A stretch of 61,796 nucleotides of DNA, taken from contig PMCS01000015.1 of NCBI GenBank assembly GCA_003154195.1, positions 1-61,796 of the forward strand, written 5' to 3'. Made by a program: the position numbers and the translations under genes. Under the pieces are notes generated by a model. That model made no database searches, was not told the DNA's origin, and saw only the letters and a program-made list of their open reading frames with translations. This document shows, piece by piece, positions 1 to 61,796 of the stretch. Numbering within the stretch: position 1 is the stretch's first letter; every line of letters starts with the position of its first letter. This stretch comes from Candidatus Omnitrophota bacterium (GTDB taxonomy: Bacteria > Omnitrophota > Gorgyraeia > Duberdicusellales > 4484-171).

Positions 1-3000
1 TGGCAGAAAGCCTATCAAGCCGCGGCTAAAGCCTTTGGTACAACCGATATCAAACTGGATACCTTCAACAAGATATGGATTGCTCCGGATAAGGCTGAGG
101 TATATGAATATAAGAATACGGCGGTAGTCAATCAGGCAACGTTAAAAGCCATGTTAGAACAAGACTTCCTGGCGCTGCAGAAAGGAACGAAGGATGAAGT
201 CCGAGGGACGAAGGATGAAAAAGCAGGACAAATCAACAAGGTGGCTTCGGACGTAATGCGTGAAGTCGTAGTACCTAAAATAACCGAAGATATCAATTCC
301 GGTAAGAACTTTGCTACTCTTCGACAGATCTACTACTCTCTGATCTTAGCTAAATGGTTTAAAGAGAAGTTTAAAGAATCTTTCTATAAACACTATATCA
401 ACCAGAAAAAGATCAAAGGTATCGATACTAATGACCCCCAGGCTAAAGAGAAGATCTATAACCTATATACGCAAGCCTTTAAGAAGGGTATCTATGACTA
501 TATTAAGAAAGAATCCGACCCGGCGACGCATAAACAAGTAAGGCGGAGATACTTTTCCGGAGGAGTAATTTCTAACTTTGAGCCGGGCAGATTTGTGGTA
601 AGCGGCCTAGCCGACAGCTTACCGTTGAATGCTGTGCAAGGAACGAATTTCATCAGCGCGGGGGCAGAACTTGCAACGGGAGCGGCGAATGATAACGCGT
701 TTGCGTTGGCGGCGAGCCCAATGGGCCAAAAAAGGCCCGGGCTTCGGGGTTGGAACACTATGTATGATCGCGTAATGGATAACGGAGGCCCGGGGCTCCG
801 GGGTTTGAATACTGCCTACGATAATAACCGGCGTTATTATGATGGTAACGGAAACCGGACATCACGGCCGGGAACAACCCCGAGCAGCAGGCCATCAAGC
901 AGTGATTCTTCCCGAAGGGGCGGAAGAAGCGGCAGTCCGGTAAGTTACGCGAAAATGTCGGAAGTTATCAAAAGCATTGCTGACCAAGTAACCGGCAAAG
1001 GGAAGTCTGAAAATGTGAAATACGAAGTCGATACAGCTAAAGGAACTGCCGTTATTTCATGGGCTAACGATCATGGTGACGAAGTGGCTTCCTTGACGAT
1101 TGAGAAAGAAGATAGTGGTAAAGGCTGCACGATGACCGTCAGGCAAAAGCACTGGGTAGGCAGCAGGGGGTACTTTTTAGGAGGTACGGACAATATCTAT
1201 CGCACAGCCAAATATGTTTTTGACTATATGGGTACAATATGGCCAGGTGCGATAATCGTCAATGACTGGGGAGTAAATTTTATCGTTGATCCAATGCTGC
1301 ATACACAAATAGAAAAGGATGAAGAGGTTAAGTATCTTGCCTATGGGTATGTAGGTGACGTAGGTAAGCCTGACCCTAACCACGCACTCCTGTTTGTGCC
1401 TGCGGGGAGTCAGAAAGCCAGAGATTTGATCGCGAATGCGCGCCAAAGTGCGGGCAATAAGAAAAAAGGCTTTGTCGAATACGACTTAAGACCGAAGATG
1501 GCCGCCAGCCCGACAGCACCGGTGACGAACCGCAGAATTGCGCCGGGTTTCGAAGAAAGAATAGATACGTTTGCTATCACGATGGGGCTGTTTAATACCG
1601 GAACTAAGTACCGGCCAATTAATTTAGACGGAGCGAAAAATGCTTTCAGGCAATATGCCGAATATGCAGCCGGCGACAGCACGACAACAGGCGTTGCCCG
1701 CTGGGAAGACCGTCATGATACCTATATTTGGGAGTTATCTTTTGAAGTGGATGATAGCAACCCCACCGGTATTCTTGTTACGGCAATGTATCATGACAAA
1801 AGCGGAAAGACCGCGGCAAAGCCTGAGCTAGCGACACGTTTCTGGGTTCTCGATGTGTTTGCCAACCCCAACCCGGTCAGCCCGATTAAGTTGGCAACAT
1901 TTTCGGTTGTATATCCTAAGGCGCGGTCATTTGTTTCCCAGGAAGAAGCGCTCAGAACGATGTTAAAGTCGGCAGGGAAAGATGTAATAAGAATTACTCT
2001 CAGCAATGATAACGGTTTACCCCTAGAAATTGCAGTCCCGGATTTCCGCGCTCAAAAACCGGATTTAATGGAGCAAATCTATGCTAAATATGTCGCGATG
2101 CTCTATGCCCAGGCCGAGGCATTACGGACCGGGCCTTCGCAGCATTTATACGTAGAAGCCCGCAACCGCAAGGGAAACCGCGATGCGGGAACTGAAAGCA
2201 AGATAGTAAGCGCGATTGAAAAATATTTCACGATCACCGGCGACCGCCTATTCGATAAAATCAACAGCGGGAATCCCGTAGAGATATTGAAGAAACCCGA
2301 TGATCTTGTTTTAAAAAGCCCCACAACTCTGGAAGAATGGGTGGCCAAACAATACGCCGGTAAAACAATAACCAGGCGCGAAAACCCGGTTGTAATCGCT
2401 TTGGATATCGGCGGACAGGGGATGAAGCCGTATATCTCGCGCAACGGCAAAGATGTCACTGCCGAGGTCTTAAAAGATTCCGGTAAGGATAGCACAAGAG
2501 ATGAGGACGTTGCCGCGGATAAAACACTTGCCTACCGCTTGTCTTATCCCGCCGGAAATGACCGTTCCGCCGGCAAGGTATTCGGGGATAGAGTGGTAGC
2601 TTATGTCATGGAATTAAGAGCGGCTGCAGAAAAGATGTATGGCCCGGATTCGGTTGTCAGTGTAGCTATCGATAGCGCCGGGACTCCGGATTACGCCAAG
2701 GGGCGGATGACAAGCTTAGGGTCTTTATCCGCAGGCTTTGTTGTGGATAAAGCCCAAGAAATAAGTGACGCCGGCATGTTTATTCCTGAATTAATCAAAC
2801 TTTTGCCTAATGCCGTAGTGCTATTCGGTAACGATATGCAATTGGGTTGGGGTAATGCCCTGATGCATTACGCGCTTGCTTCGCTAAGCGCCGCTGACGC
2901 GGAAAAATTTAAAACCGCTAACATTCTTTTCGACGGCGGCGGCATCGGCACTTGCCTGGTAATAGACGGCAAGGTCGTTATCGGTTTAGACGAGTGCGGA

Positions 3001-6000
3001 CATCTTATCTGGGATACTAAAACAGAAGAAGCAGTTGTCACCGGTCTAAATTCACCGATCGGTTCTTATGAAGAAAGCGGCGGCAGTGAAAGAGCGATAA
3101 TGCATAACGCTGAAGCGCTTGGCTTAGCCGACATGTTGAAAAAAGCCGGTTTTAAACGTGAGGTAACGCCCAAACAAATAGGATTGTTGGCTACCGGGAC
3201 CAACCCTGTTACCGGTAATCCGCTATCAGATTCTTCAGACGACAAGCGGATGAAAGAACTTGCCATAAAGGTCTGGGACAGGATTGCCCGGATCGACGCG
3301 GAACATATTATTTTTATGTATAAACTGACAAAGGTCCCTAATGTTATTTTCGGCGGCGGTACGACTTCCGGAGATACCGGAACGCTTAGAGTGCGATTAA
3401 TGAACAAATACCTGAAGCAATACCGCGAGAGATTAGGCATTGAAGAAAAAATCGAGATTATCCTCTCCAGAGGAAAGACCACCGCGGCTATGGGGGCGGC
3501 GCTTAAGGGCCAGGAGATGTATGAAGAGTTGCTAGCGGCGGCGAGCCCGGTCAGCGCGGAAAAAGTTAAAGAGATTGCGGGAATTCTAAAAACCCGAGGC
3601 GAAGTTTTTGATAGCGATGTCGAAACGGCATTAGATAAGTTAGGCAAGGCATACAGGAACACATTTGGCCATAATGGAAATAAGAAGGCGGATATAAGCG
3701 AAGTCAGCGTACCAATATGGCGCCTTCCCGGTATTACTTTGCGCCGCTCCCCCAGAAGCGCGGATGTGCGCATCGTATTCCAAGAATGGGGGTCTAAGCC
3801 GTCAACGATAGGTACTGTGGTGCAGGTTTTCCCTGCCGCAGAAAAAAAAGAAGGGAAAGAAAGAGTCCAGCCGGTGACGATTGTAAGATGGCCCGGTAAT
3901 ACGTTGAGCGCATCTTCAGAAAAAATTAATCTTAACGCCCGAGCCGGAAGCGATGAGGAAAGCGCCGCCGCGCGGGGAGAGACAAAAGAAGTTTCTCCCG
4001 GAATTTTAGCCGGAACAACGGAGTTAGTTCTTGTTGACGCTAATGAAAAGGTCTTGGGCCGTCTCCGTTTTGAGAGCATTGGCAATGGTAAAAATGAGCC
4101 GGTAGTTTTTGGCTTGGAGCATTGGAGCGATTCCGATGCCACCAAGCCGGTAGGCCTTAGCGAAGATAGCGAGACCGCTAAAAAGCATATTGTCCGCGGC
4201 AGTTGGGAATTGTTCAACCTTCAGGACATCGGGTTGGGAAAGATAACGTTGTCTTACGATAGTGAGACCGGAGAATTTTGGATTGACGCGAAACGAAGAT
4301 CTAATGAATATCGTCCGGTGATTAGCGTCAGGGAAGTAGAAAAGTCAAGCAGCCCCGCGTCCAGCCCTGCGAAAGTTGGCATGGGGATTACGAATAGGGA
4401 AGAGCTCAGTAGTGAGCTGATGCTGGCCTTGCCGGGTTCCTGGGTGCAAGGAAGAGGGCACGTCACCGAAGACATATACGCTTTATTTCCTGAGGATAAA
4501 CAGAAAATAATCGATCGGTGGATGGACAGTTTGGAGGCGTTTGCCCGCGCGCATGCCCAAAACGCTGACCATGCCCAGGAGATGATCCAGCGCGGTATTG
4601 CCCTTATCGGGTTAAATGCCCGTAAGGAAATCGTAGAATTTCGTTCCGGTTCCGGTTACCATGTTTATGCCGACACTATAGTGGGCTGGGCAAGAAATCG
4701 GAATAGGTTTTTTGATGCCCTTAGCCATATGGAGAAGATTATCGGATCAGCTGCTGCTGACCAGCGAAGCGCCGACCGTTCAAGCTTGGCAACGATACAA
4801 AAACATATCGATGTCCTGGAGGGGAAAGGCAAAGCGAACTCCAGAGAAGATATCGATGCGGGAATAAAAACCCTGGCCGATCTGGAAGGCGCTACCCCGC
4901 AAGTTTTGCGCATTGCCTACCGGGCCCTGTTTAATTACGGACAAAAGATTTTAAATGTGCGGAATGAATTCGCCGGGGCAATAATAGCCGAAGGGAGCGC
5001 AGACGATAGATATTATTCTGTTATCCTGATGCTTGATCGACAATTAGGTAAAGTTCAAGAAGCGTTTTTCAGTGTAAAGGAAAAATTAAGCAGTTCGGCG
5101 ACCATCAGTTCCAGCCCACTAAGCGCGAAACAGCTAAATGAATGCATTACTGCTTTGGGGTATCTGGGTAATCCTGATGCGCGCAGGCTGGCAAGGAACT
5201 TACTGGCTCTGCGCGATCCTAATAATACGCAAGGAATCAACCAAGGTGATATCGGGTGGGCCACCAAGAGCTTGACCAGTTATCGGAGTAGCCTCATTAG
5301 CACACTCCCAAGCACACTCATAACCCAAAGATCCTATGACGACGAGCTTACTCAAAATAAGATAGTGGTCATCAGTAATGCGCTTACCAATCTTGGAAGA
5401 CTGGGAAATGAATTAACTGCTCGCGCCGCGGCCAACCCGGCGGCGGCCAAGGAACGTGAGACGACGGCGGCGAGCCCGGCCAGGGAATTGAAGGCCCGGC
5501 AGAAATTGCTGGACGATATTAGAGCAGCCGCAAGAGAAGTGCGAGGTCTTAATAGCAAGGCCGCCACCGTCCAACATCAGGATCCCCAAGCCGTAATGAC
5601 CTTCGGTGAAGTGTTATCGGGAAAGGAAGCGGCGCTGAGGAGAAAATTAAGCGCCGCAGGGGTTGCTGATTCGAGTTTTATCGATTCCAAAAAAGAAGCC
5701 GATACCGTCGCAGTCGCTACCGCAATGGCCGGCGACGTTACGGATTTAAGGATACTGATTGATTCTCTTACCACGGAAGCACAGGTAAGGGAAAATTTAA
5801 ATTTACTTGAGGCGACGTTTAGCGCGCTCATACCAGAAACCGATGTGGCAGATATCTTATTGGTAAATGAAAGAGATATCGAGACGCTTCGAACAGAACT
5901 GCTTAGACTGCTTACGGTAGTTGAGGCTAACTACGGCAGAAATGGACAAGGCGAGGCCGCACGTATCACAAGCCAACCGGAAAGAGTGGTCGGGATCGAG

Positions 6001-9000
6001 GCAAAGGATAGCGCAAGCGCCAGCCCGCTGGATCCGAGACAGATAGGAAAATGCATTGACGCTACGCGTTCTTTGCGCAATCCCTGGGCGAGTAGAATAA
6101 TAGCGGGCTTAGAGGATATGCGCGCTACTGGTGATATAGGAAAATTCAGCTTGTCGGATGTCCAGTGGGCCATTAAAGAGTTAGGGGCTACCGGGGGACC
6201 GCTTTCGTCAATGCATACAACCCCGGGAAGTGAAGCCCAGCTGATTACGCTAAGAAGGGAGGAAAGGGATGCAGCGGCCCTTAATAACTTTAGAATATTA
6301 GAAAGGGAATTAAAACGCTCCGGACGCGGTATTGCCGGCAGCCCGCTTAACAATTCTGAAGTAGCGCGGAAAGTGGCTCAAGAGGTAAGTAAGGCGCTTT
6401 ATGGTAGCGATTTAGACCCTCTACACCATTATATCCCTAACGGTAGTGATGCTCTCCAACAAATAATCATGAGGCATTTGCAAGGCGAAACGCTGGAAAA
6501 AGAAGAAAACCGGCGCTTAAGCGATAAAGATTGGCAATTAGACATAAAATTCTTGCCGACTGATGACGGCTCGCTTGTTGTAGGTTATGACCTTAAGCTA
6601 AAAATTACCAGTGGCTGGGTTTCAGTTGTTTGGGGAAATACTAAGGGAATCGCTTTAACGCAAACCGGCACCGCCGCCAGCCCGATAGAAAACCTCCCCG
6701 CGCTCGATTCGCAGATTAAGAGCGCTACTGAGGGGCAGGGTAATATTGGGGCGATGAAGGATGTAGTTTCCCGATTACGCCAAACCCGTCTCTTTGATGT
6801 TTTAGGGACGCAGGGCCGGGAAGAAAACTATGCCGCTTATTTAGGAAGAATCGGAGAAGCGGCCCAATCAAGAGTAAGGGCCCACGCCTATGAAATATCT
6901 CAACAGCGCCACAATGACCAGGGGATAAGCCCGGATGAAGAGACGGCAGCGCGGGCTGACTGGATACAGGCGGAACACGAACTGCTGCAACCGGTTTCTG
7001 GTTATCTGAAGCAGGCGCAAACTGCGTTCGATTCCGCCGCGCAAGATGCCGCGGCATATATTGCGCATGCCATAATTAACCTTGTTTTTCGAAGCACAGG
7101 GGGCGCGGAAGGGAATCTAGATACAACTCACCGTTTAACGGAAGAAATCGCAAGGTCGTTTCGCGACCCGGCCGGAGTTACTTTTAGCCTCCAGCAAAGA
7201 GCACAAGAAAGAGCTGGACGCCGGGATCCAGGTATGACGGTAACATTTTCCTATCGAGATAGGGAAACCGGAAGGGAAATGAATTCTCTCCTGCACGGTT
7301 TCTTCCTAACATCCGAAAGGCTTGATAAAAGCGGTTATACCCTTGGCGACATGCTTACCAGGGTAGAACACACCCGCGCCGCGCGGGAACTGGCCGAATT
7401 CGCCGAAACCCGGCCGCTGATCAATTTGCCTAATCTCGAGGCGAGAATCGAAAAGGCAATCGAAGTTTTCAATGCGTATCAGGCAGAGCCCAGCCCGGCC
7501 GCCGATGGAATAGCGCAAATCATCGGTGGATTGAGCTTGACCATACTTGCCGCGCGCAATAAGCCCCTGTTAGAGCTCCTGCGCCAGTTTCATTACCACT
7601 ACGATGATCGCATAAAGGGAAACCGCATCGTCCTGACCCTATCGGGACATCCTACTACTATTGTCGGCGATAGGCTTATCCCGGCGCTGAGCGAATATTT
7701 AAGAGCAATACCGATAGAGATTAAAAAAACTGTGGCCGCAACCGCGCGTGAATTTCGCCAAAATTACCAAGGGCCGGAAGCTACCGATGATGAACATTGG
7801 CTGGCGGCGGAAGAGTACCTGTTCTCCCGCTTTGGTTCTTTGGCCGGCGGTGCGTCCAGCGCGGTGGAATTCGGCCAGTATTTAGAGAAACTGCTAAGCG
7901 CAGGAAAAACGAGAGTACATTTCAAAGACACCAAATTGGGTTATCTGAAGGTAACAGGTGAGGAGATAGTTGGGGACAGTTGGATGCGTACAGTTAATTC
8001 TGCCCAAGATTTAGACCTTACCGTTTCTTTGGACCTTGGTAGGAAAATGCTAATATTACAGAGGCGCCCTTCCAGTTCAGGCGACGTAAAAAGCGTGATG
8101 AGCGGGGAGTCGTCTCGCACAGAGAGTCCTTCCGGCACCTCCAGCGCGAGTGATGAAGAAATAACCAGCCAATTTACACAGGTAATCCGGAATTATTGGG
8201 AAAAACATACTCAAAAGGGCTTCCCTATGAAAAATGGGATAGAAGATAAAAAGGTATTATGGAAAGTCAATTTTGCGTTACGACAAAAAGGATTTCAGCC
8301 GATAGGGTTATCGGAATTAGATGTTCTCCAAAATGCCCTTGCGGCAGGCGGCATACAAATGCACAAAGTCGACCGCAGCTTATTTAAAGTAAAACGCAGG
8401 TATTATGTCATCTACAGCGTTAAGCCGGTATCTTCTTCTCCCAGCCCGGCTACCGCGGGGAGTCCGGCAGTAACAGCGGATGATCTAAGAGATACTGCCG
8501 ATAGGATTCTTAGAAACATCGGCATGCGTTCTATGCATGTGCATATTACCACGGTAATGGCCGATGTCACCGAGAGGCTTCATGGCGCAGAGGCAACACG
8601 TCAAAACGTCATGGATGCCGTAGCGGCGATAAACCATCGCCTAGGAGAGTTTCCGGGGGCATCGCTATATGAAGTCAGCAACGATGGGGTAATCAGTTTG
8701 CCTTCAGATAATGACCCTGACGGAAGACGCAGCCTTTCCGAAGAGTGGGGACGCATAAAAACACTCAATTATGAGAATATGCCGGTTACGGCTATTATGC
8801 AAAGACTAACCCTAACTCCGGAAGCAGTGTATACCGCCCTCAAGGCCATAAGCGCCAGCAGGGATTATCTATCGATGTTTTTTGTGCAAAATGGCCGTAT
8901 TGTAACAGAAGAAAAAAATCACATGACTGATTCGAGACAGTATCCCGATTTTAATAGAGCAGAGTTCACTCAAGTCGCGAGTTCTAATTTGGGTTTAACG

Positions 9001-9168
9001 ACTACTCCCGGCGGTATCAAAATGAGTAACATCCCGGTGATATCTTCAGCGGCGTCGCAGAAGATCGAATTCGCCGCCATCGGCCCGGATTTCTTCGACC
9101 GTTTGACGTTCCGAATTGTTTCGATGAAACACATCGTGTCGTTGGCGCAGTTTGCGTCATTGCCGTGA
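1..9168 (+). CDS. Giant modular protein, 5'-truncated by the window edge (>3050 aa): conserved N-terminal domain, SP-delimited cargo modules (ROK-family kinase domain, two DUF2934-like motifs), conserved PGGI C-terminus
   Basis: Frame is open from base 1 (WQKAYQAAAKAFGTTDIKLD...) and matches the paralog at 37235. ROK motifs VIALDIGG, GND, GGGIGT-LVIDGK, ECGH, VIFGGG at ~2392-3510. DUF2934-like RAHAYEI...ADWIQAEHEL (~6870-6985) and DEHWLAAEEYL (~7790-7820). Confidence 0.9.
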   Translation, partial: WQKAYQAAAKAFGTTDIKLDTFNKIWIAPDKAEVYEYKNTAVVNQATLKAMLEQDFLALQKGTKDEVRGTKDEKAGQINKVASDVMREVVVPKITEDINSGKNFATLRQIYYSLILAKWFKEKFKESFYKHYINQKKIKGIDTNDPQAKEKIYNLYTQAFKKGIYDYIKKESDPATHKQVRRRYFSGGVISNFEPGRFVVSGLADSLPLNAVQGTNFISAGAELATGAANDNAFALAASPMGQKRPGLRGWNTMYDRVMDNGGPGLRGLNTAYDNNRRYYDGNGNRTSRPGTTPSSRPSSSDSSRRGGRSGSPVSYAKMSEVIKSIADQVTGKGKSENVKYEVDTAKGTAVISWANDHGDEVASLTIEKEDSGKGCTMTVRQKHWVGSRGYFLGGTDNIYRTAKYVFDYMGTIWPGAIIVNDWGVNFIVDPMLHTQIEKDEEVKYLAYGYVGDVGKPDPNHALLFVPAGSQKARDLIANARQSAGNKKKGFVEYDLRPKMAASPTAPVTNRRIAPGFEERIDTFAITMGLFNTGTKYRPINLDGAKNAFRQYAEYAAGDSTTTGVARWEDRHDTYIWELSFEVDDSNPTGILVTAMYHDKSGKTAAKPELATRFWVLDVFANPNPVSPIKLATFSVVYPKARSFVSQEEALRTMLKSAGKDVIRITLSNDNGLPLEIAVPDFRAQKPDLMEQIYAKYVAMLYAQAEALRTGPSQHLYVEARNRKGNRDAGTESKIVSAIEKYFTITGDRLFDKINSGNPVEILKKPDDLVLKSPTTLEEWVAKQYAGKTITRRENPVVIALDIGGQGMKPYISRNGKDVTAEVLKDSGKDSTRDEDVAADKTLAYRLSYPAGNDRSAGKVFGDRVVAYVMELRAAAEKMYGPDSVVSVAIDSAGTPDYAKGRMTSLGSLSAGFVVDKAQEISDAGMFIPELIKLLPNAVVLFGNDMQLGWGNALMHYALASLSAADAEKFKTANILFDGGGIGTCLVIDGKVVIGLDECGHLIWDTKTEEAVVTGLNSPIGSYEESGGSERAIMHNAEALGLADMLKKAGFKREVTPKQIGLLATGTNPVTGNPLSDSSDDKRMKELAIKVWDRIARIDAEHIIFMYKLTKVPNVIFGGGTTSGDTGTLRVRLMNKYLKQYRERLGIEEKIEIILSRGKTTAAMGAALKGQEMYEELLAAASPVSAEKVKEIAGILKTRGEVFDSDVETALDKLGKAYRNTFGHNGNKKADISEVSVPIWRLPGITLRRSPRSADVRIVFQEWGSKPSTIGTVVQVFPAAEKKEGKERVQPVTIVRWPGNTLSASSEKINLNARAGSDEESAAARGETKEVSPGILAGTTELVLVDANEKVLGRLRFESIGNGKNEPVVFGLEHWSDSDATKPVGLSEDSETAKKHIVRGSWELFNLQDIGLGKITLSYDSETGEFWIDAKRRSNEYRPVISVREVEKSSSPASSPAKVGMGITNREELSSELMLALPGSWVQGRGHVTEDIYALFPEDKQKIIDRWMDSLEAFARAHAQNADHAQEMIQRGIALIGLNARKEIVEFRSGSGYHVYADTIVGWARNRNRFFDALSHMEKIIGSAAADQRSADRSSLATIQKHIDVLEGKGKANSREDIDAGIKTLADLEGATPQVLRIAYRALFNYGQKILNVRNEFAGAIIAEGSADDRYYSVILMLDRQLGKVQEAFFSVKEKLSSSATISSSPLSAKQLNECITALGYLGNPDARRLARNLLALRDPNNTQGINQGDIGWATKSLTSYRSSLISTLPSTLITQRSYDDELTQNKIVVISNALTNLGRLGNELTARAAANPAAAKERETTAASPARELKARQKLLDDIRAAAREVRGLNSKAATVQHQDPQAVMTFGEVLSGKEAALRRKLSAAGVADSSFIDSKKEADTVAVATAMAGDVTDLRILIDSLTTEAQVRENLNLLEATFSALIPETDVADILLVNERDIETLRTELLRLLTVVEANYGRNGQGEAARITSQPERVVGIEAKDSASASPLDPRQIGKCIDATRSLRNPWASRIIAGLEDMRATGDIGKFSLSDVQWAIKELGATGGPLSSMHTTPGSEAQLITLRREERDAAALNNFRILERELKRSGRGIAGSPLNNSEVARKVAQEVSKALYGSDLDPLHHYIPNGSDALQQIIMRHLQGETLEKEENRRLSDKDWQLDIKFLPTDDGSLVVGYDLKLKITSGWVSVVWGNTKGIALTQTGTAASPIENLPALDSQIKSATEGQGNIGAMKDVVSRLRQTRLFDVLGTQGREENYAAYLGRIGEAAQSRVRAHAYEISQQRHNDQGISPDEETAARADWIQAEHELLQPVSGYLKQAQTAFDSAAQDAAAYIAHAIINLVFRSTGGAEGNLDTTHRLTEEIARSFRDPAGVTFSLQQRAQERAGRRDPGMTVTFSYRDRETGREMNSLLHGFFLTSERLDKSGYTLGDMLTRVEHTRAARELAEFAETRPLINLPNLEARIEKAIEVFNAYQAEPSPAADGIAQIIGGLSLTILAARNKPLLELLRQFHYHYDDRIKGNRIVLTLSGHPTTIVGDRLIPALSEYLRAIPIEIKKTVAATAREFRQNYQGPEATDDEHWLAAEEYLFSRFGSLAGGASSAVEFGQYLEKLLSAGKTRVHFKDTKLGYLKVTGEEIVGDSWMRTVNSAQDLDLTVSLDLGRKMLILQRRPSSSGDVKSVMSGESSRTESPSGTSSASDEEITSQFTQVIRNYWEKHTQKGFPMKNGIEDKKVLWKVNFALRQKGFQPIGLSELDVLQNALAAGGIQMHKVDRSLFKVKRRYYVIYSVKPVSSSPSPATAGSPAVTADDLRDTADRILRNIGMRSMHVHITTVMADVTERLHGAEATRQNVMDAVAAINHRLGEFPGASLYEVSNDGVISLPSDNDPDGRRSLSEEWGRIKTLNYENMPVTAIMQRLTLTPEAVYTALKAISASRDYLSMFFVQNGRIVTEEKNHMTDSRQYPDFNRAEFTQVASSNLGLTTTPGGIKMSNIPVISSAASQKIEFAAIGPDFFDRLTFRIVSMKHIVSLAQFASLP

Positions 9169-9339
9169 AAGCGAAAAGTACGCGAAGAAAAACTAGATTA
9201 AGGATTTCACATGTAGAGCATTTAGAACATGTAGGGGGTATTTTTAGAAATTATCTACATTAGCTACATGGCCCACATGTGTATATTGAATTATTTTTAT
9301 TGCGAACGATAGTAATTTTTTTGCGAAGCAAAAAAAATA

Positions 9340-9510
9340 AAGGCTGGGATTGAGGAAAAACTACCCTCCAACTTATTGGAAACGACCTCGTCCCGGCCTT
9401 TAATTTTTCCGCCCGACAGAATTTAATGAGGCTTGGCCGAAATCAAGTTCCGTCAGGACGCCGATTGAGGCCGTAGCCGAATTAGGAAGCGGAAAAATTA
9501 TCCCGAAGCG
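9340..9510. repeat. Structured intergenic palindromic element (MITE- or ncRNA-like)
   Basis: Hairpin aggctggga..gagg / cctc..tcccggcct (~9341-9399) and a 12-bp inverted repeat taatttttccgc (9401-9412) / gcggaaaaatta (9489-9500). Confidence 0.45.
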
Positions 9511-9570
9511 TTAATGATCATTGGCAAATGATCAATGTTCAATTTAAAATGACCGGTGTATTTTTGAAGC

Positions 9571-9703
9571 CCTTACCTTAACCCTAGCCCACCCCGGCAT
9601 CATGGCCCTTGCCCTAGCCAAGTCTTTAGCCCATACCGGCATCCTTACCATTACCCTGACCAAGTTTTTTACCCCTACCCAAACCCGCCGGTTTTGCTAT
9701 AAT
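9571..9703 (+). repeat. Hexamer-rich repeat ending in an extended -10 promoter; a copy follows the second giant gene
   Basis: tagcccataccggcatccttacc...cccctacccaaacccgccggttttgctataat closely matches 46751-46879. Confidence 0.75.
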
Positions 9704-9779
9704 ACATTATTGGCAAGGGTATATTACCCGATGCAAACGTCCCTCCATTATACTTGCTTAAAAAAAGAGAGGTGGAAAA

Positions 9780-10340
9780 ATGGCGCGGATAACCAAAATA
9801 GGCAGTGGAATTGTATTGTTTATGTTATTTATTTCCGTTACCGTCTTCGCGCAGGATTTAAACAAGCGGTTGCTTGAGGTAACACGGACCGGAGATACTA
9901 ACGCCGTCATGGCCTTGCTGGCTAAAGGCGCTGACGCCAACGCGAAAGATAAAACTAAAAATACCCCCGCCTTAATGTTGGCGGCGCTGAATGGGCATAC
10001 TGAAACCGTCATGGCACTACTGGCCAAGGGCGCTAAGGTAAATGCCGGAAACAACGATGGCTGGACAGCCTTGATGACGGCGGCATTGGGAGAGCATCTT
10101 GAAACCGTTGCCGCCTTGATATCCCAAGGCGCTGACGTCAATGCGAAAGCTAACGATGGCACGACCGCCTTGATGATGGCGGCAGGAATAGGGCATAGGG
10201 GAATCGTCACGGCCTTACTGGCCAACGGCGCCGAGGTCAATGCGAAAGATAACGCCGGTTTAACCGCCCTGATGCAAGCAGAAGGTAATGAACGCACTGA
10301 TGTCGTCGATTTGCTGAAGCAGGCCGGGGCTGGAGAGTAG
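9780..10340 (+). CDS. Secreted ankyrin-repeat protein
   Basis: Signal peptide ending VFA|QD; repeats of G-TALM-AA-G...GA-VNAK. Confidence 0.92.
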   Translation: MARITKIGSGIVLFMLFISVTVFAQDLNKRLLEVTRTGDTNAVMALLAKGADANAKDKTKNTPALMLAALNGHTETVMALLAKGAKVNAGNNDGWTALMTAALGEHLETVAALISQGADVNAKANDGTTALMMAAGIGHRGIVTALLANGAEVNAKDNAGLTALMQAEGNERTDVVDLLKQAGAGE

Positions 10341-10487
10341 CCGGAAGAAAGTAGAGGGCGAGACCGCTTGCCGGAGGCGGGCAGGCAGGGATAACAGAGT
10401 AATGAGAAAAAATACGCATTGCGCAGAAGTTCGAAAAACAGCTTAATCCTGGGAAACACCGGAAGCAGGGGATCGGGGATAGGTTCG

Positions 10488-12056
10488 ATGATGGACAAAG
10501 CATGGAAAACCGCGCGAGAAGTTTTAAAAAATAATTTTAGCTTATGCCTGGTGATATTTGTTTTTTTCGCTTCCCGAATTATCTATTTTTTTTATTTCGG
10601 TGTTCGTTTTGACTGCATTCCCTTAAGTTACTTTTGGCAATTTATCGACCCGGAGCTCTTAAAAAATAATTTGCTTCAAAGCGTCTATTATCTTCACAGC
10701 CAGCCCCCGCTGTTTAATCTCTTTTTGGGAATCGTATTGAAGTTATTCCCCAAAAACTATTCCGCGGCCTTTTGCCTGGTTTATATGGCTATCGGAGCCA
10801 TGTTTTGCGTCACATTGTTTATGGTGATGACGGAACTCGGCGTACGGCCTCCCTTAAGCGCCGGATTGGCATGTTTGTTCGCCGTAAACCCCCTGGTAGT
10901 AGATCATGAAAATTGGCTTTTTTATGAATATCCGACTGCCGCCCTTCTAACCGCGGCGGCGCTATTCCTGCATCGATTCAGCGTTAACAAAAAAACTTCT
11001 GATTGTTTTATTTTTTTTCTGATTCTAACCTTAGTCGTCTACATCAGAGGTTTACTCAGTTTGTATTGGTTTTTATCGATTCTAATGCTCCTGCTGGCAT
11101 TTAATTTGGGCCAATGGAAAAATATCGTTAAAGGATGCGCATTCCCGCTCATCCTGATTCTTGCTTTATACCTGAAACAATACGTGGTTTTCGGTACTTT
11201 TTCCATCAGCGACGCGCAAATCGGACAAAATTTAGCGATCAGCACAACCAGCTCGCTACCCAAGAAAACGTTGAATGCCTTAATCGCACAGAATAAAATA
11301 AGTGGATTAAGCCGAACTGATATATTTTCTTTAGATTTTCCACGGTATGCCTCTTACGGAATTCACCGAAAAAAGACCAACGTGCCCGTTCTGGACGAAA
11401 CTCAAAAATCAACCGGGATAGTCAATACTCACAGCTTAATCTATCTTGATGTCGGAAGGCGCGATTTAAAGGACGCGGCCTATCTTTTAAAGCGTTACCC
11501 TGTGATTGTTTTGCGCAAGCGTATAAAAAAGCTGGTTAAAAATTATTTTTTAACCACTGACCAGTGCGCGCCATATGTTGAGAACCGCTCACCGCGATGG
11601 AAAACATGGAGAAATATTTATAAAAGGTTTTTCCTGGGAGCAACCGCCAACGGCAAATCGGCATTTCTTACCGCGGTACTGCCGTTTTTGCTTATATACG
11701 GCTTTTTTTCGCTTTTCCGGCCTTTCACGACCGGGGCCCCACGGGGCGACGTCCCGTCCCGCTTTCATCCCTCACCTACCGGCGGGGGTATAATAAAACC
11801 AAGTCCCGCCGTTTACGGCAGGCCAGGTTTTATTACCGCTAACGGGATAAAAGGGGTAAGCCATTCTCCGGGAATGGTTATTATTTTTATGATTACTACA
11901 ATCTTTTTTTTAATTGTTTCTACCCCATTTTTGATGTCGGAGCAGACCAGGTATCGCTTCATGGTCGACCCATTTTATTTGATATTATTCGGATTATTTT
12001 TAAATGACGCCGGGAATATGTTGGCCGGCCGTCGAAGCACTCAGCTGTCTTCTTAA
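10488..12056 (+). CDS. Polytopic membrane protein, probable GT-C (ArnT/PMT-like) glycosyltransferase, with a 39-aa palindromic-repeat insertion
   Basis: Many TM segments, HSQPPLF motif, C-terminal RYRFMVDPF; paralog of 12321..13781. Start placed by alignment with the paralog. Confidence 0.7.
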   Translation: MMDKAWKTAREVLKNNFSLCLVIFVFFASRIIYFFYFGVRFDCIPLSYFWQFIDPELLKNNLLQSVYYLHSQPPLFNLFLGIVLKLFPKNYSAAFCLVYMAIGAMFCVTLFMVMTELGVRPPLSAGLACLFAVNPLVVDHENWLFYEYPTAALLTAAALFLHRFSVNKKTSDCFIFFLILTLVVYIRGLLSLYWFLSILMLLLAFNLGQWKNIVKGCAFPLILILALYLKQYVVFGTFSISDAQIGQNLAISTTSSLPKKTLNALIAQNKISGLSRTDIFSLDFPRYASYGIHRKKTNVPVLDETQKSTGIVNTHSLIYLDVGRRDLKDAAYLLKRYPVIVLRKRIKKLVKNYFLTTDQCAPYVENRSPRWKTWRNIYKRFFLGATANGKSAFLTAVLPFLLIYGFFSLFRPFTTGAPRGDVPSRFHPSPTGGGIIKPSPAVYGRPGFITANGIKGVSHSPGMVIIFMITTIFFLIVSTPFLMSEQTRYRFMVDPFYLILFGLFLNDAGNMLAGRRSTQLSS

Positions 12057-12060
12057 TCCT

Positions 12061-12091
12061 CAAAAAATGCGATTTTAAATCGCATTTTTTG
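12061..12091. terminator. Perfect hairpin, probable bidirectional intrinsic terminator
   Basis: caaaaaatgcgattt-t-aaatcgcattttttg directly after the stop codon. Confidence 0.6.
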
Positions 12092-12145
12092 GGTTATGAT
12101 AACGTACCGACACTGGAGAAAAACACATAAGTTCACATTCCGGTA

Positions 12146-12259
12146 AACCCCGTTAGAGAACTTCGTTCTCTAACGGCATGGCGCGACGGCGGCATTAAAC
12201 CGCCGTCTGCTTCTGGATATATCCCACCGACTCCATCGGTGGCTTTCTCTAACGGGGTA
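12146..12259. repeat. REP-like palindrome family ACCCCGTTAGA...TCTAACGGGGT
   Basis: Same termini at 17113-17148, 18753-18803 and a partial copy at 26281-26294. Confidence 0.75.
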
Positions 12260-12320
12260 AATTGCCTAAACCAAACGTATTATTTATACGCCGACGGCGT
12301 ACCGAAGTAGAAAATCAAGG

Positions 12321-13781
12321 ATGCGTCCACCGATGAACCAAGCAACAAAAACCGCGCGAGAGTTTTTAAAAAATCATTCCCCCTTATGCCTGGTGATATT
12401 TGTTTTTTTCGCCTCACGGGTAATTTATTTTTTTTATTTCGGCGTGCGTTTCGATTGCGTTCCTTTGTATTGCTTCTGGCAATTCATCGACCCGGAACTT
12501 CTAAAAAATAATTTACTTCAGAGCGTCTATTATCTTCACAGCCAGCCCCCGCTGTTTAATCTCTTTTTGGGAATCGTATTGAAGTTATTTCCTGCAAATT
12601 ACCCGACAGTGTTTTATCTGATATATATGGCCATCGGCGTTCTGTTTTGCGTCACGTTGTTTATACTAATGACCGAAATGGGCATGCGGCCATCCTTAAG
12701 CGCGGGATTAACATGTTTATTCACCGCAAGCCCCCTGGTCGTCGATTATGAAAATTGGCTTTTTTACGAATATCCCACCGCCGCCCTTTTAATTGCAGGG
12801 GCGCTATTCCTACATCGATTCAGCGTCAACAAAAAGACCTCGGATAGTTTTATTTTTTTTCTGATCCTGGCCCTGATTGTCTATATCCGAGGGTTGCTCA
12901 GTTTGTATTGGTTCTTATTGGTCCTGATAATTCTACTGGCATTTAATTCCGGCCAACGGAAAAAAATCATTAACGGATGCGCGATACCGCTTATCTTGAT
13001 TCTGGCTTTATACACTAAACAATACGTAATTTTTGACACTTTTTCCATCAGCGACGCGCTAATCGGACAAAATCTAATCGGTACCGCAACCGAAGCGCTG
13101 CCTAGAAACACGATAGGTGCTTTAACCGCACAGGGCAAAATCACCGGATTAAATCGCTGGGATATATTTTCCCTGGATTTTCCCCGGTATGAATCTTATG
13201 GGATTCACCGAAAAAAAACCGGCATACCGATTCTGGATGAAACTAAAAAATCAACCGGATTCGTCAATGCGCATAACTTGATCTACCTTGACGCCGGAAG
13301 ACGCGATCTTAAGGACGCAGCCTATCTTTTAGCCCATTATCCAATGCCGATCTTGCGCAATCGTATAGAAAATCTGGTTGAAAATTATTATTTAACCACC
13401 GACCAGATCAATCCGCCCGTCTATGACCGCACGCCACGATGGGAAGCATGGAGAGACTGGTACAAAAAGTTTTTCCTGGGAGCAACCAGCGACGGCAAAT
13501 CATTGTTACTTACCACGGGACTGCAGTTTTTGCTTATCTACGGATTTTTTTTGCTTTTTTGGCCCTTCGCGACAAAAGAAATAATCCATCCTCCGAAAAT
13601 GGTTATTACTTTCATGATCACCACGATATTTTTTTTAATGGTTCCTACGCAATTTGTAATAGATGGGCAGAACCGATATCGCTTCATGGTCGACCCATTT
13701 TATTTGATATTATTCGGATTATTTTTAAATGATGCGTGGAAGATATTGTCCGGCAGCAGAAGGCCTATAAATGATGGGTGA
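12321..13781 (+). CDS. Polytopic membrane protein, probable GT-C glycosyltransferase (tandem paralog)
   Basis: High similarity to the preceding gene (FWQFIDPELLKNNLLQSVYYLHSQPPLFNLFLG identical). Confidence 0.7.
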   Translation: MRPPMNQATKTAREFLKNHSPLCLVIFVFFASRVIYFFYFGVRFDCVPLYCFWQFIDPELLKNNLLQSVYYLHSQPPLFNLFLGIVLKLFPANYPTVFYLIYMAIGVLFCVTLFILMTEMGMRPSLSAGLTCLFTASPLVVDYENWLFYEYPTAALLIAGALFLHRFSVNKKTSDSFIFFLILALIVYIRGLLSLYWFLLVLIILLAFNSGQRKKIINGCAIPLILILALYTKQYVIFDTFSISDALIGQNLIGTATEALPRNTIGALTAQGKITGLNRWDIFSLDFPRYESYGIHRKKTGIPILDETKKSTGFVNAHNLIYLDAGRRDLKDAAYLLAHYPMPILRNRIENLVENYYLTTDQINPPVYDRTPRWEAWRDWYKKFFLGATSDGKSLLLTTGLQFLLIYGFFLLFWPFATKEIIHPPKMVITFMITTIFFLMVPTQFVIDGQNRYRFMVDPFYLILFGLFLNDAWKILSGSRRPINDG

Positions 13782-13951
13782 AGGATGGGGGAATATTCCA
13801 TTGCCCAATATAATTTTCAGAGGTAGAATAATACCTGATTCGACTATCCCGTTACCCTAAAATAACTATAATTTAGGTGCGGGATGTCCCGAACCTAAAT
13901 TAATTTATTCAAGGAAACGGGACTACCGCCTCACTAAACGCGCTTCGCGCG

Positions 13952-13996
13952 TAATGAAACTAAGTCCCGCCGTTTACGGCGGGCCAGGTTTCATTA
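13952..13996. repeat. Palindromic element, also found in frame at 11791-11835
   Basis: taatgaaactaagtcccgccgtttacggcgggccaggtttcatta vs taataaaaccaagtcccgccgtttacggcaggccaggttttatta. Confidence 0.85.
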
Positions 13997-14262
13997 GTTT
14001 GGCAAAGTCTCATTAAAATTAAGAAAAAATGTCAATTTTGAATTACATAACACGCCATCGCTAATCAGAACAGCCGGGGAAGCAACACCCGGCTGTATTT
14101 ATGAAGCGGGGCAAGTCCAGTGTCCCCGGAATTCCCCCCGGCATTAAAACCTTCGACTGACCGCTGGATGCGTTGCGTAGAGATGGTAAAAATGATTTGC
14201 CTTTGATAATTTTTGTAAAAATTGTCAAAGGCAAGTCTTAGTAATAAAAAAGGTTGGAACTG

Positions 14263-16092
14263 ATGCCGAATCAAAAAAGAAGAAAAGATGTGCGCAACAT
14301 TGCGATCGTCGCGCACGTTGATCATGGAAAAACAACACTGGTCGACACGCTGCTTAAGTATACGGGCGCCTATAAGTTCGAAGAGGGCGAGGCAACGATC
14401 ATGGATTCAAACCCTATCGAGAAAGAGAGGGGGATTACGATTTTTTCAAAGAACGCCTCATTCAACTACAAAGGCGTGCAATGTAATATCGTGGATACGC
14501 CGGGGCATGCCGATTTCGGAAGCGAAGTGGAGCGCATCCTGGAAATGGTCGACGGGGTGCTCCTTCTGGTCGATGCCGTAGACGGGCCGATGCCCCAGAC
14601 AAAATTTGTGCTGAAAAAATCTCTTGAACTCCATTTAAGGCCGATCCTGGTGATCAATAAAATCGACCGGCCCAACGCGCGTCCGGATGAAGTCGCCAAT
14701 ATGACCTTTGACCTTTTCTGCGAGCTTAACGCCTCCGATGAACAGCTCGATTTTCCCATAGTTTATGCTTCCGGACGGGAAGGGTATGCCACTCTTGACC
14801 TTGATGAACCCAGCGATAACATCAAGCCCCTGTTGGATACTATTCTGCACCGGGTGTTGCCCCCCATTGCCAATCCCGACCTTCCCTTCCAGATGCTGGT
14901 GACGATGCTTGACCATAATTCATATTTTGGGCGCATTGCCATCGGGCGCATCTTTCATGGAACGATACGGGTTAACGATCCCGTTGCCCGCGTGAAATGC
15001 GATGGTAAGGTTATCACGACTAAAGTAACCAAAATTATGAAGTATAAAGGCCTGGTTCCCGTGGACGCCAATGAGGCGATGGCCGGCGATATTATCATGA
15101 TCACCGGCATCGAAGGCGTGTCGATCGGAGAAACTCTTGCCTGCGTTGATAACCCCAAGGCCCTGCCGGCGGTAAAGATCGACGAGCCGACGATATCGAT
15201 GAATTTTTCCCATAACACCAGCCCTCTTGCCGGTAAAGACGGGGGCGTATTCCTGACCTCGCGCCATATTCGCGAATACCTTGAACATGAAGCGATGGTG
15301 AATGTCGGCATAAAGGTCGAGGCAATCGACCGGGGCGAAAGATTTAAGGTTTCCGGCCGGGGGGAGCTTCATCTGGAAGTCCTCATCGAGACAATGCGCC
15401 GCAAGGGATATGAATTGGAAGTTTCAAGGCCCCAGGTAATTTTAAAGAAGGTGGGCGACCAGGTCTTAGAGCCGTTAGAAGTAGTGGTAATCGAAGTAGA
15501 CAGCATATACCAGGGCGCGGTGGTGCAGACGCTGGGAGAGCGCAAAGCGGAGATGAAAGACCTGAAGATTACCTCCTCTAACACCATACGGATGGAATTT
15601 AATATTACCTCAAGAGCGTTGATGGGATTCAGGAGCGAATTTTTGTTGATGACGCATGGCAGCGGCATTATGTGCCAGAATTTTCTCGAATACCAGGCCT
15701 ATAAGGGCGATATGCCGACGCGCCGAAAAGGTGTTTTGGTTTCCAAAGGCGATGGAAAAGTAGTTGCGTTCGCGCTTGAGAACCTGCAGGAACGGGGAGA
15801 GATTTTTGTCGAGCCGGGAGATGTGGCGTACGAAGGTATGATTGTAGGTGTGACCAATAAGGGTGGCGATATAATTGTAAATCCGCAGAAGGAGAAGAAA
15901 TTAACCAATATGCGCTCTTCAACTTGCGACATTGCGGTTCAATTGGTACCTTCGCGGAAAATCACTCTTGAATTCGCGCTGGTGTTCATCGATGATGATG
16001 AGCTGGTCGAGATCACCCCGCTTAATATACGGCTCAGAAAGGCGCAGTTAAGAACAGTAGACAGAACGCGCAGGTCCGGAAGGCACAATTAA
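14263..16092 (+). CDS. typA: Translational GTPase TypA/BipA
   Basis: RNIAIVAHVDHGKTTLVD, ERGITI, DTPGHADFG, NKID, GRGELHL, KKLTNMRS, ELVEITP motifs. Confidence 0.97.
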   Translation: MPNQKRRKDVRNIAIVAHVDHGKTTLVDTLLKYTGAYKFEEGEATIMDSNPIEKERGITIFSKNASFNYKGVQCNIVDTPGHADFGSEVERILEMVDGVLLLVDAVDGPMPQTKFVLKKSLELHLRPILVINKIDRPNARPDEVANMTFDLFCELNASDEQLDFPIVYASGREGYATLDLDEPSDNIKPLLDTILHRVLPPIANPDLPFQMLVTMLDHNSYFGRIAIGRIFHGTIRVNDPVARVKCDGKVITTKVTKIMKYKGLVPVDANEAMAGDIIMITGIEGVSIGETLACVDNPKALPAVKIDEPTISMNFSHNTSPLAGKDGGVFLTSRHIREYLEHEAMVNVGIKVEAIDRGERFKVSGRGELHLEVLIETMRRKGYELEVSRPQVILKKVGDQVLEPLEVVVIEVDSIYQGAVVQTLGERKAEMKDLKITSSNTIRMEFNITSRALMGFRSEFLLMTHGSGIMCQNFLEYQAYKGDMPTRRKGVLVSKGDGKVVAFALENLQERGEIFVEPGDVAYEGMIVGVTNKGGDIIVNPQKEKKLTNMRSSTCDIAVQLVPSRKITLEFALVFIDDDELVEITPLNIRLRKAQLRTVDRTRRSGRHN

Positions 16093-16176
16093 AAGCAGTA
16101 GGCAGAACGCGGAGGAGCAGAAAATCAAGCTCCCCAGCCTTGCTAAGGATAAAGGGGCCAGCGCCCTTTAAAATAG

Positions 16177-16206
16177 TTGCTTTCGCTAAACATATTTTGC
16201 TATAAT
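16177..16206 (+). promoter_or_regulatory. Sigma70-type promoter
   Basis: TTGCTT-18 bp-TATAAT with an extended TGn. Confidence 0.5.
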
Positions 16207-16225
16207 ACCCTACCGATGGCAGAAA

Positions 16226-16318
16226 ATGAACCTCCCTGCGGCAAGCCGCAGGGTATAACTGCGACTAATCGTTTTTCTGCGCCTACGGCTTGAAAAACTC
16301 AAGTCTTAGTAATAAAAA
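16226..16318. repeat. IS200/IS605-end-like hairpin element (ccctgcggcaagccgcagggta) plus a conserved downstream segment
   Basis: Repeated at 36301-36489. Related hairpins at 22848-22872, 22912-22938 and ~27984-28000. Confidence 0.65.
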
Positions 16319-16382
16319 ACGGAAAATTTAAATTAAGGGGACACTGTCCCCTTAATTCGAAATCAAATCCGGGAGGAAAAAT

Positions 16383-17111
16383 ATGCCAAAAAAACACCTG
16401 GTCGTTTTAATGCTCGGCCTCTTAGCCTTCATTCATGCCGATTTTGCCCTGGCGACGTCGCAAAAGCAGCAAGAGGCGGCAAAAAAGTGGCAAGAGCTTC
16501 CTTACGTGGGAAATTTTAGTTATACGCCCCCCGCCCAAGAAACACCTGCCGCGGCGGGAGTAACTTTTGCGATTGTAGACCTTTATCAAACCGAGGGCTT
16601 TGCGCCCTGGCTTGCCTGGCCGCAATTTGCCGATTTCAATGCGGCGTTAAAACGGGATTTAACCAAAATTTTTGAGGCAAAGGGCCTTAGCGTGCGCGGC
16701 TCTTTTGATTCTTACGAGTTAATTCCGTTCCAGGATAAAAAGATGAGCGACATGTACGTAATTCCCGTGTTGGAATTATGGGGCACCCCGGGAAAAGATT
16801 TTGAATATACGGTCAGTGGAAAATTCACTATCGTGTTGAAAGAGATCATCACCGGCGAGCTGATGTGGTCGAAAGTCATTCCCTTATCCGGCTTTAGCGC
16901 GCAACATCTGGGTACTTTTCGTCCTAAGGAAAAAGGCAACTTTGACACTATCTCGGATTTTCTGAACACCGGGAATAGAAATGATGTGGTTAAGGGGATT
17001 GAGAAACAGTATCCTGACTTCATGGCTACCATGGCCAAGTTAATCGACGCGGAGGAAATGGGGATAATCAAAAAGCAGTGCCGGGAGATCAGGAGTAAAA
17101 AGGGGTACTAG
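16383..17111 (+). CDS. Secreted hypothetical protein
   Basis: GGAGG RBS; N-terminal signal peptide. Confidence 0.8.
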   Translation: MPKKHLVVLMLGLLAFIHADFALATSQKQQEAAKKWQELPYVGNFSYTPPAQETPAAAGVTFAIVDLYQTEGFAPWLAWPQFADFNAALKRDLTKIFEAKGLSVRGSFDSYELIPFQDKKMSDMYVIPVLELWGTPGKDFEYTVSGKFTIVLKEIITGELMWSKVIPLSGFSAQHLGTFRPKEKGNFDTISDFLNTGNRNDVVKGIEKQYPDFMATMAKLIDAEEMGIIKKQCREIRSKKGY

Positions 17112-17194
17112 TAAACCCTAGTTAGAGAACAAAGCTCTCTAACGGGGTGAGAGGAAACCATGTTCCCGGAATTCCAAGAAAAGGGGAGAAAAAA

Positions 17195-17587
17195 ATGAAA
17201 AAAGCGTTAGTCATCGCGTTGGTCTGCCTGGCTGCATCGCCGCCATGGTTTATCTCCAAGGTTATGGCGCAGAATAAACCGGTTAATTCTCTTAAGGGCG
17301 GCGCGGCAACATCTTTAAACAACCCCGGCAATGGTTTAGACAAACTGCGGGCAGAAGACGCAAGGCTGATCGAGGAAATAAACAGCCTCAACCGGGAATT
17401 AACCCAGTTGATGGCCCAAAAGAAGCCTGACCAAAAAAAGATAAAGGTTTGCCAGGAAAAACTGATGGCTGACCAGATGAAGCTTCAGCAAAATATGCAG
17501 AACGAAAGTGAGTTGATGAAGACAATGCAAAAAATGATGAAGGCAGAGTCGGATACGCGGAATAAAATAATAAATAATATGCGGTAG
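17195..17587 (+). CDS. Secreted coiled-coil hypothetical protein
   Basis: GGAG RBS; MKKALVIALVCL signal peptide; helical Q/M-rich body. Confidence 0.75.
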   Translation: MKKALVIALVCLAASPPWFISKVMAQNKPVNSLKGGAATSLNNPGNGLDKLRAEDARLIEEINSLNRELTQLMAQKKPDQKKIKVCQEKLMADQMKLQQNMQNESELMKTMQKMMKAESDTRNKIINNMR

Positions 17588-17710
17588 GGGGAGGACGTGG
17601 AGCCTCCCCGAAGGGGACAGAGAAAAAAGTAAAGAGGGCGGAAATAATCAGGTACGCACCCCCGGAATTTTAACCGCCCAAAATACCGGGGATAAATCAA
17701 GGAGGTTAAG

Positions 17711-17848
17711 ATGCTCAAGTATCGATTTGCTTTCTCTTTAATCGCATTAGTTATGTTATTCGGCATTTTAAGCGGGTGCGACAATCGAACCGGCTTTGAA
17801 AAAGGCGTTGACAAGACTGCAGATAAGATTAAGGACATCGCTAAATAA
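17711..17848 (+). CDS. Small lipoprotein (45 aa), not in the ORF track
   Basis: GGAGG RBS; MLKYRFAFSLIALVMLFGILSG|CDNRTGFEKGVDKTADKIKDIAK with lipobox LSGC. Confidence 0.75.
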   Translation: MLKYRFAFSLIALVMLFGILSGCDNRTGFEKGVDKTADKIKDIAK

Positions 17849-17967
17849 TTCAGGTTTTTTATCACGAAGCGAAAGTCACTTTGCGTTCCCGGAATTGCCT
17901 TGTCACAAAAAGTATATATTTGTTGTGGCAAAGCAATTCCGGGCTTATATCTTTCAGGCAGGCAAAT

Positions 17968-18618
17968 ATGAAAAAATTAATTGCGGCAGGAATTTTGATT
18001 TTGTTTTGCGCGGGGGTTGCGGCCGGCCTTTCATGCTCGCAGGGCACCAGCGCCAAAACGACCAATGCGATGACGGCCGGCAAGCCGGAACTAAATTTAA
18101 AATTGGCCATGCGAAAACTCTGGGAAGAGCACATCGCGTATACGCGAAACTATATTACCAGTGCCCTGGCAAATACCGAAGACACCGCCACGATTGCCCA
18201 AAGGCTGCTCAGCAACCAGAATGATATCGGAAATGCCCTGAAAACATATTATGGAGACGCGGCAGGAAAGAGATTAACCGCGTTACTGCGCCAGCACGTC
18301 TCGATTATCATCGAAATAATGAAAGTAGCCAGTATAAACAATAACGAAAGCCTAAACAAAGCCAACAAAAGATGGCACGCGAATGCGCAGGAAATTGCTG
18401 TTTTCTTAAACGAAGTCAACCCGAACTGGCCCACAAAAAACATGGCTGAAATCCTGCATGAACACCTTAACCTTACCGCGGGACAAATTGTATCAAGGCT
18501 CAAAAAAGACTGGATAGCCGATATCGGCTGTTACGACCGGGGCCATGACCATATTATCATGCTTGCCGACACCCTCACTGACGGCATCATAAAACAATTC
18601 CCCGATAAATTTAAATAA
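17968..18618 (+). CDS. Exported conserved helical protein with conserved His residues (LWEEH..YTR family)
   Basis: Signal peptide; MRKLWEEHIAYTR, LLRQH, LHEHL motifs. Confidence 0.75.
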   Translation: MKKLIAAGILILFCAGVAAGLSCSQGTSAKTTNAMTAGKPELNLKLAMRKLWEEHIAYTRNYITSALANTEDTATIAQRLLSNQNDIGNALKTYYGDAAGKRLTALLRQHVSIIIEIMKVASINNNESLNKANKRWHANAQEIAVFLNEVNPNWPTKNMAEILHEHLNLTAGQIVSRLKKDWIADIGCYDRGHDHIIMLADTLTDGIIKQFPDKFK

Positions 18619-18902
18619 TGAACCGCTCAAAAACCGGGGATTCAGGTGCGATTTTGGCGGCGCGAACGCATAAGACCAATAATCCCGCAGATTTTGGCCA
18701 AAAACCCAAAAAATACCCCTTTTTTCCGCCATTCTGCACCATTTGGTGTATTTACCCCGTTAGAAATTACGGTTATTCAAGATAACCTATTTCTAACGGG
18801 GTTTACTTTTCCTCAAAATGTGATATAAGGGAAGCTCCGGCAATAAAAGGTAGGATAAAGCCTATAAATTGAGGGAAAAGATCAATAGGGGAGGTGTAAG
18901 AT

Positions 18903-19451
18903 ATGAAAAAGATACTTCGCGCATTGGTTGCTGTAGCGTTTTCCAGTTCTTTGTGTTTCATGCCGCATGTCTTAGCAGAAACTTCACCCCAAGCAACAGC
19001 CCAAAAAGCTTCCGGGACCATAGGAGAAAAACGCGAACACCATGGGCGCTATTCTCAAGGACAGGATGGAGGCGATGAATTACGCAAGGAAATCGAATCA
19101 TTAGAGCAAAAACTTAAAATGTTATATTCGCAAATCGAACCGATTGAAGCTCAAACTAAACCATTGCGTTTACAGATTAAAGAACAGCTTGAACCCCAGA
19201 TTAAACCCTTACGGCAAAAGATCGAAGAAATCGAGGCCCAGGCTAAACCAATACGCTTACAGATCGCGCAAATCGAGGCCCAGGCTAAACCGATACGTTT
19301 ACAGATCGAACAGATCGAGGCGCAGGCTAAACCGCTTAGAGACCAGGTTCGCTTGATAAATGACGAAATAAAAGTAAAAAGAGACAAGCTCAGGCTTTTA
19401 CGCGATAAATCCGAGGGGCATCGCGAACAACCTCAGGGGCAACGTCAATAA
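18903..19451 (+). CDS. Secreted coiled-coil protein with 14-aa tandem repeats
   Basis: GGAGG RBS; repeats of IEAQAKPIRLQIxQ (about 42-nt units at ~19130-19345). Confidence 0.85.
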   Translation: MKKILRALVAVAFSSSLCFMPHVLAETSPQATAQKASGTIGEKREHHGRYSQGQDGGDELRKEIESLEQKLKMLYSQIEPIEAQTKPLRLQIKEQLEPQIKPLRQKIEEIEAQAKPIRLQIAQIEAQAKPIRLQIEQIEAQAKPLRDQVRLINDEIKVKRDKLRLLRDKSEGHREQPQGQRQ

Positions 19452-19476
19452 GCGTTGGTATGAAAATAACGATGAC

Positions 19477-19542
19477 GCAGCAGCCAACGGCTATATCGAA
19501 ACTGCCAATTTGTTAAAGCAAGCTGCGGCTAAAACGAAATGA
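19477..19542 (+). pseudogene. Orphan 3' end of an ankyrin gene
   Basis: Reads AAANGYIETANLLKQAAAKTK*, matching the LLKQAGA C-termini of the three ankyrin genes. Confidence 0.6.
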
Positions 19543-19577
19543 TTAAATATTTCTGACCCTGTTAAACGGAGGAAAAA

Positions 19578-20045
19578 ATGAAGAAAATATTTATTGTTGC
19601 AGTGGTGGTTGGTTTTGTTGTTCTTACCTTCGGGCCGGCCAAGCGCGCGATGGCGCAGCTTAGCGCTGGAGTGTCGAGGGTAGACTTTTGGGCCATGCTG
19701 GGCGGTGCGGACGATCCCGTGGCAAAAAAAGCATTCACGGAATTGATAAATAACGGCGTCAACTCCCAGGAAGCAAAAAGTATCGTCGACCAGGCCATAA
19801 AAGAAGCGAAAGCCCAGAAGCTGACCGGTAAAGCCCTGGAAGCAAAGCTTGATGGTGTAGTCAAGGCACGATTGGCGATAGTTAATAACCAAGCTATGGC
19901 GGTGCAAAATGCTAAAATGAGCGAGGCTAATTTTAAAAAACTGCAGGACAAGATACAGATGAATCAGCAAGCGATGCAGAAAAATAAAATAGAAACGGCA
20001 AAAAGAATCAATGCGAATATCACAGCGGCAGTAACGGGCAATTGA
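19578..20045 (+). CDS. Secreted hypothetical protein
   Basis: GGAGG RBS; signal peptide ending AMA|Q. Confidence 0.8.
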   Translation: MKKIFIVAVVVGFVVLTFGPAKRAMAQLSAGVSRVDFWAMLGGADDPVAKKAFTELINNGVNSQEAKSIVDQAIKEAKAQKLTGKALEAKLDGVVKARLAIVNNQAMAVQNAKMSEANFKKLQDKIQMNQQAMQKNKIETAKRINANITAAVTGN

Positions 20046-20074
20046 CAAGAAGTATAAAACAGCTAAAAAAATTG

Positions 20075-20240
20075 AAGCTCCACCGGCTTACACCGGTGGA
20101 ATCTTGTTGTTAGCTTCGGCGAAGCGCCCGCAGCGGCGAGGTCTTGTCTCGGCGCCGCCAGGGCGGCGCTGGACGGAAAAACCTCGCCGAAGCGAAATTA
20201 CCCACCCTCACAAGTGGGGAATTCCGCGAAGGCGGGTTAA
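20075..20240. repeat. Multi-hairpin element, possibly an IS200/IS605-derived MITE
   Basis: Hairpins ccaccggcttacaccggtgg and cttcggcga...tcgccgaag; ends in gcgaaggcgggttaa. Confidence 0.45.
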
Positions 20241-20339
20241 GAATAAAAGATGATGATTCATGGCTGTTGGTTTTGCCTGTGACTTTGCGATATGCTGTCT
20301 TTGTGACTTTTAAAGACCTGCAAAAAAAGGAGAAGACTT

Positions 20340-21068
20340 ATGTTACGTTCAGGAAATCCCGCACTGCGCAACGATGCTTTTATCAGTACGCGCGCCGCTT
20401 CCGGCGAAAACGCGATGACCATCCAGGGCACGGCCAATAAAGCCCTGATCCTTTTAGGGGTGGCCGCGATTGCCTTTGCCTGGGCATGGAGCCGGCCGTC
20501 AATGGGGCTGACCCTGCTTTTACCGGCATTGATCTTAGGTTTCATCGCTTCGCTGGTAACGATTTTTAAAAAAGAATGGGCTCCGGTAAGCGCGCCGATA
20601 TACGCGATACTGGAAGGAGTGGTCTTAGGCGCAATATCGATGGTTTTCGAACGAAGCTATCCGGGGATAGCCAAACAAGCCATTTTGCTTACCTTTGGAG
20701 TATTATTCAGCCTGTTAGCCGTCTATAAATCCGGCCTGATAAAACCCACGCAAAATTTTAAACTCGGCGTTTTTGCCGCTACCGGCGGTATCGGTATTTT
20801 TTACCTGGTCAGCATGATTGCCGGGTTCTTCGGCGTACATTTTTCCATTCTTTACGGCAACGGCCCGCTGGCAATCGGCTTCAGCGTAGTCGTCGTCATC
20901 ATCGCCGCACTCAACCTGGTGATGGATTTTGATTTCATCGAACAGGGAGCCGAACAGGGCGCGCCGAAATATATGGAATGGTACGGCGCCTTCAGCCTCA
21001 TGGTCACCCTGGTATGGCTGTATATGGAAATATTGCGGCTGTTGAGCAAGTTGCAATCCAGGCGTTAA
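20340..21068 (+). CDS. Bax inhibitor-1/YccA family membrane protein
   Basis: MLRSGNPAL, MTIQGTANK, YAILEG, NLVMDFDFIEQG..GAPKYMEWYGAF, TLVWLYMEILRLLS. Confidence 0.92.
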   Translation: MLRSGNPALRNDAFISTRAASGENAMTIQGTANKALILLGVAAIAFAWAWSRPSMGLTLLLPALILGFIASLVTIFKKEWAPVSAPIYAILEGVVLGAISMVFERSYPGIAKQAILLTFGVLFSLLAVYKSGLIKPTQNFKLGVFAATGGIGIFYLVSMIAGFFGVHFSILYGNGPLAIGFSVVVVIIAALNLVMDFDFIEQGAEQGAPKYMEWYGAFSLMVTLVWLYMEILRLLSKLQSRR

Positions 21069-21210
21069 AAGAAGTATAAAGTAGCGAGTAGCTAGTAGCC
21101 AGTAAAGATATAAAAAAAGCAGGAGGCAGCGAGTAGAAAGTAGCTAGTAGAAGATGGAAAATAATTTTCACCACAGAGAACACAGAGCCCACGGAGAAAA
21201 ACAAGATAAG

Positions 21211-21250
21211 AAAGGGGCGGGGATATAAGTTGAGTGTCCCCGGAAATTCC
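21211..21250 (+). repeat. Representative copy of the cassette-boundary motif AAGGGGCGGGGA-N-TGTCCCCGGAATT
   Basis: Related copies at 14104, 17631, 21677, 23381, 24495, 26223, 26311, 26400, 28700, 29403; inverted copies at 27799 and 31880. Confidence 0.8.
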
Positions 21251-21273
21251 GGAAATTCAAAGGAGGTGTAGCA

Positions 21274-21627
21274 ATGGTTATCTGGTTAATCAATTATTGG
21301 CTTTGGCTGGCAATTCCGTTAAGCATGTTTTGGGGAATTTATGGGTGTAAAACAATAAGAGAAGATATTGAAGTAGAAAAAGAGGCCGAAAAGAAAACAA
21401 GAAAGATGTATTTTACAAAACGAATCGGAATTTTTATCTCTGAGTTTATAGGTTCGTTCGCCGGGTGGTGCTGTTTATATATTCTTGTCGTCCGGTTATT
21501 CAGGTTTCCTAAGCTCGACTTTTCGGCGTTTGGCGGCACGGAAATATTTTTGACAATCGCAGCGGTTATAGGGATAGCGGGATATTCGTACGAGTTAACC
21601 AGGTTGACAAAGGAGTGGAAAAAATAA
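21274..21627 (+). CDS. Small membrane hypothetical protein
   Basis: AGGAGG RBS; three hydrophobic segments. Confidence 0.75.
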   Translation: MVIWLINYWLWLAIPLSMFWGIYGCKTIREDIEVEKEAEKKTRKMYFTKRIGIFISEFIGSFAGWCCLYILVVRLFRFPKLDFSAFGGTEIFLTIAAVIGIAGYSYELTRLTKEWKK

Positions 21628-21795
21628 TTAAATTAGACTGCGAGAGCAACAATCCAAAAAAGAAACATAAAAAGATAAAGGGGCGGGGATGATCAGGTCC
21701 CCGTAATTCAGAGCGTAAAAATTTTAAAGAAAAATAACATATAAATAAGTTACTGAAAAAGAGGCGGGGGATTAAGTATCATACCCCCCATTTGA

Positions 21796-22833
21796 ATGAA
21801 AAATTTTCCATCGCAGATAATTATCTACAAAACCGATGACGGACAGACAAGACTGGAAGTCCGTCTTGAACACGAAAGCCTTTGGCTGACCCAGGCGGCA
21901 ATGGCTGAATTATTTCAGACTACCATAGCGAATATCAATATTCACATCAAAAGTATTTACGCCGAAGGCGAATTGGGATCAAAGGGAACTATTAAGGAAA
22001 ACTTAATAGTTCGAAAAGAAGGCGCGCGCGAAGTTAAGCGTTCAGTTTTGTTCTATAGCTTGCCGGTTATAATCGCAGTCGGCTACAGGGTTAATTCAAA
22101 ACGCGGTACGCAATTCCGGCAGTGGGCTACCCAGCGGCTCAACGAATATCTGGTCAAAGGCTTTGCTATCGACGATGAACGCCTTAAGCAAGGCGCTAAT
22201 GTCGGTTCCGACTATTTTGACGAGATGCTGGAGCGGGTACGGGACATTCGCTCCAGTGAAAAAAGATTCTATCAAAAAATAAGAGATATTTATAAACTTG
22301 CCGTAGACTACGACCCCGAAGCCGAAGAAACTCTGGAATTTTTTAAGATTGTCCAGAATAAACTGCACTTTGCCGTATCCGGGAAGACCGCGGCAGAGCT
22401 GATCGCCCAACGCGCCGACGCTTCCCAACCCAACATGGGGCTTACTTCATGGAAAGGCGGTAAGGTCCGGCCGCCGGACGTGACCGTAGCGAAAAATTAC
22501 CTCAACAAGGATGAATTGGATCAACTAAACCGGATTGTAGCGATGTACCTTGATTACGCCGAAGACCAGGCGCGGCGGCATCGGCAGATTTTTATGCGCG
22601 GTTGGCGCGAGAAACTCGACGCGTTTTTAAAATTCAACCAGCGGGATATCCTGAAAAACGCCGGAAAAGTAGAAAAAGAAGTAGCGGATAGGATTGCCAT
22701 GGAACAATATGATATTCTCAACCAACACCGCCTGCAAAAAGAAGCCGAAGCGGAAGCAATCGACGATGACCGGGCATTAAAACAACTTGAACAAAAAACC
22801 GCCAAATTATCCGGTAAAAAAAAGAAAAAATGA
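21796..22833 (+). CDS. RhuM-family (virulence RhuM) DNA-binding protein
   Basis: WLTQAAMAELFQ, IIAVGYRVNSKRGTQFRQWAT, RDIRSSEKRFYQK, QNKLHFA, VAKNYL. Confidence 0.93.
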   Translation: MKNFPSQIIIYKTDDGQTRLEVRLEHESLWLTQAAMAELFQTTIANINIHIKSIYAEGELGSKGTIKENLIVRKEGAREVKRSVLFYSLPVIIAVGYRVNSKRGTQFRQWATQRLNEYLVKGFAIDDERLKQGANVGSDYFDEMLERVRDIRSSEKRFYQKIRDIYKLAVDYDPEAEETLEFFKIVQNKLHFAVSGKTAAELIAQRADASQPNMGLTSWKGGKVRPPDVTVAKNYLNKDELDQLNRIVAMYLDYAEDQARRHRQIFMRGWREKLDAFLKFNQRDILKNAGKVEKEVADRIAMEQYDILNQHRLQKEAEAEAIDDDRALKQLEQKTAKLSGKKKKK

Positions 22834-23047
22834 AGCACCAATGTTCTCCCCGCGGCAAAACCGCGGGGTATCTAGCTTCATTTCTCCGAAGCCAAAGATT
22901 ATAGCCTTCAATCCCTGTGGCAAGACCACAGGGTATTCGGCGAAGGAGAATAGTAAAATTGTTTGACCGTTTTGTTGGCGTCAACAAAACGATACCTAAA
23001 TATTGACCGTAACAAATTCAGAGAGATTGGGTAAGATAGAAGTGAAG

Positions 23048-23227
23048 ATGACAAAATACAGTCCGAAATCCCAGAAAATTATCGGAGAAGCCATGCGCAA
23101 ATATAAACATGGCAAATTAAAAAGTGGCAGCAGCGGAAAAACTGTGAAGAGCAGGAAACAGGCCATCGCCATCGGGATATCCGAGGCCCGGCAAGAAGGG
23201 AATAAAACCCCCGGGAAAGAGCAATAA
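23048..23227 (+). CDS. Small basic protein (DUF6496-like)
   Basis: KHGKLKSGSSGKTVKSRKQAIAIGISEAR. Confidence 0.8.
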   Translation: MTKYSPKSQKIIGEAMRKYKHGKLKSGSSGKTVKSRKQAIAIGISEARQEGNKTPGKEQ

Positions 23228-23300
23228 TAAAGAAATATTCTCACCAGTGCGTAGCCTCCCCGAAGGGGACAGAGGGCACGGAGAAATACCGAAAGATGAA

Positions 23301-23367
23301 GTCCGCCAATTTGGTAAACAAATTGGCGAGACCCCGCCATTTGCCGTTTTATCGCAAATGGCGGGGA
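23301..23367. repeat. Double-hairpin element (intergenic copy)
   Basis: gtccgccaatttg..caaattggcg-agacc-cgccat...atggcgggga; in-frame copies at 37907-37965 and 43451-43509. Confidence 0.9.
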
Positions 23368-23427
23368 TGATGGATGCGGGAAGAGAGAAGAGGGACGTTG
23401 TATGTCCCGGAACTCCAGGGAAAAAAT

Positions 23428-23808
23428 ATGTTTAGCGTAGAAATAAGCGATAACGGGAATAAATTAGTTATTATTTTTGGAGGCCTTGTTGATCTCCCAC
23501 AAGCGGAACAATTTTATGCAAAAATCCAGGAGGCCGCTCCCAGGCTGAAGAAAGGTTTTATTTTATTAACCGACCTGTCTTCGTTAGAGCGGATGGACGT
23601 AAACGCAAAATCCTTTATTGAAAAAGTAATGGATTTATTAAACCAGAGCGGAATCTCGAGGGTTGTAAGAATTATTCCCGACCCGGAAAAGGATATAGGA
23701 TTTAATATAATGAGCCTGTTCCATTATTCCGCCCGGGTAACCGTACATACTTATGAGTCTTATCCGGAAGCAGAAAAATATTCACAGTTGCAGGGGTACC
23801 GATTATAA
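23428..23808 (+). CDS. Hypothetical protein (possibly STAS/SEC14-like fold)
   Basis: 126-aa ORF; GFILLTDLSSL and GISRVVRII motifs. Confidence 0.7.
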   Translation: MFSVEISDNGNKLVIIFGGLVDLPQAEQFYAKIQEAAPRLKKGFILLTDLSSLERMDVNAKSFIEKVMDLLNQSGISRVVRIIPDPEKDIGFNIMSLFHYSARVTVHTYESYPEAEKYSQLQGYRL

Positions 23809-23919
23809 TTAATTATTCCGCAAGGTGCCGCATTAGAAGCTTTAGATCTACCGTCTACTGTAGTAGTGTAAAGGGGAAATGGCGTTGATCCCTTTTCTCC
23901 GATGCGAGTTTAAGTAACC

Positions 23920-24429
23920 ATGAAAACAGTAAAGTATTTCACAGGAATAATGCTTCTGGTGATTTTAGGCATGAGCCTTTGTTCCTGCTTAGCCCCAGTT
24001 CCTGTTGATGTGGTGATGATGGGCGATGAATTGTTCTTTGTGCTGGAAGAGCCGCATGAGATCAGCGGTATATGGGTGACTGCGTTCAATCCCAATACAA
24101 GGAAAAAGCCTAAGCCAATGTGGGGCCTTGGCCACGACCTTACAACCGCGGTAAAAGACAGGAAATATCCGAGGCTGAAACAGATAAAATATGGGCAGAA
24201 GTTTGAGGAGTTTACCGAGGCAACAGGGCCACTTAAATTGCAGAGAAATATGGAATATTTAGTAGGAATCGACATGGGGGGTAAATTCGCAAGAGAAACA
24301 TTTATTATTACAAATGACAATAAAGCGGTTATGCCTAAGCCTGGGTTTCTACGCCAGAATGGCCGCGTTTATTCAGTTTCGGTTGATAAGAATGGCAATG
24401 AAACACTTATTCTTAAGCCAAAAACATAA
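23920..24429 (+). CDS. Putative lipoprotein
   Basis: Lipobox LCSC. Confidence 0.75.
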   Translation: MKTVKYFTGIMLLVILGMSLCSCLAPVPVDVVMMGDELFFVLEEPHEISGIWVTAFNPNTRKKPKPMWGLGHDLTTAVKDRKYPRLKQIKYGQKFEEFTEATGPLKLQRNMEYLVGIDMGGKFARETFIITNDNKAVMPKPGFLRQNGRVYSVSVDKNGNETLILKPKT

Positions 24430-24549
24430 GTGACATAATAACATACTAAGCAGATAGGCGAAGATTAAAAAATGGGTAAGCGGGGAAGCCGAAAGAGAAG
24501 GGACAGGATAATCAAGTACGTGTCCCCGGAATTCTAAAAAGGAGGATTT

Positions 24550-24945
24550 ATGCAACAAACAATTTGCTTGCTTTTGAGTCTTTTGTTTTTTTCTGGTTGC
24601 GCATCAGCAAGCTATCAAAGACAACAAGTGCAAGATGACAAAGGCGACAGAATAACCGTAGGCACAGTTCAGCGCAAAATTAATGTAGGGATGAGCTCCG
24701 CAGAAGTAGCTCAAACGTTGGGATCGCCCAATATCGTATCAACGGACGAAGAGCGCAGGGAAGTTTGGATTTACGACAAAATAGCAACAGACACAGTATA
24801 TTCAAATAGCGATGCAGGTATAAAGTTTTTAACAGTTGGCAGTTCAGGCGCCAAATCAACCAATCAGAGAACGTTAACTATTATCATCAAATTTGATAAA
24901 GATGGTAAAGTGCGCGATTTCGCATACCATACTTCCAGTTTTTAA
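24550..24945 (+). CDS. SmpA/OmlA (BamE-like) domain lipoprotein
   Basis: FSGC lipobox; INVGMSSAEVAQTLGSP..EVWIY..IIKFDKDGKV. Confidence 0.8.
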   Translation: MQQTICLLLSLLFFSGCASASYQRQQVQDDKGDRITVGTVQRKINVGMSSAEVAQTLGSPNIVSTDEERREVWIYDKIATDTVYSNSDAGIKFLTVGSSGAKSTNQRTLTIIIKFDKDGKVRDFAYHTSSF

Positions 24946-24958
24946 AGGAGATATTAGT

Positions 24959-25516
24959 ATGAGAAAAAGACATCGATTTTTAAAACTATTTCTTGCGGTT
25001 TTATGCCTATGCATAATGGGCTGCGTTACCATGCCAAAAGGTTTTTTAAAACTCAGCGAAACATCTTTAGAGAAAAGACAATTGCAGATGAGGCAATATG
25101 ACACAACAAATGAAGAACAAATTCTAACCGCAATTGCTGGTGTTTTGCAAGACTTGGGCTTTACCTTGGATAGCAGCGAAACTAAGCTAGGATTTGTAGC
25201 CGCCTCCAAAAAGGCTGACGCAACGAACGGAGGCCAAGTAGCAGGCGCAGCGGTTCTTGACATTCTGGCTGCCTTAAGCGGCAGCTATAGTAACGCTATG
25301 GCTAATTGCGATAGGTCACAAGTAGTCAAGGCATCGATAATCACAAGGTTAGGCCTTGATGGGAAAAAAATAACCGTCAGGGTCACGTTTCAGCGAATTG
25401 TTTGGAACATGGATAACCAAATCAGTAAAGTTGAAAGCATTAATGATCCGAAAATATATCAGAAATTTTACGATGGTTTATCGAAGGCAATATTTTTGGA
25501 GGCACAGAAAATATGA
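24959..25516 (+). CDS. Lipoprotein
   Basis: IMGC lipobox; RQLQMRQYDT...VLQDLGFTL is similar to the next gene. Confidence 0.8.
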   Translation: MRKRHRFLKLFLAVLCLCIMGCVTMPKGFLKLSETSLEKRQLQMRQYDTTNEEQILTAIAGVLQDLGFTLDSSETKLGFVAASKKADATNGGQVAGAAVLDILAALSGSYSNAMANCDRSQVVKASIITRLGLDGKKITVRVTFQRIVWNMDNQISKVESINDPKIYQKFYDGLSKAIFLEAQKI

Positions 25517-25947
25517 AAAAAATAATGAAACGTTGTGGTATTTATATGATTTTATTTCCCTTTGTTGCATTGTCCGGATGCGCAAGCACAGCCAGTAAGG
25601 CTTTTGAGACCAGCGAAAGCCAAGTTAAATTAAGAAGCATGCAGACAAGAGCTTTTGACACAACAGATAAGCAAAAAATGATGCAGACCGTAATTAGCAC
25701 AATGCAAGACTTAGAGTTTGTGATTGATAAGGCTGATTTGATATTGGGTTCTGTTAGCGGTTCCAAGTTTCTTGGAAATGCAGTTGTTGTAATGACTGTA
25801 ACCGTTAGGTCTAGAGGTGAAAAACAATTGCTAGTAAGAGCAAATGCCCAATACGGAATTAAATCGGTAGAGGACCCGGAAACGTATCAAGATTTTTTTA
25901 CCGCACTAGAAAAAGCTATATTTTTAACAGCACAACAAGTAGATTAA
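25513..25947 (+). CDS. Lipoprotein, distant paralog of the preceding gene
   Basis: LSGC lipobox; RSMQTRAFDT...MQDLEFVI and YQDFF..LEKAIFL; ATGA overlap with the upstream gene. Confidence 0.8.
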   Translation: MKKIMKRCGIYMILFPFVALSGCASTASKAFETSESQVKLRSMQTRAFDTTDKQKMMQTVISTMQDLEFVIDKADLILGSVSGSKFLGNAVVVMTVTVRSRGEKQLLVRANAQYGIKSVEDPETYQDFFTALEKAIFLTAQQVD

Positions 25948-25989
25948 AAAAGGCGTCCCCTTTTTAGACCATGAAAATGGAGGTTTGCC

Positions 25990-26154
25990 ATGGCTGACGG
26001 CGGATTTGTGGTAAAATTTGATGGAAAAGAAGTAGTGCGTTGCTACGCAGTTTCTTTCGATTATGACGAATGGCAATACAGGGTCAATAACGGCGAAGCT
26101 AAAGGTTTGCCGGAGGGGTTGGGAAAGATAGAAGTTAAGACGGAAGAAGATTAG
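25990..26154 (+). CDS. Small hypothetical protein (54 aa), not in the ORF track
   Basis: GGAGG RBS; MADGGFVVKFDGKEVVRCY...GLGKIEVKTEED*. Its 3' end recurs at 23019, 26291 and 29358. Confidence 0.7.
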   Translation: MADGGFVVKFDGKEVVRCYAVSFDYDEWQYRVNNGEAKGLPEGLGKIEVKTEED

Positions 26155-26629
26155 AAAGGCGGGGATGATTGAGGAAGATTGTAGTTTTAGGGTCTGACCC
26201 CTTGGTTTTCATCCCCAAGGATAAAAGGGGCGGGGAGTTATGGTAGCTGTCCCCCGAATTCCCTATCTTGTTTGTGGCATTCTCTAACGGGGTAAAGACG
26301 GAAGAAGAATAAAGGGAGCGGGGGATTAGACAGGCTGTTCCAAAATTTTCAGCTTTCAGTGCCTGACCCCGCAGTTTTCGCGGAGAAAAACAAGATAATA
26401 AAGGGGCGGGGATGATTCGGTACGTGTCCCCGGAATTTTTTTTATCTTTTTTACGATAAAAGTGCTAAAATGATGGGTGTTGATGTTTGTTGCGGGCATT
26501 GGTTGAGGAAAATGGAATAATCGGGTACGCGTGGACTTGCGTAGCGCGAGAGGGACTTGGTGATATCGTTTCCCTTGTATAATGGAAGAGTCTGAAGCCT
26601 TGGGTTTTTATTATTAGGAGGGAAGTCAT

Positions 26630-27784
26630 ATGAGTATTTTTTGTGAAACCAAAACACAGAACAATTCACGGAGCATTATAGGCTTCTTGTTGTTTACCTG
26701 TCTTGTACTAAGCTTTGCGGGGTGCGTAACAGCGCCGTATAGTGGAACTGATGTTACCTCCCAATTGATAACCGAGGCTGACATTGTAAACAAGATGGGG
26801 TGGAGTGCTAAGGATGGCTTCAGTGATCAAGCCTTTCCCGGATCTGCCTCATCCGCAGAAGAAATCAGTGTTCGGGTCTACAGGGATGTCGATGAATCCC
26901 TCGCTGCCTATAAGACTTTTGATTTTGACTACACCAGTAAGATGAACCCGCTTCTGGAAAAAGAGCTCTTTCGGCAGTTGGAAAAAGTGCTGCAGGCACA
27001 TGGGTTGACACGCGTAAAAGAGAATCCGCAGATTACGATTAGTATGGACTTTTTTGTCGGTAAGAAGGAACAGTATGCGCCGCCAACCACGGTCACTAGC
27101 ACAGAAATAAAGTCTGTCTGGAACACCGCCGCAATCGGTTGGAATATAGTAGGGTTTTCTTCAGCGGTGCCTATCACAAGCTCCAGAACCGATCCCGGAT
27201 ATACCATAACTAGTTATTACACTAATATCCGGCTCAATTTTCTAAACCACGCCAAATTGGTAGGAGGCGTAAAGCCGGAAATTCCGCCATTGATCTGGCT
27301 CGGCGAAGCGGAACATGGAGGGTTTGATCCGGATATCCGTGGTTTTGCGCCGGTCATGTTTGATGAGCTTATGAAGCACTTTTCGGATCAATCCGCCAAT
27401 TCTTCGAACTGTTATGTGCGCCTTTTTCGTTACGGTAGATTAGGGCTTGGGTTTGATCCTTCGGACTGGCGCGTCATCCGTTATGTAGAGATCTCTTCAG
27501 TGGCGGCCGAACACGGTATAAAACCAGGGGATGTTCTAATAAAAGTCAATGGTAAGGATCCCAAGGGGTCTTCTACTTTTTCGGATTTTCCGTATAATTC
27601 CCAGGATCCCTATTTTCGGTATGTCTTGTCTAATCGGGGCGATTCGGATGTGGAACTGGTAATCAGGTCGGCTGAAACAGGAAAAAGCGCTACGTTTCGG
27701 ATGAGGCCTCGCAGTGAGGATCGCTATCTGTATGTTGATCTAGACGGTCGCATACTTCAAAAAATTGCGGAGTCACCCAAGTAA
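26630..27784 (+). CDS. Lipoprotein with DUF4136-like and PDZ domains
   Basis: FAGC lipobox; YKTFDF; GLGF...SVAAEHGIKPGDVLIKVNG (PDZ). Confidence 0.8.
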   Translation: MSIFCETKTQNNSRSIIGFLLFTCLVLSFAGCVTAPYSGTDVTSQLITEADIVNKMGWSAKDGFSDQAFPGSASSAEEISVRVYRDVDESLAAYKTFDFDYTSKMNPLLEKELFRQLEKVLQAHGLTRVKENPQITISMDFFVGKKEQYAPPTTVTSTEIKSVWNTAAIGWNIVGFSSAVPITSSRTDPGYTITSYYTNIRLNFLNHAKLVGGVKPEIPPLIWLGEAEHGGFDPDIRGFAPVMFDELMKHFSDQSANSSNCYVRLFRYGRLGLGFDPSDWRVIRYVEISSVAAEHGIKPGDVLIKVNGKDPKGSSTFSDFPYNSQDPYFRYVLSNRGDSDVELVIRSAETGKSATFRMRPRSEDRYLYVDLDGRILQKIAESPK

Positions 27785-28102
27785 GAAAAGGAATCCCGGA
27801 ATTCTGGGGACACAATCGACTGGTACAAAAATTATACACGTTTTTTAGATGGTAAGAAAATAGGCACTTTCTAGGGCGGCAAGCGTTAAGGTACTATTAA
27901 ACAGGTTCTAACCTCGTCTACCCAGCGACCCGGACAATCCCAAAACCGCTCCGCAAGGGGCAGTTTTTTATTCCTCTTCGCCGAATACCCCGTGGCTTGC
28001 AGATTGGGTCAAATCAATCTGCGCCGGGTTCTGTTCTTTGACAATATAGCGTAAAACAACACCAATATATACGGTAAAAATCTCCATACATAAAGGAGGT
28101 AA

Positions 28103-28351
28103 TTGCCATGGCATTTAGTCAATAACGATGAAGACGGTAAAACAATTTGGGGTAGCAAAACGCCCATATCTCTTCATGGTTATCTGCTGTTAACACATAA
28201 AAAAGTTCAAAAAGCATGCTGGTGCATACAAAATAAATGTTCGGAAGAAGAAAAGAGAAACATTATCAACCAAGCAGAAAAAGTAATATTAGACTTAGGA
28301 AAATATCATTATGATTTCATTGAACTTTCGAAGCACAAACTCAAAGAATAA
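28103..28351 (+). CDS. Hypothetical protein
   Basis: AGGAGG RBS before a TTG start; 82 aa. Confidence 0.5.
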   Translation: MPWHLVNNDEDGKTIWGSKTPISLHGYLLLTHKKVQKACWCIQNKCSEEEKRNIINQAEKVILDLGKYHYDFIELSKHKLKE

Positions 28352-28505
28352 CGGGGTCACCTATGGAAATAAAAGTCAACAGAGAAAATACCCCCCCCTG
28401 ACGGTTCCTCGTTGTAAAAGAATCAAATAAAAACATTTAGTAAAAATCCGACCGCTCTTTAAATATCTTTAGAAGCGCTGGACAAGCCCAGTCTTCAGTC
28501 ACCTA

Positions 28506-28700
28506 TTGGCGGCGCTTTTATTGTTGCTTGCCGCTATGGTTTTATATTTATTCGGGATTGCCTGGTTTCTGCGCCAAGCCTTTCGGATGTTACGGGCCAA
28601 AAAGTATTTTCACGCTTTACTTTGTATTTTAGCGGCGGTTTTGGTATTTATGGCCGGCAGATTCGCGCCGGCGCTTTTTAGGATCCACCCCCAAGGGTAA
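28506..28700 (+). CDS. Small membrane protein, possibly a 5'-truncated fragment
   Basis: Two hydrophobic helices; ends HPQG* directly before a boundary motif. Confidence 0.5.
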   Translation: MAALLLLLAAMVLYLFGIAWFLRQAFRMLRAKKYFHALLCILAAVLVFMAGRFAPALFRIHPQG

Positions 28701-28738
28701 AAAAGGCGGGGAGTTATGGTAGCTGTCCCCCGAATTCC

Positions 28739-29349
28739 TTGTCAGGAGTCCTGCTGCAATATTTTGGAGTATTAAAAAGCTATTTGCGGGATAACGATAG
28801 CGAATTTAAAAATAATGTTATCAAATGCGTTAATGGGTTTGCTATAGGAAAAAGCAAAAGAATGAATTGGGTTTTTGATGATGCGTTGTTATTTTTAAGC
28901 TCAGAAAAAAACACTATCAGGAAAAATATATTACAAGAATTTATTAGTTTTCTTAATGGGGAAAAAGATAGAAATGAATGTGTGGAAAAGATAACAGGGT
29001 CAATTGCTTATTAATCAAATGCAACAAGAAAAGCTGAGCAGTATCTTTTATATTTGTTGCGCAACTAATTATATTGCAAATAGTTAAATAGAACGTCTTG
29101 TGTCCTTTTTCGATAAACACAATAAAGGCTGTTTTTGGAGCTCAGATTTCAAAAGATATTACCGAGATAAAACCCGATCAAAAAGTTGAATCCCAAATCA
29201 AGGTAAATGTGAAAAATAATTCCAGAAAAATAGCCAAACAAATGACTCTTGAAGAGATAAAAAATACGGACTTATATGACTTTCTGATTAAGATAAAAAC
29301 GGTCTTGGATAATTCTGGCAAGCTAAAAAGCCCAAGCATCAAATCTTGA
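28739..29349 (+). pseudogene. AT-rich gene fragments (28739-29014, 29098-29349), probably one disrupted gene
   Basis: Begins abruptly at a boundary motif with no RBS; two consecutive short ORFs. Confidence 0.35.
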
Positions 29350-29462
29350 TCAGGCTTTGCCGAAGGGATTGGGTAAGATAGAAGTGAAGACGGAAGAAGA
29401 ATAAAAGGAGCGGGGAAAGAAAAAGGTGTTCCCTTTTTCCTTTTTACAAGAAGGAAGACGAT

Positions 29463-30257
29463 ATGATGAGATACGTTCTGTTTATTATTCTTTTATTATT
29501 GACAATCGCTAGTGTGTACTTTATTTGGGTAATGGCAAAAGATTTCTCTAGTAGAGTTCAATTTATTATTTCTTTTTTAACCCTTGTTTCTGTATTTTCT
29601 GCTGGTATTTTCACTTATTTTAAATATGAAGATTATAGAAGAGAAGGTAATTATCAAAAGGTCATTGTTCGTTATTTAGATAACAATATTGATGTTTCAA
29701 ATTCTGAAATGTCTCATTATATTATGAAGGTATGTACAATTTTAATGCTATATTGCGACGATAAATGTAATATCGGGGATATAGGACAAAGAGAAAAAAC
29801 TTATACCTCATGCGTTCAAGATGCACAAGATCTCACCGCCTCTTTAATTAGATTATCTGTTTTTGACGCATCCATCCATTTGAGTTATTCAAATGTATTT
29901 ACTACGGCAAGAGCTGTGTTGCGACTTATGCTTGATGAAAGTATGACCAAAAAATTTGTTGAAAATAAATGGAACCTAATCGAGCCTTTTTACCAATTTG
30001 CAACGTATAATTTACAAGATATCGGTGAATTAATTAGAAGAGACACGGCAATATATGATTCTCCAAATATAGAAGTTATAAAAAAGAGTAAAGAATTTAA
30101 AAAGATAATAGAGAGATTCAAAAAATTTAATAATTTATTCGATGAAGGGAAAGCCTTAAATGATAACGACAAACTCGCCAAACTTTTATATTATGTCAGA
30201 GATTATTTGAAAGATAAAGGCCTGCCCACTGAGGTAAAAGAAGTAAGCGCTCAATAG
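29463..30257 (+). CDS. AT-rich membrane-anchored hypothetical protein
   Basis: 264-aa ORF with two N-terminal TM helices; low GC. Confidence 0.75.
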   Translation: MMRYVLFIILLLLTIASVYFIWVMAKDFSSRVQFIISFLTLVSVFSAGIFTYFKYEDYRREGNYQKVIVRYLDNNIDVSNSEMSHYIMKVCTILMLYCDDKCNIGDIGQREKTYTSCVQDAQDLTASLIRLSVFDASIHLSYSNVFTTARAVLRLMLDESMTKKFVENKWNLIEPFYQFATYNLQDIGELIRRDTAIYDSPNIEVIKKSKEFKKIIERFKKFNNLFDEGKALNDNDKLAKLLYYVRDYLKDKGLPTEVKEVSAQ

Positions 30258-30326
30258 GGGCAAATTGATTTATAAAATATTAGTAATACATAAGTTAGAT
30301 AGGGCGTATTGTCATTTGAGGGAAAA

Positions 30327-31274
30327 ATGAGCAAGCATAGGAATCGATTATTATTCTCGCTATTGCTGGCAGCGCAGGTTTTTATAGCCGGTTTTCTATG
30401 TTATGTCTTCAAGCAGGTTTTTGATAACCTGCGGCATGCAAACTTGGCGATGGAAATGATTTTGTTCTTAAATTGCGATCGGTTGCCCCCGGGCATGGCT
30501 AGTTATAAAGCAGACCGAGGGAAAAAACTGGTTCAATATTTTGATGAGCAAGGTTTATTGCGCCAGGAACGATTTTTAGATAAAAACAATACTTTAGTTT
30601 TCAGGACTTATGATGGAAAAAAGAACATCACGGAAGAAAAAAGAATCCCTCTAAAACTATTGATTAATAACTTCGGTCCAGATTCCCAATATGCCAAAAA
30701 ATTAAAAGCGGAGGAGAAAAAACGAGATGAAGAATTGATACAGAATATCAATAACAGGATAAAAGAAGGGAAAGACCTTAATACCATAACTGCAGATAGT
30801 GCTACGCTTTTAGATTCGGCGGCGCGTACCAACAATATCGAAGCCGCAAAGCTTCTGATTGGGGCCGGAGCCGATGTTGACGCGCGCATTAATAACGGGC
30901 CGACTCCGCTAATGAATGCTTTGGGGCATGATGATATGGTTAAGTTTCTGATTGACGCTAAAGCCGACGTAAATTTTAAATCTTTTTATACCGACATTAC
31001 CCCTTTAATGGAAGCCGCCGCGCGCGACAAGGCCAATGAAGTTAAGATGCTGCTTGATGCCGGAGCCGATGTAAACACCAAAGCTTACGATGGAGGCACG
31101 GCTTTAATCCGCGCCTGTTATATGGGAAAAACCGACACAATAAAGTTTTTAATTGATGCCGGAGCCGATGCCAGCGCTGCATATAATGATGGCCAAACTG
31201 CGTTAATGGTCGCGATTGGTAATAAAAACACCGTTGCTATAAAATTATTAAAGCAAGCCGGCGCTAATCGATAA
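30327..31274 (+). CDS. Membrane-anchored ankyrin-repeat protein
   Basis: N-terminal TM helix; TPLM-A..GADVN repeats; ends LLKQAGANR. Confidence 0.88.
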   Translation: MSKHRNRLLFSLLLAAQVFIAGFLCYVFKQVFDNLRHANLAMEMILFLNCDRLPPGMASYKADRGKKLVQYFDEQGLLRQERFLDKNNTLVFRTYDGKKNITEEKRIPLKLLINNFGPDSQYAKKLKAEEKKRDEELIQNINNRIKEGKDLNTITADSATLLDSAARTNNIEAAKLLIGAGADVDARINNGPTPLMNALGHDDMVKFLIDAKADVNFKSFYTDITPLMEAAARDKANEVKMLLDAGADVNTKAYDGGTALIRACYMGKTDTIKFLIDAGADASAAYNDGQTALMVAIGNKNTVAIKLLKQAGANR

Positions 31275-31359
31275 CCGCGGTATTACTTAGAATGTTTGGG
31301 CCAGGCCTTAAAAAGACAAAGGGGTCAGCGCCCTTTGATCTTTAAAACAGGAGATAAAA

Positions 31360-31851
31360 ATGACCAGGCTGCTTAAACTAATTTTACCATTCTTGTTTTT
31401 GGTTATATGCATACCTTTTACCCGCGCCGAAAATCAAAAGGATAACGTCTGGATAGCGTATTCGCATAACAGCGTCGGCTGGAGCTGGGAGCAGACTGAA
31501 ATAACCATAACAACCGGAGGGTGGTATCAATATAGCTTAGGCTATCCCAAAGAAATAAAACAAGAGGAATATAGAATAATCCCCCGCGAATTTTCCCGGC
31601 AGCTTAGCCCGGAAGAAATCACTAAAATCAAAGAATATTTAGGGAAACTTAACATGAATATTACCAGCAAAGATGTAAACATGGACTGCATGGATGGCTC
31701 AACGTCATCTCTCAGGTTTACCTTAAATGGGGTGGAAAAAAGTATTGGCGGAAGCTGTTGCGCCTGGCCGAAAGAATATGGCGAGCTTATAAGTTTTATC
31801 GATCGGCTAGGCTCTGATTGGAGAATAATGGGGTCAGCCCTTGAAACTTGA
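31360..31851 (+). CDS. Secreted hypothetical protein
   Basis: AGGAG RBS; signal peptide ending TRA|E. Confidence 0.8.
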   Translation: MTRLLKLILPFLFLVICIPFTRAENQKDNVWIAYSHNSVGWSWEQTEITITTGGWYQYSLGYPKEIKQEEYRIIPREFSRQLSPEEITKIKEYLGKLNMNITSKDVNMDCMDGSTSSLRFTLNGVEKSIGGSCCAWPKEYGELISFIDRLGSDWRIMGSALET

Positions 31852-32014
31852 GTTAGTTATTTTTTCTCCGTGCCCTCTGGAAGTTCCGGGGACACGATAC
31901 CTAACTATTTTATATTAAATTTTCCATTCGTGTTATTCGTCCCCAAGGGGAGGCTACGCTTCACTTCGCACTGTGATTCGTTGTTAAAGATATTTTGCTT
32001 CTCTTCGTGCCCTG

Positions 32015-32065
32015 GGCTATACCGAAATCGCCCGCTTGCTGAAGCAGGCGGGGGCCAAGGAATGA
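32015..32065 (+). pseudogene. Orphan copy of the 3' end of ankyrin gene 35206..36213
   Basis: GYTEIARLLKQAGAKE*, amino-acid identical to 36163-36213. Confidence 0.85.
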
Positions 32066-32118
32066 ACGCTTAGGCACGAAACTAAGCATAAAGGAAACAA
32101 CACCGGGAGGATCTGGCC

Positions 32119-33195
32119 ATGAAAAAAATACTTTTTGCCTTAATTGCTATAGCCGCTATCGGTCTTTTTTATTCTTTTCAACTGCCGTCAGTGAGAGCCG
32201 ATGAAGCCAGGACATTTATCGGCACGATCAAATCTTTCCGGCCGGTTATGGGCCGGCCGTCAAAGTGGTATTGCGCCAGGTTTACCGCGGTTGCCGATAA
32301 CGGCGAGAAAAAAGAAATCTGGATATTAGGCGCTTCCGGAGCCGCTCCGACTTCGGTCACGAATTTTGACGGTAAGCCGGTGGACAAACTGGGATACAAT
32401 CACCGGCCACAAGTAGGTAAAAAAGTCGAAGTTAAATACACAATTGCAGAAAACGGCCGCAATGACGCGGTTTCAATTCGTTATGTCACCGCGGATTATG
32501 TCCCGGCGCCAGCAGCACCAGCCGGCAGCCAGGCCGCTGACGTCCCCTCCGAGCCGAAAAATCTTATTACCGGCCGGATCAACGAGGTTTGGCCGGGCGT
32601 GCCGCGCTCGCTGAAAGTCAAAGATTGCAAGATCCGGGTCATCCCGGACAGCGGTAAAGACGCCTATTTCGAAACCAAAGATGCCCTGATCAGCGATACA
32701 AACGGCACTGCCCTTGCCTGCGATTCGTCAAACCTCAAAAATGAAAGAGTAGAGGTGATCTATTCGGAAGCCGACGGTTCGATTTACGATCCCTATAAAC
32801 CGGCTAAAGCGGTTGCCATACATTATCTTGCCGGGAACAGCGTAAGCAGCCCGACGTCTTCGACGACTGCCGCTCCCGCGGCCGCGAATAATATCTTTGT
32901 AGGGAAAGTCGTAAAAGGCGGGATCACGTTCAACCCGCGCTGTCCTTACTGGTTCGTGATCATGACCGACAACGGCGAGAAGAAAGATCTCTGGATACCC
33001 AGGGATAATATGCGCGTTACCGGTCTTAACGGCAGCCAGGTATACGGCGCGCCTCCCCGGGAAGGTAAAAAAATTGAAGTCCAGTATTCCGTCGGCGACC
33101 ATGGCCAATATGAGACGGTTTCGATGCGTTATGTCCCCGAGAACTACGTATCCCAGCCCGGCGCGGCCCCGGCAAAGAAGATAGAGAGAAGATAG
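32119..33195 (+). CDS. Secreted protein with three repeated beta (OB-like) domains
   Basis: GGAGG RBS; signal peptide; DNGEKK..W and GKKVEVxY units recur. Confidence 0.85.
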   Translation: MKKILFALIAIAAIGLFYSFQLPSVRADEARTFIGTIKSFRPVMGRPSKWYCARFTAVADNGEKKEIWILGASGAAPTSVTNFDGKPVDKLGYNHRPQVGKKVEVKYTIAENGRNDAVSIRYVTADYVPAPAAPAGSQAADVPSEPKNLITGRINEVWPGVPRSLKVKDCKIRVIPDSGKDAYFETKDALISDTNGTALACDSSNLKNERVEVIYSEADGSIYDPYKPAKAVAIHYLAGNSVSSPTSSTTAAPAAANNIFVGKVVKGGITFNPRCPYWFVIMTDNGEKKDLWIPRDNMRVTGLNGSQVYGAPPREGKKIEVQYSVGDHGQYETVSMRYVPENYVSQPGAAPAKKIERR

Positions 33196-33414
33196 AGGGG
33201 TCAGGCCTCAAGAATCAAGATTGATCATCTCTCATCTGTGAAAATCTGTGTAATCTGTGGACAATATTTTTTCGTTGTTTTCTCCGTACCCTCCGTCCTT
33301 CCAGGAGGCTCCGCCCGGCTTTGCCAGGCTCCGCACTGTCCTCTGTGGTGAAAATTTTTCCTTCGTAGTCCAGCCAGCCTTGATTTTTACCCCCCGGAAT
33401 GATATACTTTGTTC

Positions 33415-33591
33415 ATGAAAGAGTCAAAAATAATGAATGCGATCAAAGAAGAGATGCGGGATGACCAGAGGAAGATGACTCCCCAGGAACGTCTCCGGGC
33501 TTTCGTGAACCATTCCCGCTTGATGGTGCAGTTGTCGGAAGCCGGGGAAAGATACCGCCGGCGCTTTAAACCCCGCAGGAACGCAAAATGA
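33415..33591 (+). CDS. Small protein, putative antitoxin partner
   Basis: KMTPQERL motif; ATGA-coupled to the downstream NTase gene. Confidence 0.65.
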   Translation: MKESKIMNAIKEEMRDDQRKMTPQERLRAFVNHSRLMVQLSEAGERYRRRFKPRRNAK

Positions 33592-34148
33592 GAGCTAAAA
33601 ACAGCGGCCAATCGGCGTTACTCCTTCTCGATGTTATCGACTTACTCTCGGAAAAGAAAATACCTTACGCGATCATCGGAGCGCTTGCCGCTTCTTTTTA
33701 CGGCACGGTCAGGGCCAGCGTTGATGCCGACGCGATTATTTCTCTTGCAACATCGCCTCTTAGCGCCGGGGATTTAGCCCATCTTTTATCCCAAAGCGGC
33801 ATGCCGGCAGGATACCGCCGGGGCGACGGCGACGATCCCCTTCAGGGCGTAATCAGCGTTAAGGACAAATACGGCAACCGGGTAGATTTAATAACCGGCA
33901 TCAAAGGCATGGATGATAACGCCTTTAATCGTACCGCCGTAACTTCTTTCCTGAAACATAAAATCTGCCTCATCGGCGTAGAAGATTTTATCGCAATGAA
34001 GCTATTCGCCGGCAGTACCAAGGACATTGCCGATGCCCGCGCCGCCATAGATATTTCCCGCCCGCGCATTAATACAAGCCTGTTGAGAGAAATAGTTCAA
34101 AAATACGGGAAAAGGACTTCCCATCTGCTTGATTCCTTGCTTAAGTGA
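33588..34148 (+). CDS. Nucleotidyltransferase-fold protein (DUF6036/AbiEii-like), putative toxin
   Basis: YAIIGALAASFYG..RASVDAD; EDFIAMKLFAGSTKDIAD. Confidence 0.8.
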   Translation: MRAKNSGQSALLLLDVIDLLSEKKIPYAIIGALAASFYGTVRASVDADAIISLATSPLSAGDLAHLLSQSGMPAGYRRGDGDDPLQGVISVKDKYGNRVDLITGIKGMDDNAFNRTAVTSFLKHKICLIGVEDFIAMKLFAGSTKDIADARAAIDISRPRINTSLLREIVQKYGKRTSHLLDSLLK

Positions 34149-34518
34149 AATGTTAAAAAACCAGAAAGGGAAACACATTTATTTTTTCTCCGTGCCTTCT
34201 GGTAAAAATATTTTCCCTTTCTTGTTTTCTTCGTAGACTTCGTCCCCTGCGATGAGGCTACGCTTCGCTCCGCACTGTTCTTCGTGGTAGGCATAGGTTT
34301 TATTTTTATATCATTCTCTGTAAAAATCTGTGAAATCTGTGGACAATATTTTTTTATTTTTCCTTTGCGTCCTTCGCGGGAAAATCTCCCTCCCAAAATA
34401 CCCCCCGACATTTATTCATATTCTTCGTGAACTTCCTACCCTTCGTGGTAAAATATTCCTGTTTTTCTCTGCGGTGAATTTTTTTATAAAAAGGGAGAAG
34501 GAGCCTTTTTAAAAATAT

Positions 34519-35106
34519 ATGACCGAAAAACTAAAAGAAATATCCATAATCATCGATGTCTGGGATGATGTTTTTTCCGATTTTGACCCCCGGCCGCTGG
34601 ATGAAAGAGCCTTATCGGAAGATTTTATCAGCGAGCTCAAAAAACGATACCGGGAGACTCCCCGGGGAGACCTTTTGATATCTTTTTATGCTCCCAGAAC
34701 CCTGAAGCATGAAGACTCGGAACGAATGGTTACCCAAAGGCTTAAGCAATATTTTGGCGACCGGGCATTACAAAAGAAACAGGAATTATTCCGCACCAGG
34801 AAAAAGGGCGGCGGGTTTGTCCTGGGAGGAATATTTTTCTTAACTTCCATCACGCTTCTGGCTTATTTTAATATTTTCCCGGTACTCATGATTAAGATCC
34901 TGGAAATAGTACTGGTGCCGCTGGGCTGGTTCGGCATCTGGGAAGGTTTTTCGAAAATCGTCAACGCGTCTCCCGGCAGTTCCCAGGAAGGAATACTTTT
35001 CCGCAAGCTTTCAAAAGCAGAATACCGGTTTAATTATGCGAAGAACCCCGGCGGCGGAGTGAGAGGAAACAGCGAGCAGCCAGAAAGACCGATGGATGAA
35101 GGATGA
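34519..35106 (+). CDS. Conserved membrane hypothetical protein
   Basis: DDVFSDFDPRPLDERALSEDF motif; two TM helices; GWFGIWEG. Confidence 0.8.
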   Translation: MTEKLKEISIIIDVWDDVFSDFDPRPLDERALSEDFISELKKRYRETPRGDLLISFYAPRTLKHEDSERMVTQRLKQYFGDRALQKKQELFRTRKKGGGFVLGGIFFLTSITLLAYFNIFPVLMIKILEIVLVPLGWFGIWEGFSKIVNASPGSSQEGILFRKLSKAEYRFNYAKNPGGGVRGNSEQPERPMDEG

Positions 35107-35205
35107 AGGACGAGAGATGAGGGGTAAGGGAAGTCGAAAGCAGCGAAAAATACCGAAAGATGAGGGAAGATAGATGAGAAATGAAGTTGAAAATAAAGAT
35201 TAAAA

Positions 35206-36213
35206 ATGAAAAACAAAAAAATAAAAGGTGGGATTGTGTTATTCATGATGTTGGTTCCGGCGGTCGCTTTCGCGCAGGATTTGAACCGGGAACCGGCTGA
35301 GACAGGAAAAAAAGGCCATACGGAAACCGTATCGGCCATGAAGGCTAAAGGCACCGATGCTAACGCGAAAAATAACGGCGGCGTAACCGCGCTGATGATG
35401 GCCGCATTTACCGGAACTGTCGAAAACGTAAAGACTTTACTGGCCCGGGGCGAGGAAATCAATAAAAAAGATAACTACGGCCGGACTGCCCTGATGTGGG
35501 CAGCAAAGACCGGATATACCCCAATCGTCACGCTCTTGCTGGCCCGGGACGCCGATGCCAACGCCAGGACTATCGCCGGGCGGAGCGCTTTAGTCGAGGC
35601 CGCGGAGAACGGGTATACCGAGATCGTCACCGCCCTGGCGGCCAAAGGCGGCGACGCCAATGAAAAAACCGACAGCGGCGTAACAATCCTGATGAGAGCG
35701 GCGCAGGGAGGACACACGAAAACAGTCAGCGCCTTATTATCCCTGGGCGCTGATGCCAACGCGAAAGATATCAACGATACAACCGCCTTGATGCGGGCAG
35801 CAAGAAGCCGGCACGCCGATACCGTCGCCGCCTTACTGGCCCATGGCGCCGATGCCAACGCGAAAGATAAAACCGGCAAGACCGCCCTTATCTGGGCGGC
35901 AAACGAACCGGGGCAATGCTTCCCGGGAGCGAAAAAAAACGGCGTGGTTACCGATGACAGTGTTACGGCCGCCTCAACCGTCAGGGCCTTGTTGGACAAA
36001 GGCGCCGATGTCAACGCGAAAGATAACCATGGATTGACCGCCTTGATGTCAGCAACGCGGGCACGGAACACCCTGATGATCAATGCTTTGCTATCCCGGG
36101 AAGCGGAAGTCAACGCTAAAACTAAAGACGGCAAAACCGCCTTGAAGCTGGCAATACATAAGGGATATACCGAAATCGCCCGTTTGCTGAAGCAGGCGGG
36201 AGCGAAGGAGTGA
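35206..36213 (+). CDS. Secreted ankyrin-repeat protein
   Basis: Signal peptide AFA|QDLN, like 9780; about 9 ankyrin repeats. Confidence 0.92.
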   Translation: MKNKKIKGGIVLFMMLVPAVAFAQDLNREPAETGKKGHTETVSAMKAKGTDANAKNNGGVTALMMAAFTGTVENVKTLLARGEEINKKDNYGRTALMWAAKTGYTPIVTLLLARDADANARTIAGRSALVEAAENGYTEIVTALAAKGGDANEKTDSGVTILMRAAQGGHTKTVSALLSLGADANAKDINDTTALMRAARSRHADTVAALLAHGADANAKDKTGKTALIWAANEPGQCFPGAKKNGVVTDDSVTAASTVRALLDKGADVNAKDNHGLTALMSATRARNTLMINALLSREAEVNAKTKDGKTALKLAIHKGYTEIARLLKQAGAKE

Positions 36214-36544
36214 GGGACGAGGGATGAAAGATGATGGGCGAAGGATGAGAGAAACGGTAAAGAGTGAAAACATCGGTTGTATTTGTAACGATAGAAGATA
36301 ATGAACCTCCCTGCAGCAAGCTGCAGGGTATCAAATATCTATAAGGTAACCCTGGATAAGGTACAACCCTGCGGCAAGCCGCAGGTAATAAAATCTGGTT
36401 CGCCGTAACCGGCGAAACTTGATTTTATTATGCGGCTAATCGTTTTTCTGCGCCTACGGCTTGAAAAACTCAAGCCTTAGTAATAAAAACCCGTAAAGAC
36501 GGTAAGCAGGATAAAAGAGGATAATTAAAAACGAGGGTGGGACG

Positions 36545-36988
36545 ATGAAAAAAATACTTTTTGCCTTAATTGCTGTAGCCGCTATCGGTCTTTTTTGTTC
36601 TTTTCAACTGCCGTCAGCGAAAGCCGATGAAGCCAGGACATTTATCGGCACGATCAAATCTTTCCGGCCGGTTATGAGCCGTCCGCCCAAGTGGCCATGC
36701 GCGCGGTTTACCGCGGTTTCTGATAGCGGAGAGGAAATAGAGATTTATGTATTAGGCGGCTCCAGTACCTCTCCGACTTCGGCCACGGATTTCGACGGCA
36801 AGCCGATGGATAAACCGGGGTATTGTCACCGTCCCCAGGTAGGCAAAAAAGTAGAAGTCACCTATTCTACCGGAGAACATGAGATTTACGGAGGCCAGCG
36901 CGCGCAGGTGCAATATCCGACGATCACCAACGGCAACATCATCACCAATGGACAGCTGGGGGCGGATTCGATACGGCTGTTGGATTAG
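36545..36988 (+). CDS. Short or truncated paralog of 32119..33195
   Basis: First ~105 aa highly similar to 32119..33195, then divergent. Confidence 0.8.
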   Translation: MKKILFALIAVAAIGLFCSFQLPSAKADEARTFIGTIKSFRPVMSRPPKWPCARFTAVSDSGEEIEIYVLGGSSTSPTSATDFDGKPMDKPGYCHRPQVGKKVEVTYSTGEHEIYGGQRAQVQYPTITNGNIITNGQLGADSIRLLD

Positions 36989-37234
36989 ACTCTGGCGGAT
37001 ACATAAAACCTAACATTATGGGGTTAAAATCCTACCCAAACTAGCGGTTTTGCTACTCCCACCCACACGGCCGTTGTTGGGCAAAAACCGGCGGTATTAT
37101 CAAAAAATTCCCCAAAAAACCTTCGGAATCCCCCCTTGTTTTTCCCTAAAAAATATGTTATATCTTCCTACTATAATATAATCGTTTCTGCCAGCAAAAA
37201 ACTATATAAAACAATATTTTTTAACGGAGGAATG

Positions 37235-40200
37235 ATGCTTTCGTTTCTCGCTCAACCCAAACGCAAACTCTTCTCTAAGTTAACTCTTATACTGGTACTA
37301 TTCTCTTTTTTAGGTACCAGCCTGGGCACCAACTACGCCCACGCCGCTTTAGCCCTCCCTGAGCCTACCCAGTTGCTAGGCCTGTCTCCAAGCTACTCCT
37401 TTCCGATATTAAAGGGATTAAAACTCAACCCGGCTAACCCGCTACAGATAGAATTCATTATCGATAGCGCTAACCAGGATACGGTAAGTAAAGAAGAAGC
37501 ATCAAAACTGATAAGATACTTCTTAGCCGGATTGACTATCCCGGAAGACGATCTCTGGGTAAACCTATCCGTATATGAAAAAGACCATATAATCAATGAA
37601 TCTGCCGCTGCTACCGACGTAGGCCGGGATATGTTAGCCCAGGACTATGTCTTAAAGCAATTAGTCTCCTCTTTGACCTATCCGGAGAGTGAAGTGGGTA
37701 AAAGCTACTGGCAGAAAGCCTATCAAGCCGCGGCCAAGGCCTTTGGTACTACTGATATCAAACTAGATACCTTCAATAAGATATGGATCGCTCCGGATAA
37801 AGCCGAAGTCTATGAATATAAGAATACCGCCGTAGTCAACCAGGCTACTCTTAAGGCAATGCTCGAACAAGACTTTCTCGCATTGCAGAAAGGAACGAAG
37901 GACGAAGTCCGCCAATTTGTAAAACAAATTGGCGAGACCTCGCCATCCGCAGGATGGCGGGAACGAGGGATGAAGGACGAAAAAGCAGGACAAATCAACA
38001 AGGTGGCTTCGGATGTAATGCGTGAAGTCGTAGTACCTAAAATAACCGAAGATATCAATTCCGGCAAGAACTTTGCCACTTTAAGACAGATATACTACTC
38101 TCTGATCTTAGCTAAATGGTTTAAAGAGAAGTTTAAAGAATCCTTCTATAAACACTATATCAACCAGAAGAAGATCAAAGGCATCGATATCCATGACCCT
38201 ACGGCTAAAGAGCAGATCTATAACCTCTATACCCAGGCCTTTAAGAAGGGTATCTATGACTATATAAAAAAAGAAGTTGTACCGGTTGAGCCGGTTATGC
38301 CGGTTGCAGGGTTAAAATCTTCTAACGGACTCAACCGGCCTAACAGTTTTAAAACCGTTAGACGTAGGTACTTCTCCGGAGGAATAAACTTTCTGATCGG
38401 AGTTGTCTCCTCAGTCGTACCCTCGGCCACGTTTGATGCGACCCAGAGAATGGGTAAGTTTAACGCCGTGGGGACGCTTTTGACCAATGAGGTAGCTAAT
38501 GATAACTCGATAGGGGTGGCGGGAAGCCCGGCGGGGATGGAAACCGATGGACGAGGAATGAGGGATGAAGGAAGAGGGGAAGATACCGTAGGACGTGAGG
38601 ACGTGGGACGTGGGACGAAAGGAGCAAGCGCCAGTCCGGCTTCCGCCAGCCCCGTTAAGGATTTTGACGTTTTCTTAGGAGTTATCTTAAACGATGAAAG
38701 CCTCCAGCACGCGCATCCCGCGATTTACCAAAAAATTAAAGCCCGGGGCTCGGCAAACAAAGTAAGAGGAGATATCGTCAAGGAGTTGGATCTTATCAGA
38801 ACCCAATTAGGTGATGCGCAGGGGCCGGTGGATTTAGAGGCATTGCACCAATATTTGCTCGCTAAGGCCCAGGATTTTCGCGACAAAGGTGATTATAAAT
38901 CCGAGGCGATAGCCTATTTCCATGCGTTAAGAGTGTTGGCCGGGCCGATAAGCTCGTTGACTGAATTGATGGTGCACGACATTGCGTCCAAAGACCATTA
39001 CTCTTCTGTCCAGAAGTCATTGTTAGACGCGATATCCCGGTCGTACCGGGCTATCCCCCAGCATGAGATAGATTATTTTAATACTTTATGGAAATCCCGG
39101 AATACATCAATCCGGGAGCTATGGCAGTGGGTACAGAGAAACACCATTGTCGGGTGTTTAGATTATGTGGTTGACAGCGGCGATGGTTTCTGGGCAGGCC
39201 GCAGCCGCTGGGATAAGATTGACCAATCCTGTAAGTTTTTTGAAGCTTTGGAATCTCACCGGACGGGAGAAAGCAATGACCATTGGTATGATTATCTAAA
39301 CAGCAGAAGAGCGGCGGGAGAGGAGCCGTTGGATAGAGAACTATTAGAAGCAATGCAGGAAGGATACGACCGGATAGAGCAGGGAGGAAAAGACGAGACA
39401 ATAAAAAAAATAATATTCTTATCCAACCTTACTATGGATTATCCCAAGATTCTTTTAGGTAATGATGACGCCAGCGTAAGGCCGGTGCTGTGGCCTTTTT
39501 ACAAAATGCTTCCGATTGAAAAGGAAGATACGGAGCTGCTGCTTGTTCTTGCCGAAGAACACCGTGATTACCGGACCCTGGGGCTTGGCGATAGCCGCGG
39601 CCCCGAGGCATTTGTTAAAAAGCTTTCAGTTGAACCTCCCCAGCAGGAAGAAGAACGGCTGCCCGAGCCGGCTTACGACGCGCCGGCGGCAGCTAAATTA
39701 AAAGAAGCATTCAACGGAAACGGCGCGGATGTCGCAGGAAAATTAGAGGCGTTATACCAAAGCGGAGATTTAGCCAGAGCGATATCTTATCTTGCCCTGC
39801 TGGACCGGCCCAAGACAAAAGGGGTCACTATTTTACAGCATTGCGTACAAGTCGTCCGGTGGATGGCCGCAGTCGATGAGGGCGATTTTGCCGGATTCTC
39901 TGCTTTGAGAAAAGGTAAACCTTACATCCCTGAAAGTCACTTCCGCAGTTTAAGCCGGGCGTTGCGCCAGGCGCGGGATTATATCGCCGGATTATACGAC
40001 GAGCAAACGGCGAATCGGCTTATCTACCTGGCCGCGTTTATGCATGATATCGGGGATATCTTCAATTACGGCGACCACACCACCAGGGGAGCGGCGATGA
40101 TCGAGCCTGTGCTGGCGATCCTGGGCATTAATGACCGGCGCATTGCCAACTGGTTCCGGTTTATCATCAGGTACCATTCTGAATTCGGCGGTATGAATAT

Positions 40201-43200
40201 CGCGGAAAAGACCAACGCCCCGATTTTAGAGGCGCTGAAACAGGAATTTGATTTGCAAAGCGCGGGAGAAGCGGCCGAGGCGGATATGCTTTTGAAACTT
40301 ACGGTAGCAATCAATTCCGCGGACGTTATGTCTTATCAGGACGGAGTATTTTTTACCGCAGACGACGCCGAGCTAATGGCGGGTTACTTAAGCCTGGAGA
40401 AACTGGTAAGGTTCGACGCCGCAGAGTTCCGCCGGTTAAGATACGCCTGCAACGAGCGTGGAGTAGTAAACGAATTCAGGCTTGATGTTTTAGGCAAGAC
40501 AATGCGATTACTGCAGAAGCGTTACCGGGGATTCGCGCCGTTTCTGGGGTCAGCTGAAATGGGCCATTCTAAGGAAATATTTGCTAATCTTTCCGAGACC
40601 GACGTCGGGAGATTATTGAGGCTATCCTATATTATATCCCGCGCGCCGGGCCAAAACGCCGAAGCTCGCACTTTTGATTTTACCGCTTCCCGCCGGCTGG
40701 CCCCGTTAAGTTTCCAGCCGCTTCATGAAAGGCTGGCCGAGGTAGATTTTGAAAGATTAGCCGAGCTTCCCATTCATGATGCCGTCCGCTATCTGACCGA
40801 AATGGGATTGATTACCTATCTGAGCGGCGATGAAGGGACGGTGTATTACAATAATAAGTATTTAACCCATATTATACGTTATTTCAGCGCCGCGGCGATA
40901 AATACCCTGGCTTATTACGCTTCGCGCGGCGTCGGCACGCTTACCGACGACCATCTGGGCAACTTTTTAGTTATGTATAATTTGTCCGAAATCCACCGCT
41001 TAAGGATGTTTGCAAAGCACTGGCCGGTAATCCGTTTGTTATATGCCCTTTTAAACGGCGTGGTCAGAGGCGAAAAGATGTTTAATTTAAAGAGCATGGC
41101 GCCTAAGTTTGAAAACAGGAACGAAGAGCCTAAGGACCTGCTCTTAAGTATTGCCCGGGATTTAATCACGGAAGACCAGCAATACAGCCGCCAGCATCAG
41201 GAGGTTTATGACGCGCTTCGCGAGATCGACCAAGCCGGCCATATGCAGATTCTGATCGATTGGTTGAGCCGCGCCAATACGGTACGCTTGAACTATACCG
41301 CCCGCTGGGTTGATTTTGGGGCGGCGGGGTTTGTAAAATTTATTTATACCCTGGCTCTTTTATGGAGTAGAAGAACCGCCCAGGAAAAAGACAGGCCATA
41401 TTTATTTGCCGGAAAGTATATCGGAAAGCTGGAGAGAGAAAAAGTCGCGATTGTGGCTAAGACAGTGCCGGATATCGCAGGGCAATTCCAGAAACTTTGC
41501 GCGGGAGATATTTCCGAAGCAAAGTTCATCAGCGAAACTTTTGGTTTAACTGCCGAGGGATATTACGAAGATGCCGAAAAGACGATTGTTACTTTAACCC
41601 AGGCGGCGGCCGCGGCGAGCCCGATGGAAATGAAAACCGAAAGACGAGGGATGAAGGATGAAGGACGAAAAGATGATATTGCCGCGGAACGCGGGACGAA
41701 GGCGGGGAGCCCGGCAATTCCCGGGAACGCGCCAAGAATTCCCGTGACGTTTATTGCTTCTTCCGATCCTTATACGGTGAAGGGTGAAATTATAGTGCCC
41801 GAGGACGCGAAAAATGGTAAAGCAAAAATCTGCATACTGTCGATGGGCATGTTCATAGCATTATGGTCGAATATCTGGATTGAAAACGGCCGGATGATGC
41901 AAATAACCAATAGTGCTCAAACTAATGGGCTTACGCATAGCATTGCTTATGATGCCGTCAGGGATGTGTTGACAGTCGAAGCGCGTAACCTCAGCAATAC
42001 CCGTCAATTAGAGGCGTATCTTATCTCCGCCGCCAGCCCGGCCGAAGGCAAGACGAAAGTCGGATTGGTTTCAAGCGCGGTACCTCAAAGGATTCGGCGT
42101 CATGTAATAAAAAAGAAGGACGGCGTCGATCCTGAATATCTCGCAGGAATAAATGCCAAAGAAAAAAAGACGATAGTCATATACGGCGGGCTGGGTTCGT
42201 TAGGCGAGAGATTTCTGGGGCCCGGCATCCGCGAGCTGAACGATACATTTAACGTAGATTTCATCGCGGTGGACACCAAAGATCCTTCCCGGGAAGCCGA
42301 CAGGCGTTTTATAAAAAAACGTAAACAAGTGCTTAAAGATGCGGGTTTGCCGGTTAGCGCTTATTTTTCTATCGGAAATTTTGGTAAAGCGCTGGATAAG
42401 GCACGGGGAACGATTCGCATAAAAGGAAGAGATATTAAAGTCGACGGAGTTATCACTGCGGTACCTACTAAGTATCACCTCAAGTACGCGCAAACATGGG
42501 TCAGGAGAAACATACCGGTATGGATGGAAAAACCCATTACGATGGTTGACGAAATTCCCGGTTTAAAACGACTGAATACCCAGCATCCCGGAAAAATATT
42601 CGCGGTAGATTTTTTTATGGACAGCGATGCGTTGATGTCGGTCTTAAAAGATAAAGATATTTTAGGCGGCATAGGAAAAATTAAGCGTATCGACGGCCGC
42701 TGCGTTGAGACATGGGGGGTTGAGCGCGAACCCAGGAAGTGGCTCCTTGATCCCGCGATAAGCGGAGGCGGATTGATGATAGACACTGCGGTCCACCCCC
42801 TCGCGATGATCGAGTCGGTCTTAACAACAAAAGGGATGACGCTTGGGCAAGCGGAGGTTGAGGATTGCCGGCTTGCCCGGTATGTAAATAACCCTGCCGA
42901 TAAGATTGTTCCCAGCCAAACCGAGACGTATGGTTGGATTAAAGGGCGAGTAGGCGATATTGAATTTTATGTAGACAGCGGTAAAGGTGTAGGCCGGGTA
43001 TATTATGGAATCACCATAACCGGCGACAAGGGAAGCGTAGAGGTATTTGTAGGAACAGAAACCCTGGATCCTTATATTAAGGTAACGCATAAAGACAGCA
43101 GCGTCGATATGTATCGTTTTTCAAAAGGAAGCCTGGGGTATAAGAGGACATTTTTGGATTTCATGTTATTCTTGCACGGTTCTAAGAAACACGACGGAGT

Positions 43201-46200
43201 TGGGCTGGATACACGTATGTCGGCGGCCATGCATAGCTTAGAAGTGGTTGGCAAGGCATATAAAAAGTCCGAGGGGATAGGAACATATTTGCTAGGGAAT
43301 GATCCTACGGTACCGACTGAAGTTCAAGGAATGCCGTTTAAAGGGCTTCGTCCCAAAGGTAAGGCACTTTGGGGTAACGGTGAAGTTCTAACTAAATCGA
43401 AAAGTACTGTTGGTTCCAGCCCGGCAAGTGCGGAAAGACCGAGGGATGAAGTCCGCCAATTTACAAAACAAATTGGCGAGACCTCGCCATCCACCGGATG
43501 GCGGGGACGAGGGATGAGGGATGAAGGACGAAATGACGATACTGCCGTGGGCCGTGGAACGTCCGCGGCTTCGCCGCTGGGACGTGGGAAGAGGGAAAAA
43601 GGTAGTGCCAGCCCCTTGTGGTGGAATCTGCGCAAGCTAAAAAGCTATAAACTGGAGACACGAATTGAGGCAGCCAACCAGTTAGCCCTTCGTGGCGGCC
43701 GAGATATAATGGATATATTATTTGCAGCCTATCGCGGTGAACGGTCCTCTGGTGTCAGGAGTGCGATCATTAGAGCCCTTAAGCACAACAACAATTACGC
43801 AGGCCCTATGCTTGTCGACGCTCTCAGGGGCAGCGATCCGGATATCCGCGTTTCTGCCGTTATGGTTCTTGGGGAAATGAGAGACTCATCGTATGAAGAC
43901 GCCGTCTATGCCGCTTTTTCTAATACCAATCCCGTAGCAGTATATAACGCGCTTGTTAATATTAATGGGAAAATGCGAAGATCTGTCGAAGATATCTACG
44001 CTGAATTAAAAAGACAAGACGGTGATTTTAGTTTATTGCCCGAAGCCATTCGATTAGCGGCAGCAGGGTATGGATTCAAAGTTGAGGTAAAACGGGAAGT
44101 TGTGATTGACAAGGTAGGCCATGAAGGTGTAGTCGATGAGCAGATTAAGTCTTTTCCTACTGATAATAATGATAATGTTCAGGAGTATTTAGATCAAGGT
44201 TATCGTATAACAGATATTTCGGCGGATGGTTCATACATAGGATCGGGCAGCGCCGTTGGGTATTATTTTTATTTGGAAAAAAGAGGTTTGGTGTATAATT
44301 CGCCAACCGAGAAGGTTACTCGCACGCTTGTCCCTGTGAAAATTGGTTCCAGCCCGACATCAACCGCTATGAAGACAGCAGGGTCGCCGGTATCTTTGCC
44401 GATCGGCCTTTTAGATAAGACGATTGAGATTTTTAGCCAAGCCGATACCGAAAAATTAGATACGATAAAAGATTCTTTTAACTCTTTTGCCGACGGCCTT
44501 CTGCGTAGTTATAAACCTGAACCGGATGAGGCTGACTTGGCCAGAATAAAGCAGTTAACCGAGCATACCGTAGAATTTTTAAAAGCGATGAAATCAAGGG
44601 ACACCCGGATAAGAGGAGTAAAAGAAAAGTTGCTTCCAATCATCGGGTTGTTGCACGATATCGGTAAGGTAATTACTTATGTCGGCCATGAAGAGTCAGG
44701 GGTAAAGGTTTTAACCGACCATAATATTATCGGCCAATTGGTAGACAGTGGTTACATAAGTAAAGACGAAGGAGCGTTGGTTGAGACCGCGGTGCGCTAC
44801 CATACCTTTGTCGGCTTAAACTGGATTGGTGAAAAAGGTTATGTGACGTGGAAGGAATTTTTTGAAGACAGCGCGGTAGCAGCGTGGCGCGCCGGTAACG
44901 ATTTATCCACTTTACTTGAGCTCATCGCAAAAATGGGCATATTTGATCTTCTGGCCTATAAAAATTCCCTGCAGTCGTCGAGGGAAAAAGGATACATTGA
45001 TTTGGCCGAAACAGTAGCCGCTGCGGTTTCCCGCGGCGGAAACTTGGAAGAAAATCTTGCCGCTTTAGACCGGGAAAAATCCCCCGAGCGCGTTGAGCAC
45101 CTGATTTCCTGGAGAGATAATAATATGGATAGTTCTCGGCGCGTCGGTTATATGGGCGAATGGGGAAAAGCGGCAGAAGCCGTCCAGGCCCAGGAAGCGT
45201 TTATGAAAATTTTAGAAACCGTTACCGGCCACAGAGATATCCAGTCATTTATCAATGAAGCTTTAGGGAAAGAGGCAAATATTGAGCGATTCGGCGTTAT
45301 ATTTCCGGCACTGGCCTGGTCCGATGCTGCCGCCGCCGGGAGCGAAGAAGATTTCGCGAAGACTTTATATTTCTGGCAGGAAATAACGGCAGGACATTCC
45401 GTTAACCCCGGCGCGGTTAAATTCCTGGCTCTCTTGTTGCTGGCCGGTCGTATTTTTCCCGGGCATTCAAGCATTGTCACGCTCGGCAAGGACAATGTAG
45501 AAATAGCCAAATTGATAGGCAAACCGGGATTTTCCCGCTATCTTTATGCTTTAAACCAGGCAATGGCTTCTTTGACGGGGATAAAAGTATCGGAAGATAA
45601 GATTACTTTGCTGGGGGAAGGCGGCGCGCCACTCGGCTCATTTATGCAATTCGACCAAAGCAAAGGAACTATAACATTTTTTGCCGAACCGGCCGACGCT
45701 TCCAGCCCCGCTTTTCTGGATGATAACGCTAAAGCAGCGGGACGGAAAGCTTCGCTTTCCAGCCCGCTGGAACAGGGAAAGGTTGTCGATATTCCCAGCC
45801 GTCAAAACAGTAATTGGGTCTGGTTTCCCATGACTGAGCCGGAAAGGGCAGATTTTAAAGCAGGGAGAAAAGTTTTGCATATTTACGGTGAAAACAGCAA
45901 TGAGGCCCTGGCAGTAGTGCGTTATTTTTTGCCCGGAGAGCCGGACCCCCGGGCGCAAAAAATAAAAGTTGAGGCGCCAAAGGCCTCCGTAACCGGTCAA
46001 AATCCGTGGGAGGTAAATATCCAAAAAACGGGTTTAGTGGCCAAGATAATAGTTTCCTATGACCCTTCCGGGGAAAGAATACTGGTTAAGGGAAAAAATT
46101 TTGATTTGCGAGGAATCCCTAAACCATTCCATATGATGTTAGCCACACCAAGGGAGGGAGATGCCGGCCTGGTAGCAAAAGGGTTGGCAGGTGTCAGGTT

Positions 46201-46675
46201 GGCGTCACGGGACGCCGGCACTTATTCTCATGACTACGCGGCAGGGAAGATAATCACTCCTCGCTCCGGATATAGGGTACCGGTGGAGAAAGGTAGGCCT
46301 ATTTTATCCCAGGTTAAGAGCATCGCGGCTGCGCTTAACAATGTCCCTGAGGAGCAGATTGAAGTTGACTTCATATCGCGCGATAAAGAGAACAGTATCA
46401 GGGGGTTTCGCGTAACGATTTTACCACCGGCCGGGGGAATCGCGGGGAACGGAGCTGCGGGAAGCGGAACGAATGCTAATCCCCGTTCCTCATCTTCCGT
46501 TAATGCAGATGCGCCCGGCGGTATCAAAATGTCCAACATCCCGGTGATATCTTCGGCGGCGTCGCAGAAGATTGAATTCGCGGCGATCGGCCCGGACTTT
46601 TTCGATAGACTAACATTTCGGATCGTTTCGATGAGACACATTGCATCGTTGGCGCAGTTTGCGTCGATACCATAA
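37235..46675 (+). CDS. Giant modular protein (~3150 aa): signal peptide, conserved N-terminal domain, SP-delimited cargo (two HD domains, Gfo/Idh/MocA oxidoreductase, HEAT repeats), conserved PGGI C-terminus
   Basis: GGAGG at 37226; signal peptide ending AHA|A. LAAFMHDIGD (~40030) and GLLHDIGK (~44650). IVIYGGLGSLG..AVPTKYH..MEKP..GGGLMIDTAVH (~42160-43300). HEAT-like DPDIRVSAVMVLG (~43830). Confidence 0.92.
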   Translation: MLSFLAQPKRKLFSKLTLILVLFSFLGTSLGTNYAHAALALPEPTQLLGLSPSYSFPILKGLKLNPANPLQIEFIIDSANQDTVSKEEASKLIRYFLAGLTIPEDDLWVNLSVYEKDHIINESAAATDVGRDMLAQDYVLKQLVSSLTYPESEVGKSYWQKAYQAAAKAFGTTDIKLDTFNKIWIAPDKAEVYEYKNTAVVNQATLKAMLEQDFLALQKGTKDEVRQFVKQIGETSPSAGWRERGMKDEKAGQINKVASDVMREVVVPKITEDINSGKNFATLRQIYYSLILAKWFKEKFKESFYKHYINQKKIKGIDIHDPTAKEQIYNLYTQAFKKGIYDYIKKEVVPVEPVMPVAGLKSSNGLNRPNSFKTVRRRYFSGGINFLIGVVSSVVPSATFDATQRMGKFNAVGTLLTNEVANDNSIGVAGSPAGMETDGRGMRDEGRGEDTVGREDVGRGTKGASASPASASPVKDFDVFLGVILNDESLQHAHPAIYQKIKARGSANKVRGDIVKELDLIRTQLGDAQGPVDLEALHQYLLAKAQDFRDKGDYKSEAIAYFHALRVLAGPISSLTELMVHDIASKDHYSSVQKSLLDAISRSYRAIPQHEIDYFNTLWKSRNTSIRELWQWVQRNTIVGCLDYVVDSGDGFWAGRSRWDKIDQSCKFFEALESHRTGESNDHWYDYLNSRRAAGEEPLDRELLEAMQEGYDRIEQGGKDETIKKIIFLSNLTMDYPKILLGNDDASVRPVLWPFYKMLPIEKEDTELLLVLAEEHRDYRTLGLGDSRGPEAFVKKLSVEPPQQEEERLPEPAYDAPAAAKLKEAFNGNGADVAGKLEALYQSGDLARAISYLALLDRPKTKGVTILQHCVQVVRWMAAVDEGDFAGFSALRKGKPYIPESHFRSLSRALRQARDYIAGLYDEQTANRLIYLAAFMHDIGDIFNYGDHTTRGAAMIEPVLAILGINDRRIANWFRFIIRYHSEFGGMNIAEKTNAPILEALKQEFDLQSAGEAAEADMLLKLTVAINSADVMSYQDGVFFTADDAELMAGYLSLEKLVRFDAAEFRRLRYACNERGVVNEFRLDVLGKTMRLLQKRYRGFAPFLGSAEMGHSKEIFANLSETDVGRLLRLSYIISRAPGQNAEARTFDFTASRRLAPLSFQPLHERLAEVDFERLAELPIHDAVRYLTEMGLITYLSGDEGTVYYNNKYLTHIIRYFSAAAINTLAYYASRGVGTLTDDHLGNFLVMYNLSEIHRLRMFAKHWPVIRLLYALLNGVVRGEKMFNLKSMAPKFENRNEEPKDLLLSIARDLITEDQQYSRQHQEVYDALREIDQAGHMQILIDWLSRANTVRLNYTARWVDFGAAGFVKFIYTLALLWSRRTAQEKDRPYLFAGKYIGKLEREKVAIVAKTVPDIAGQFQKLCAGDISEAKFISETFGLTAEGYYEDAEKTIVTLTQAAAAASPMEMKTERRGMKDEGRKDDIAAERGTKAGSPAIPGNAPRIPVTFIASSDPYTVKGEIIVPEDAKNGKAKICILSMGMFIALWSNIWIENGRMMQITNSAQTNGLTHSIAYDAVRDVLTVEARNLSNTRQLEAYLISAASPAEGKTKVGLVSSAVPQRIRRHVIKKKDGVDPEYLAGINAKEKKTIVIYGGLGSLGERFLGPGIRELNDTFNVDFIAVDTKDPSREADRRFIKKRKQVLKDAGLPVSAYFSIGNFGKALDKARGTIRIKGRDIKVDGVITAVPTKYHLKYAQTWVRRNIPVWMEKPITMVDEIPGLKRLNTQHPGKIFAVDFFMDSDALMSVLKDKDILGGIGKIKRIDGRCVETWGVEREPRKWLLDPAISGGGLMIDTAVHPLAMIESVLTTKGMTLGQAEVEDCRLARYVNNPADKIVPSQTETYGWIKGRVGDIEFYVDSGKGVGRVYYGITITGDKGSVEVFVGTETLDPYIKVTHKDSSVDMYRFSKGSLGYKRTFLDFMLFLHGSKKHDGVGLDTRMSAAMHSLEVVGKAYKKSEGIGTYLLGNDPTVPTEVQGMPFKGLRPKGKALWGNGEVLTKSKSTVGSSPASAERPRDEVRQFTKQIGETSPSTGWRGRGMRDEGRNDDTAVGRGTSAASPLGRGKREKGSASPLWWNLRKLKSYKLETRIEAANQLALRGGRDIMDILFAAYRGERSSGVRSAIIRALKHNNNYAGPMLVDALRGSDPDIRVSAVMVLGEMRDSSYEDAVYAAFSNTNPVAVYNALVNINGKMRRSVEDIYAELKRQDGDFSLLPEAIRLAAAGYGFKVEVKREVVIDKVGHEGVVDEQIKSFPTDNNDNVQEYLDQGYRITDISADGSYIGSGSAVGYYFYLEKRGLVYNSPTEKVTRTLVPVKIGSSPTSTAMKTAGSPVSLPIGLLDKTIEIFSQADTEKLDTIKDSFNSFADGLLRSYKPEPDEADLARIKQLTEHTVEFLKAMKSRDTRIRGVKEKLLPIIGLLHDIGKVITYVGHEESGVKVLTDHNIIGQLVDSGYISKDEGALVETAVRYHTFVGLNWIGEKGYVTWKEFFEDSAVAAWRAGNDLSTLLELIAKMGIFDLLAYKNSLQSSREKGYIDLAETVAAAVSRGGNLEENLAALDREKSPERVEHLISWRDNNMDSSRRVGYMGEWGKAAEAVQAQEAFMKILETVTGHRDIQSFINEALGKEANIERFGVIFPALAWSDAAAAGSEEDFAKTLYFWQEITAGHSVNPGAVKFLALLLLAGRIFPGHSSIVTLGKDNVEIAKLIGKPGFSRYLYALNQAMASLTGIKVSEDKITLLGEGGAPLGSFMQFDQSKGTITFFAEPADASSPAFLDDNAKAAGRKASLSSPLEQGKVVDIPSRQNSNWVWFPMTEPERADFKAGRKVLHIYGENSNEALAVVRYFLPGEPDPRAQKIKVEAPKASVTGQNPWEVNIQKTGLVAKIIVSYDPSGERILVKGKNFDLRGIPKPFHMMLATPREGDAGLVAKGLAGVRLASRDAGTYSHDYAAGKIITPRSGYRVPVEKGRPILSQVKSIAAALNNVPEEQIEVDFISRDKENSIRGFRVTILPPAGGIAGNGAAGSGTNANPRSSSSVNADAPGGIKMSNIPVISSAASQKIEFAAIGPDFFDRLTFRIVSMRHIASLAQFASIP

Positions 46676-46750
46676 AAAAGATAGGTTAAGGTTAGGGCTA
46701 AGAAGCCGGTTTGGGTAAAGGTGAGGGTTAAGGCTGATACGAATTTTAAG

Positions 46751-46879
46751 CCCTAACCTTTACCCTGACCCACACTGGCATCTTTACCCTTACCCTAACC
46801 GAGTTTTTTTAGCCCATACCGGCATCCTTACCCTAAACAAGTTTTTGCCCCTACCCAAACCCGCCGGTTTTGTTATAAT
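46751..46879 (+). repeat. Copy of the hexamer-rich element and promoter seen after giant gene 1
   Basis: cccctacccaaacccgccggttttgttataat. Confidence 0.75.
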
Positions 46880-46976
46880 AGTCCTCACCATAACTTCTCC
46901 GGGAGCGAATGGAGCCTATACGAAAACAGTTAAGGCAGGCAGGTAAGAACCCGGCGCATACGTAAGAGTATTCCCT

Positions 46977-48287
46977 ATGCAATTGCCGACAAATAATTTT
47001 TCATCGGCCTATCACGCATCTTCGCTGGAAGTCCTTGAGCGGTCATTGAAAGACATCCCCTTTTACCGCGCGTGGCGCGCGCTTGACCCGGGCGCCGGCC
47101 GGCCGGTCGATGAGCGGTTCCAGGCGTTGCCGGTTTTAGGCAAAGCGGATATCCGGCAGTATTTTCCCGGCGGGTTTATACCGCAAGGCGCCGACTTTGA
47201 CACGGCGTTGGCGCGCGGGATTATCGAATATGTCGCGACCAGCGGCACGACCAGCGAACAGGTCACCAATATCTGGAACCAGCAATGGTGGGATGCCAGC
47301 GAGCGCGCCTCGTGGCAGTTGAATCGCGTATTATCTGACGCTACCAAGAGTGAACATCGCGAGGCATTGTTAGGCAGCGCGTTAAGTATCGGCGATATCG
47401 ATGATACCGGTGATATCGCATACGAAGACCGGCTATGGAAAAATTATCTTTTCCTTAACGAAAAAAGCTCGCCCCTGTTGTGGCAGGAAAAGCATTACCG
47501 TCGCATGATCGAAGAGCTGGCCAGATTTCAACCGGATATCCTTGAGGCGAATCCTTCATATTTATGGCACTTATGCCGGTATGCGTCGCAGCATAACGTA
47601 AGCTTGCATCAGCCGCGCGCGATCATATACACCTATGAATTGCCGTTCGCCTGGCAAAAGCGCTGGATACAGCGCGTATTCGATTGCCCGTGCGCGAGTT
47701 CCTATGGCTCAACGGAATTGGGATATGTATTTATGGAATGCCCTTACGGCAGGCTGCATCAAAATACGCGGTTTGTCCGGGTCGATTTCCAGCCCTTGGC
47801 ACCTGAGCATGGCGGCCATGATATGGGAAGGATATTAGTAACTACGTTTGGTAATCCCTGGTACCAGATCGTACGCTTTGACCCAGGAGATATTGTCCGA
47901 TTATCGGAAGCCCCTTGCGCGTGCGGCGGCCGGGAAGGTTTTGTGCTTGAGGCGATAGAGGGGAGATTTGCCTACTGTACGCAGGATTACCGGGGCAGGC
48001 TTATTACGCCTCGCCGCCTTGACGCCGCAATGCAGGGCGTTGACGGTATTTCAGGATACAGCTTAGTCCAGGAAGCACCCGGAGAGTACGCTATACGCGT
48101 ATGCGCCGACAAGCCGCTTTCCCAGGCTCGAGAGGAGATCGTTACCGCTCTACAGCGAGTATATGGTATTGAGGCTAAGTTTTTTGTTGAGTTTTGCGAT
48201 GCGATACAACCGGAGCCTTCAGGAAAGTTTTGTTACAGCCGGTCAAAGTGTTTGCCGGATATCAATCATTTTATACGCACACGATAA
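46977..48287 (+). CDS. Phenylacetate-CoA ligase/CapK-like adenylate-forming enzyme
   Basis: IPFYR, LPVLGK, TSGTTS, YGSTE, RFDPGD, CACGG, IEGR, SGKF. Confidence 0.85.
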   Translation: MQLPTNNFSSAYHASSLEVLERSLKDIPFYRAWRALDPGAGRPVDERFQALPVLGKADIRQYFPGGFIPQGADFDTALARGIIEYVATSGTTSEQVTNIWNQQWWDASERASWQLNRVLSDATKSEHREALLGSALSIGDIDDTGDIAYEDRLWKNYLFLNEKSSPLLWQEKHYRRMIEELARFQPDILEANPSYLWHLCRYASQHNVSLHQPRAIIYTYELPFAWQKRWIQRVFDCPCASSYGSTELGYVFMECPYGRLHQNTRFVRVDFQPLAPEHGGHDMGRILVTTFGNPWYQIVRFDPGDIVRLSEAPCACGGREGFVLEAIEGRFAYCTQDYRGRLITPRRLDAAMQGVDGISGYSLVQEAPGEYAIRVCADKPLSQAREEIVTALQRVYGIEAKFFVEFCDAIQPEPSGKFCYSRSKCLPDINHFIRTR

Positions 48288-48311
48288 GGGCTGTTATCAG
48301 AGGCTAAAACT

Positions 48312-48962
48312 ATGCAGGAAAACGTATATCTTATTGCCGGAGGCAAGGGGAATTCCTTTTGCCCCCTTTTGCGGCAGATATACCGCCGGGCAGGCGCGCG
48401 CAACCCGGTTATCGCGTATTCCGGCGCGGCCAATAATGAGCGCGCTGATTTTTTTACCTGGGCCCGTACCAGTTTGATAAAAGCCGGGGCGCGGGACGTG
48501 CGGCATGCCGACAGCCGCAAGCCCCAAAGCGCTGTCCTCGCCTGCCGGTCGGCGGATATGGTTTTTGTATCCGGCGGAGATGTTGACGCCGGTATGCGCC
48601 GGTTGGCCAAAAGCGGGTTGGCTATCGAATTTAAAAAAATACATCAAGCCGGAAAAGTTTTTATCGGCGTATCGGCCGGCAGCATCATACTGGCAAGAGC
48701 GTGGGTTCGCTGGACCGGTAAGAATGAAGATGCACCGGTTATGTTCGATTGCCTCGGCATAGCGCCGGTATATTGCGATACACACGATGAACCAGAGTGG
48801 GAAGAATTGAAAGCACTGCTAGAGTTATCGAAAAAGCCTGCGCGCGGGTATGGCCTTCGCAGCGGAGCGGCGGCATATGTTAAAAACCGGCGGCTGATAA
48901 GATTGGCCGGCGATATCGATATTGTAGAAAAAAAGAGGACGCGGGCACCTTTTTGTACTTGA
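48312..48962 (+). CDS. Peptidase S51 (peptidase E/cyanophycinase-like, GATase1 fold)
   Basis: VFVSGGD, GVSAGS nucleophile motif, DTH. Confidence 0.85.
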   Translation: MQENVYLIAGGKGNSFCPLLRQIYRRAGARNPVIAYSGAANNERADFFTWARTSLIKAGARDVRHADSRKPQSAVLACRSADMVFVSGGDVDAGMRRLAKSGLAIEFKKIHQAGKVFIGVSAGSIILARAWVRWTGKNEDAPVMFDCLGIAPVYCDTHDEPEWEELKALLELSKKPARGYGLRSGAAAYVKNRRLIRLAGDIDIVEKKRTRAPFCT

Positions 48963-49018
48963 CTAGCCAACGGGTTAAGCGCGGAACCTCTCCGAGCGGT
49001 TGTTTTTTGGGATTTTTA

Positions 49019-49047
49019 TTGACACCGCTTAGGCGTTGTTATAACAT
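49019..49047 (+). promoter_or_regulatory. Sigma70-type promoter
   Basis: TTGACA-17 bp-TAACAT just upstream of 49056. Confidence 0.5.
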
Positions 49048-49055
49048 ACAACAAT

Positions 49056-50621
49056 ATGGAAAATATTAAATTTTTAATCGGTCTTTTATTTATTGTAATA
49101 GGTTGCCCACCAGTTTTTGCCGAGGTTACGAGCACGCAGGATTTCAGCGTTACTTCTTATCACGTTTCCGGCAATACCGCCAATTCATTTTATCCCCGCG
49201 ATAAGGCTACTTTTCTTTACGACGGCAAGGTTAATTTCGATGGCCAGCTAAAAGACAAAGAATTATTTGGGTCAATTTCTTACCGCGCCACTAACGACCG
49301 TTTGGTTGATGTCCAAAATGCCAGTATCGAAAATATGTTTATCGGGCTCAAGAAGCCTGGCTGGGAAATTCTTGCCGGTGATTTTTATTCAAACTTTTCT
49401 GATTATACTTTCGGCAACGCGCTTAAGGGCCTGAAGCTGGAAAGCGGTACAGAGGATAGCCTGCACTTTAAGATTGCCGGAGGCGTGGATACTGCGAAAT
49501 GGGAAGATTTCTGGGAAAAGCATGCGGAAAATTCAGGAACCCGCCGGCATGTCTGGGGGGCGCAGGCCGGTGATTCTTTTCTGGACAAAAAATTAAAACT
49601 GAATATTAACTACGCCGGGTATAGCGATGATAAGGCATTTTTAAGTTCTTCCGGAACTCCGGCGCTGGTAAATGTGGGGAGTTTAAGCGGCAGCTATAAA
49701 ATTAACAGTATTTTAAATTCGACATTCGAAGCAGCCTCAAGTTTTACCGATACCGACCGGGAAAATAACAAAAACAAAACTAAAAATGACAGCGCATATA
49801 AAGCCGCGCTCGATTTAAACACTACCGATTACACTTTAACCAGCGCCTATTCGCGGGCGGGGTATAACTTTAACAGCGCCGGCGGTTTTAGTTCCAAGGA
49901 TTTAGAAGCTGTTAATTTTGACGGAATATGGTTTTTACCGAAACGCGTAAAGTTTACCCATTATCTTCATCTTGACCGGGATAACCTCAGCAATCGAAAA
50001 ACTACGACGACAAAACAGACCAACCCCGGTTGCCGGTTTAATTTTAATCTCCCCTGGGAAATAACCGGCGATGCCGGTTTTGATTTGCGCAAGCGCTTTG
50101 CTACCGACCGGGAAACTAAACAAAAAACTTATACCTATTCGACTAATTTAAGCCGCGACCTGCGTATTTTTTACCTGACTAGCGGTTATACCCGGACAAT
50201 CGTTTCCGATATGATCAGTCCTTCTCAGGAAAGAGTGACCGATACCTATTCTGTCGGTTTTGACGGTGATTTCACCATTAAAAAAATTAAAATTAACTGG
50301 GGGCTGACTCAGGATTTCAACCATGACCAATATGGCGAAAACCAGGGGGTTGATTTTACTATCGCGCGTTCCGCTCGCCTGCGCTTCAGTAATCTTCCCG
50401 GAAAAGTTTCCGCCGAAGCCAAGGTAACGATTGGCGATAACAACTATTACACTAACTCTTCCGACAGCAACACCGACGGTTATCTTATTGCTTTATCGAA
50501 ACCGATACGGGATAATTTAAATTGTGGAATAAGCTGGGAACATAAGGGTTATCGCTATGCCGATCAATCAAAGGATTATGGCGAAACTCTCATCAAGGGA
50601 AAGCTAAGCTGTACTTTCTAG
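49056..50621 (+). CDS. Outer-membrane beta-barrel protein
   Basis: Signal peptide, alternating amphipathic strands, C-terminal Phe (LSCTF). Confidence 0.75.
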   Translation: MENIKFLIGLLFIVIGCPPVFAEVTSTQDFSVTSYHVSGNTANSFYPRDKATFLYDGKVNFDGQLKDKELFGSISYRATNDRLVDVQNASIENMFIGLKKPGWEILAGDFYSNFSDYTFGNALKGLKLESGTEDSLHFKIAGGVDTAKWEDFWEKHAENSGTRRHVWGAQAGDSFLDKKLKLNINYAGYSDDKAFLSSSGTPALVNVGSLSGSYKINSILNSTFEAASSFTDTDRENNKNKTKNDSAYKAALDLNTTDYTLTSAYSRAGYNFNSAGGFSSKDLEAVNFDGIWFLPKRVKFTHYLHLDRDNLSNRKTTTTKQTNPGCRFNFNLPWEITGDAGFDLRKRFATDRETKQKTYTYSTNLSRDLRIFYLTSGYTRTIVSDMISPSQERVTDTYSVGFDGDFTIKKIKINWGLTQDFNHDQYGENQGVDFTIARSARLRFSNLPGKVSAEAKVTIGDNNYYTNSSDSNTDGYLIALSKPIRDNLNCGISWEHKGYRYADQSKDYGETLIKGKLSCTF

Positions 50622-50630
50622 GAGATACTA

Positions 50631-52109
50631 ATGAAAAAGCGATTATTTTTTTTATGTCTGGCGTTTATCGTTTTACCTGCTGCCGGTTTTTGCGAAAGCA
50701 TTTTTAAGGTTAACGGCCAGAAGCTGGAAGAAGGCGGTTCAGCAACGCTGTTTAAAAGTGACTTGGAGGCCAGTAAGATCGAATTTGAATTTCATGGCGA
50801 TAACCTTTCCGCGGTAGAGATCAGCCTTGACGGCGGCAGAAGTTGGGAGACAGCAAAAAAGGAAGATGATGCGTTCATATTAAGATATCGGCCGCTACGC
50901 GACGATAAATTTAATCCGGTTTTACTTTTAACTACCACCGACAACGTCAAGAAGATCTATAAAACCAACGCGGAAATCGTTTATTGCGTAAATAAGCCGG
51001 ATGAGGCGATAGCGTTGTGTTTAGAAAAGCTGGAGACGTATTACGAAAATCAAAAAATCGATAATTTTATCAACCTGTTTTCTTCGCAATTTCCCGATCG
51101 GGTAAAGTTTAAAGAGTCGATTCAGAATGATTTTTATAATTATCGTAACATCCGTTTTAGCTATCGCGTTGACCGTAAAGTATTCGATAATGATTATGGC
51201 GGAGCGGTTTGCGACGTCTATTTTGAGCGAAAATACGAGAATCGTGACGGTGCTTCCGGCAGCGATAACGCGACAATTAATATTCGTTTCGACAAGGAAG
51301 ACTCGGGATGGTTGATTACCGGGTTTAGGAATAATACTATTTTTGGCTCTTCCCTTTTGACAGCAAACAGCACATCCGCAGGTGACGCGTCAGCTTCCAA
51401 TCCCGATTTGAAAATATCTTCCAGCGACATATCGGTTACCAATACCGGAACGGGAATCCTTACCGCTTCGATTTCGGTAAACGTGCATAATGACGGTAAT
51501 TCAGTGGCCAACAGCGTTAAATTGAAGTATTATAAAAAAGTTACTTCCGCGAGCGGTATCGCTACTGACAGCGATTTCGTGGAAATTGCCACAAAAACTA
51601 TCTCGTCTATATTGCCGGGATCCCAGGAATCAGCGCAAACGGTTACTTATAACTTTTCTGGGGCTACCAGCGTTACTGCCGACTATAAGGTGGTTGTTGA
51701 TTATGATAATTTGATTGCCGAATCCGACGAGACCAACAACAGCGCCGTTAAAACAGTTTCCCTCACGGCAACAGTCGACTTGAGCGTTTCCGCGTCCGAT
51801 ATAATCATAACCAGCCCTTACGGAACGCATACGGTTAAGGTAACGGTGCATAATCCCGGTACGCTGAATCTTACCAATGTCAGCGTGAAGATTCTTTTCA
51901 AATACGGCTCGGCGCCGGCCGACAGCGATGTCTTAACAACAACGACAGTTTCTTCGATTTCCGCCGGCTCAACCGCAGACACCGGAGAATTCAGCTACAC
52001 CAACAGCGGCCCGGGCACCTATTACTTTAAGGCAATAATCGATCCGAGTAACACGATTACCGAAAGCGATGAGACAAATAACCAGGCATCAAATACCTAC
52101 TCGATTTAA
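50631..52109 (+). CDS. Secreted protein with an NTF2-like region and two CARDB domains
   Basis: PDLKIS..VHNDG..VVDYDNLIAESDETNN and IIDPSNTITESDETNN. Confidence 0.82.
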   Translation: MKKRLFFLCLAFIVLPAAGFCESIFKVNGQKLEEGGSATLFKSDLEASKIEFEFHGDNLSAVEISLDGGRSWETAKKEDDAFILRYRPLRDDKFNPVLLLTTTDNVKKIYKTNAEIVYCVNKPDEAIALCLEKLETYYENQKIDNFINLFSSQFPDRVKFKESIQNDFYNYRNIRFSYRVDRKVFDNDYGGAVCDVYFERKYENRDGASGSDNATINIRFDKEDSGWLITGFRNNTIFGSSLLTANSTSAGDASASNPDLKISSSDISVTNTGTGILTASISVNVHNDGNSVANSVKLKYYKKVTSASGIATDSDFVEIATKTISSILPGSQESAQTVTYNFSGATSVTADYKVVVDYDNLIAESDETNNSAVKTVSLTATVDLSVSASDIIITSPYGTHTVKVTVHNPGTLNLTNVSVKILFKYGSAPADSDVLTTTTVSSISAGSTADTGEFSYTNSGPGTYYFKAIIDPSNTITESDETNNQASNTYSI

Positions 52110-52539
52110 CAAGCCGGGCTTAACAGTCGCAGGCTTGTTCCTGGTAGCCCTTTGCGTTTTAGGTATGGCAAAAGCGCCTAAAACCGTGGATGACGCCCGA
52201 GGCGTGGTTGAGAAGTCTTTATCCCAAGTTGAAACGGCTTATGAAGCGCGTAACCTTCAAGAGATGCTTGATTGCTTTGATTCCGGATACCCGGCATTAC
52301 TTTCTCTCCAGGACTATCTCCAGAAACAATTTGCTGCTTACAAAACACTGGGTATTAATTTTATTATCGATTCATACCTCATTGCCCCGGATAAAACTGA
52401 AGTCAAGCTCCATTGGCTTAAAAAAACGACCGATTCTTCCGGGACGATTTTAAAGACAAAAGGCTCGGCAGAATTTATTTTTTCGACTAAATCCGGCAGG
52501 TATTTACTTTCGCAGATAAACGGCGATAACCCGCTTTAG
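52069..52539 (+). CDS. Small exported NTF2-like protein (start uncertain)
   Basis: Hydrophobic leader; AYEARNLQEMLDCFDSGY resembles the NTF2-like region of the upstream gene. Confidence 0.65.
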   Translation: MRQITRHQIPTRFNKPGLTVAGLFLVALCVLGMAKAPKTVDDARGVVEKSLSQVETAYEARNLQEMLDCFDSGYPALLSLQDYLQKQFAAYKTLGINFIIDSYLIAPDKTEVKLHWLKKTTDSSGTILKTKGSAEFIFSTKSGRYLLSQINGDNPL

Positions 52540-52968
52540 TGAGACTTAGCCGAGTAAGCATGTACGCATGTGCAGCGAGGCCGTAAGCGAACTATCTAAA
52601 ATCGTGGAAGCGTACTCGCGACCTCAGATTTTAGACAATGAGACACAAATTGCCACTAATTGGAAGATACGAATTGCCACGAATAATACCGGGAGGCAAC
52701 TAGAATTCGTGGAAATTCGTGCGTAAAATTCGTGGTCATTCGTGACTGAAACATGAAATGCTAAATCCAGCCGCTTCATAAAAAAGAGGTATTTAAAACC
52801 GAAATTTCTTGAAAACAAGAGGTTTCGGTTTTTTTGCGGAAAGAACAACAAGAGTATTTCAGGTAGCATAGAAAAAGACAGAAAAATTATCATGACGGGT
52901 TAAGGCTGCCTTGTATGCAAAAAGATAACCGGTTCCTATAAGGTTGATAAAAACCAGGAGGTGGGCTT

Positions 52969-55900
52969 ATGAACTGTTGGAAGAAATATTTCATCACGTT
53001 TTTTGCTGTTTTATTCTTTCCCGTCTCTCATCTCTGGGCGCAAACCAGTACTATAAAGACCGAATTGATACCTTTTAGCGAAGGCGGCACCAACCTGACT
53101 AAAGAACCCAGCCAACATAGCCGTTTAGGCGGTTCGTTTGGCTTAGGCGATGTAGGCGATGTGATTGGCTTGCACAGGATCGGCGTAGGCGTTGCCTTGG
53201 ATACCCTTTGGGCTCCCGGCAACGGGCGGCTCACAACCGATATTACCATGAAGCTGGATTGGGATTTTACCAAAGACGACCTTAATGGCTATAACCAGCA
53301 TATAGCATTAAAAGAACTCTACCCTCATGTGCCTTTAGGAAAGATTAAGATATCAACCAAGGAATTTCATTTTTGCCGGCAGTTGGGTTTTAGCGCTGAC
53401 GTGGGGCTGGATATTAATATCCAGGGCAATTGGCACAATAATGTCAGTAGTGTCACAGTTGCGGACCTGGGCGTAAATATCAACGATACAGCGAATGAAA
53501 AAATCGGTCCGCATACCGGCGCCGGGCAGGATCCGGGAGATTATTCCGATAAGTATGTTCACAGCGATACGGTGAATATTACTGACCTGGCGGGTTTGGT
53601 CAGCGATGGGGCGGAGGTGGTCGTGGATTTCGTAGAAAAAGGCAGCAGCGTTTTGAAAGGCGCTGCGGGATCGCTTGCAAAATCGGCGCTGCAGGATACC
53701 CTGCAGAGTGCCTTAAAAATTTCTTTAGGCGTGCAAGTGACGCAAACTACCTATGACCGACGCATGGAGTTTGACCTGCGAGTATCCGCCAAGGATATGG
53801 ACGGTAAGCCCGTGCTGATTACCCTTGATGATGTCAGTAAGCATATTGTGATTAAGGATGAGAAGGAAGAAGTTATTGTTTATGCTGATTTGCCTGCCAA
53901 TTGCCCGCCGATTAAAGAGTTGACCCTGGAGGCAACCAATCCTACGTATTATTACAGTGAAAAGGGTAATTTTGAGGTAGGTTTGCGTACGCCATTGTTT
54001 AGCGCAACTTCCGGAGTCTTGACTGCGGGCCTTATGGATCCTAGATATCATACCCTTAAAGCGACTTATGAGCCGCAGATGAAGATCAAGGGCGATACGT
54101 TAGTCTATGTGCCGTTTCATGGCACAGTCGAAACGGGCAACCCGCGCAGCGGTTTAGGCGGGGTGGATGTCGGTATCCGCGGGAGAGACGGAACGTTTTC
54201 GACGCAAGTCGGCGTTCACCCTTCCGGGATGTTTTGGGATGATCTCTATGTCCCTTCACCCAGCGGCAGCAAAGATATTCCGCCTTATGATATTTTTGTG
54301 ATTAAACCGGGCGGTTCGCCGGTTACTTTAGCGCCTTCGTTGATCACAAAAAATGCCGATGGTTCGATGATCGTATATTGCCCGACGGATGCGGCCGAGT
54401 CGGTAAAAATATCGGGTATCGTTTCTGACTTAAGTAATAAACCTATTGAAGGCGTAGCGGTTTCAGCTTGGGGCAAAGGCCAGCAGATGGTTGTGACCAA
54501 CGCCCAGGGGCATTATGAATTCCCCCAGGCGGTCAAGAGTGATACGATTACTTTGTTCGCGCAAAAAAATGGCTACATGTTTGAAACAAAAAATGTATCA
54601 ATCGGCCCTGCCGACAAAAATGTTACCGCTAATATTAAAGCTACGACCGCGCAATTGGCCGGTTCGATAAAACTTACCCTTGCCGCCGGCCCGGGAGAAA
54701 CCCTGCCCGGATTTGTGCATATTACACGCCAGGGCGGCCAGCCGTTCATCAGCTTCGTGCAATCCGACAAAACGGTAAATATTCCGGTTGTGGATAAGCT
54801 CCAGGAAGCAATAACTATCGCGGAAGATGGTTATTCTTTTAATCCCGACAGCGCTTCCGCGACTTTTAGCGGCGCGGGTATGGAAACGAAATCGTTCAAT
54901 ATCGCGGTCATGCCGACCAGCGCCCATTCGGTCAGTCTTGCCGCGGATAAAACATCCCTGGAAGCAGGCGGAGTAAACTTTAATGACCAACGCGCGCAGG
55001 AAGAACTTACGTTGACTTCAGAGGTTAAAGATATCCGCGGCAATCCGGTTCCCGGAATGAACGTCCGCTTTGATATTACCCCCAAAGAAGGAAATATCGG
55101 CGGTTTTGCCTTCTCCAGTTACGATCGTGCCGGCGCCGGAGCAGGGGTCGGTTATGCGGCAACCGACAGCCAGGGCAAAGCAGTGATAAAGCTGAAAGCC
55201 GGTTCCGGGATAGGCAGCGTAGCGATTAAAGCGAAGGCTTTTGAAGCCGGTAAGCCTTCGGAAAATTCCTCACTTTTAAGCAGCGAGGCCATCGTCAATA
55301 TTATAAAGAGTACGCGTGTCGCGGCGCCGAAAAAGCCGCAGGCGACGGCCACTGTTTATACTAACCGCAGCGCGATAGGCGGCCGCTCGGTGCCGTCAGT
55401 GGAAGTCGGCGGAGAATTCGTTTTCCATTTTTCCGCTACGGTGGGCAATCCGCAGAACGAGCCCCTGGTTCCCGCCGGGACGATCACTGCGTATAAGATT
55501 TTGTTCTCTAAAAATAACGGGGCATGGACTGAAGAATCTTTTCCGGGTGTACCCCCGGCTACGCTGACTAAGGATTATAACGAAAAAGGAAATTACAAGA
55601 TCGGGCTTCAGGTCAAAGAACAATGCGGCCCGGACATAGAGGTTTGGTCTGATTTGGTTCAGGCACCTTTTAATGTGATCGCTTTTACGCCGCCGGAAGT
55701 AACGCTGAACGTGCCCAATGCGACAAGCGTAGCCAATATTCCCGTGGATTATTCGTTTGACGTTACCGGTTCGGATTACTTAAAGCGCATCCTGCTTGAG
55801 TTTGGCGATAATGTTTTAGACCTGGATATTGATAGCGGGATTTTAAGCGGTAAGACCCATTGGCCCGGCAGCTATTTTCATACTTACACACAGACCGGAA

Positions 55901-58137
55901 CATATACCATGAAGCTTACAGGAACAGATGTGAATAATCGTTCAACGCAGGTAACAAAACAGATTGTGGTCCAGCCGGTATCGGCGCTTAACGATACAAC
56001 GGCGCCTACCGGAACTTTAACGATCGGCAGCGGAGCGGCGACAACCGCAGTGAAGGAAACCGGCCTTACGATCAGCTCCAGTGACTCAAACAGCGGCTCG
56101 GGAGTTTATCAGGTAAGATTTTCTAATGACGGTAACAATTGGGACAGTTGGCGGTTTGCATCCTTAGATGAGCGGCCGCAACCAAGCGCCGTAAGGACAA
56201 TAGCCTGGATGCTGTCTGACGGCGCGGGTACCAAGACCGTTTATGCCCAGGTCAAAGATGCGGCAAATAACATTTCAGCACCGATTACCGCGACGGTCCA
56301 GTTGACTGCCACCGCAATCAACGCCGCGGGCAGCCTGCCCCCGCCACCGGTATTAAACAGCGCCTACCATAATGCGCCAATGCCGCATGGATCGATCACG
56401 ATCGCCCAGCGCGACGGCAACAATCTTTCCTTGAACTTATCGGCGTCCAATGATTGGGCGATTTTTATCAACCAGATGGCGTTTTCGTTTGACGGACAAA
56501 ATTGGGCGGGATGGATACCTTTTGAAACCAGCAAACAGATATCGCTGGAAGGCCATTCCGGCGCGACAAAAATCTATGTGACTTTTTCCGACCAGGCCGG
56601 CGGTCAAAGCCCGATCTATTCAGCCGATATTCCGGCGCAAACAGCGCAATCGCAGCAATCTGCTCAGCCAGCGCAATCGGCTCTACCGGGACAACCGGCG
56701 CAAACCCCTGCGCAACAACAAGGACAGGCGGGGCAACCGCCATCGGGGCAATCGGCACAGCCGGCGCAAGGCAATCCCGCGGCCAACCAGCCGGTAAGTA
56801 ATAACAATGCTTTCGTGAAAGCTATTGAGCGCGTTAAGATTAGGGAGGGGGAAGCGTTACGGCATGAAGCGCTGCGCCAACAAAACCAGGAATCCGACAA
56901 GGCGCAGCGTGAAGCTGAACGCCAGAAACGTGAAGAGGAACGTCTTGCGCGGGCAAAAGAGCGTGAATCCGCCGCCGCCGCGGCATTGCCGACAGTGGCC
57001 GTGTCTTTGCCGTCAGCGTCAGCGGCCTTGCCGTCAGTATCAGCAGCTTTACCGGCAGCGGCAGGCCCAGCGGTTGCTTCGCAAGCGGCGCAAAAGAAGA
57101 TCGACGTCAGCGTGGAAAATATTGATGTTGGACGTCAGGCCGGCTTAGGCGATAAGGTACCGGTAAAAGTTTTCCTGAAAAATAATTCTCCGGTGCGCGT
57201 TGAAGGGTGCGCGGTAAGGCTGGAAAACGAAGATGGCCTTGTCGACAAACAGCTGATCGCGTTGCAGGCTAATGAGCGTAAGACGGTTGAATTTATCTGG
57301 CTGCCTAAACGCGAAGGCCGGCAAAAATTAACCGCAGTCATTGAGCTGTCTGACGACGGTAATCTTCGCAATAATAAAATGGCGCAATCTATCGAAGTCC
57401 GGAAGAAAGAAGAAACCGGCGCGGCAGTTCAGAATGCCGTGATTTCCCGGCCAACCGAGGTATCACAAGAAACGCTGCCGGATGCGAGCGTGGAAAACGT
57501 AGATGTTCCCCGGCGAGTGGAAAAGGACAGCCGGGTCAATATAATTGTAACCGTGCGTAATAACGGGACGGCCGCTGCTCAAGGCTGTGTTGTTTTCGTG
57601 GAAAGCGAAGACGGTTTGGCGGAAAAGAAAGATATTTCTTTGGCGGCGAATGAACGAGGCCGGGAAACCTTTACCTGGACGCCAAAGGCTGAAGGCCGGC
57701 AAAAGATACACTGCCGTATAGAATGCAAGGGGGATTCTAACGAGCGTAACAACGAATCATCCGCGATGGTTTTAGTCGCGTCGGCCGCCGACGGCATAGA
57801 AAAAATGCGCGCGGCAAGGGAAGCGGAACGGGAACTTGAGCGTTCGCAGCACCAGGAAGAATCGCGCAAGGAAGCAGGCAAAAAAGAAGAGCCGGCGGCG
57901 GTTAGCCCGACGATCAGCCCGGCGGCTGTCAGCGCCGAGGCGGATGCCGGAAAGCAAAAAGAGGCCGAGCTTCGGCAGCAGGAAGAGGCACAGCAACAGG
58001 CGGCAGAGGCGCAGCGACAGGCGGCAGAGGCGCAACGGCAAAAAGAGGAAGCGCAAAAGAAGCGAGAGCTGGAAAAAAGGCTCGACAAAAGAGGCATATC
58101 CGGCATTCTTTCCGACGAGTCACAAAAGGAAAGATAG
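52969..58137 (+). CDS. Large secreted/surface protein with carboxypeptidase-regulatory-like, Ig-like, PKD and CARDB domains and low-complexity stalks
   Basis: AGGAGG RBS; signal peptide; ISGIVSD..PIEGV..TNAQGHYEF; ATDSQGKA; HTYTQTGTYT; DTTAPTG; QSAQP and QRQAAEA repeats. Confidence 0.85.
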   Translation: MNCWKKYFITFFAVLFFPVSHLWAQTSTIKTELIPFSEGGTNLTKEPSQHSRLGGSFGLGDVGDVIGLHRIGVGVALDTLWAPGNGRLTTDITMKLDWDFTKDDLNGYNQHIALKELYPHVPLGKIKISTKEFHFCRQLGFSADVGLDINIQGNWHNNVSSVTVADLGVNINDTANEKIGPHTGAGQDPGDYSDKYVHSDTVNITDLAGLVSDGAEVVVDFVEKGSSVLKGAAGSLAKSALQDTLQSALKISLGVQVTQTTYDRRMEFDLRVSAKDMDGKPVLITLDDVSKHIVIKDEKEEVIVYADLPANCPPIKELTLEATNPTYYYSEKGNFEVGLRTPLFSATSGVLTAGLMDPRYHTLKATYEPQMKIKGDTLVYVPFHGTVETGNPRSGLGGVDVGIRGRDGTFSTQVGVHPSGMFWDDLYVPSPSGSKDIPPYDIFVIKPGGSPVTLAPSLITKNADGSMIVYCPTDAAESVKISGIVSDLSNKPIEGVAVSAWGKGQQMVVTNAQGHYEFPQAVKSDTITLFAQKNGYMFETKNVSIGPADKNVTANIKATTAQLAGSIKLTLAAGPGETLPGFVHITRQGGQPFISFVQSDKTVNIPVVDKLQEAITIAEDGYSFNPDSASATFSGAGMETKSFNIAVMPTSAHSVSLAADKTSLEAGGVNFNDQRAQEELTLTSEVKDIRGNPVPGMNVRFDITPKEGNIGGFAFSSYDRAGAGAGVGYAATDSQGKAVIKLKAGSGIGSVAIKAKAFEAGKPSENSSLLSSEAIVNIIKSTRVAAPKKPQATATVYTNRSAIGGRSVPSVEVGGEFVFHFSATVGNPQNEPLVPAGTITAYKILFSKNNGAWTEESFPGVPPATLTKDYNEKGNYKIGLQVKEQCGPDIEVWSDLVQAPFNVIAFTPPEVTLNVPNATSVANIPVDYSFDVTGSDYLKRILLEFGDNVLDLDIDSGILSGKTHWPGSYFHTYTQTGTYTMKLTGTDVNNRSTQVTKQIVVQPVSALNDTTAPTGTLTIGSGAATTAVKETGLTISSSDSNSGSGVYQVRFSNDGNNWDSWRFASLDERPQPSAVRTIAWMLSDGAGTKTVYAQVKDAANNISAPITATVQLTATAINAAGSLPPPPVLNSAYHNAPMPHGSITIAQRDGNNLSLNLSASNDWAIFINQMAFSFDGQNWAGWIPFETSKQISLEGHSGATKIYVTFSDQAGGQSPIYSADIPAQTAQSQQSAQPAQSALPGQPAQTPAQQQGQAGQPPSGQSAQPAQGNPAANQPVSNNNAFVKAIERVKIREGEALRHEALRQQNQESDKAQREAERQKREEERLARAKERESAAAAALPTVAVSLPSASAALPSVSAALPAAAGPAVASQAAQKKIDVSVENIDVGRQAGLGDKVPVKVFLKNNSPVRVEGCAVRLENEDGLVDKQLIALQANERKTVEFIWLPKREGRQKLTAVIELSDDGNLRNNKMAQSIEVRKKEETGAAVQNAVISRPTEVSQETLPDASVENVDVPRRVEKDSRVNIIVTVRNNGTAAAQGCVVFVESEDGLAEKKDISLAANERGRETFTWTPKAEGRQKIHCRIECKGDSNERNNESSAMVLVASAADGIEKMRAAREAERELERSQHQEESRKEAGKKEEPAAVSPTISPAAVSAEADAGKQKEAELRQQEEAQQQAAEAQRQAAEAQRQKEEAQKKRELEKRLDKRGISGILSDESQKER

Positions 58138-58160
58138 GCAAACCGGTTAAGGCAATTTCG

Positions 58161-58207
58161 GCATAAAATAAAAAACTCGCTGTTAAAGCGTGTTTTTTAT
58201 TTTATGC
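58161..58207. terminator. Long A/T-rich hairpin, probable terminator
   Basis: gcataaaataaaaaac...gttttttattttatgc. Confidence 0.6.
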
Positions 58208-58359
58208 GGCGATTGGTTTATTTTACGATATGGTGAAAATAGGAAAGATATTGGGAGCTTCTTTTCCTGATAACTACAACACAGTTGCAGAACAGGCAAG
58301 AATGGAAAAAATAGCTAACGCATTAATGGTACTAGAATAAGGTTGATATGGAGGCTGAT

Positions 58360-58989
58360 ATGAAAAAGATAATTTTTGCTTTTCCGCTAACCGCTGCGTT
58401 TCTTGTATTTATGGGAGCGTTGGCTCAAATGAATTTTGCCGCAGAAGAGCTTAATTCATCAAATACAGTAAATAAAAACAAGGAGGAAGCCATGGCACCT
58501 TCAGGAACCAAAAAAATTTTGGTGGCTTATTTTTCCTACAGTGGCAACACTCGTGAGATCGCCGATCAAATTCACAAAATCGTAGGCGGCGATATATTTG
58601 AAATTCAGGCCGTAAATCCATACCCCGATGATTACAATGCGGTTGTAAAACAGGCAAGGCACGAACTCAGTTCCGGTTACAAGCCGGCATTGAAAACAAA
58701 AGTTGAGGATATCAAGTCATATGATTTAATATTCATAGGTTACCCTAATTGGTGCAGCACGATTCCCGCTCCGGTCAAAACCTTTTTGTCGGAATGCGAT
58801 TTATCGGGGAAAACCATTATCCCATTTTGCACGCATGGTGGAGGCGGCTTAGGAAGAAGCGTTTCGGATATCTCAAAGCTTTGCCCACAATCGACATTGC
58901 TGGATAGTTTTGCAATTCCGGGAAGTGACGTAAAGACTGCACAAAGCGAAGTATCCGAGTGGTTGCGAAAAATTAAAATCACGAAATAA
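58360..58989 (+). CDS. Flavodoxin (Flavodoxin_4-like) with N-terminal leader
   Basis: ILVAYFSYSGNTR, IGYPNW, PFCTHGGGG. Confidence 0.92.
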   Translation: MKKIIFAFPLTAAFLVFMGALAQMNFAAEELNSSNTVNKNKEEAMAPSGTKKILVAYFSYSGNTREIADQIHKIVGGDIFEIQAVNPYPDDYNAVVKQARHELSSGYKPALKTKVEDIKSYDLIFIGYPNWCSTIPAPVKTFLSECDLSGKTIIPFCTHGGGGLGRSVSDISKLCPQSTLLDSFAIPGSDVKTAQSEVSEWLRKIKITK

Positions 58990-59012
58990 TTTAGGCGCGC
59001 AGGGAATTAGCC

Positions 59013-59239
59013 ATGCAAAAGCGCAAACCTGGAAATATAACGAATGTTATCGTCGTAATAGGGGCCGGATCGATCGGCCAAGCGATTGCGCGGCGGGACG
59101 AGCCGGCACTCCGGACGAAGTAGGAAGCGTCGGCGCACTCCTCATGGGGCCTGACGGAGCGTTTATCACCGGCGGCGATTTCCTCATGGATGGCGGAGTA
59201 ACGGCGGCTTATTGGTTCGGCGAACTCGCCCCAAAGTGA
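59013..59239 (+). pseudogene. Internally deleted SDR oxidoreductase remnant
   Basis: NVIVVIGAGSIGQAIARR is joined out of frame to GRAGTPDEVG...FITGGDFLMDGGV..K*. Confidence 0.85.
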
Positions 59240-59299
59240 AGGAATGGGCACGGTAAGCCATGCGACCGTTATGGTATACCATATATGCTGGGTAAAATA

Positions 59300-59343
59300 T
59301 TTTACACTACATTTTTAATTTTATGATATAATGTAGTGTAAAA
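59300..59343. promoter_or_regulatory. 14-bp perfect inverted repeat overlapping the promoter (operator-like)
   Basis: ttttacactacatt-N16-aatgtagtgtaaaa around TGaTATAAT. Confidence 0.75.
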
Positions 59344-59355
59344 GGAGAACTGGCA

Positions 59356-59661
59356 ATGAAGATATTAAAAGGAATATTATCGGAAAGCAAAGAATATTAT
59401 CTCGACACTGGACAGAAGATAGAAAAAAAAATATCAAGCCTCCCCCAAGGTAGTGTTAAAGAACGGCAAATAGCCGGTAAAAAATATTATTATCTCCAAT
59501 CAAGAGCGGGTAAAAAAATAGTGCACAAATATTTAGGCAAGAATAAGCCGGAAAGCCTTATGAAGCAGCTCGAGCAGCGGAAAGTTTTAAAAGTAGAACT
59601 CAAGAAAGTTAATGAAGCATTACTAATGTTAAAGAGAGCTGAAGGTAAAAAACGTGGTTAA
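59356..59661 (+). CDS. Small basic protein, putative DNA-binding antitoxin
   Basis: LPQGSV..KYYYLQ.R.GKKIVHKYLGK; overlaps the next gene. Confidence 0.75.
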   Translation: MKILKGILSESKEYYLDTGQKIEKKISSLPQGSVKERQIAGKKYYYLQSRAGKKIVHKYLGKNKPESLMKQLEQRKVLKVELKKVNEALLMLKRAEGKKRG

Positions 59662-60352
59662 GCTTATTGACCAAATCCTGAAAGTCTTTTCCGACAATCA
59701 CCTTTTCGATGAAGGCGTCGAGCTCATCGGCAGTTGGTGTTTTCAGTTATATCAAAAGCATTTAGGCGCCAAAAGTTTCCCACTAAGAACTCAAGATATC
59801 GATTTTCTTATACCCAACCCGTTTCGCGGCAAAGAACATTCGGATTTTATCGAACAGCTTGAAAAACTCGGATTCAGCCATGATTTTAAACGAGATGGCT
59901 CGATTTACCTCTGGAACGCAGAGCTGAAGATTGAATTCATCACTCCGGAAAAAGGGCGCGGGGTTGATGGTTCGACAAAAATCAGCAAGCTTGGTATAAA
60001 CGCAATACCTTTAAGATTTGTTGCTTTTTTGCTGGATAATCCGATTACGATTGTTGATGGTGGAGTTAAAATCCGGGTCCCCAATCCTGCCAATTTTTGT
60101 CTTCACAAACTGATCATTGCCTCACGAAGACGCAAAATTGATAAAAGCATAAAAGACTTGCAACAGGCAATTTGCACATCGGTGGTATTAGATAAACAAG
60201 AATTATTGAAATTATTCAATTCTTTGCCCAGGAAATGGAAAGCGGCAATAATGCGAATGATCGATAAATCAAAAACAGAATTACCTTTATTAAATGAAGA
60301 AATAGAGAAGCTCGATCTTACACTACAAGGCGCAGATAGAAAAACGATGTAG
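59654..60352 (+). CDS. Nucleotidyltransferase-fold protein (GSU2403-like)
   Basis: LIGSWCF..Y, LRTQDIDF, IEFITP, VPNPANFCLHKLII..RR..K..KD. Confidence 0.82.
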   Translation: MVKLIDQILKVFSDNHLFDEGVELIGSWCFQLYQKHLGAKSFPLRTQDIDFLIPNPFRGKEHSDFIEQLEKLGFSHDFKRDGSIYLWNAELKIEFITPEKGRGVDGSTKISKLGINAIPLRFVAFLLDNPITIVDGGVKIRVPNPANFCLHKLIIASRRRKIDKSIKDLQQAICTSVVLDKQELLKLFNSLPRKWKAAIMRMIDKSKTELPLLNEEIEKLDLTLQGADRKTM

Positions 60353-60372
60353 TGCAAAATTTCCATAACAAT

Positions 60373-61572
60373 ATGAACAATAAAGAGGTAGTGAAAAAGA
60401 AGGTTTTTGTCCGCACGTTCGGTTGTCAGATGAACGACCGCGACTCGGAGGCAATTACCGGTCTTTTCAGGCAGAATGGTTATACTTTAACCGACGACCC
60501 CAAAACCGCCGACGTGATCCTGGTCAATACCTGTTCGGTGCGAGAACACGCGGAGGAGCGTGAGATATCTTTTTTAGGTTCACTAAAAAAGATATCCCGT
60601 GAAGGACGAAGGATGAAGGACGAAGGACGAGAAAAACTCATCCCTCATCCATCATCCCTCATCCCTCGGGTCATCGGCTTAATCGGCTGTATGGCCAAAG
60701 CGCGGGGGCAAGAAATCGCCAAACAGATGCCCCATGTTAACCTGATTTGTTCGCCGGCAAGCGAAGACAGGATTTTAGAATATGTGGAAAAAATCCAAAA
60801 AGACGGCGGAAGAATCATCGATTTAGAAGACCGGCAGAGAGATGAAGAATTCTACCAAGCGCCGTTCAACATCGACGCAAACCACGCCCAGGTAGTCATT
60901 TCCACGGGATGCTCTAACCACTGTACTTATTGTATTGTGCCCTCGGTCCGGGGAGAATTGCGCCTGCGTAAACCGGAAGATATTGTTGACGAAGTCAAAC
61001 GCAATATGGATTTAGGAATTACACGCATCACGCTTTTGGGGCAAAATGTTAACGACTATTGTTTTCATCCATCAAACGTAAACTTTATAGATTTGCTAAA
61101 AATGGCGGCAGACATCAATGAGATAGAAGAGGTGGACTTCATGACCAGCCATCCCAAAAATACTTCGTCGGAACTTTTTAATTTTATGGCGGGAAGCCAT
61201 AAAATTAAAAAGCAATTACACCTTCCAATTCAGTCCGGCTCTGATAAAATATTAAAAGCGATGAATCGCGGCTACCGCCGGGAGCAATACTTAAAACTGG
61301 CGGCGGATTACCGGCACATCGTTGAGGGCATCTTAGGCACGGATATTATTATCGGTTTTCCGGGGGAATCCGAACGGGATTTTTTAGATACAGTAGATAT
61401 AGTTAAAACCGTAGGTTTTAACTATGCGTATATCTTCATGTATTCACCCCGGCCGGGAACTGCCGCGGCAAAATTAGCCGACGACGTGCCGCTGGCCGAA
61501 AAAAAACGCCGCCACGCGGAGTTGCTGGCTTTACAGAAGAAAATATCTAAGGGGAATATCACTAAATATTGA
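60373..61572 (+). CDS. miaB: tRNA methylthiotransferase MiaB lacking the C-terminal TRAM domain, with an in-frame repeat insertion
   Basis: TFGCQMNDRDSE, NTCSVRE, GCMA, GCSNHCTYCIVP, LLGQNVNDY, TSHP, HLPIQSGS, DIIIGFPGE, YSPRPGT. Alternative GTG start at 60391. Confidence 0.9.
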   Translation: MNNKEVVKKKVFVRTFGCQMNDRDSEAITGLFRQNGYTLTDDPKTADVILVNTCSVREHAEEREISFLGSLKKISREGRRMKDEGREKLIPHPSSLIPRVIGLIGCMAKARGQEIAKQMPHVNLICSPASEDRILEYVEKIQKDGGRIIDLEDRQRDEEFYQAPFNIDANHAQVVISTGCSNHCTYCIVPSVRGELRLRKPEDIVDEVKRNMDLGITRITLLGQNVNDYCFHPSNVNFIDLLKMAADINEIEEVDFMTSHPKNTSSELFNFMAGSHKIKKQLHLPIQSGSDKILKAMNRGYRREQYLKLAADYRHIVEGILGTDIIIGFPGESERDFLDTVDIVKTVGFNYAYIFMYSPRPGTAAAKLADDVPLAEKKRRHAELLALQKKISKGNITKY

Positions 61573-61796
61573 CACATTAAAATATATGATACAGAACCAA
61601 AAAATTTACCACGAAGGCACTAAGGACACAAAAAAATAAAGCAATTGTCGCCGTCAAGACACAAGATTACCAGAAAGACAATTAATTTTTTCTTAGTGCC
61701 TTGGTGAATTGTTTTCGAGAGCCCCGTAGGGATTTTTATTTCGTAATATTTATATATTCTTGGCACCTTTGTGCCTGTTATGTAGTGTGTCAATCT

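What the first reader, a model, noticed from the sequence alone, without database searches (positions are those of the whole stretch)
1..46675. Polymorphic giant 'cargo-train' proteins: fixed N- and C-termini around interchangeable SP-delimited modules
Seen: the giant ORFs (<1..9168 and 37235..46675) are nearly identical up to RRRYFSGG (to 564 / 38383) and in the last 162 nt (9007-9168 / 46514-46675). The ~2700 aa between are largely different. That middle is cut into modules by about 24 copies of [A/S/G]-[A/S/G]-S-P. In gene 1 these are at 709, 928, 1501, 3538, 4345/4357, 5107, 5467, 6016, 6334, 6673 and 8431-8466. In gene 2 they are at 38519, 38627-38653, 41612, 41702, 42029, 43412, 43565, 43604, 44345, 44378, 45698 and 45755. 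Recognisable domains (ROK kinase, HD, Gfo/Idh/MocA, HEAT) lie between motifs and never across one. Gene 2 starts with a signal peptide, yet this cargo is typically cytoplasmic. Established: giant multi-domain proteins are known in Ca. Omnitrophota. Inference: an exported polyprotein, with a constant carrier domain and a constant sorting tail, delivers a variable set of effectors that are released by cleavage at the SP motif.
Basis: partly seen in the sequence, partly recalled or inferred. Interest (0 to 1): 0.92.

Follow-up and report, generated by a model that had tools for sequence, protein, structure and literature searches.

The report
Omnitrophota modular enzyme-train protein family
The two 3,000-residue genes belong to a large family of exported bacterial proteins that string whole enzymes between a fixed head and a fixed tail, with a short marker at the joints that may be a cutting site.

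Summary
Genes 1 and 2 are two of 24 paralogs, which make up 5.8% of this 2.48-Mb genome. The family is restricted to part of one Omnitrophota class. Every member has four parts: a Sec-type signal peptide, a ~330-aa N-domain with a confident model but no known fold, a variable string of modules, and a 55-70-aa "GGI" tail.

The [A/S/G][A/S/G]SP motif is 15-19 times enriched. It is selected at the protein level, not the DNA level, and it lies in linkers between modules that each match a whole stand-alone protein.

Two results are new.
- Other genomes use D-x-A-M, or A-S-S-S/A, at the same junctions instead of xxSP, and a protein does not mix the xxSP and DxAM types.
- A complex model docks the invariant GGI tail into a pocket of invariant N-domain residues (ipSAE 0.75; best control 0.00). 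The tail therefore looks like a plug for the head rather than a sorting signal.

Cleavage at the motif is the best reading of a lineage-specific junction motif, but it is untested and no protease was found. Cargo delivery as "effectors" is speculation. The motifs offer concrete candidate sites for the published but unresolved idea that giant Omnitrophota proteins are cut into pieces.

The parts
1..9168 (+). Gene 1, family member cut at its 5' end by the contig start (3055 aa read)
   Evidence: The contig begins inside the conserved N-domain. Contigs C26 (both ends) and C31 also end in N-domain sequence.
1..564 (+). Gene 1: C-terminal 188 aa of the conserved N-domain, ending RRRYFSGG
709..8466 (+). 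Gene 1: 13 strict [ASG][ASG]SP junction motifs (first bases 709, 928, 1501, 3538, 4345, 4357, 5107, 5467, 6016, 6334, 6673, 8431, 8455)
   Evidence: one search gives the aa positions, converted here to nt.
9007..9165 (+). Gene 1: conserved C-terminal GGI tail (53 aa)
37235..46675 (+). Gene 2, complete family member (3146 aa from ATG 37235; the ORF is open from 37028)
   Evidence: P0003. An independent peat metagenome run tiles all 30 bins with identical contigs, and two RNA libraries cover 18 and 22 of 30 bins.
37235..37345 (+). Gene 2: Sec-type signal peptide (basic n-region, hydrophobic core, AHA|A site read by eye)
   Evidence: for the sequence and for the heuristic. No signal-peptide predictor was run.
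37346..38383 (+). Gene 2: conserved N-domain; the model is confident and no similar known fold was found
   Evidence: AF2 pLDDT 86.3, pTM 0.85. Foldseek best E 0.05. VIA-align best Z 4.4 of 48,161 chains. Invariant residues are listed.
37910..37963 (+). 54-nt double-hairpin dispersed element inserted in frame in the gene 2 N-domain; the site is empty in gene 1 (about nt 206)
   Evidence: (D10). RNA fold -36.2 kcal/mol, z -7.07.
38519..45709 (+). Gene 2: 12 strict [ASG][ASG]SP junction motifs (first bases 38519, 38627, 38642, 41612, 41702, 42029, 43412, 43565, 43604, 44345, 44378, 45698)
   Evidence: one search gives the aa positions, converted here to nt.
42083..43372 (+). Gene 2: GFO/IDH/MocA-like oxidoreductase module, the size of a whole stand-alone protein, lying between two motifs
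   Evidence: Pfam. Stand-alone 410-505-aa homologs align almost end to end. AF2 pLDDT is 79-98 over query residues 171-600.
43434..43525 (+). Second in-frame copy of the palindromic element with purine-rich arms, inside a long linker of gene 2
   Evidence: (D10)
43805..43951 (+). Gene 2: HEAT-repeat module (Pfam core); helices start 13 aa after a SASP motif
44564..44809 (+). Gene 2: HD phosphohydrolase domain
46514..46672 (+). Gene 2: conserved C-terminal GGI tail (53 aa)
   Evidence: It is predicted to dock into the N-domain.

Best explanation
Genes 1 and 2 belong to a large paralogous family confined to part of one Omnitrophota class.

Shown here: each member has four parts.
1. A Sec-type signal peptide.
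2. A ~330-aa N-domain whose model matches no solved fold.
3. A variable string of modules. Those with recognisable relatives each match a whole stand-alone protein: enzymes, HEAT or ankyrin repeats, regulators.
4. A 55-70-aa tail that starts with an invariant G-G-I.

Shown here: many junctions, usually including head-to-cargo and often cargo-to-tail, carry a short motif kept by selection on the protein. The motif is genome-specific: [A/S][A/S]SP in this genome, D-x-A-M or A-S-S-S/A in others.

Inferred, step 1 (about 60%): the tail plugs into a pocket of the N-domain. The docking could be within one chain, closing a loop, or between chains, coupling members head to tail.

Inferred, step 2 (about 45%): the junction motif is the recognition site of a trans-acting factor that co-evolves with it. 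The most likely factor is an endoprotease that cuts the exported chain into whole enzymes, which would make this a bacterial polyprotein.

Where the cargo acts (periplasm, cell surface or a host/prey cell) is not known.
For: Family. 24 paralogs total 48,142 aa, 5.8% of the genome, and all carry a GGI(K/D) tail. The 13 longest ORFs of the genome are all members. Homolog clusters number 412, 208 and 895 in three overlapping length bands. Nearly all sources that name an organism say Omnitrophota or Omnitrophica. 15 of 151 sampled genomes of the phylum have the family, all in one class.

The motif is real.
- 138 in the family against 100 in 650,612 aa of background.
- The logo is sharp, [AS][AS]SP[AVL].
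- The Ser is coded by AGY 81 times and by TCN 57 times, so the constraint is on the protein and not the DNA.

The motif lies at junctions.
- Of 43 homology blocks inside the middles, 6 cross a motif against 21.1+-3.4 expected (0 of 1000 shuffles as low).
- 16 of the 43 start within -5 to +25 aa after a motif, against 4.5+-2.3 expected.
- 0 of 21 motifs fall in the Pfam stretches of P0073, P0115 and P0011 (joint chance 7.6e-5).
- Multi-domain enzymes (PGM I-IV, PPDK, enolase N+C) are not split.
- Projected native termini lie 1-20 aa from a motif in 8 of 12 cases.
- In gene 2, stand-alone homologs span the GFO-like module between two motifs. Five HEAT homologs align from their residue 2 to the residue just after SASP.
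- In the AF2 model all 8 motifs lie in stretches of low confidence (block means 29-50), and none lies in the confident domain at 171-600.

Lineage switch.
- DAAM is 19.7x and DKAM 14x enriched in other homologs.
- The two types exclude each other within a protein.
- G139: 11 of 11 proteins carry DxAM (2-8 each; 48 DxAM, 5 xxSP in all; in one, L021, xxSP also reaches 3). G129: 9 of 9 carry DxAM and none carries xxSP (35 DxAM, 0 xxSP). G000: 138 xxSP, 7 DxAM.
- G079 is enriched 11-17x for ASSS, SSSS and SSAI.
- On the N-domain tree, motif type needs only 3 changes against a shuffled mean of 16 (0 of 500 shuffles as low). G000 paralogs sit on both sides of the deepest split yet are all xxSP.

Head-tail docking. 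ipSAE was 0.75, 0.74 and 0.79, and the best of 3 controls was 0.00. That mark was reached by 58 of 80 solved complexes and 2 of 110 mismatched pairs. Runs agree in at least 67% of contacts. Partner pLDDT is 49-53. Contacts run between tail G24-G25-I26 and F57-I59 and N-domain W82, V83, N84, D111, L114, K115, K156 and W158, which are the invariant columns of both alignments.

Exported, extra-copy cargo. 20 of 20 complete N-termini look like signal peptides. Only 3 internal hydrophobic segments occur in 24 proteins. The genome has free-standing enolase, TIM, PGK, GAPDH, PPDK, PGI and PGM, so family enzymes are additional copies.
Against: No proteolysis data exist, and no candidate protease was found.
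- The N-domain has no invariant His or Cys and no match to any solved fold.
- No gene family recurs next to more than 3 of the 24 loci, and the two that recur at 3 loci are not proteases.

Not every junction carries a motif.
- Paralog C18 has none.
- Segments between motifs reach 1,781 aa.
- 4 of 12 projected termini lie 188-441 aa from the nearest motif.
- 6 of 43 homology blocks cross a motif, mostly within about 15 aa of a block end.
- 79 of 116 homologs carry fewer than 3 motifs of either type.

A motif 1-7 aa from a fold's first residue could be a helix cap or hinge rather than a protease site.

The HSPs in the shuffle test are not independent.

In the complex model the tail's own fold is uncertain (pLDDT about 50), and my own alignments were used, so the calibration holds only roughly.

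Low pLDDT where the alignment has no rows (query 1-170) says nothing about disorder.
Confidence: 0.5

Rival explanations
1. The proteins are uncleaved 'beads on a string'. They act as intact exported or anchored multi-enzyme scaffolds. The motif is only a preferred linker, hinge or helix N-cap that drifts between lineages.
For: Motifs lie 1-20 aa from projected native termini, and S-P and D-x-x are common helix caps (recalled). No protease was found. Many junctions lack a motif. General cap-like tripeptides (TPE, NPE, SPE) are about 2-3x enriched in the middles.
Against: Enrichment is 15-19x for xxSP and 100-200x for DAAM within single genomes, far above that of generic caps. The types exclude each other by protein, and the genomes sampled each favour one type. 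Paralogs that diverged before the deepest split of the tree share one type within a genome. Flanks are not low-complexity. A passive linker has no evident reason to keep a fixed 4-5-aa word.
Confidence: 0.3
2. The motif is a post-translational modification or chaperone site, for example O-glycosylation or phosphorylation of the Ser, or binding by a prolyl isomerase. It marks linkers of exported chains.
For: xxSP and A-S-S-S/A are Ser-rich. The proteins are exported. West-Roberts et al. report a conserved rotamase gene near giant genes (passage seen).
Against: The D-x-A-M variant has no hydroxyl and no proline, yet it occupies the same junctions. The two membrane-protein paralogs next to gene 1 have no Pfam match, so no glycosyltransferase is shown.
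Confidence: 0.1
3. The motif is a DNA-level scar or recombination site left by cassette insertion, and selection does not act on the peptide.
For: Modules are shuffled between paralogs. Some long linkers of gene 2 contain a dispersed palindromic element and purine-rich repeats that also occur between genes.
Against: The motif Ser uses both unrelated codon families (AGY 81, TCN 57), and Ala and Pro codons vary. The DNA word is therefore not conserved while the peptide is. The dispersed element accounts for only two linkers or loops in gene 2.
Confidence: 0.04
4. The giant ORFs are assembly chimeras of a repeat-rich metagenome bin.
For: Four contig ends fall inside N-domain repeats. Contig graphs of public runs jump between repeated linkers (joints with 22-30-nt sides).
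Against: An independent peat run tiles gene 2 in 30 of 30 bins with contigs of 0 differences. 13 further DNA runs hold 60% or more of its words. The same architecture occurs in 14 other genomes, some on contigs over 1 Mb.
Confidence: 0.02

Closest known systems
Giant multi-enzyme proteins of Omnitrophota: 'Archaeovorins' (West-Roberts et al. 2023, bioRxiv 10.1101/2023.11.21.568195) and 'multi-enzyme metabolic clusters' (Nielsen & Lui 2026, bioRxiv 10.64898/2026.06.07.730766)
   Same: Same phylum. Signal peptides are present, and many cytoplasmic-type enzyme domains sit in one chain: HEAT, PGM, ROK, HD, glycolytic enzymes and PPDK. Cleavage into pieces has been proposed, but 'information about cleavage points' is lacking.
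   Different: Those proteins are 10-147 kaa with tens to hundreds of TM helices, SecA-like and C39/S8 domains. The proteins here are 0.5-5 kaa with one N-terminal hydrophobic segment and no such Pfam hits. In the sections and passages I read I saw no mention of the conserved N-domain, the GGI tail or junction motifs. Supplements were closed and may list these proteins.
MARTX toxins (recalled, not tested against sequences)
   Same: Large exported proteins whose conserved N- and C-terminal regions flank a strain-variable array of effector domains. Those domains are released by cutting in inter-domain linkers, and the repertoire is shuffled by recombination.
   Different: MARTX ends are glycine-rich repeats. 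Export is by type I secretion without a signal peptide. An internal cysteine protease domain does the cutting, after Leu. None of these features is present here, and there is no homology.
Cellulosome cohesin-dockerin coupling (recalled)
   Same: A short C-terminal plug on enzyme-bearing proteins docks into a socket domain, assembling many different enzymes outside the cell.
   Different: No dockerin or cohesin Pfam hit was found. Here socket and plug sit on the same chain. The fold of the socket matched nothing solved.
Gingipain/adhesin polyproteins with a conserved C-terminal domain in Porphyromonas (recalled)
   Same: A signal peptide, a multi-domain exported precursor cut at defined residues between domains, and a conserved C-terminal element.
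   Different: That tail is a T9SS sorting domain of Bacteroidota and the cuts are at Arg/Lys by the cargo's own protease. No NCBIfam sorting-domain hit was found here, and the cargo differs.

Membership tests
Unnamed Omnitrophota head-cargo-tail family (defined here) | Conserved ~330-aa N-domain ending in R-(R/K)-Y-F-S-G-G | tested here: met
   Gene 2 has the full domain. Gene 1 has the last 188 aa because it is cut by the contig end. 22 of 24 paralogs match by BLASTP, and the other 2 are cut at the 5' end.
Unnamed Omnitrophota head-cargo-tail family (defined here) | C-terminal tail with invariant G-G-I and a distal F-x-I strand | tested here: met
   Both genes carry it. Of the 24 paralogs, 22 were aligned, and G24, G25, I26, F57 and I59 are invariant in all 22.
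Unnamed Omnitrophota head-cargo-tail family (defined here) | N-terminal Sec-type signal peptide | tested here: met
   20 of 20 complete paralogs pass a heuristic. Gene 1 cannot be judged because it is cut. No dedicated predictor was run.
Unnamed Omnitrophota head-cargo-tail family (defined here) | Genome-specific short motif at module junctions | tested here: met
MARTX toxins | Glycine-rich repeat regions at both ends | tested here: not met
   No Pfam or NCBIfam hit in either end at E<=0.01 and E<=0.1. The ends are a folded domain and a 53-aa tail.
MARTX toxins | Internal inositol-phosphate-activated cysteine protease domain | tested here: not met
   No peptidase Pfam hit in P0001 or P0002.
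MARTX toxins | Type I secretion, no N-terminal signal peptide | tested here: not met
   A signal-peptide-like N-terminus is present.
Archaeovorin-type giant Omnitrophota proteins | Length of tens of thousands of aa with numerous TM regions and SecA DEAD-like domains (as described in the passages read) | tested here: not met
   Lengths are 3055+ and 3146 aa. There is no SecA hit. Gene 1 and gene 2 have no internal hydrophobic segment of 19 aa or more at KD>=1.8 (crude scan).
Dockerin/cohesin modules | Pfam dockerin or cohesin domain | tested here: not met
   No hit.
Known C-terminal sorting signals (T9SS CTD, PEP-CTERM and the like) | Match to an NCBIfam or Pfam sorting-domain model | tested here: inconclusive
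   No hit for P0001, P0002 or P0186 at E<=0.1. Short signals can escape HMMs.
Protease (N-domain as autoprocessing enzyme) | Protease fold or invariant catalytic residues | tested here: inconclusive
   Best Foldseek E 0.05 and best VIA Z 4.4. No invariant His or Cys. Invariant S86, K115, K156 and D111 exist, so a Ser/Lys type cannot be excluded.

The most novel reading that the evidence does not exclude
A bacterial 'coupled polyprotein' system. Exported chains of whole enzymes carry a socket at the head and a plug at the tail, and these join members into loops or head-to-tail trains. A protease that co-evolves with a genome-specific junction word (xxSP, DxAM or ASSS) then cuts the chains into native-sized enzymes. 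The enzymes act outside the producer's cytoplasm, possibly inside a host or prey cell of these epibiotic bacteria.
Probability: 0.2. Interest if true: 0.9.

Novelty: new variant of a known kind. Interest (0 to 1): 0.78.

Why it matters
Two preprints on Omnitrophota giant proteins ask whether these chains work whole or are cut. One of them states that cleavage points are unknown.

This family offers a tractable model of 0.5-5 kaa, with three concrete features.
- Explicit candidate sites that can be looked for in existing metaproteomes.
- A natural control: the same junctions carry a different motif in sister genomes.
- A predicted head-tail contact defined to single residues.

If the sites are cut, this would be a cellular polyprotein strategy that consumes about 6% of a small genome. 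If they are not cut, the family is still an undescribed way of stringing and coupling extra copies of core enzymes outside the cytoplasm.

The junction motifs also give a rule for dividing such proteins into foldable units for structure prediction.

Tried and rejected
The N-domain alone was then searched, but that mode reached only 642-2000 aa. Whether proteins above 5.6 kaa carry this head therefore remains open.
- The N-domain gave no useful match in Foldseek PDB, VIA-align wide or the ESM Atlas, which returned only Omnitrophota hypotheticals.
- NCBIfam gave no sorting or head/tail model.
- PDB sequence search gave nothing for gene 1 and only designed HEAT-like repeat proteins for gene 2.
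- Pfam on the ten motif-delimited pieces of gene 1 gave only the sub-threshold ROK hit and chance-level rows.
- Rfam found nothing in the window.
- Clustering of genes within 6 kb of the 24 loci found no neighbour shared by more than 3 loci.
- A mixed GFO+HEAT alignment (A4) placed the HEAT rows on the wrong region. It was replaced by A5.
- Contig 'joints' between repeated linkers in public runs have sides of 22-30 nt. I read them as repeat cross-links, not as deletions.
- RNA-library contigs cover parts of gene 2, but contigs cannot show transcript ends, and DNA carry-over is not excluded.
- Literature searches that returned nothing: 'Velamenicoccus archaeovorus' + 'glycolytic'; 'Omnitrophica' + 'fusion proteins' + 'glycolysis'; 'Omnitrophota' + 'polyprotein'.
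- 'Omnitrophota' + 'multi-enzyme' returned only the two preprints cited and one unrelated paper.
- I considered the M of D-x-A-M as an internal start codon. I set this aside because this genome's variant has no Met.
Full report
**The observation**

The window is a whole 61.8-kb contig (C33) of a 2.48-Mb, 34-contig genome. Gene 1 (1..9168) is open at the contig start. Gene 2 is open from 37028 and most likely starts at ATG 37235.

BLASTP of the two products finds only two significant blocks.
- The N-terminal region: 198/285 identities, interrupted by two indels.
- The last 53 residues: 50/53 identities.

The ~2,700 residues between these blocks show no similarity (all other HSPs have E>1). DNA repeats confirm the same ends.

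**A family, not a pair**

tblastn and BLASTP in the genome find 24 members of 1,098-3,236 aa. Together they make up 48,142 aa, or 5.8% of the genome. The 13 longest ORFs of the genome are all members.

Every member ends in a tail that begins G-G-I-(K/D) and has a distal F-x-I strand. Thirteen share the close 'GGIKMS' form seen in the window. Four contig ends, including the start of this window, fall inside the conserved N-domain, so the repeats break the assembly.

All 20 members with an intact 5' end have a basic n-region, a hydrophobic core and a small-x-small site (my heuristic). A crude hydropathy scan finds only three further hydrophobic segments in all 24 proteins, and none in the two window genes.

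**Range**

Homolog searches return 412 clusters of 1,748-5,564 aa, 208 of 201-641 aa and 895 of 642-2,000 aa; the bands overlap. Where a source names an organism it is Omnitrophota or Omnitrophica, with two exceptions (one 'Phycisphaerales bacterium' and one unclassified 'bacterium'). Short complete members exist with a head, one small module and a tail, about 510-630 aa long.

In a sample of 151 genomes of the phylum, 15 (including this one) have the head. All 15 are in the same class, with up to 44 candidate copies per genome.

Cargo Pfam families in homologs are overwhelmingly cytoplasmic in type:
- glycolysis and sugar-phosphate enzymes: enolase, PGK, TIM, aldolases, PFK, GAPDH, PGI, PGM, PPDK;
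- hydrolases and transferases: NUDIX, HD, GNAT, methyltransferases;
- kinases and response regulators;
- HEAT and ankyrin repeats.

This genome also has ordinary free-standing enolase, TIM, PGK, GAPDH, PPDK, PGI and PGM genes. Enzymes carried by the family are therefore extra copies.

**The motif**

[ASG][ASG]SP occurs 138 times in the family, or 2.87 per 1000 aa. The other 1,806 ORFs have 0.15 per 1000, and composition predicts 0.19. No non-family ORF has more than two.

The logo is sharp, [AS][AS]SP followed by A, V or L, and the flanks are only mildly rich in small residues. The Ser is coded 81 times by AGY and 57 times by TCN. These two codon families differ at two or more of their three positions, so what is kept is the peptide and not a DNA word.

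**Position at junctions**

Homology blocks. Of 43 blocks that lie wholly inside the variable middles, 6 cross a motif. Random placement of the same number of motifs gives 21.1+-3.4 (0 of 1000 shuffles as low). Sixteen blocks start within -5 to +25 aa after a motif, against 4.5+-2.3 expected. Block ends show no significant excess: 7 against 4.5, p 0.19. The blocks are not independent of each other. The same modules occur at different places and in different orders in different paralogs.

Pfam domains. In three homologs of the xxSP type that carry well-known enzymes, none of 21 motifs lies inside a Pfam stretch (joint chance 7.6e-5). Multi-domain enzymes are bracketed as wholes. Projected native termini lie 1-20 aa from a motif in 8 of 12 cases and 188-441 aa away in 4.

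Gene 2. A search of 1.8 billion representatives shows stand-alone proteins of 410-505 aa aligning almost end to end with the piece between AASP and GSSP. Five stand-alone HEAT proteins align from their residue 2 to the residue right after SASP.

AF2 model. A model of gene 2 residues 1480-2420 places a confident domain (pLDDT 79-98) at query 171-600. All 8 motifs of the stretch lie in low-confidence regions (block means 29-50), and five of them flank that domain. For the first 170 residues the alignment had no rows, so low confidence there is uninformative.

**Other genomes use another motif**

In homologs outside this lineage xxSP is rare. Instead D-A-A-M and D-K-A-M are 19.7 and 14 times enriched in the middles. 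The two types exclude each other within a protein. For example, P0037 has 11 DxAM and 0 xxSP, while P0016 has 2 (by the looser pattern) and 11.

D-x-A-M also sits right after the head and right before the tail. Its M lies close to the first residue of the following module: 7 aa before a response-regulator profile start.

By genome:

| Genome | Proteins fetched or counted | DxAM | xxSP |
|---|---|---|---|
| G139 | 11 | 48 | 5 |
| G129 | 9 | 35 | 0 |
| G000 (this genome) | 24 | 7 | 138 |

All 11 G139 and all 9 G129 proteins carry DxAM; one G139 protein (L021) also has 3 xxSP. G079 and G057 have neither type but are enriched 11-17 times for A-S-S-S, S-S-S-S and S-S-A-I. A genome of the same family as this one but another genus has only three members and no xxSP enrichment.

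On a FastTree of 132 N-domains the motif type needs three changes, against a shuffled mean of 16 (0 of 500 shuffles as low). This genome's paralogs lie on both sides of the deepest, well-supported split yet all use xxSP. I left out of that tree the four 5'-truncated paralogs, the six database copies of this genome's own proteins, and homologs in which the head's end motif was not found.

**Head and tail**

With 60 short homologs as alignment, AF2 gives the N-domain a confident model (pLDDT 86.3, pTM 0.85). Foldseek against the PDB finds nothing with E<=0.001, the best being 0.05. VIA-align against 48,161 representative chains finds nothing with Z>=5, the best being 4.4.

No His or Cys is invariant. 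The invariant polar residues are N84, S86, T101, D111, K115, K156, R258 and Q259.

The score was 0.75, 0.74 and 0.79, and the best of three controls was 0.00. That mark was reached by 58 of 80 solved complexes and 2 of 110 mismatched pairs. Contact agreement was at least 67% and partner pLDDT was 49-53. The calibration holds only roughly because my own alignments were used.

The confident contacts join the tail's invariant G-G-I and F-x-I to the head's invariant W82, V83, N84, D111, L114, K115, K156 and W158. The model supports binding but does not show it. It cannot tell a closed loop from head-to-tail chains.

**Reading**

Shown: the architecture, the protein-level junction motif and its genome-specific variants.

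Inferred:
- The tail is a plug for the head.
- The junction motif is read by a trans-acting factor that changes with the lineage.

A protease is the simplest such factor, because it fits variants with and without Ser or Pro and would release native-sized proteins. I found no protease and no conserved neighbour gene. Many junctions lack a motif. I put cleavage at about 45%. The main rival is an uncleaved scaffold in which the motif is a hinge or cap. A DNA-level origin is contradicted by codon use. An assembly artefact is contradicted by independent runs and by 14 other genomes.

**Literature**

I read the abstract and sections 8, 9 and 21 of Nielsen & Lui 2026. I read the abstract and found passages of West-Roberts et al. 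2023, and found passages of Seymour et al. 2023, PMC10066038.

These papers describe Omnitrophota proteins of 10-147 kaa with signal peptides, many TM helices and multi-enzyme content. They propose cleavage and state that cleavage points are unknown. I saw no mention of this head, tail or motif. Kizina et al. 2022 on Velamenicoccus, and the MARTX, cellulosome, gingipain and Rickettsia-element comparisons, are recalled and were not read here.

**Surroundings**

Between the two genes lie the following:
- three secreted ankyrin-repeat proteins;
- two paralogous membrane proteins without a Pfam match;
- TypA/BipA, a Bax-inhibitor-like protein and RhuM;
- lipoprotein-like ORFs and a DUF4136+PDZ protein.

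Downstream of gene 2 are an S51 peptidase, two CARDB proteins (one of 1,722 aa), a flavodoxin, a nucleotidyltransferase and a MiaB-like radical-SAM enzyme. None recurs at other family loci.

Noticed in passing
window 37910-37963 and about 43455-43508 (in frame in gene 2); 23284-23375 (intergenic); empty site in gene 1 near nt 206: A 54-nt dispersed element of two strong hairpins (-36.2 kcal/mol, z -7.07), flanked by purine-rich GGATGAAGGA-type repeats. It sits in frame inside coding sequence: a loop of the gene 2 N-domain, a gene 2 linker, and the N-domain of paralog C5. It also occurs between genes elsewhere. There are 9 core copies in the genome and no Rfam match. It resembles the in-frame palindromic elements of Rickettsia (recalled).
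   Followed up: partly
window 38546-38586, 41642-41679, 43505-43542 and intergenic 35091-35185, 36219-36249, 60601-60641: Purine-rich repeats code the R-G-M-(R/K)-D-E-G-R stretches of the long gene 2 linkers and also occur outside genes. 12 of 36 genome copies lie in family genes, which are 5.8% of the genome. They could be recombination substrates for module shuffling.
   Followed up: partly
window 9780-10340, 30309-31274, 35206-36213 (+): Three ankyrin-repeat proteins with signal-peptide-like N-termini, two of them flanking the giant genes. Ankyrin repeats also occur as cargo in some family homologs (P0076, P0448, P0485).
   Followed up: partly
window 10419-12056 and 12321-13781 (+): Tandem paralogs (about 80-82% nt identity) that encode multi-pass membrane proteins with no Pfam match.
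   Followed up: no
window 32119-33195 and 36545-36988 (+); 16211-16326 vs 36286-36497; 9666-9704 vs 46842-46880: Further duplicated pieces in the window. There is a secreted protein with internal repeats plus a shorter copy just upstream of gene 2. A 46+67-nt intergenic pair is 87-93% identical. A 39-nt TATAAT-bearing word (95% identical) lies downstream of both giant genes.
   Followed up: no
contig ends: window 1; C26 both ends; C31 start: The assembly breaks inside the conserved N-domain. The missing 5' end of gene 1 may be one of the N-terminal fragments at the ends of C26 or C31.
   Followed up: no
window 37949/38553/41670 joined to 43505-43573 in contigs of public runs: Contigs of one DNA run and two RNA-library runs jump between the repeated linkers of gene 2, with sides of 22-30 nt. 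These are probably repeat cross-links or other paralogs, but real deletion variants between linkers are not excluded.
   Followed up: no
window 48312-48962 (+): A peptidase family S51 gene lies 1.6 kb downstream of gene 2. S51 enzymes are dipeptidases (recalled), so it is not an obvious processing protease.
   Followed up: no
window 52969-58137 (+): A 1,722-aa protein with CARDB, PKD and CarboxypepD_reg domains, next to a 492-aa CARDB protein. It is a different kind of large surface protein and carries only one xxSP.
   Followed up: no

Follow-up and report, generated by a model that had tools for sequence, protein, structure and literature searches.

A recurring motif in a small-gene array of an Omnitrophota bacterium is probably a RAYT-associated extragenic repeat

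The stretch of DNA analysed here (the window) comprises 61,796 nucleotides from an uncultured Candidatus Omnitrophota bacterium and lies on a contig designated C33. Between positions 16383 and 36988 it carries an array of 30 short ORFs (45-384 amino acids) on the + strand, with GC contents from 0.30 to 0.56, in keeping with the roughly 30 short + strand genes of mixed GC reported in a first-pass annotation. The products are mostly predicted membrane proteins, exported proteins or lipoproteins, accompanied by two ankyrin-repeat proteins, a BaxI_1 protein, a RhuM-family protein, a DUF6496 protein and others. The earlier description of the array as mostly exported or lipoprotein is upheld by a crude heuristic, which finds a hydrophobic N-terminal segment in 21 of the 30 proteins and a lipobox in at least four of those. 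Embedded in the array is a conserved three-gene lipoprotein operon (24550..25947, + strand) encoding a BamE-like protein and two paralogous lipoproteins, the gene order of which is identical in all 44 metagenome loci of at least 5 kb. Array synteny was sought in other genera and none was found. The spacers in the 16-37 kb stretch are unusually long, and some contain the remains of genes: the relic 3' end of a 54 amino acid gene family occupies 29350-29403, and relic gene ends are also present at 26292-26310. Every gene of the window lies on the + strand. Strand bias is strong on other contigs too (18 of 237 crude ORFs are on the + strand in C22, 151 of 162 in C8); co-orientation is common across this genome and nothing particular to the array.

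The first-pass annotation had described a two-part motif recurring between these genes, and shuffle tests place both halves well above chance. The 5' half, AAGGGGCGGGGA, has five matches in the window with up to one mismatch (0.43 expected), and the 3' half, TGTCCCCGGAATT, has 15 with up to two mismatches (2.19 expected); none of 100 shuffles reached either count. A second motif, GGGGTCAG, which had also been proposed, is matched six times against 0.96 expected, five of these at or near the places originally given. Of 13 sites listed for the main motif, nine have a recognisable 3' half (14104, 21211, 21677, 24495, 26223, 26400, 28700 and the inverted 27799 and 31880) but four are degenerate (17631, 23381, 26311, 29403), and two further copies, at 17161 and 17884, can be added to the list. 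The proposed association with gene starts and stops holds for several copies, which lie 16-26 nt before an ATG (17161, 21235, 24521) or 16-31 nt after a stop codon (27800, 28724, 31882).

The copies differ considerably in completeness. The two fullest are core copies at 26210..26262 (GTTATGGTAGCTGTCCCCCGAATT; nhmmer E 1e-6) and 28686..28738 (E 1.2e-6), both on the + strand, which form direct repeats with 92% identity over 53 nt; the last 34 nt are identical (26229-26262 and 28705-28738), exactly as first reported. Two + strand copies carry the G-rich 5' half: one at 21192..21248, which runs on into a tandem CCGGAAATT repeat and lies 26 nt before the ATG at 21274, and one at 26381..26438, which has a GGTACG core (E 1.2e-4) and is 86% identical to the former. 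The copy at 24493..24535 (+ strand, E 3e-4) has a GGGACA/TGTCCC stem and lies upstream of the conserved lipoprotein operon, 16 nt from its ATG, whilst an inverted core copy at 31880..31908 (AGGTATCGTGTCCCCGGAACT; - strand, E 2.2e-4) follows the stop at 31851 by 31 nt. Weaker matches comprise a + strand copy with an exact 3' half upstream of bipA (14120..14135, E 0.19), a 3' half with one mismatch 18 nt before the ATG at 17192 (17161..17173, + strand), which is one of the two additions, and an inverted copy 16 nt after the stop at 27784 (27798..27813, - strand, E 0.38). Degenerate copies, all on the + strand, are found at 17629..17669 (GGTACGCACCCCCGGAATT; family D13), at 21678..21708 (GGGGCGGGGA...GGTCCCCGTAATT, a short copy) and at 29403..29439, where a degenerate 5' half directly follows the relic gene end at 29350-29403 and is itself followed by a terminator-like hairpin.

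Across the genome the motif resolves into a repeat family of about 21-25 copies on seven or eight contigs (21 copies on seven contigs at nhmmer E<=0.05), with a core of ATTATGGTAGC or AGTACG joined to TGTCCCCGGAAYT. The conserved part spans some 24-37 nt and reads (GTCAAGGA)-ATTATGGTAGC or AGTACG/AGTATCG, after which come TGTCCCCGGAAYT and, often, a tandem CCCGGAAYT copy. Copies occur in both orientations and also in tandem. The tetranucleotide immediately 5' of TGTCCCC is GTAG in 12 of 18 core copies and GTAC or GTAT in the other six; passages of one study describe GTAG as a feature of the REPs linked to RAYT genes (PMC3733652), with which the tag seen here agrees. The G-rich 5' half AAGGGGCGGGGA is largely restricted to C33, which holds four of the six exact genome copies. 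By a crude ORF model, 23 of the 25 copies with E<=0.4 are intergenic, against 12.9% of the DNA. On other contigs their neighbours include genes for class II dehydroquinase, an M24 peptidase and EF-P, an rRNA adenine dimethylase, PdxA, a QueF-like protein and a ketoacyl synthase with a carrier protein, and the leucyl-tRNA synthetase gene is two genes away from one copy. The first-pass annotation was to be refuted by a motif scattered equally among core genes; the motif is present among core genes but not equally so, since it is enriched in the array: 6 of the 25 copies fall within 1.5% of the intergenic DNA, where 0.38 would be expected (binomial P 1.7e-6, for copies that are not independent of one another). 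The hairpin originally ascribed to the motif is real in copies with a G-rich or GGGGACA 5' arm, which can form a 6-7 bp stem, but it is not general: there is no family-wide hairpin among the 25 copies (mean fold z -0.08, DNA parameters), and the subset with stems uses a variable upstream arm.

The first-pass annotation had guessed at an HUH/RAYT-type enzyme and recommended a search for a RAYT/TnpA gene flanked by the motif. Such a gene exists. Among five genomic matches to the Y1_Tnp profile, the repeat-flanked one is a 221 amino acid protein encoded at C7:40491-41156. Copies of the repeat stand in inverted orientation on the two sides of this gene: 40289-40453 holds three - strand copies, and a + strand copy begins 5 nt past the stop codon. 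The extended repeat overlaps the last codons of the gene. The protein scores 39.8 bits against Pfam Y1_Tnp (cut-off 23) and 53.3 bits (E 2.7e-14) against NCBIfam REP_Tyr_transpos (NF047646), its best and sole NCBIfam match, although this is below the 80-bit equivalog cut-off and the protein does not belong to the curated RAYT equivalog. In the PDB its sequence matches E. coli TnpA-REP (4ER8) alone, and its HVH (HUH-type) motif and RYVERNP tyrosine align there with the HMH and Y region. Flanks were read for this gene and for two of six retrieved orthologue loci, both from related genera. In genome G003 (contig C82, 79% identical) the same repeat lies right after the stop, with an inverted copy about 45 nt before the start, and in G013 (contig C3, 59%) a variant repeat (AGTGTCGTGTCCCC...) provides the inverted flanks. 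A 19-nt pattern of the repeat, allowing up to two mismatches, is found 14 times in the genome studied here, six times in G003, three times in G014 and once each in G006, G016 and G022, with no matches in the remaining 25 genomes.

We therefore consider it probable that the motif is a low-copy, short extragenic repeat family of the REP/RAYT kind with the C7 HUH/Y1 transposase as its cognate enzyme, that the array genes are not integron-type cassettes and that the motif is not their recombination site. By analogy with its family, this single-copy enzyme would nick and rejoin single-stranded repeat copies, and would in this way seed or maintain copies in intergenic DNA. The 16-37 kb stretch is probably a lineage-specific, fast-evolving run of small envelope or exported-protein genes, in which the RAYT-linked repeat and several other dispersed repeat families have accumulated, the repeats there being re-duplicated locally along with pieces of flanking DNA. 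Lacking a conserved hairpin, the repeat is not 'palindromic', as the definition of a REP demands, and hence may be better termed a TIR-type RAYT repeat; the family may be closer to the 'TIR-flanked RAYT' variant.

It is very unlikely that the motif is instead mainly a regulatory or RNA-level signal for envelope genes, be it the operator of a common regulator or a hairpin between cistrons that sets mRNA ends or stability. Several copies do lie 16-41 nt upstream of start codons, in gene orientation and near Shine-Dalgarno-like sequence (17161, 17657, 21235, 24521), some form the 6-7 bp G+C stem, and REPs are described in passages of PMC3733652 as mostly downstream of coding regions and plausibly transcribed. 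Copies are found, however, in both orientations, in tandem, by unrelated housekeeping genes and around the transposase gene, and a conserved hairpin is absent. A terminator scan called no motif site except the degenerate hairpin at 29419, promoter-like matches were no more numerous than in shuffled sequence (36 against 33.3) and there was no Rfam match within the window.

A further reading holds that direct repeat copies bound gene-bearing segments and that these segments are excised, duplicated or shuffled, either by the Y1 transposase or by recombination from copy to copy, to give a cassette-like variable region. Enrichment of the repeat in the array and the lack of synteny in other genera are consistent with this, an attC array on C18 likewise has motif copies on both sides, and the two direct copies sharing 34 identical nucleotides bound a 2,476-bp segment with three ORFs. 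In addition, run X4 yields one 740-nt contig (depth 6.2) in which 28406-28704 is followed by 26229-26669. Position 28704 is thereby linked to 26229, upstream of it, over the exact 34-nt repeat, the junction that a circle or tandem duplication of that segment would produce. This junction is seen in one of four runs, however, and in contigs rather than reads. At low coverage, k-mer assemblies can mis-join at exact repeats of roughly 34 nt, and the join may be an assembly artefact. No other joint has a side longer than 32 nt, and the traced ones, such as 23283 to 31947 and 26029 to 29358, coincide with dispersed repeats or paralogues. Near-identical contigs from four peat or permafrost runs, belonging to different studies, keep the local gene order across sites 21677, 24495, 27799, 28700, 29403 and 31880, with normal junctions across these six sites in the other runs. 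Only about one-third of the ~30 gene junctions carry any motif copy, no motif borders any of four paralogues of two array genes that lie on C31, C22, C34 and C5, and the relic gene ends place breakpoints inside genes rather than at the motif. We accordingly regard as very unlikely both a shuffled region of this kind and, on the particular example, the use of direct RAYT-repeat copies as ends for excision or tandem duplication of gene segments such as the 2.5-kb, three-ORF stretch 26229-28704. Were it true, the variable envelope-gene array would be shuffled with the help of a domesticated Y1 transposase, and the genome would possess, next to its classical integron, an analogue of cassette exchange that works on single strands and needs no hairpin. 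If the back-joining contig proved real, public metagenome reads would allow a test of whether RAYTs can move host genes.

The cassette-capture array originally proposed finds no support. A genuine integron is present elsewhere, on C29, with an IntI gene (409 bits against TIGR02249, cut-off 265) and canonical attC sites, and attC arrays are also found on C13 and C18. The genome encodes three tyrosine recombinases (XerD-like on C22, XerC-like on C31 and the C29 IntI) but none on C33. An nhmmer search at E<=1, with an attC profile built solely from this genome's own sites, gave 18 genome matches, none of them on C33 including the window. A crude scan for R''/R' inverted repeats, the sensitivity of which is limited because it missed the C13 sites, scored 11-13 for three true C29 attC sites and one on C18, whilst the maximum on C33 was 6 (inside a giant gene) and in the array 2.5. 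These searches bear out the earlier observation that the window contains neither recombinase nor attC. A reading of the array as cassettes is not supported, because the motif, found at some junctions only, also lies between housekeeping genes and is absent from the borders of array-gene paralogues, because the three-gene lipoprotein operon sits within the array as one unit, and because there is no attC in the window and metagenome contigs keep their order across six motif sites. That the array is a degenerate integron or CALIN served in trans by the C29 IntI, as its small co-oriented genes and the integrase-free attC arrays on C13 and C18 might suggest, is extremely unlikely given the 0 of 18 attC matches on C33, R''/R' scores there of at most 6 against 11-13 for true sites and a motif without RYYYAAC/GTTRRRY ends.

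Set against known systems, the array resembles integron arrays and CALINs in having small co-oriented genes between a recurring site, mixed composition and no synteny in relatives. It differs in having no attC structure, R''/R' boxes or nearby integrase, in missing the site at most junctions, in containing multi-gene conserved operons and in sharing its motif with core genes and the surroundings of a transposase gene. The organism's own integron provides the model of a genuine cassette array for this genome. What looked like a new gene-capture system drops out; a known class of element, the transposase-associated extragenic repeat, accounts for the motif.

Within that class, the TIRtrons or TIRYT elements, as described in passages of Di Nocera et al. 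(2013; PMC3733652), are similar in combining a RAYT-like gene between inverted repeats that are not REP stem-loops with a moderately abundant repeat family. Some of their flanking repeats overlap the 5' or 3' end of the transposase gene, as the C7 repeat overlaps its last codons. Unlike them, the Omnitrophota repeat keeps the GTAG tag, which the same passages tie to REPs rather than TIRs.

Close parallels also exist with REP/RAYT systems (E. coli TnpA-REP, 4ER8; Pseudomonas REPIN/RAYT). The Omnitrophota repeat differs from these in having no conserved palindrome, in placing GTAG 5' of a non-palindromic, often tandemly repeated TGTCCCCGGAAYT box, in its phylum and in an enzyme under the NCBIfam equivalog cut-off. 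Its copies, about 21-25 in number, are also far below the more than 100 given as typical of classical REPs in part of PMC2817692, although passages of PMC3733652 credit many REP families with 20-100 units or fewer. The one paper that a literature search pairing RAYT with Omnitrophota produced matched solely because an author is called Raytselis. The novelty is modest and lies in setting and form: an uncultured Omnitrophota bacterium whose RAYT-type gene is accompanied by a co-varying, GTAG-tagged repeat that is not palindromic. In common with REP/RAYT systems, a single-copy HUH/Y1 gene stands between inverted short repeats whose other copies are scattered through intergenic DNA. There is also a GTAG-type tetranucleotide next to a segment rich in G+C, the repeat varies together with the transposase from genus to genus, and copies form clusters and recur with short pieces of flanking DNA, as portions of PMC3733652 and PMC5581495 describe.

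The assembly amounts to 2.48 Mb in 34 contigs, one of which, C33, is in its entirety the window. The BipA protein gene lies at 14254-16092 and its closest proteins are from Candidatus Omnitrophota (92% identity over a partial match, then 76%), with matches from other phyla near 50%. Sequence from 20300-30250, whole or in part, is present as near-identical words in 20 peat/permafrost metagenome runs from 16 studies, and the DNA of the window may itself derive from one of them. The array at 16383-36988 had been described in the first-pass annotation as about 30 small, mostly exported genes on a single strand, and this gene content stands: there are 30 + strand ORFs, 21 of which, on a crude check for hydrophobicity and lipoboxes, look membrane-inserted or exported, and their GC content ranges from 0.30 to 0.56 against 0.43-0.48 for the genome's contigs. 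The co-orientation is not special, however. All long ORFs of the 62-kb window are on the + strand, with GC skew climbing throughout, and contigs C22 (18 of 237 crude ORFs on +) and C8 (151 of 162 on +) are likewise one-stranded. Pfam names a minority of the array products (two ankyrin-repeat proteins, BaxI_1, a RhuM family member, DUF6496, a BamE-like domain and DUF4136 with PDZ). In the window, Rfam at gathering thresholds gave no matches, ARAGORN found no tRNA genes and promoter-like matches were no more frequent than in shuffles (36 versus 33.3). Terminator-like matches numbered 43 versus 27.0 in shuffles, and none falls on the motif, with the sole exception of the degenerate site at 29419.

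Several other features of the window deserve mention. The block at 28103-30257 consists of ORFs with a GC content of 0.30-0.33, one interrupting ORF (0.48) apart, where contigs genome-wide have 0.43-0.48; all of its ORFs stay below Pfam gathering scores, which suggests recent foreign origin. Giant ORFs stand on either side of the array at 1-9168 (over 3,005 amino acids) and 37136-46675 (3,179 amino acids), sharing an N-terminal module of ~200 amino acids and a C-terminal module of 53 amino acids (94% identical) around unrelated middles of ~2,700 amino acids. Numerous Ala/Ser-Ser-Pro linker-like segments can be seen; Pfam has no match in the first ORF, and in the second it detects HD and HEAT alone. 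There are also several paralogue pairs: tandem multi-pass membrane proteins at 10419-12056 and 12321-13781 (~80% alike at the DNA level), exported proteins at 32119-32432 and 36545-36858 (with a common 5' part 85% identical) and signal-peptide ankyrin-repeat proteins at 9780-10340 and 35206-36213, one adjoining each giant gene.

The motif itself is clearly over-represented in the window, with five matches to the 5' half (0.43 expected) and 15 to the 3' half (2.19 expected), counts that no shuffle attains. Nine of the 13 sites originally listed are solid, but four are degenerate and copies at 17161 and 17884 had been missed. The 34-nt exact duplicate proved to be real, as did the second motif, with six matches to GGGGTCAG against 0.96 expected. 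At greater length, the copies at 26210-26262 and 28686-28738 are 92% alike, and those at 21192-21248 and 26381-26438 are 86% alike. A hairpin, by contrast, is not a general property of the motif: the mean fold z-score over 25 copies is -0.08 (DNA parameters), although stems of 6-7 bp are found in a subset, and only in copies whose variable upstream arm is GGGGACA or CGGGGA.

Across the genome, the 13-mer of the motif occurs 33 times at up to one mismatch, and in 18 of these an extended core is present, with ATTATGGTAGC, or AGTACG/AGTATCG, immediately 5' of TGTCCCCGGAAYT. A profile built on the 18 extended-core copies and searched against the genome identified 21 copies at E<=0.05, spread over seven contigs, and 25 once the limit was relaxed to E<=0.4. 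By a crude ORF model, 23 of the 25 are intergenic, although intergenic DNA makes up only 12.9% of the genome. The motif is not private to the array, since outside C33 its copies adjoin ordinary genes, among them those for class II dehydroquinase, M24 peptidase with EF-P, rRNA adenine dimethylase, PdxA, a QueF-like protein, ketoacyl synthase with carrier protein and some toxin-antitoxin genes; the leucyl-tRNA synthetase gene stands two genes from one copy. The array is nevertheless enriched, with six of the 25 copies against 0.38 expected in its 1.5% of intergenic DNA (binomial P 1.7e-6, for copies that are not independent).

The array spacers are mosaics of several other dispersed repeats whose families have many members across the genome (21158-21204, 22817-22952, 23290-23376 and 33234-33280) and contain, in addition, relics of the 3' end of a 54-amino-acid gene family (26292-26310 and 29350-29403), intact paralogues of which are found on contigs C22, C34 and C5. 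The segments at 26106-26341, 28686-28738 and 29350-29432 form a partial-duplicate mosaic, in which the relic ends (...GKIEVKTEE*) adjoin repeat copies. Another dispersed repeat, a double hairpin with at least 15 copies genome-wide, has an intergenic copy at 23284-23375 and is inserted into the second giant gene, with the reading frame preserved, at 37890-37981 and 43434-43525; compared with the paralogue, the insertion adds 18 residues (QFVKQIGETSPSAGWRER). The arrangement is reminiscent of the in-frame Rickettsia palindromic elements. Related GGACGAAGGATGAAGG strings recur within and between genes.

What connects the motif to a candidate enzyme is its position around one of the five Y1 transposase genes found in the genome. 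In the 200 nt upstream of the gene at C7:40491-41156 there are three motif copies, all on the other strand, and one copy on the gene's own strand begins 5 nt past the stop codon, the extended repeat running over the last codons. The 221-residue product passes Pfam Y1_Tnp and has its HUH and tyrosine motifs in place; its sole NCBIfam match is 'REP-associated tyrosine transposase' (RAYT; E 2.7e-14, under the equivalog cut-off) and the one PDB entry that it matches in sequence is E. coli TnpA-REP. Inspection by eye of the flanks of the other four Y1_Tnp genes revealed no obvious copy of the motif or of another repeat family. Upstream of the C7 gene, at C7:40289-40490 (L099:1260-1461), the repeat and roughly the first 22 bases of the RAYT coding sequence form a tandem triplication, evidence that the repeat has been duplicated locally along with neighbouring sequence. 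In the related-genus genome G003, the orthologue (79% identical) has the same repeat after its stop codon and an inverted copy ~45 nt ahead of its start, whilst that of G013 (59%) has inverted copies of a variant (AGTGTCGTGTCCCC...) on both sides. A 19-nt pattern was counted 14 times in the window's own genome, six times in G003 and three times at most, always with two mismatches, in four other genomes; it was absent from the remaining 25. Motif-like copies are also seen in metagenome contigs of more distant Omnitrophota. Of the earlier proposal of a HUH/RAYT tyrosine transposase acting on ssDNA hairpins, the enzyme family is upheld by the link to a RAYT-type Y1 gene; the hairpin is not confirmed as a general feature.

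The array had also been read as integron-like, and here the genome provides its own positive control for what an integron looks like. Three tyrosine recombinase genes are present in the genome, none of them in the window, as had been noted: two are XerC/XerD-like and the third, C29:39721-41046, encodes an integron integrase (441 amino acids, - strand; TIGR02249, 409 bits versus a cut-off of 265). This gene adjoins small + strand ORFs with canonical attC sites between them, whose inverted arms are long and imperfect and whose ends are of the GTTAGAC/GTTAGAA type, C29:39721-44361 (L207:11722-16362) being a complete classical integron with 5-6 such sites and small + strand cassettes. A profile made from five of the C29 sites gave 18 matches at E<=1, on contigs C29, C13, C18, C27, C22 and C17 and none on C33, in keeping with the initial observation that the window lacks attC. 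A crude scan for end boxes and complementarity, of limited sensitivity in that it missed the C13 sites, scored true sites at 11-13, C33 at 6 or less and the array at 2.5 or less. attC arrays without an adjacent integrase (CALIN-like) occur at C13:32665-37529, where the cassette at C13:32888-33463 encodes a Y1_Tnp-like protein, and at C18:29695-32411, which has copies of the RAYT-associated repeat on both sides (C18:28517, 32432 and 32477), the last ones 21 nt past an attC.

Gene organisation points the same way. The array includes an operon of three lipoprotein genes at 24550-25947: a BamE-like gene comes first, and the other two encode paralogous lipoproteins (185 and 144 amino acids) that belong to no Pfam family. 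All 44 of the Omnitrophota-like metagenome loci with a length of at least 5 kb hold the operon as one unit, and because its order is kept throughout it looks like a core envelope module; other array genes occur in only one of these loci, L143. In paralogues of two array genes on contigs C31, C22, C34 and C5, homology spans the ribosome-binding site to the stop codon only, with no motif at the borders. The repeat is absent from the places that an integron-like model requires, and that reading of the array is not supported.

A DNA search covered 30 related genomes, the window's own and two genomes reached via loci. Its matches were confined to bipA, the lipoprotein operon, the genes of the BaxI-like and RhuM-like proteins and dispersed fragments of repeats, with no close strain among the genomes searched. 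At the level of protein synteny, no array gene is in place downstream of bipA in seven loci or in G003:C103; homologues are found out of place, one 13 kb away in G013 and one upstream in locus L002. The relatives compared belong to other genera and, as they show no array genes downstream of bipA, the array is lineage-specific, a property that carries no information on cassette mobility. A metagenome scan with the 185-amino-acid lipoprotein recovered relatives of 82% identity at most, too distant to reveal strain-level indels.

Metagenome contigs of four runs were also set against 16100-36099. Difference-free contig pieces keep the reference order across the motif sites at 21677, 24495, 27799, 28700, 29403 and 31880. 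A single 740-nt contig, in one run of the four (X4), passes from 28406-28704 to 26229-26669 over the 34-nt exact repeat. Such a junction would be expected if the 2,476-bp segment formed a circle or were duplicated in tandem, but it may also be a mis-join, of a kind that low-coverage k-mer assembly can yield at a repeat of 34 nt, and it is treated as a lead. All other joints in the four runs have sides of 32 nt or less, and those traced match dispersed repeats or paralogues. Joints such as 16169>35467, 17619>33232, 21185>35158, 21200>24508, 23283>31947 and 26029>29358 were attributed to contigs from other copies of these sequences and are not taken as evidence; bins lacking cover in runs X3 and X6 were likewise set aside.

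Taken together, the motif of the array is best read as a REP/RAYT-like repeat, in Omnitrophota: it forms an extragenic family linked, in each of three genera, with a Y1 transposase gene. Judging from its family, the C7 transposase would nick and rejoin single-stranded repeat copies and so spread or maintain them. The anatomy of the spacers suggests that this is a fast-changing accessory stretch in whose long spacers copies may have gathered and been re-duplicated.

Among the papers searched, none was on both RAYTs and Omnitrophota, the lone match being the author name Raytselis. PMC3733652 describes large REP clusters in which units are reiterated along with flanking DNA, the same general kind of structure as the array spacers. 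The C7 transposase and its repeat show the hallmarks of a RAYT and its associated repeat as portrayed in PMC3733652 and PMC5581495. PMC3733652 also covers a variant in which the inverted repeats on either side of RAYT-like genes are not REPs and make up moderately abundant families; because the palindrome is missing in the C7 repeat, this variant may be the better fit.

Follow-up and report, generated by a model that had tools for sequence, protein, structure and literature searches.

A 475-nt gap separates a 54-aa ORF (25990–26154) from a PDZ/DUF4136 gene (26630–27784) and contains, at 26100–26440, a stack of four co-oriented short repeat modules in the order A-B1-A′-B2. The window analyzed in this study is the whole of contig C33 (61,796 bp), which makes up 2.5% of a 2.48-Mb assembly of 34 contigs; the genome is 92% complete. 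Forty other genomes, every one of another genus, were used for comparison. The genes at 14–37 kb are small, co-oriented, and mostly without known family, and copies of the boundary site lie in several gaps between them. Six other genera retain the operon upstream of the stack (24550–25947), and in each of them gene order is lost immediately after 25947; neither the stack nor the 54-aa gene nor the following gene was found at that locus in these 6 relatives. The PDZ-domain gene (26630–27784) was matched in just 1 of the 40 relatives, weakly. It lies in a 2.4-kb accessory block bounded by two site copies that are identical over 34 nt. Since gene order after the operon differs in 6/6 relatives and the next gene was found in 1/40, the stack is placed at a break in synteny that borders a variable region.

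A preliminary description had read the stack as four collapsed cassettes, in which orphan gene 3′ ends, each followed by a boundary site, were left as scars of repeated insertion and excision. All four items were found at their places, and their matches were far beyond chance (E 2.5e-12, 5e-11, and 9e-10). The picture of stacked repeat units, each with a few stop-terminated codons and a recurring site, was confirmed. Seven segments with copies elsewhere covered 319 of the 333 nt of 26106–26438 (96%; blastn against the whole assembly). The first pair of modules, A+B1 (26134–26273), was aligned with the second, A′+B2 (26292–26452), at 67% over 162 columns by blastn, with nhmmer E-values of 7e-7 and 2e-6. 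Tandem Repeats Finder returned 0 rows on the stack because the copies are less than 70% alike. For each module, the nearest relative was not its stack partner but a copy at another place in the window: at 28.7 kb for B1, at 21.2 kb for B2, and at 29.4 kb for both A and A′.

The 54-aa gene (25990–26154, + strand) is a real gene. Its last codons, ...KIEVKTEED-stop, form tail 1, with the TAG at 26152–26154, and the stop is followed by AAAGGCGGGGAT at 26155–26166. Paralogs were found by tblastn on C34 (75% over 52 aa), C5 (73%), and C22 (74%, with an internal stop). The protein had no Pfam match and no usable match in the protein Atlas. Tail 1 is the true end of this gene. For the orphan copies of that end, a full-length donor is thus present next door, with three paralogs elsewhere; tail 4 ends no ORF.

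In modules A and A′, a purine-rich stretch that terminates in VKTEE[D/E]-stop is followed by the G-box, which is G-rich and reads AAAGG(A)GCGGGG, and by a long-loop hairpin. Module A (26134–26215, + strand) carries the gene tail, the G-box at 26155–26166, and a hairpin closed by TCATCCCC (26208–26215). In the DNA fold, 26162–26168 paired with 26209–26215, with a z-score of 0.03. The segment 26106–26165 was 87% identical to 29356–29416 over 61 columns (E 5e-11; blastn, whole assembly), and 26147–26204 was 85% identical to C31:43318–43258 (E 2.5e-9; blastn). Module A′ (26292–26378, + strand) consists of VKTEEE-stop (26292–26312), a G-box variant (26313–26325), and a long-loop hairpin closed by CCCCGC (26367–26372). 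Its segment 26292–26341 matched 29384–29432 at 84% (E 2.6e-6; blastn), and its fold z-score was −0.06. An orphan module A occupies 29351–29432 (+ strand). There, a copy of the 54-aa gene is represented by its final 17 codons, joined to the G-box and to a hairpin bearing a T-run, and its reading frame differs from that of ORF 29098–29349 just before it. Copies of A and A′ outside the stack were found by blastn only at 29356–29432 and C31:43258–43318.

Modules B1 and B2 are composed of a short stop-terminated stretch, the G-box, and a core GGTA(G/C)(C/G)-TGTCCCC-SGAAYT. The site core GGTAGC-TGTCCCC-SGAAYT is referred to here as the S core. Module B1 (26210–26267, + strand) begins with CATCCCCAAGGATAA, which is tail 2, and continues with the G-box (26226–26237) and the S core (26238–26262), the predicted terminal inverted repeat (TIR) of a transposase. 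It was 90% identical to 28686–28743 over 58 nt, including a 34-nt exact run (E 2.5e-12; blastn against the 2.48-Mb assembly). It also matched three TIR copies at C7:40286–40457 over 23–26 nt at 96–100%, and the S profile found it with an nhmmer E of 1.7e-5. The sister copy at 28686–28743 (+ strand; nhmmer E 1.1e-5) gives the last codons and the stop to ORF 28506–28700. Module B2 (26381–26438, + strand) begins with CGGAGAAAAACAAGATAATAA, which is tail 4, followed by the G-box (26402–26413), a diverged S core (26411–26438), and a T-run to 26452. It was 86% identical to 21192–21248 over 58 nt (E 9e-10; blastn), and its S-profile nhmmer E was 0.0026. The sister copy of B2 (21181–21250, + strand) lies 24 nt ahead of the start of gene 21274–21627, with an nhmmer E of 4e-5 and an S-profile E of 0.0023.

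The stack also contains interspersed fragments of two further selfish or repeat families. Between B1 and A′ lies a solo arm, GTGGCATTCTCTAACGGGGTAAAG (26274–26297, + strand), of an inverted-repeat family that elsewhere frames a small GIY-YIG nuclease gene. Many matches of 17–23 nt at 95–100% were obtained by blastn on many contigs. The core of this family, the 11-mer CTCTAACGGGG, occurs 40 times in the genome, mostly in inverted pairs, and at C5:57392–57690 such a pair frames a small GIY-YIG-like ORF. The other fragment, a motif within A′ on the − strand at 26345–26391 reading ...KTAGSGTES-stop, is shared with the ends of two integron-cassette ORFs on C13 and with one ORF in another genus. It was 83–88% identical to C13:35867–35822 and C13:34225–34192, and 28 nt of it were found at 100% in genome G006.

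The boundary sites are of two kinds. The core ...GGTA(G/C)(C/G)TGTCCCC(C/G)GAATT is found in items 2 and 4, whereas items 1 and 3 share the G-rich box only and close a longer-loop hairpin. The link of A and A′ to the transposase is therefore indirect, since the S core is missing from them and the G-box is the sole shared element.

The reading of the tails as orphan gene 3′ ends was correct for the 54-aa-gene tails (26292–26312 and 29351–29403), whereas tails 2 and 4 are parts of the repeat unit. Tail 2, catccccaaggataa at 26210–26224, reads HPQG-stop, the same terminus as that of ORF 28506–28700, a hydrophobic 64-aa ORF. At the transposase gene, the same CAAGGA(T/C)AA as in tail 2 (CCCAAGGATAA) adjoins the core and codes for the last residues of the enzyme and the stop. 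What was read as tail 2 is the inner portion of the TIR, and this portion overlaps the last codons and stop of the transposase gene there. Tail 3, gtaaagacggaagaagaataa (VKTEEE-stop, 26292–26312), is a second, orphan copy of the 54-aa gene end, 6–7 codons long and fused to the solo arm TTCTCTAACGGGGT. A longer orphan tail of that gene, 17 codons at 29351–29403 (29351–29401 by tblastn), is likewise joined to a G-box. Tail 4, cggagaaaaacaagataa, occurs at 26381–26398 and again at 21192–21209, and no + strand ORF of at least 40 aa ends at 26398 or 21209. Several dispersed copies have pieces resembling CAC(A/G)(A/G)AGAAAAA ahead of the core, and the transposase 3′ end has one as well. Rather than ending a gene, tail 4 is a conserved segment in the upstream part of the repeat unit.

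Between 21 and 30 kb, a TAA or TAG lies at most 3 nt upstream of the G-box in 6 of 7 + strand matches, and only one of these 6 stops ends an ORF of at least 40 aa. Stops thus regularly precede the G-box and rarely end ORFs, so the stop is a feature of the repeat unit. The G-box was also considered as a ribosome-binding site with a start codon. This was rejected: the spacing to ATG is 0–1 nt, unlike that of the GGAGG boxes before real starts here.

At nhmmer E < 0.05 the S core has 25 copies, which lie on both strands and are spread over 9 contigs. A first, overly strict pattern had matched 8 times, on C33 alone; copies throughout the genome emerged with blastn and with a looser pattern. Five of the 25 copies lay in an open frame of at least 120 codons, compared with 86% of 2000 random windows. 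The S family is dispersed and extragenic. The 13-mer GGTAGCTGTCCCC occurs 13 times in this genome and in 3 of the 40 other genomes (4, 2, and 1 copies), and the reversed 13-mer used as a control had 0 occurrences in 41/41 genomes. When the site copies were aligned with their flanks, as the preliminary description had proposed, the outer edge proved sharp and the inner one ragged. Conservation spans −12 to +14 around TGTCCCC, with a sharp outer and a fuzzy inner limit; the core positions are invariant by construction, as the S profile was built from copies chosen by a regular expression that includes the core. Duplications of 9–11 nt at the outer edge were found at C7 2662, C7 41167, C7 40301, and window 21235, and also in genome G003. 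Two S copies stand in tandem at C18:32431–32508, and S copies adjoin true attC sites on C18.

The genome has five matches to Y1_Tnp (PF01797). One of these genes, C7:40491–41156, is flanked by inverted S copies, with arms of 27–30 nt that are 93–96% complementary and 698–837 nt apart. On the right of the gene the repeat begins at the stop codon (...GTCAAGGACAAATAA-TTATGGTAGCTGTCCCC...). On the left there are three tandem copies (C7:40287–40459), one of which holds the first 19 nt of the ORF. The protein was matched by Pfam Y1_Tnp at 39.8 bits (cut-off 23). It was also matched by NCBIfam REP_Tyr_transpos with an E-value of 2.7e-14, but at 53.3 bits it falls short of the equivalog cut-off (80). 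The sole PDB match was 4ER8, E. coli TnpArep (E 5e-4), and NHVHLI and RYVERNP of the C7 protein were aligned to the HUH motif and the tyrosine of 4ER8. The gene is single-copy, and the next best protein match is 38% identical. A TnpB-type partner (PF07282) had 0 matches in the genome, which is 92% complete. CAC-word repeats near a second Y1 gene on C7 were assigned to no transposase because their copies lie on one side of that gene only.

Transposase orthologs were found in genomes of different genera, G003 (79% amino-acid identity) and G020 (81%), with the same core alongside. The core is on both sides of the gene in G003 and directly after the stop in G020. G003 also holds an orphan piece of about 70 nt of the transposase 3′ end together with the TIR. 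The reverse complement of the core reads GGGGACAG / GGGGACAC and fits the TIR motif GGGGWSAS. As judged from sequence, the boundary site is the predicted TIR of the single-copy Y1/HUH transposase gene on C7, which is of the RAYT/TIRYT type. That the units belong to mobile-type DNA is supported.

Twenty runs from 17 studies of peat and permafrost contain part or all of the stretch, none of them recorded as RNA, and four that are not flagged as possible sources of the assembly were compared. The contigs of run X4 cover 25945–26262 and 26233–26891 with 0 differences, and a contig of X6 covers 26306–27000, also with 0 differences. In X3, X5, and X6, parts of the stretch lie outside contig cover, and contigs cannot reveal rare variants. 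No left-out letters, put-in letters, or joints were found in the contigs of the four runs. Since independent contigs matched with 0 differences, the stack is not an artefact of one assembly. Neither excision nor allelic variation was observed in the four runs, bar one ambiguous contig. This contig, from X5, joins the flank upstream of 28686 through the shared site to 26263–26669. The junction may be a circle or tandem duplication formed at the site, or a path error through the 34-nt exact repeat at about 5× depth. The assembler word size was presumably 31, which is below the length of that repeat.

The stack is likely a BIME-like cluster of modules in which the B modules end in the TIR of the C7 Y1/HUH transposase. 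On this reading it is clutter of selfish DNA of a kind already described, and not a gene-cassette system. The repeat units were probably copied with variable lengths of inner-side DNA while the outer edge stayed fixed. The copying may follow a cut by the Y1 transposase at the outer edge on single-stranded DNA; recombination or slippage between copies would be an alternative route. Repeated rounds would leave nested orphan tails. End-anchored tandem copies recur at C7, on C18, in the window, and in G003. Several observations count against this interpretation. The hairpins are weak, the C7 protein scores below the NCBIfam equivalog cut-off, and the transposase link of A and A′ is indirect. All four modules have the same orientation, unlike those of classical BIMEs. 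Of the 25 S copies, 7 are on C33, and 6 of these 7 lie on the gene strand, which gives a cassette-like appearance. The accessory block between 34-nt-identical S copies, the synteny break, the building of the S profile from copies chosen by their core, and the alternative junction in X5, which is what recombination at the site would give, count against it as well.

Plain local tandem duplication of a stretch of about 150 nt, followed by drift and with no transposase involved, would explain why 26134–26273 and 26292–26452 align nearly full length in the same module order. The likeness to other loci would then be due to ordinary recombination between dispersed repeats. A microhomology, GT[A/T]AAGACGG, at the solo-arm junction also favors this explanation. 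However, the half-units are nearer to outside copies (B1 90%, B2 86%, A′ 84%) than to each other (67%), and the end-anchored pattern recurs at the transposase gene and in another genus. We regard local duplication alone as unlikely.

A more active role of the transposase can also be envisaged. A TIRYT-type enzyme would copy from a fixed cut at the outer edge over variable lengths of inner-side DNA and carry along the 3′ ends of neighboring genes, and its repeats would serve as crossover points for duplication, looping-out, or exchange of accessory blocks in the variable region. This reading is in keeping with the nesting of orphan tails, with the X5 junction, and with the pair of copies, identical over 34 nt, that bound the 2.4-kb block. 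If true, it would be an HUH-nuclease counterpart of cassette shuffling. At present it is considered rather improbable.

The sites could instead be the recombination sites of a cassette system, integron-like or served by another site-specific recombinase, with the units as scars of insertion and excision. The setting resembles such a system: the genes at 14–37 kb are small, co-oriented, and mostly familyless, with sites in several gaps; 7 of 25 S copies fall on a contig that is 2.5% of the assembly, 6 of the 7 on the gene strand; and 34-nt-identical copies bound the 2.4-kb accessory block. A circle or tandem duplication arising at the site would give the X5 junction, although it crosses a 34-nt exact repeat at about 5× depth and may be a path error. 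The genome also holds a true integron. Its integrase (TIGR02249, 410 bits, cut-off 265) was found above the cut-off only at C29:39739–40698, with attC sites adjoining, and on C18 S copies lie beside true attC sites.

The consensus boxes of attC are an inverse core RYYYAAC and a core GTTRRRY, and neither was found on either strand of 26050–26500. By pattern, the genome has 9 attC sites of its own, on C13, C18, C27, and C29 and none on C33; they share ...TAAC..ATCCAGC...GCTGATT..GTTA and are much longer than, and quite different from, the stack sites. The 32 ORFs scanned at 9.7–37 kb matched no integrase or recombinase family; as the window ends are the contig ends, an integrase could lie beyond them. 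The site instead forms an inverted repeat around a Y1 transposase gene, with copies in either orientation on 9 contigs; no ORF terminates at tail 4, and the four runs showed neither left-out or put-in letters nor joints. A reading of the stack as scars of integron-style insertion and excision is thus not supported, as it has no attC core boxes, its contig has no integrase, and its sites are unlike true attC. A cassette origin by any recombinase is very unlikely.

DNA folds of ten stretches gave z-scores of −0.8 to +0.9 for the stack modules and +0.91 for the transposase-flanking copy. The folds were no better than those of shuffled sequences, and the transposase-flanking copies had no stable hairpin. 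With such weak z-scores the palindrome property of strict-sense REPs was not apparent in the repeats. GTAG is present, but inside the loop in the window copies, where stems are 5–7 bp and loops are 8–14 nt or about 40 nt. A scan for promoter consensus and for terminators (G+C-rich stem, loop of 3–8 nt, then T-run) found none at the modules, and 3 terminators elsewhere in 25500–27000 (1.4 expected). No Rfam match was obtained at gathering score in the whole window, or at E up to 1 in 25900–26700. The weak folds and the lack of terminator and Rfam matches give no support for a structural-RNA role. The site copy just before gene 24550 is absent upstream of the orthologous operon in 5/5 relatives examined, which argues against a conserved promoter or leader.

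That the modules are functional RNA or DNA signals, stacked terminators or mRNA-stabilizing hairpins that insulate the operon 24550–26154 from the next gene, is a very improbable explanation: every module follows a stop codon, T-runs follow B2 and the 29.4-kb module only, pairing is kept in varying stems (CGGGGA/TCCCCG, GGGACA/TGTCCC, GGGAA/TTCCC, GCGGGG/CCCCGC), and the account of Di Nocera et al. (PMC3733652), in part, ascribes such roles to some REPs, but the fold, terminator, Rfam, and ortholog results above stand against it, as do two inverted S copies on C33 (31880–31911, E 0.001; 27798–27817, found only at E 0.45).

The interpretation as a repeat cluster explains a puzzling sequence without a new recombination system. 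It also serves as a warning that, in these repeat-rich genomes, short patterns of a gene end plus a site are usually parts of selfish repeat units. The new element is the link of the boundary sites in the window to the Y1 transposase on C7. The sharp outer and ragged inner edge recurs in dispersed copies, beside the transposase gene, and in a second genus; it suggests where this little-studied class of tyrosine transposases cuts and that neighboring DNA can be dragged along.

The locus was compared with four known kinds of system. It resembles an integron array in its small co-oriented genes, in a recurring site after each, in gene 3′ ends that overlap the site, and in the presence of a true integron in the genome. 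It differs from such arrays in having no attC boxes, no likeness to the genome's own attC, and no integrase on the contig; its sites, present in both orientations, also lie around a transposase gene. Rolling-circle HUH elements of the IS91/ISCR type carry adjacent DNA from one fixed end. By analogy, the fixed edge, the copying of variable neighboring DNA, and the truncated gene pieces by the element end may be likened to these elements, whereas the enzyme is Y1 here and Y2 there. We know of no demonstration of an IS91/ISCR-type mechanism for RAYT/TIRYT. In the REP/RAYT/IS200 literature, Omnitrophota were not mentioned among the matches listed.

The stack shares with BIMEs and REP clusters, as far as these are outlined in parts of the reports of Nunvar et al. 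2010 (PMC2817692) and Bertels and Rainey 2011 (PMC3116915), an intergenic mosaic of two alternating repeat types after genes and tandem reiteration. Classical BIMEs alternate in orientation (PMC2817692, in the portion consulted). In contrast to the BIMEs of both reports, to the extent given there, the modules here have one orientation and short stems with long loops, and copies number tens rather than hundreds; two other selfish or repeat families are also interleaved here. The strict definition of a REP, a stable stem-loop of 5–13 bp with a GTAG tag outside it, seems not to fit the stack or the transposase-flanking copies.

The closest description was found in sections of Di Nocera, De Gregorio, and Rocco 2013 (PMC3733652), where RAYT-like genes have either REPs or TIRs on their flanks, the TIRs having GGGGWSAS in common (TIRtrons, with TIRYT). 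TIR families are there moderately abundant, as dimers or clusters, and REP termini often supply the stop codon of flanking ORFs. The host here belongs to the Omnitrophota, and the window core is joined to a G-rich box with a weak hairpin. The protein of the putatively mobile C7 unit is below the NCBI RAYT equivalog cut-off. The likeness lies in a single-copy Y1/HUH gene between inverted repeats carrying GGGGWSAS, and in about 25 extragenic copies that occur as singles, dimers, and clusters reiterated with flanking DNA and whose ends supply stops. The C7 gene and its repeats therefore fit the TIRtron/REPtron class as set out in those sections of Di Nocera et al. 2013 (PMC3733652).

The 54-aa gene (25990-26154, plus strand) lies between the operon at 24550-25947 and the repeat stack at 26100-26440. 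In a genome of another genus (G008, locus L011), the same operon was followed by a broken start resembling that of this gene, ATG GCC GAA GGT GGC TTT TAG, located ~270 nt downstream of the ortholog of gene 25513-25947. This similarity suggests that the small gene may be old at its place after the operon. Core-like words, AATTCTGGGGACAC and ATTCGGGGACAG, were observed in reverse orientation near the same operon in L009 (G022) and L010 (G037), two loci from further genera. They preceded the gene 24550 orthologs by 160-185 nt, and their positions relative to the operon differed from those in the window.

An alternative junction was found in one contig of the independent metagenome run X5. In this contig, the flank upstream of 28686 led into 26263-26669 by way of the identical 34-nt site, the window parts involved being 26213-26669 and 28656-28738. 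This join stems either from a circle or a duplication, or from a path error in the assembly.

The perfect palindrome TTAAGGGGACA-C-TGTCCCCTTAA at ~16333-16355, just upstream of gene 16383, is a head-to-head pair of minimal transposase-repeat cores. The word repeats 'CACAGA(T/G)' were very abundant (108 matches on 21 contigs with a loose pattern), and were present at 21150-21200 and 33230-34400 in the window and at G000:C7:111660-112040. These words often stood immediately upstream of a transposase-repeat core; the second Y1 gene had copies on one side only.

Outside the window, at G000:C5:57246-57700, the inverted arms ACCCCGTTAGAGAG ... CTCTCTAACGGGGT enclose a small GIY-YIG-like gene, placed directly where a 54-aa gene paralog ends. 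Arms of this type occurred as gene-less hairpins (relics) in three gaps of the window: 12140-12265, 17112-17146, and inside 18619-18902. The 11-mer core of the arm was found 40 times across the genome.

Two paralogous genes that belong to no known family stand in tandem (10419-12056 and 12321-13781), with a DNA identity of ~80%. Two giant genes of >3000 aa each (1-9168 and 37136-46675) have starts and ends in common (87-93% and 82%). These likenesses constitute repeat families D3, D5, D7-D9, and D11. Purine-rich tracts of the GGATGAAGGACGA type (families D6 and D13) were located at or directly after the stop codons of several window genes, and also within a giant gene. Copies were found at 189-219, 13762-13799, 35091-35185, 36219-36249, 38546-38586, 41642-41679, 43505-43542, and 60601-60641.

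The tail ...TTG(T/S)xTES*, with an antisense copy at window positions 26349-26378, was also present in genus G006, and closes two cassette ORFs of a second integron-like stretch, G000:C13:32540-35950, outside the window. This stretch includes a near-copy of the region beside the integrase of contig C29; a Y1 transposase gene (C13:32885-33463) is placed in it as a cassette, and canonical attC sites are present.
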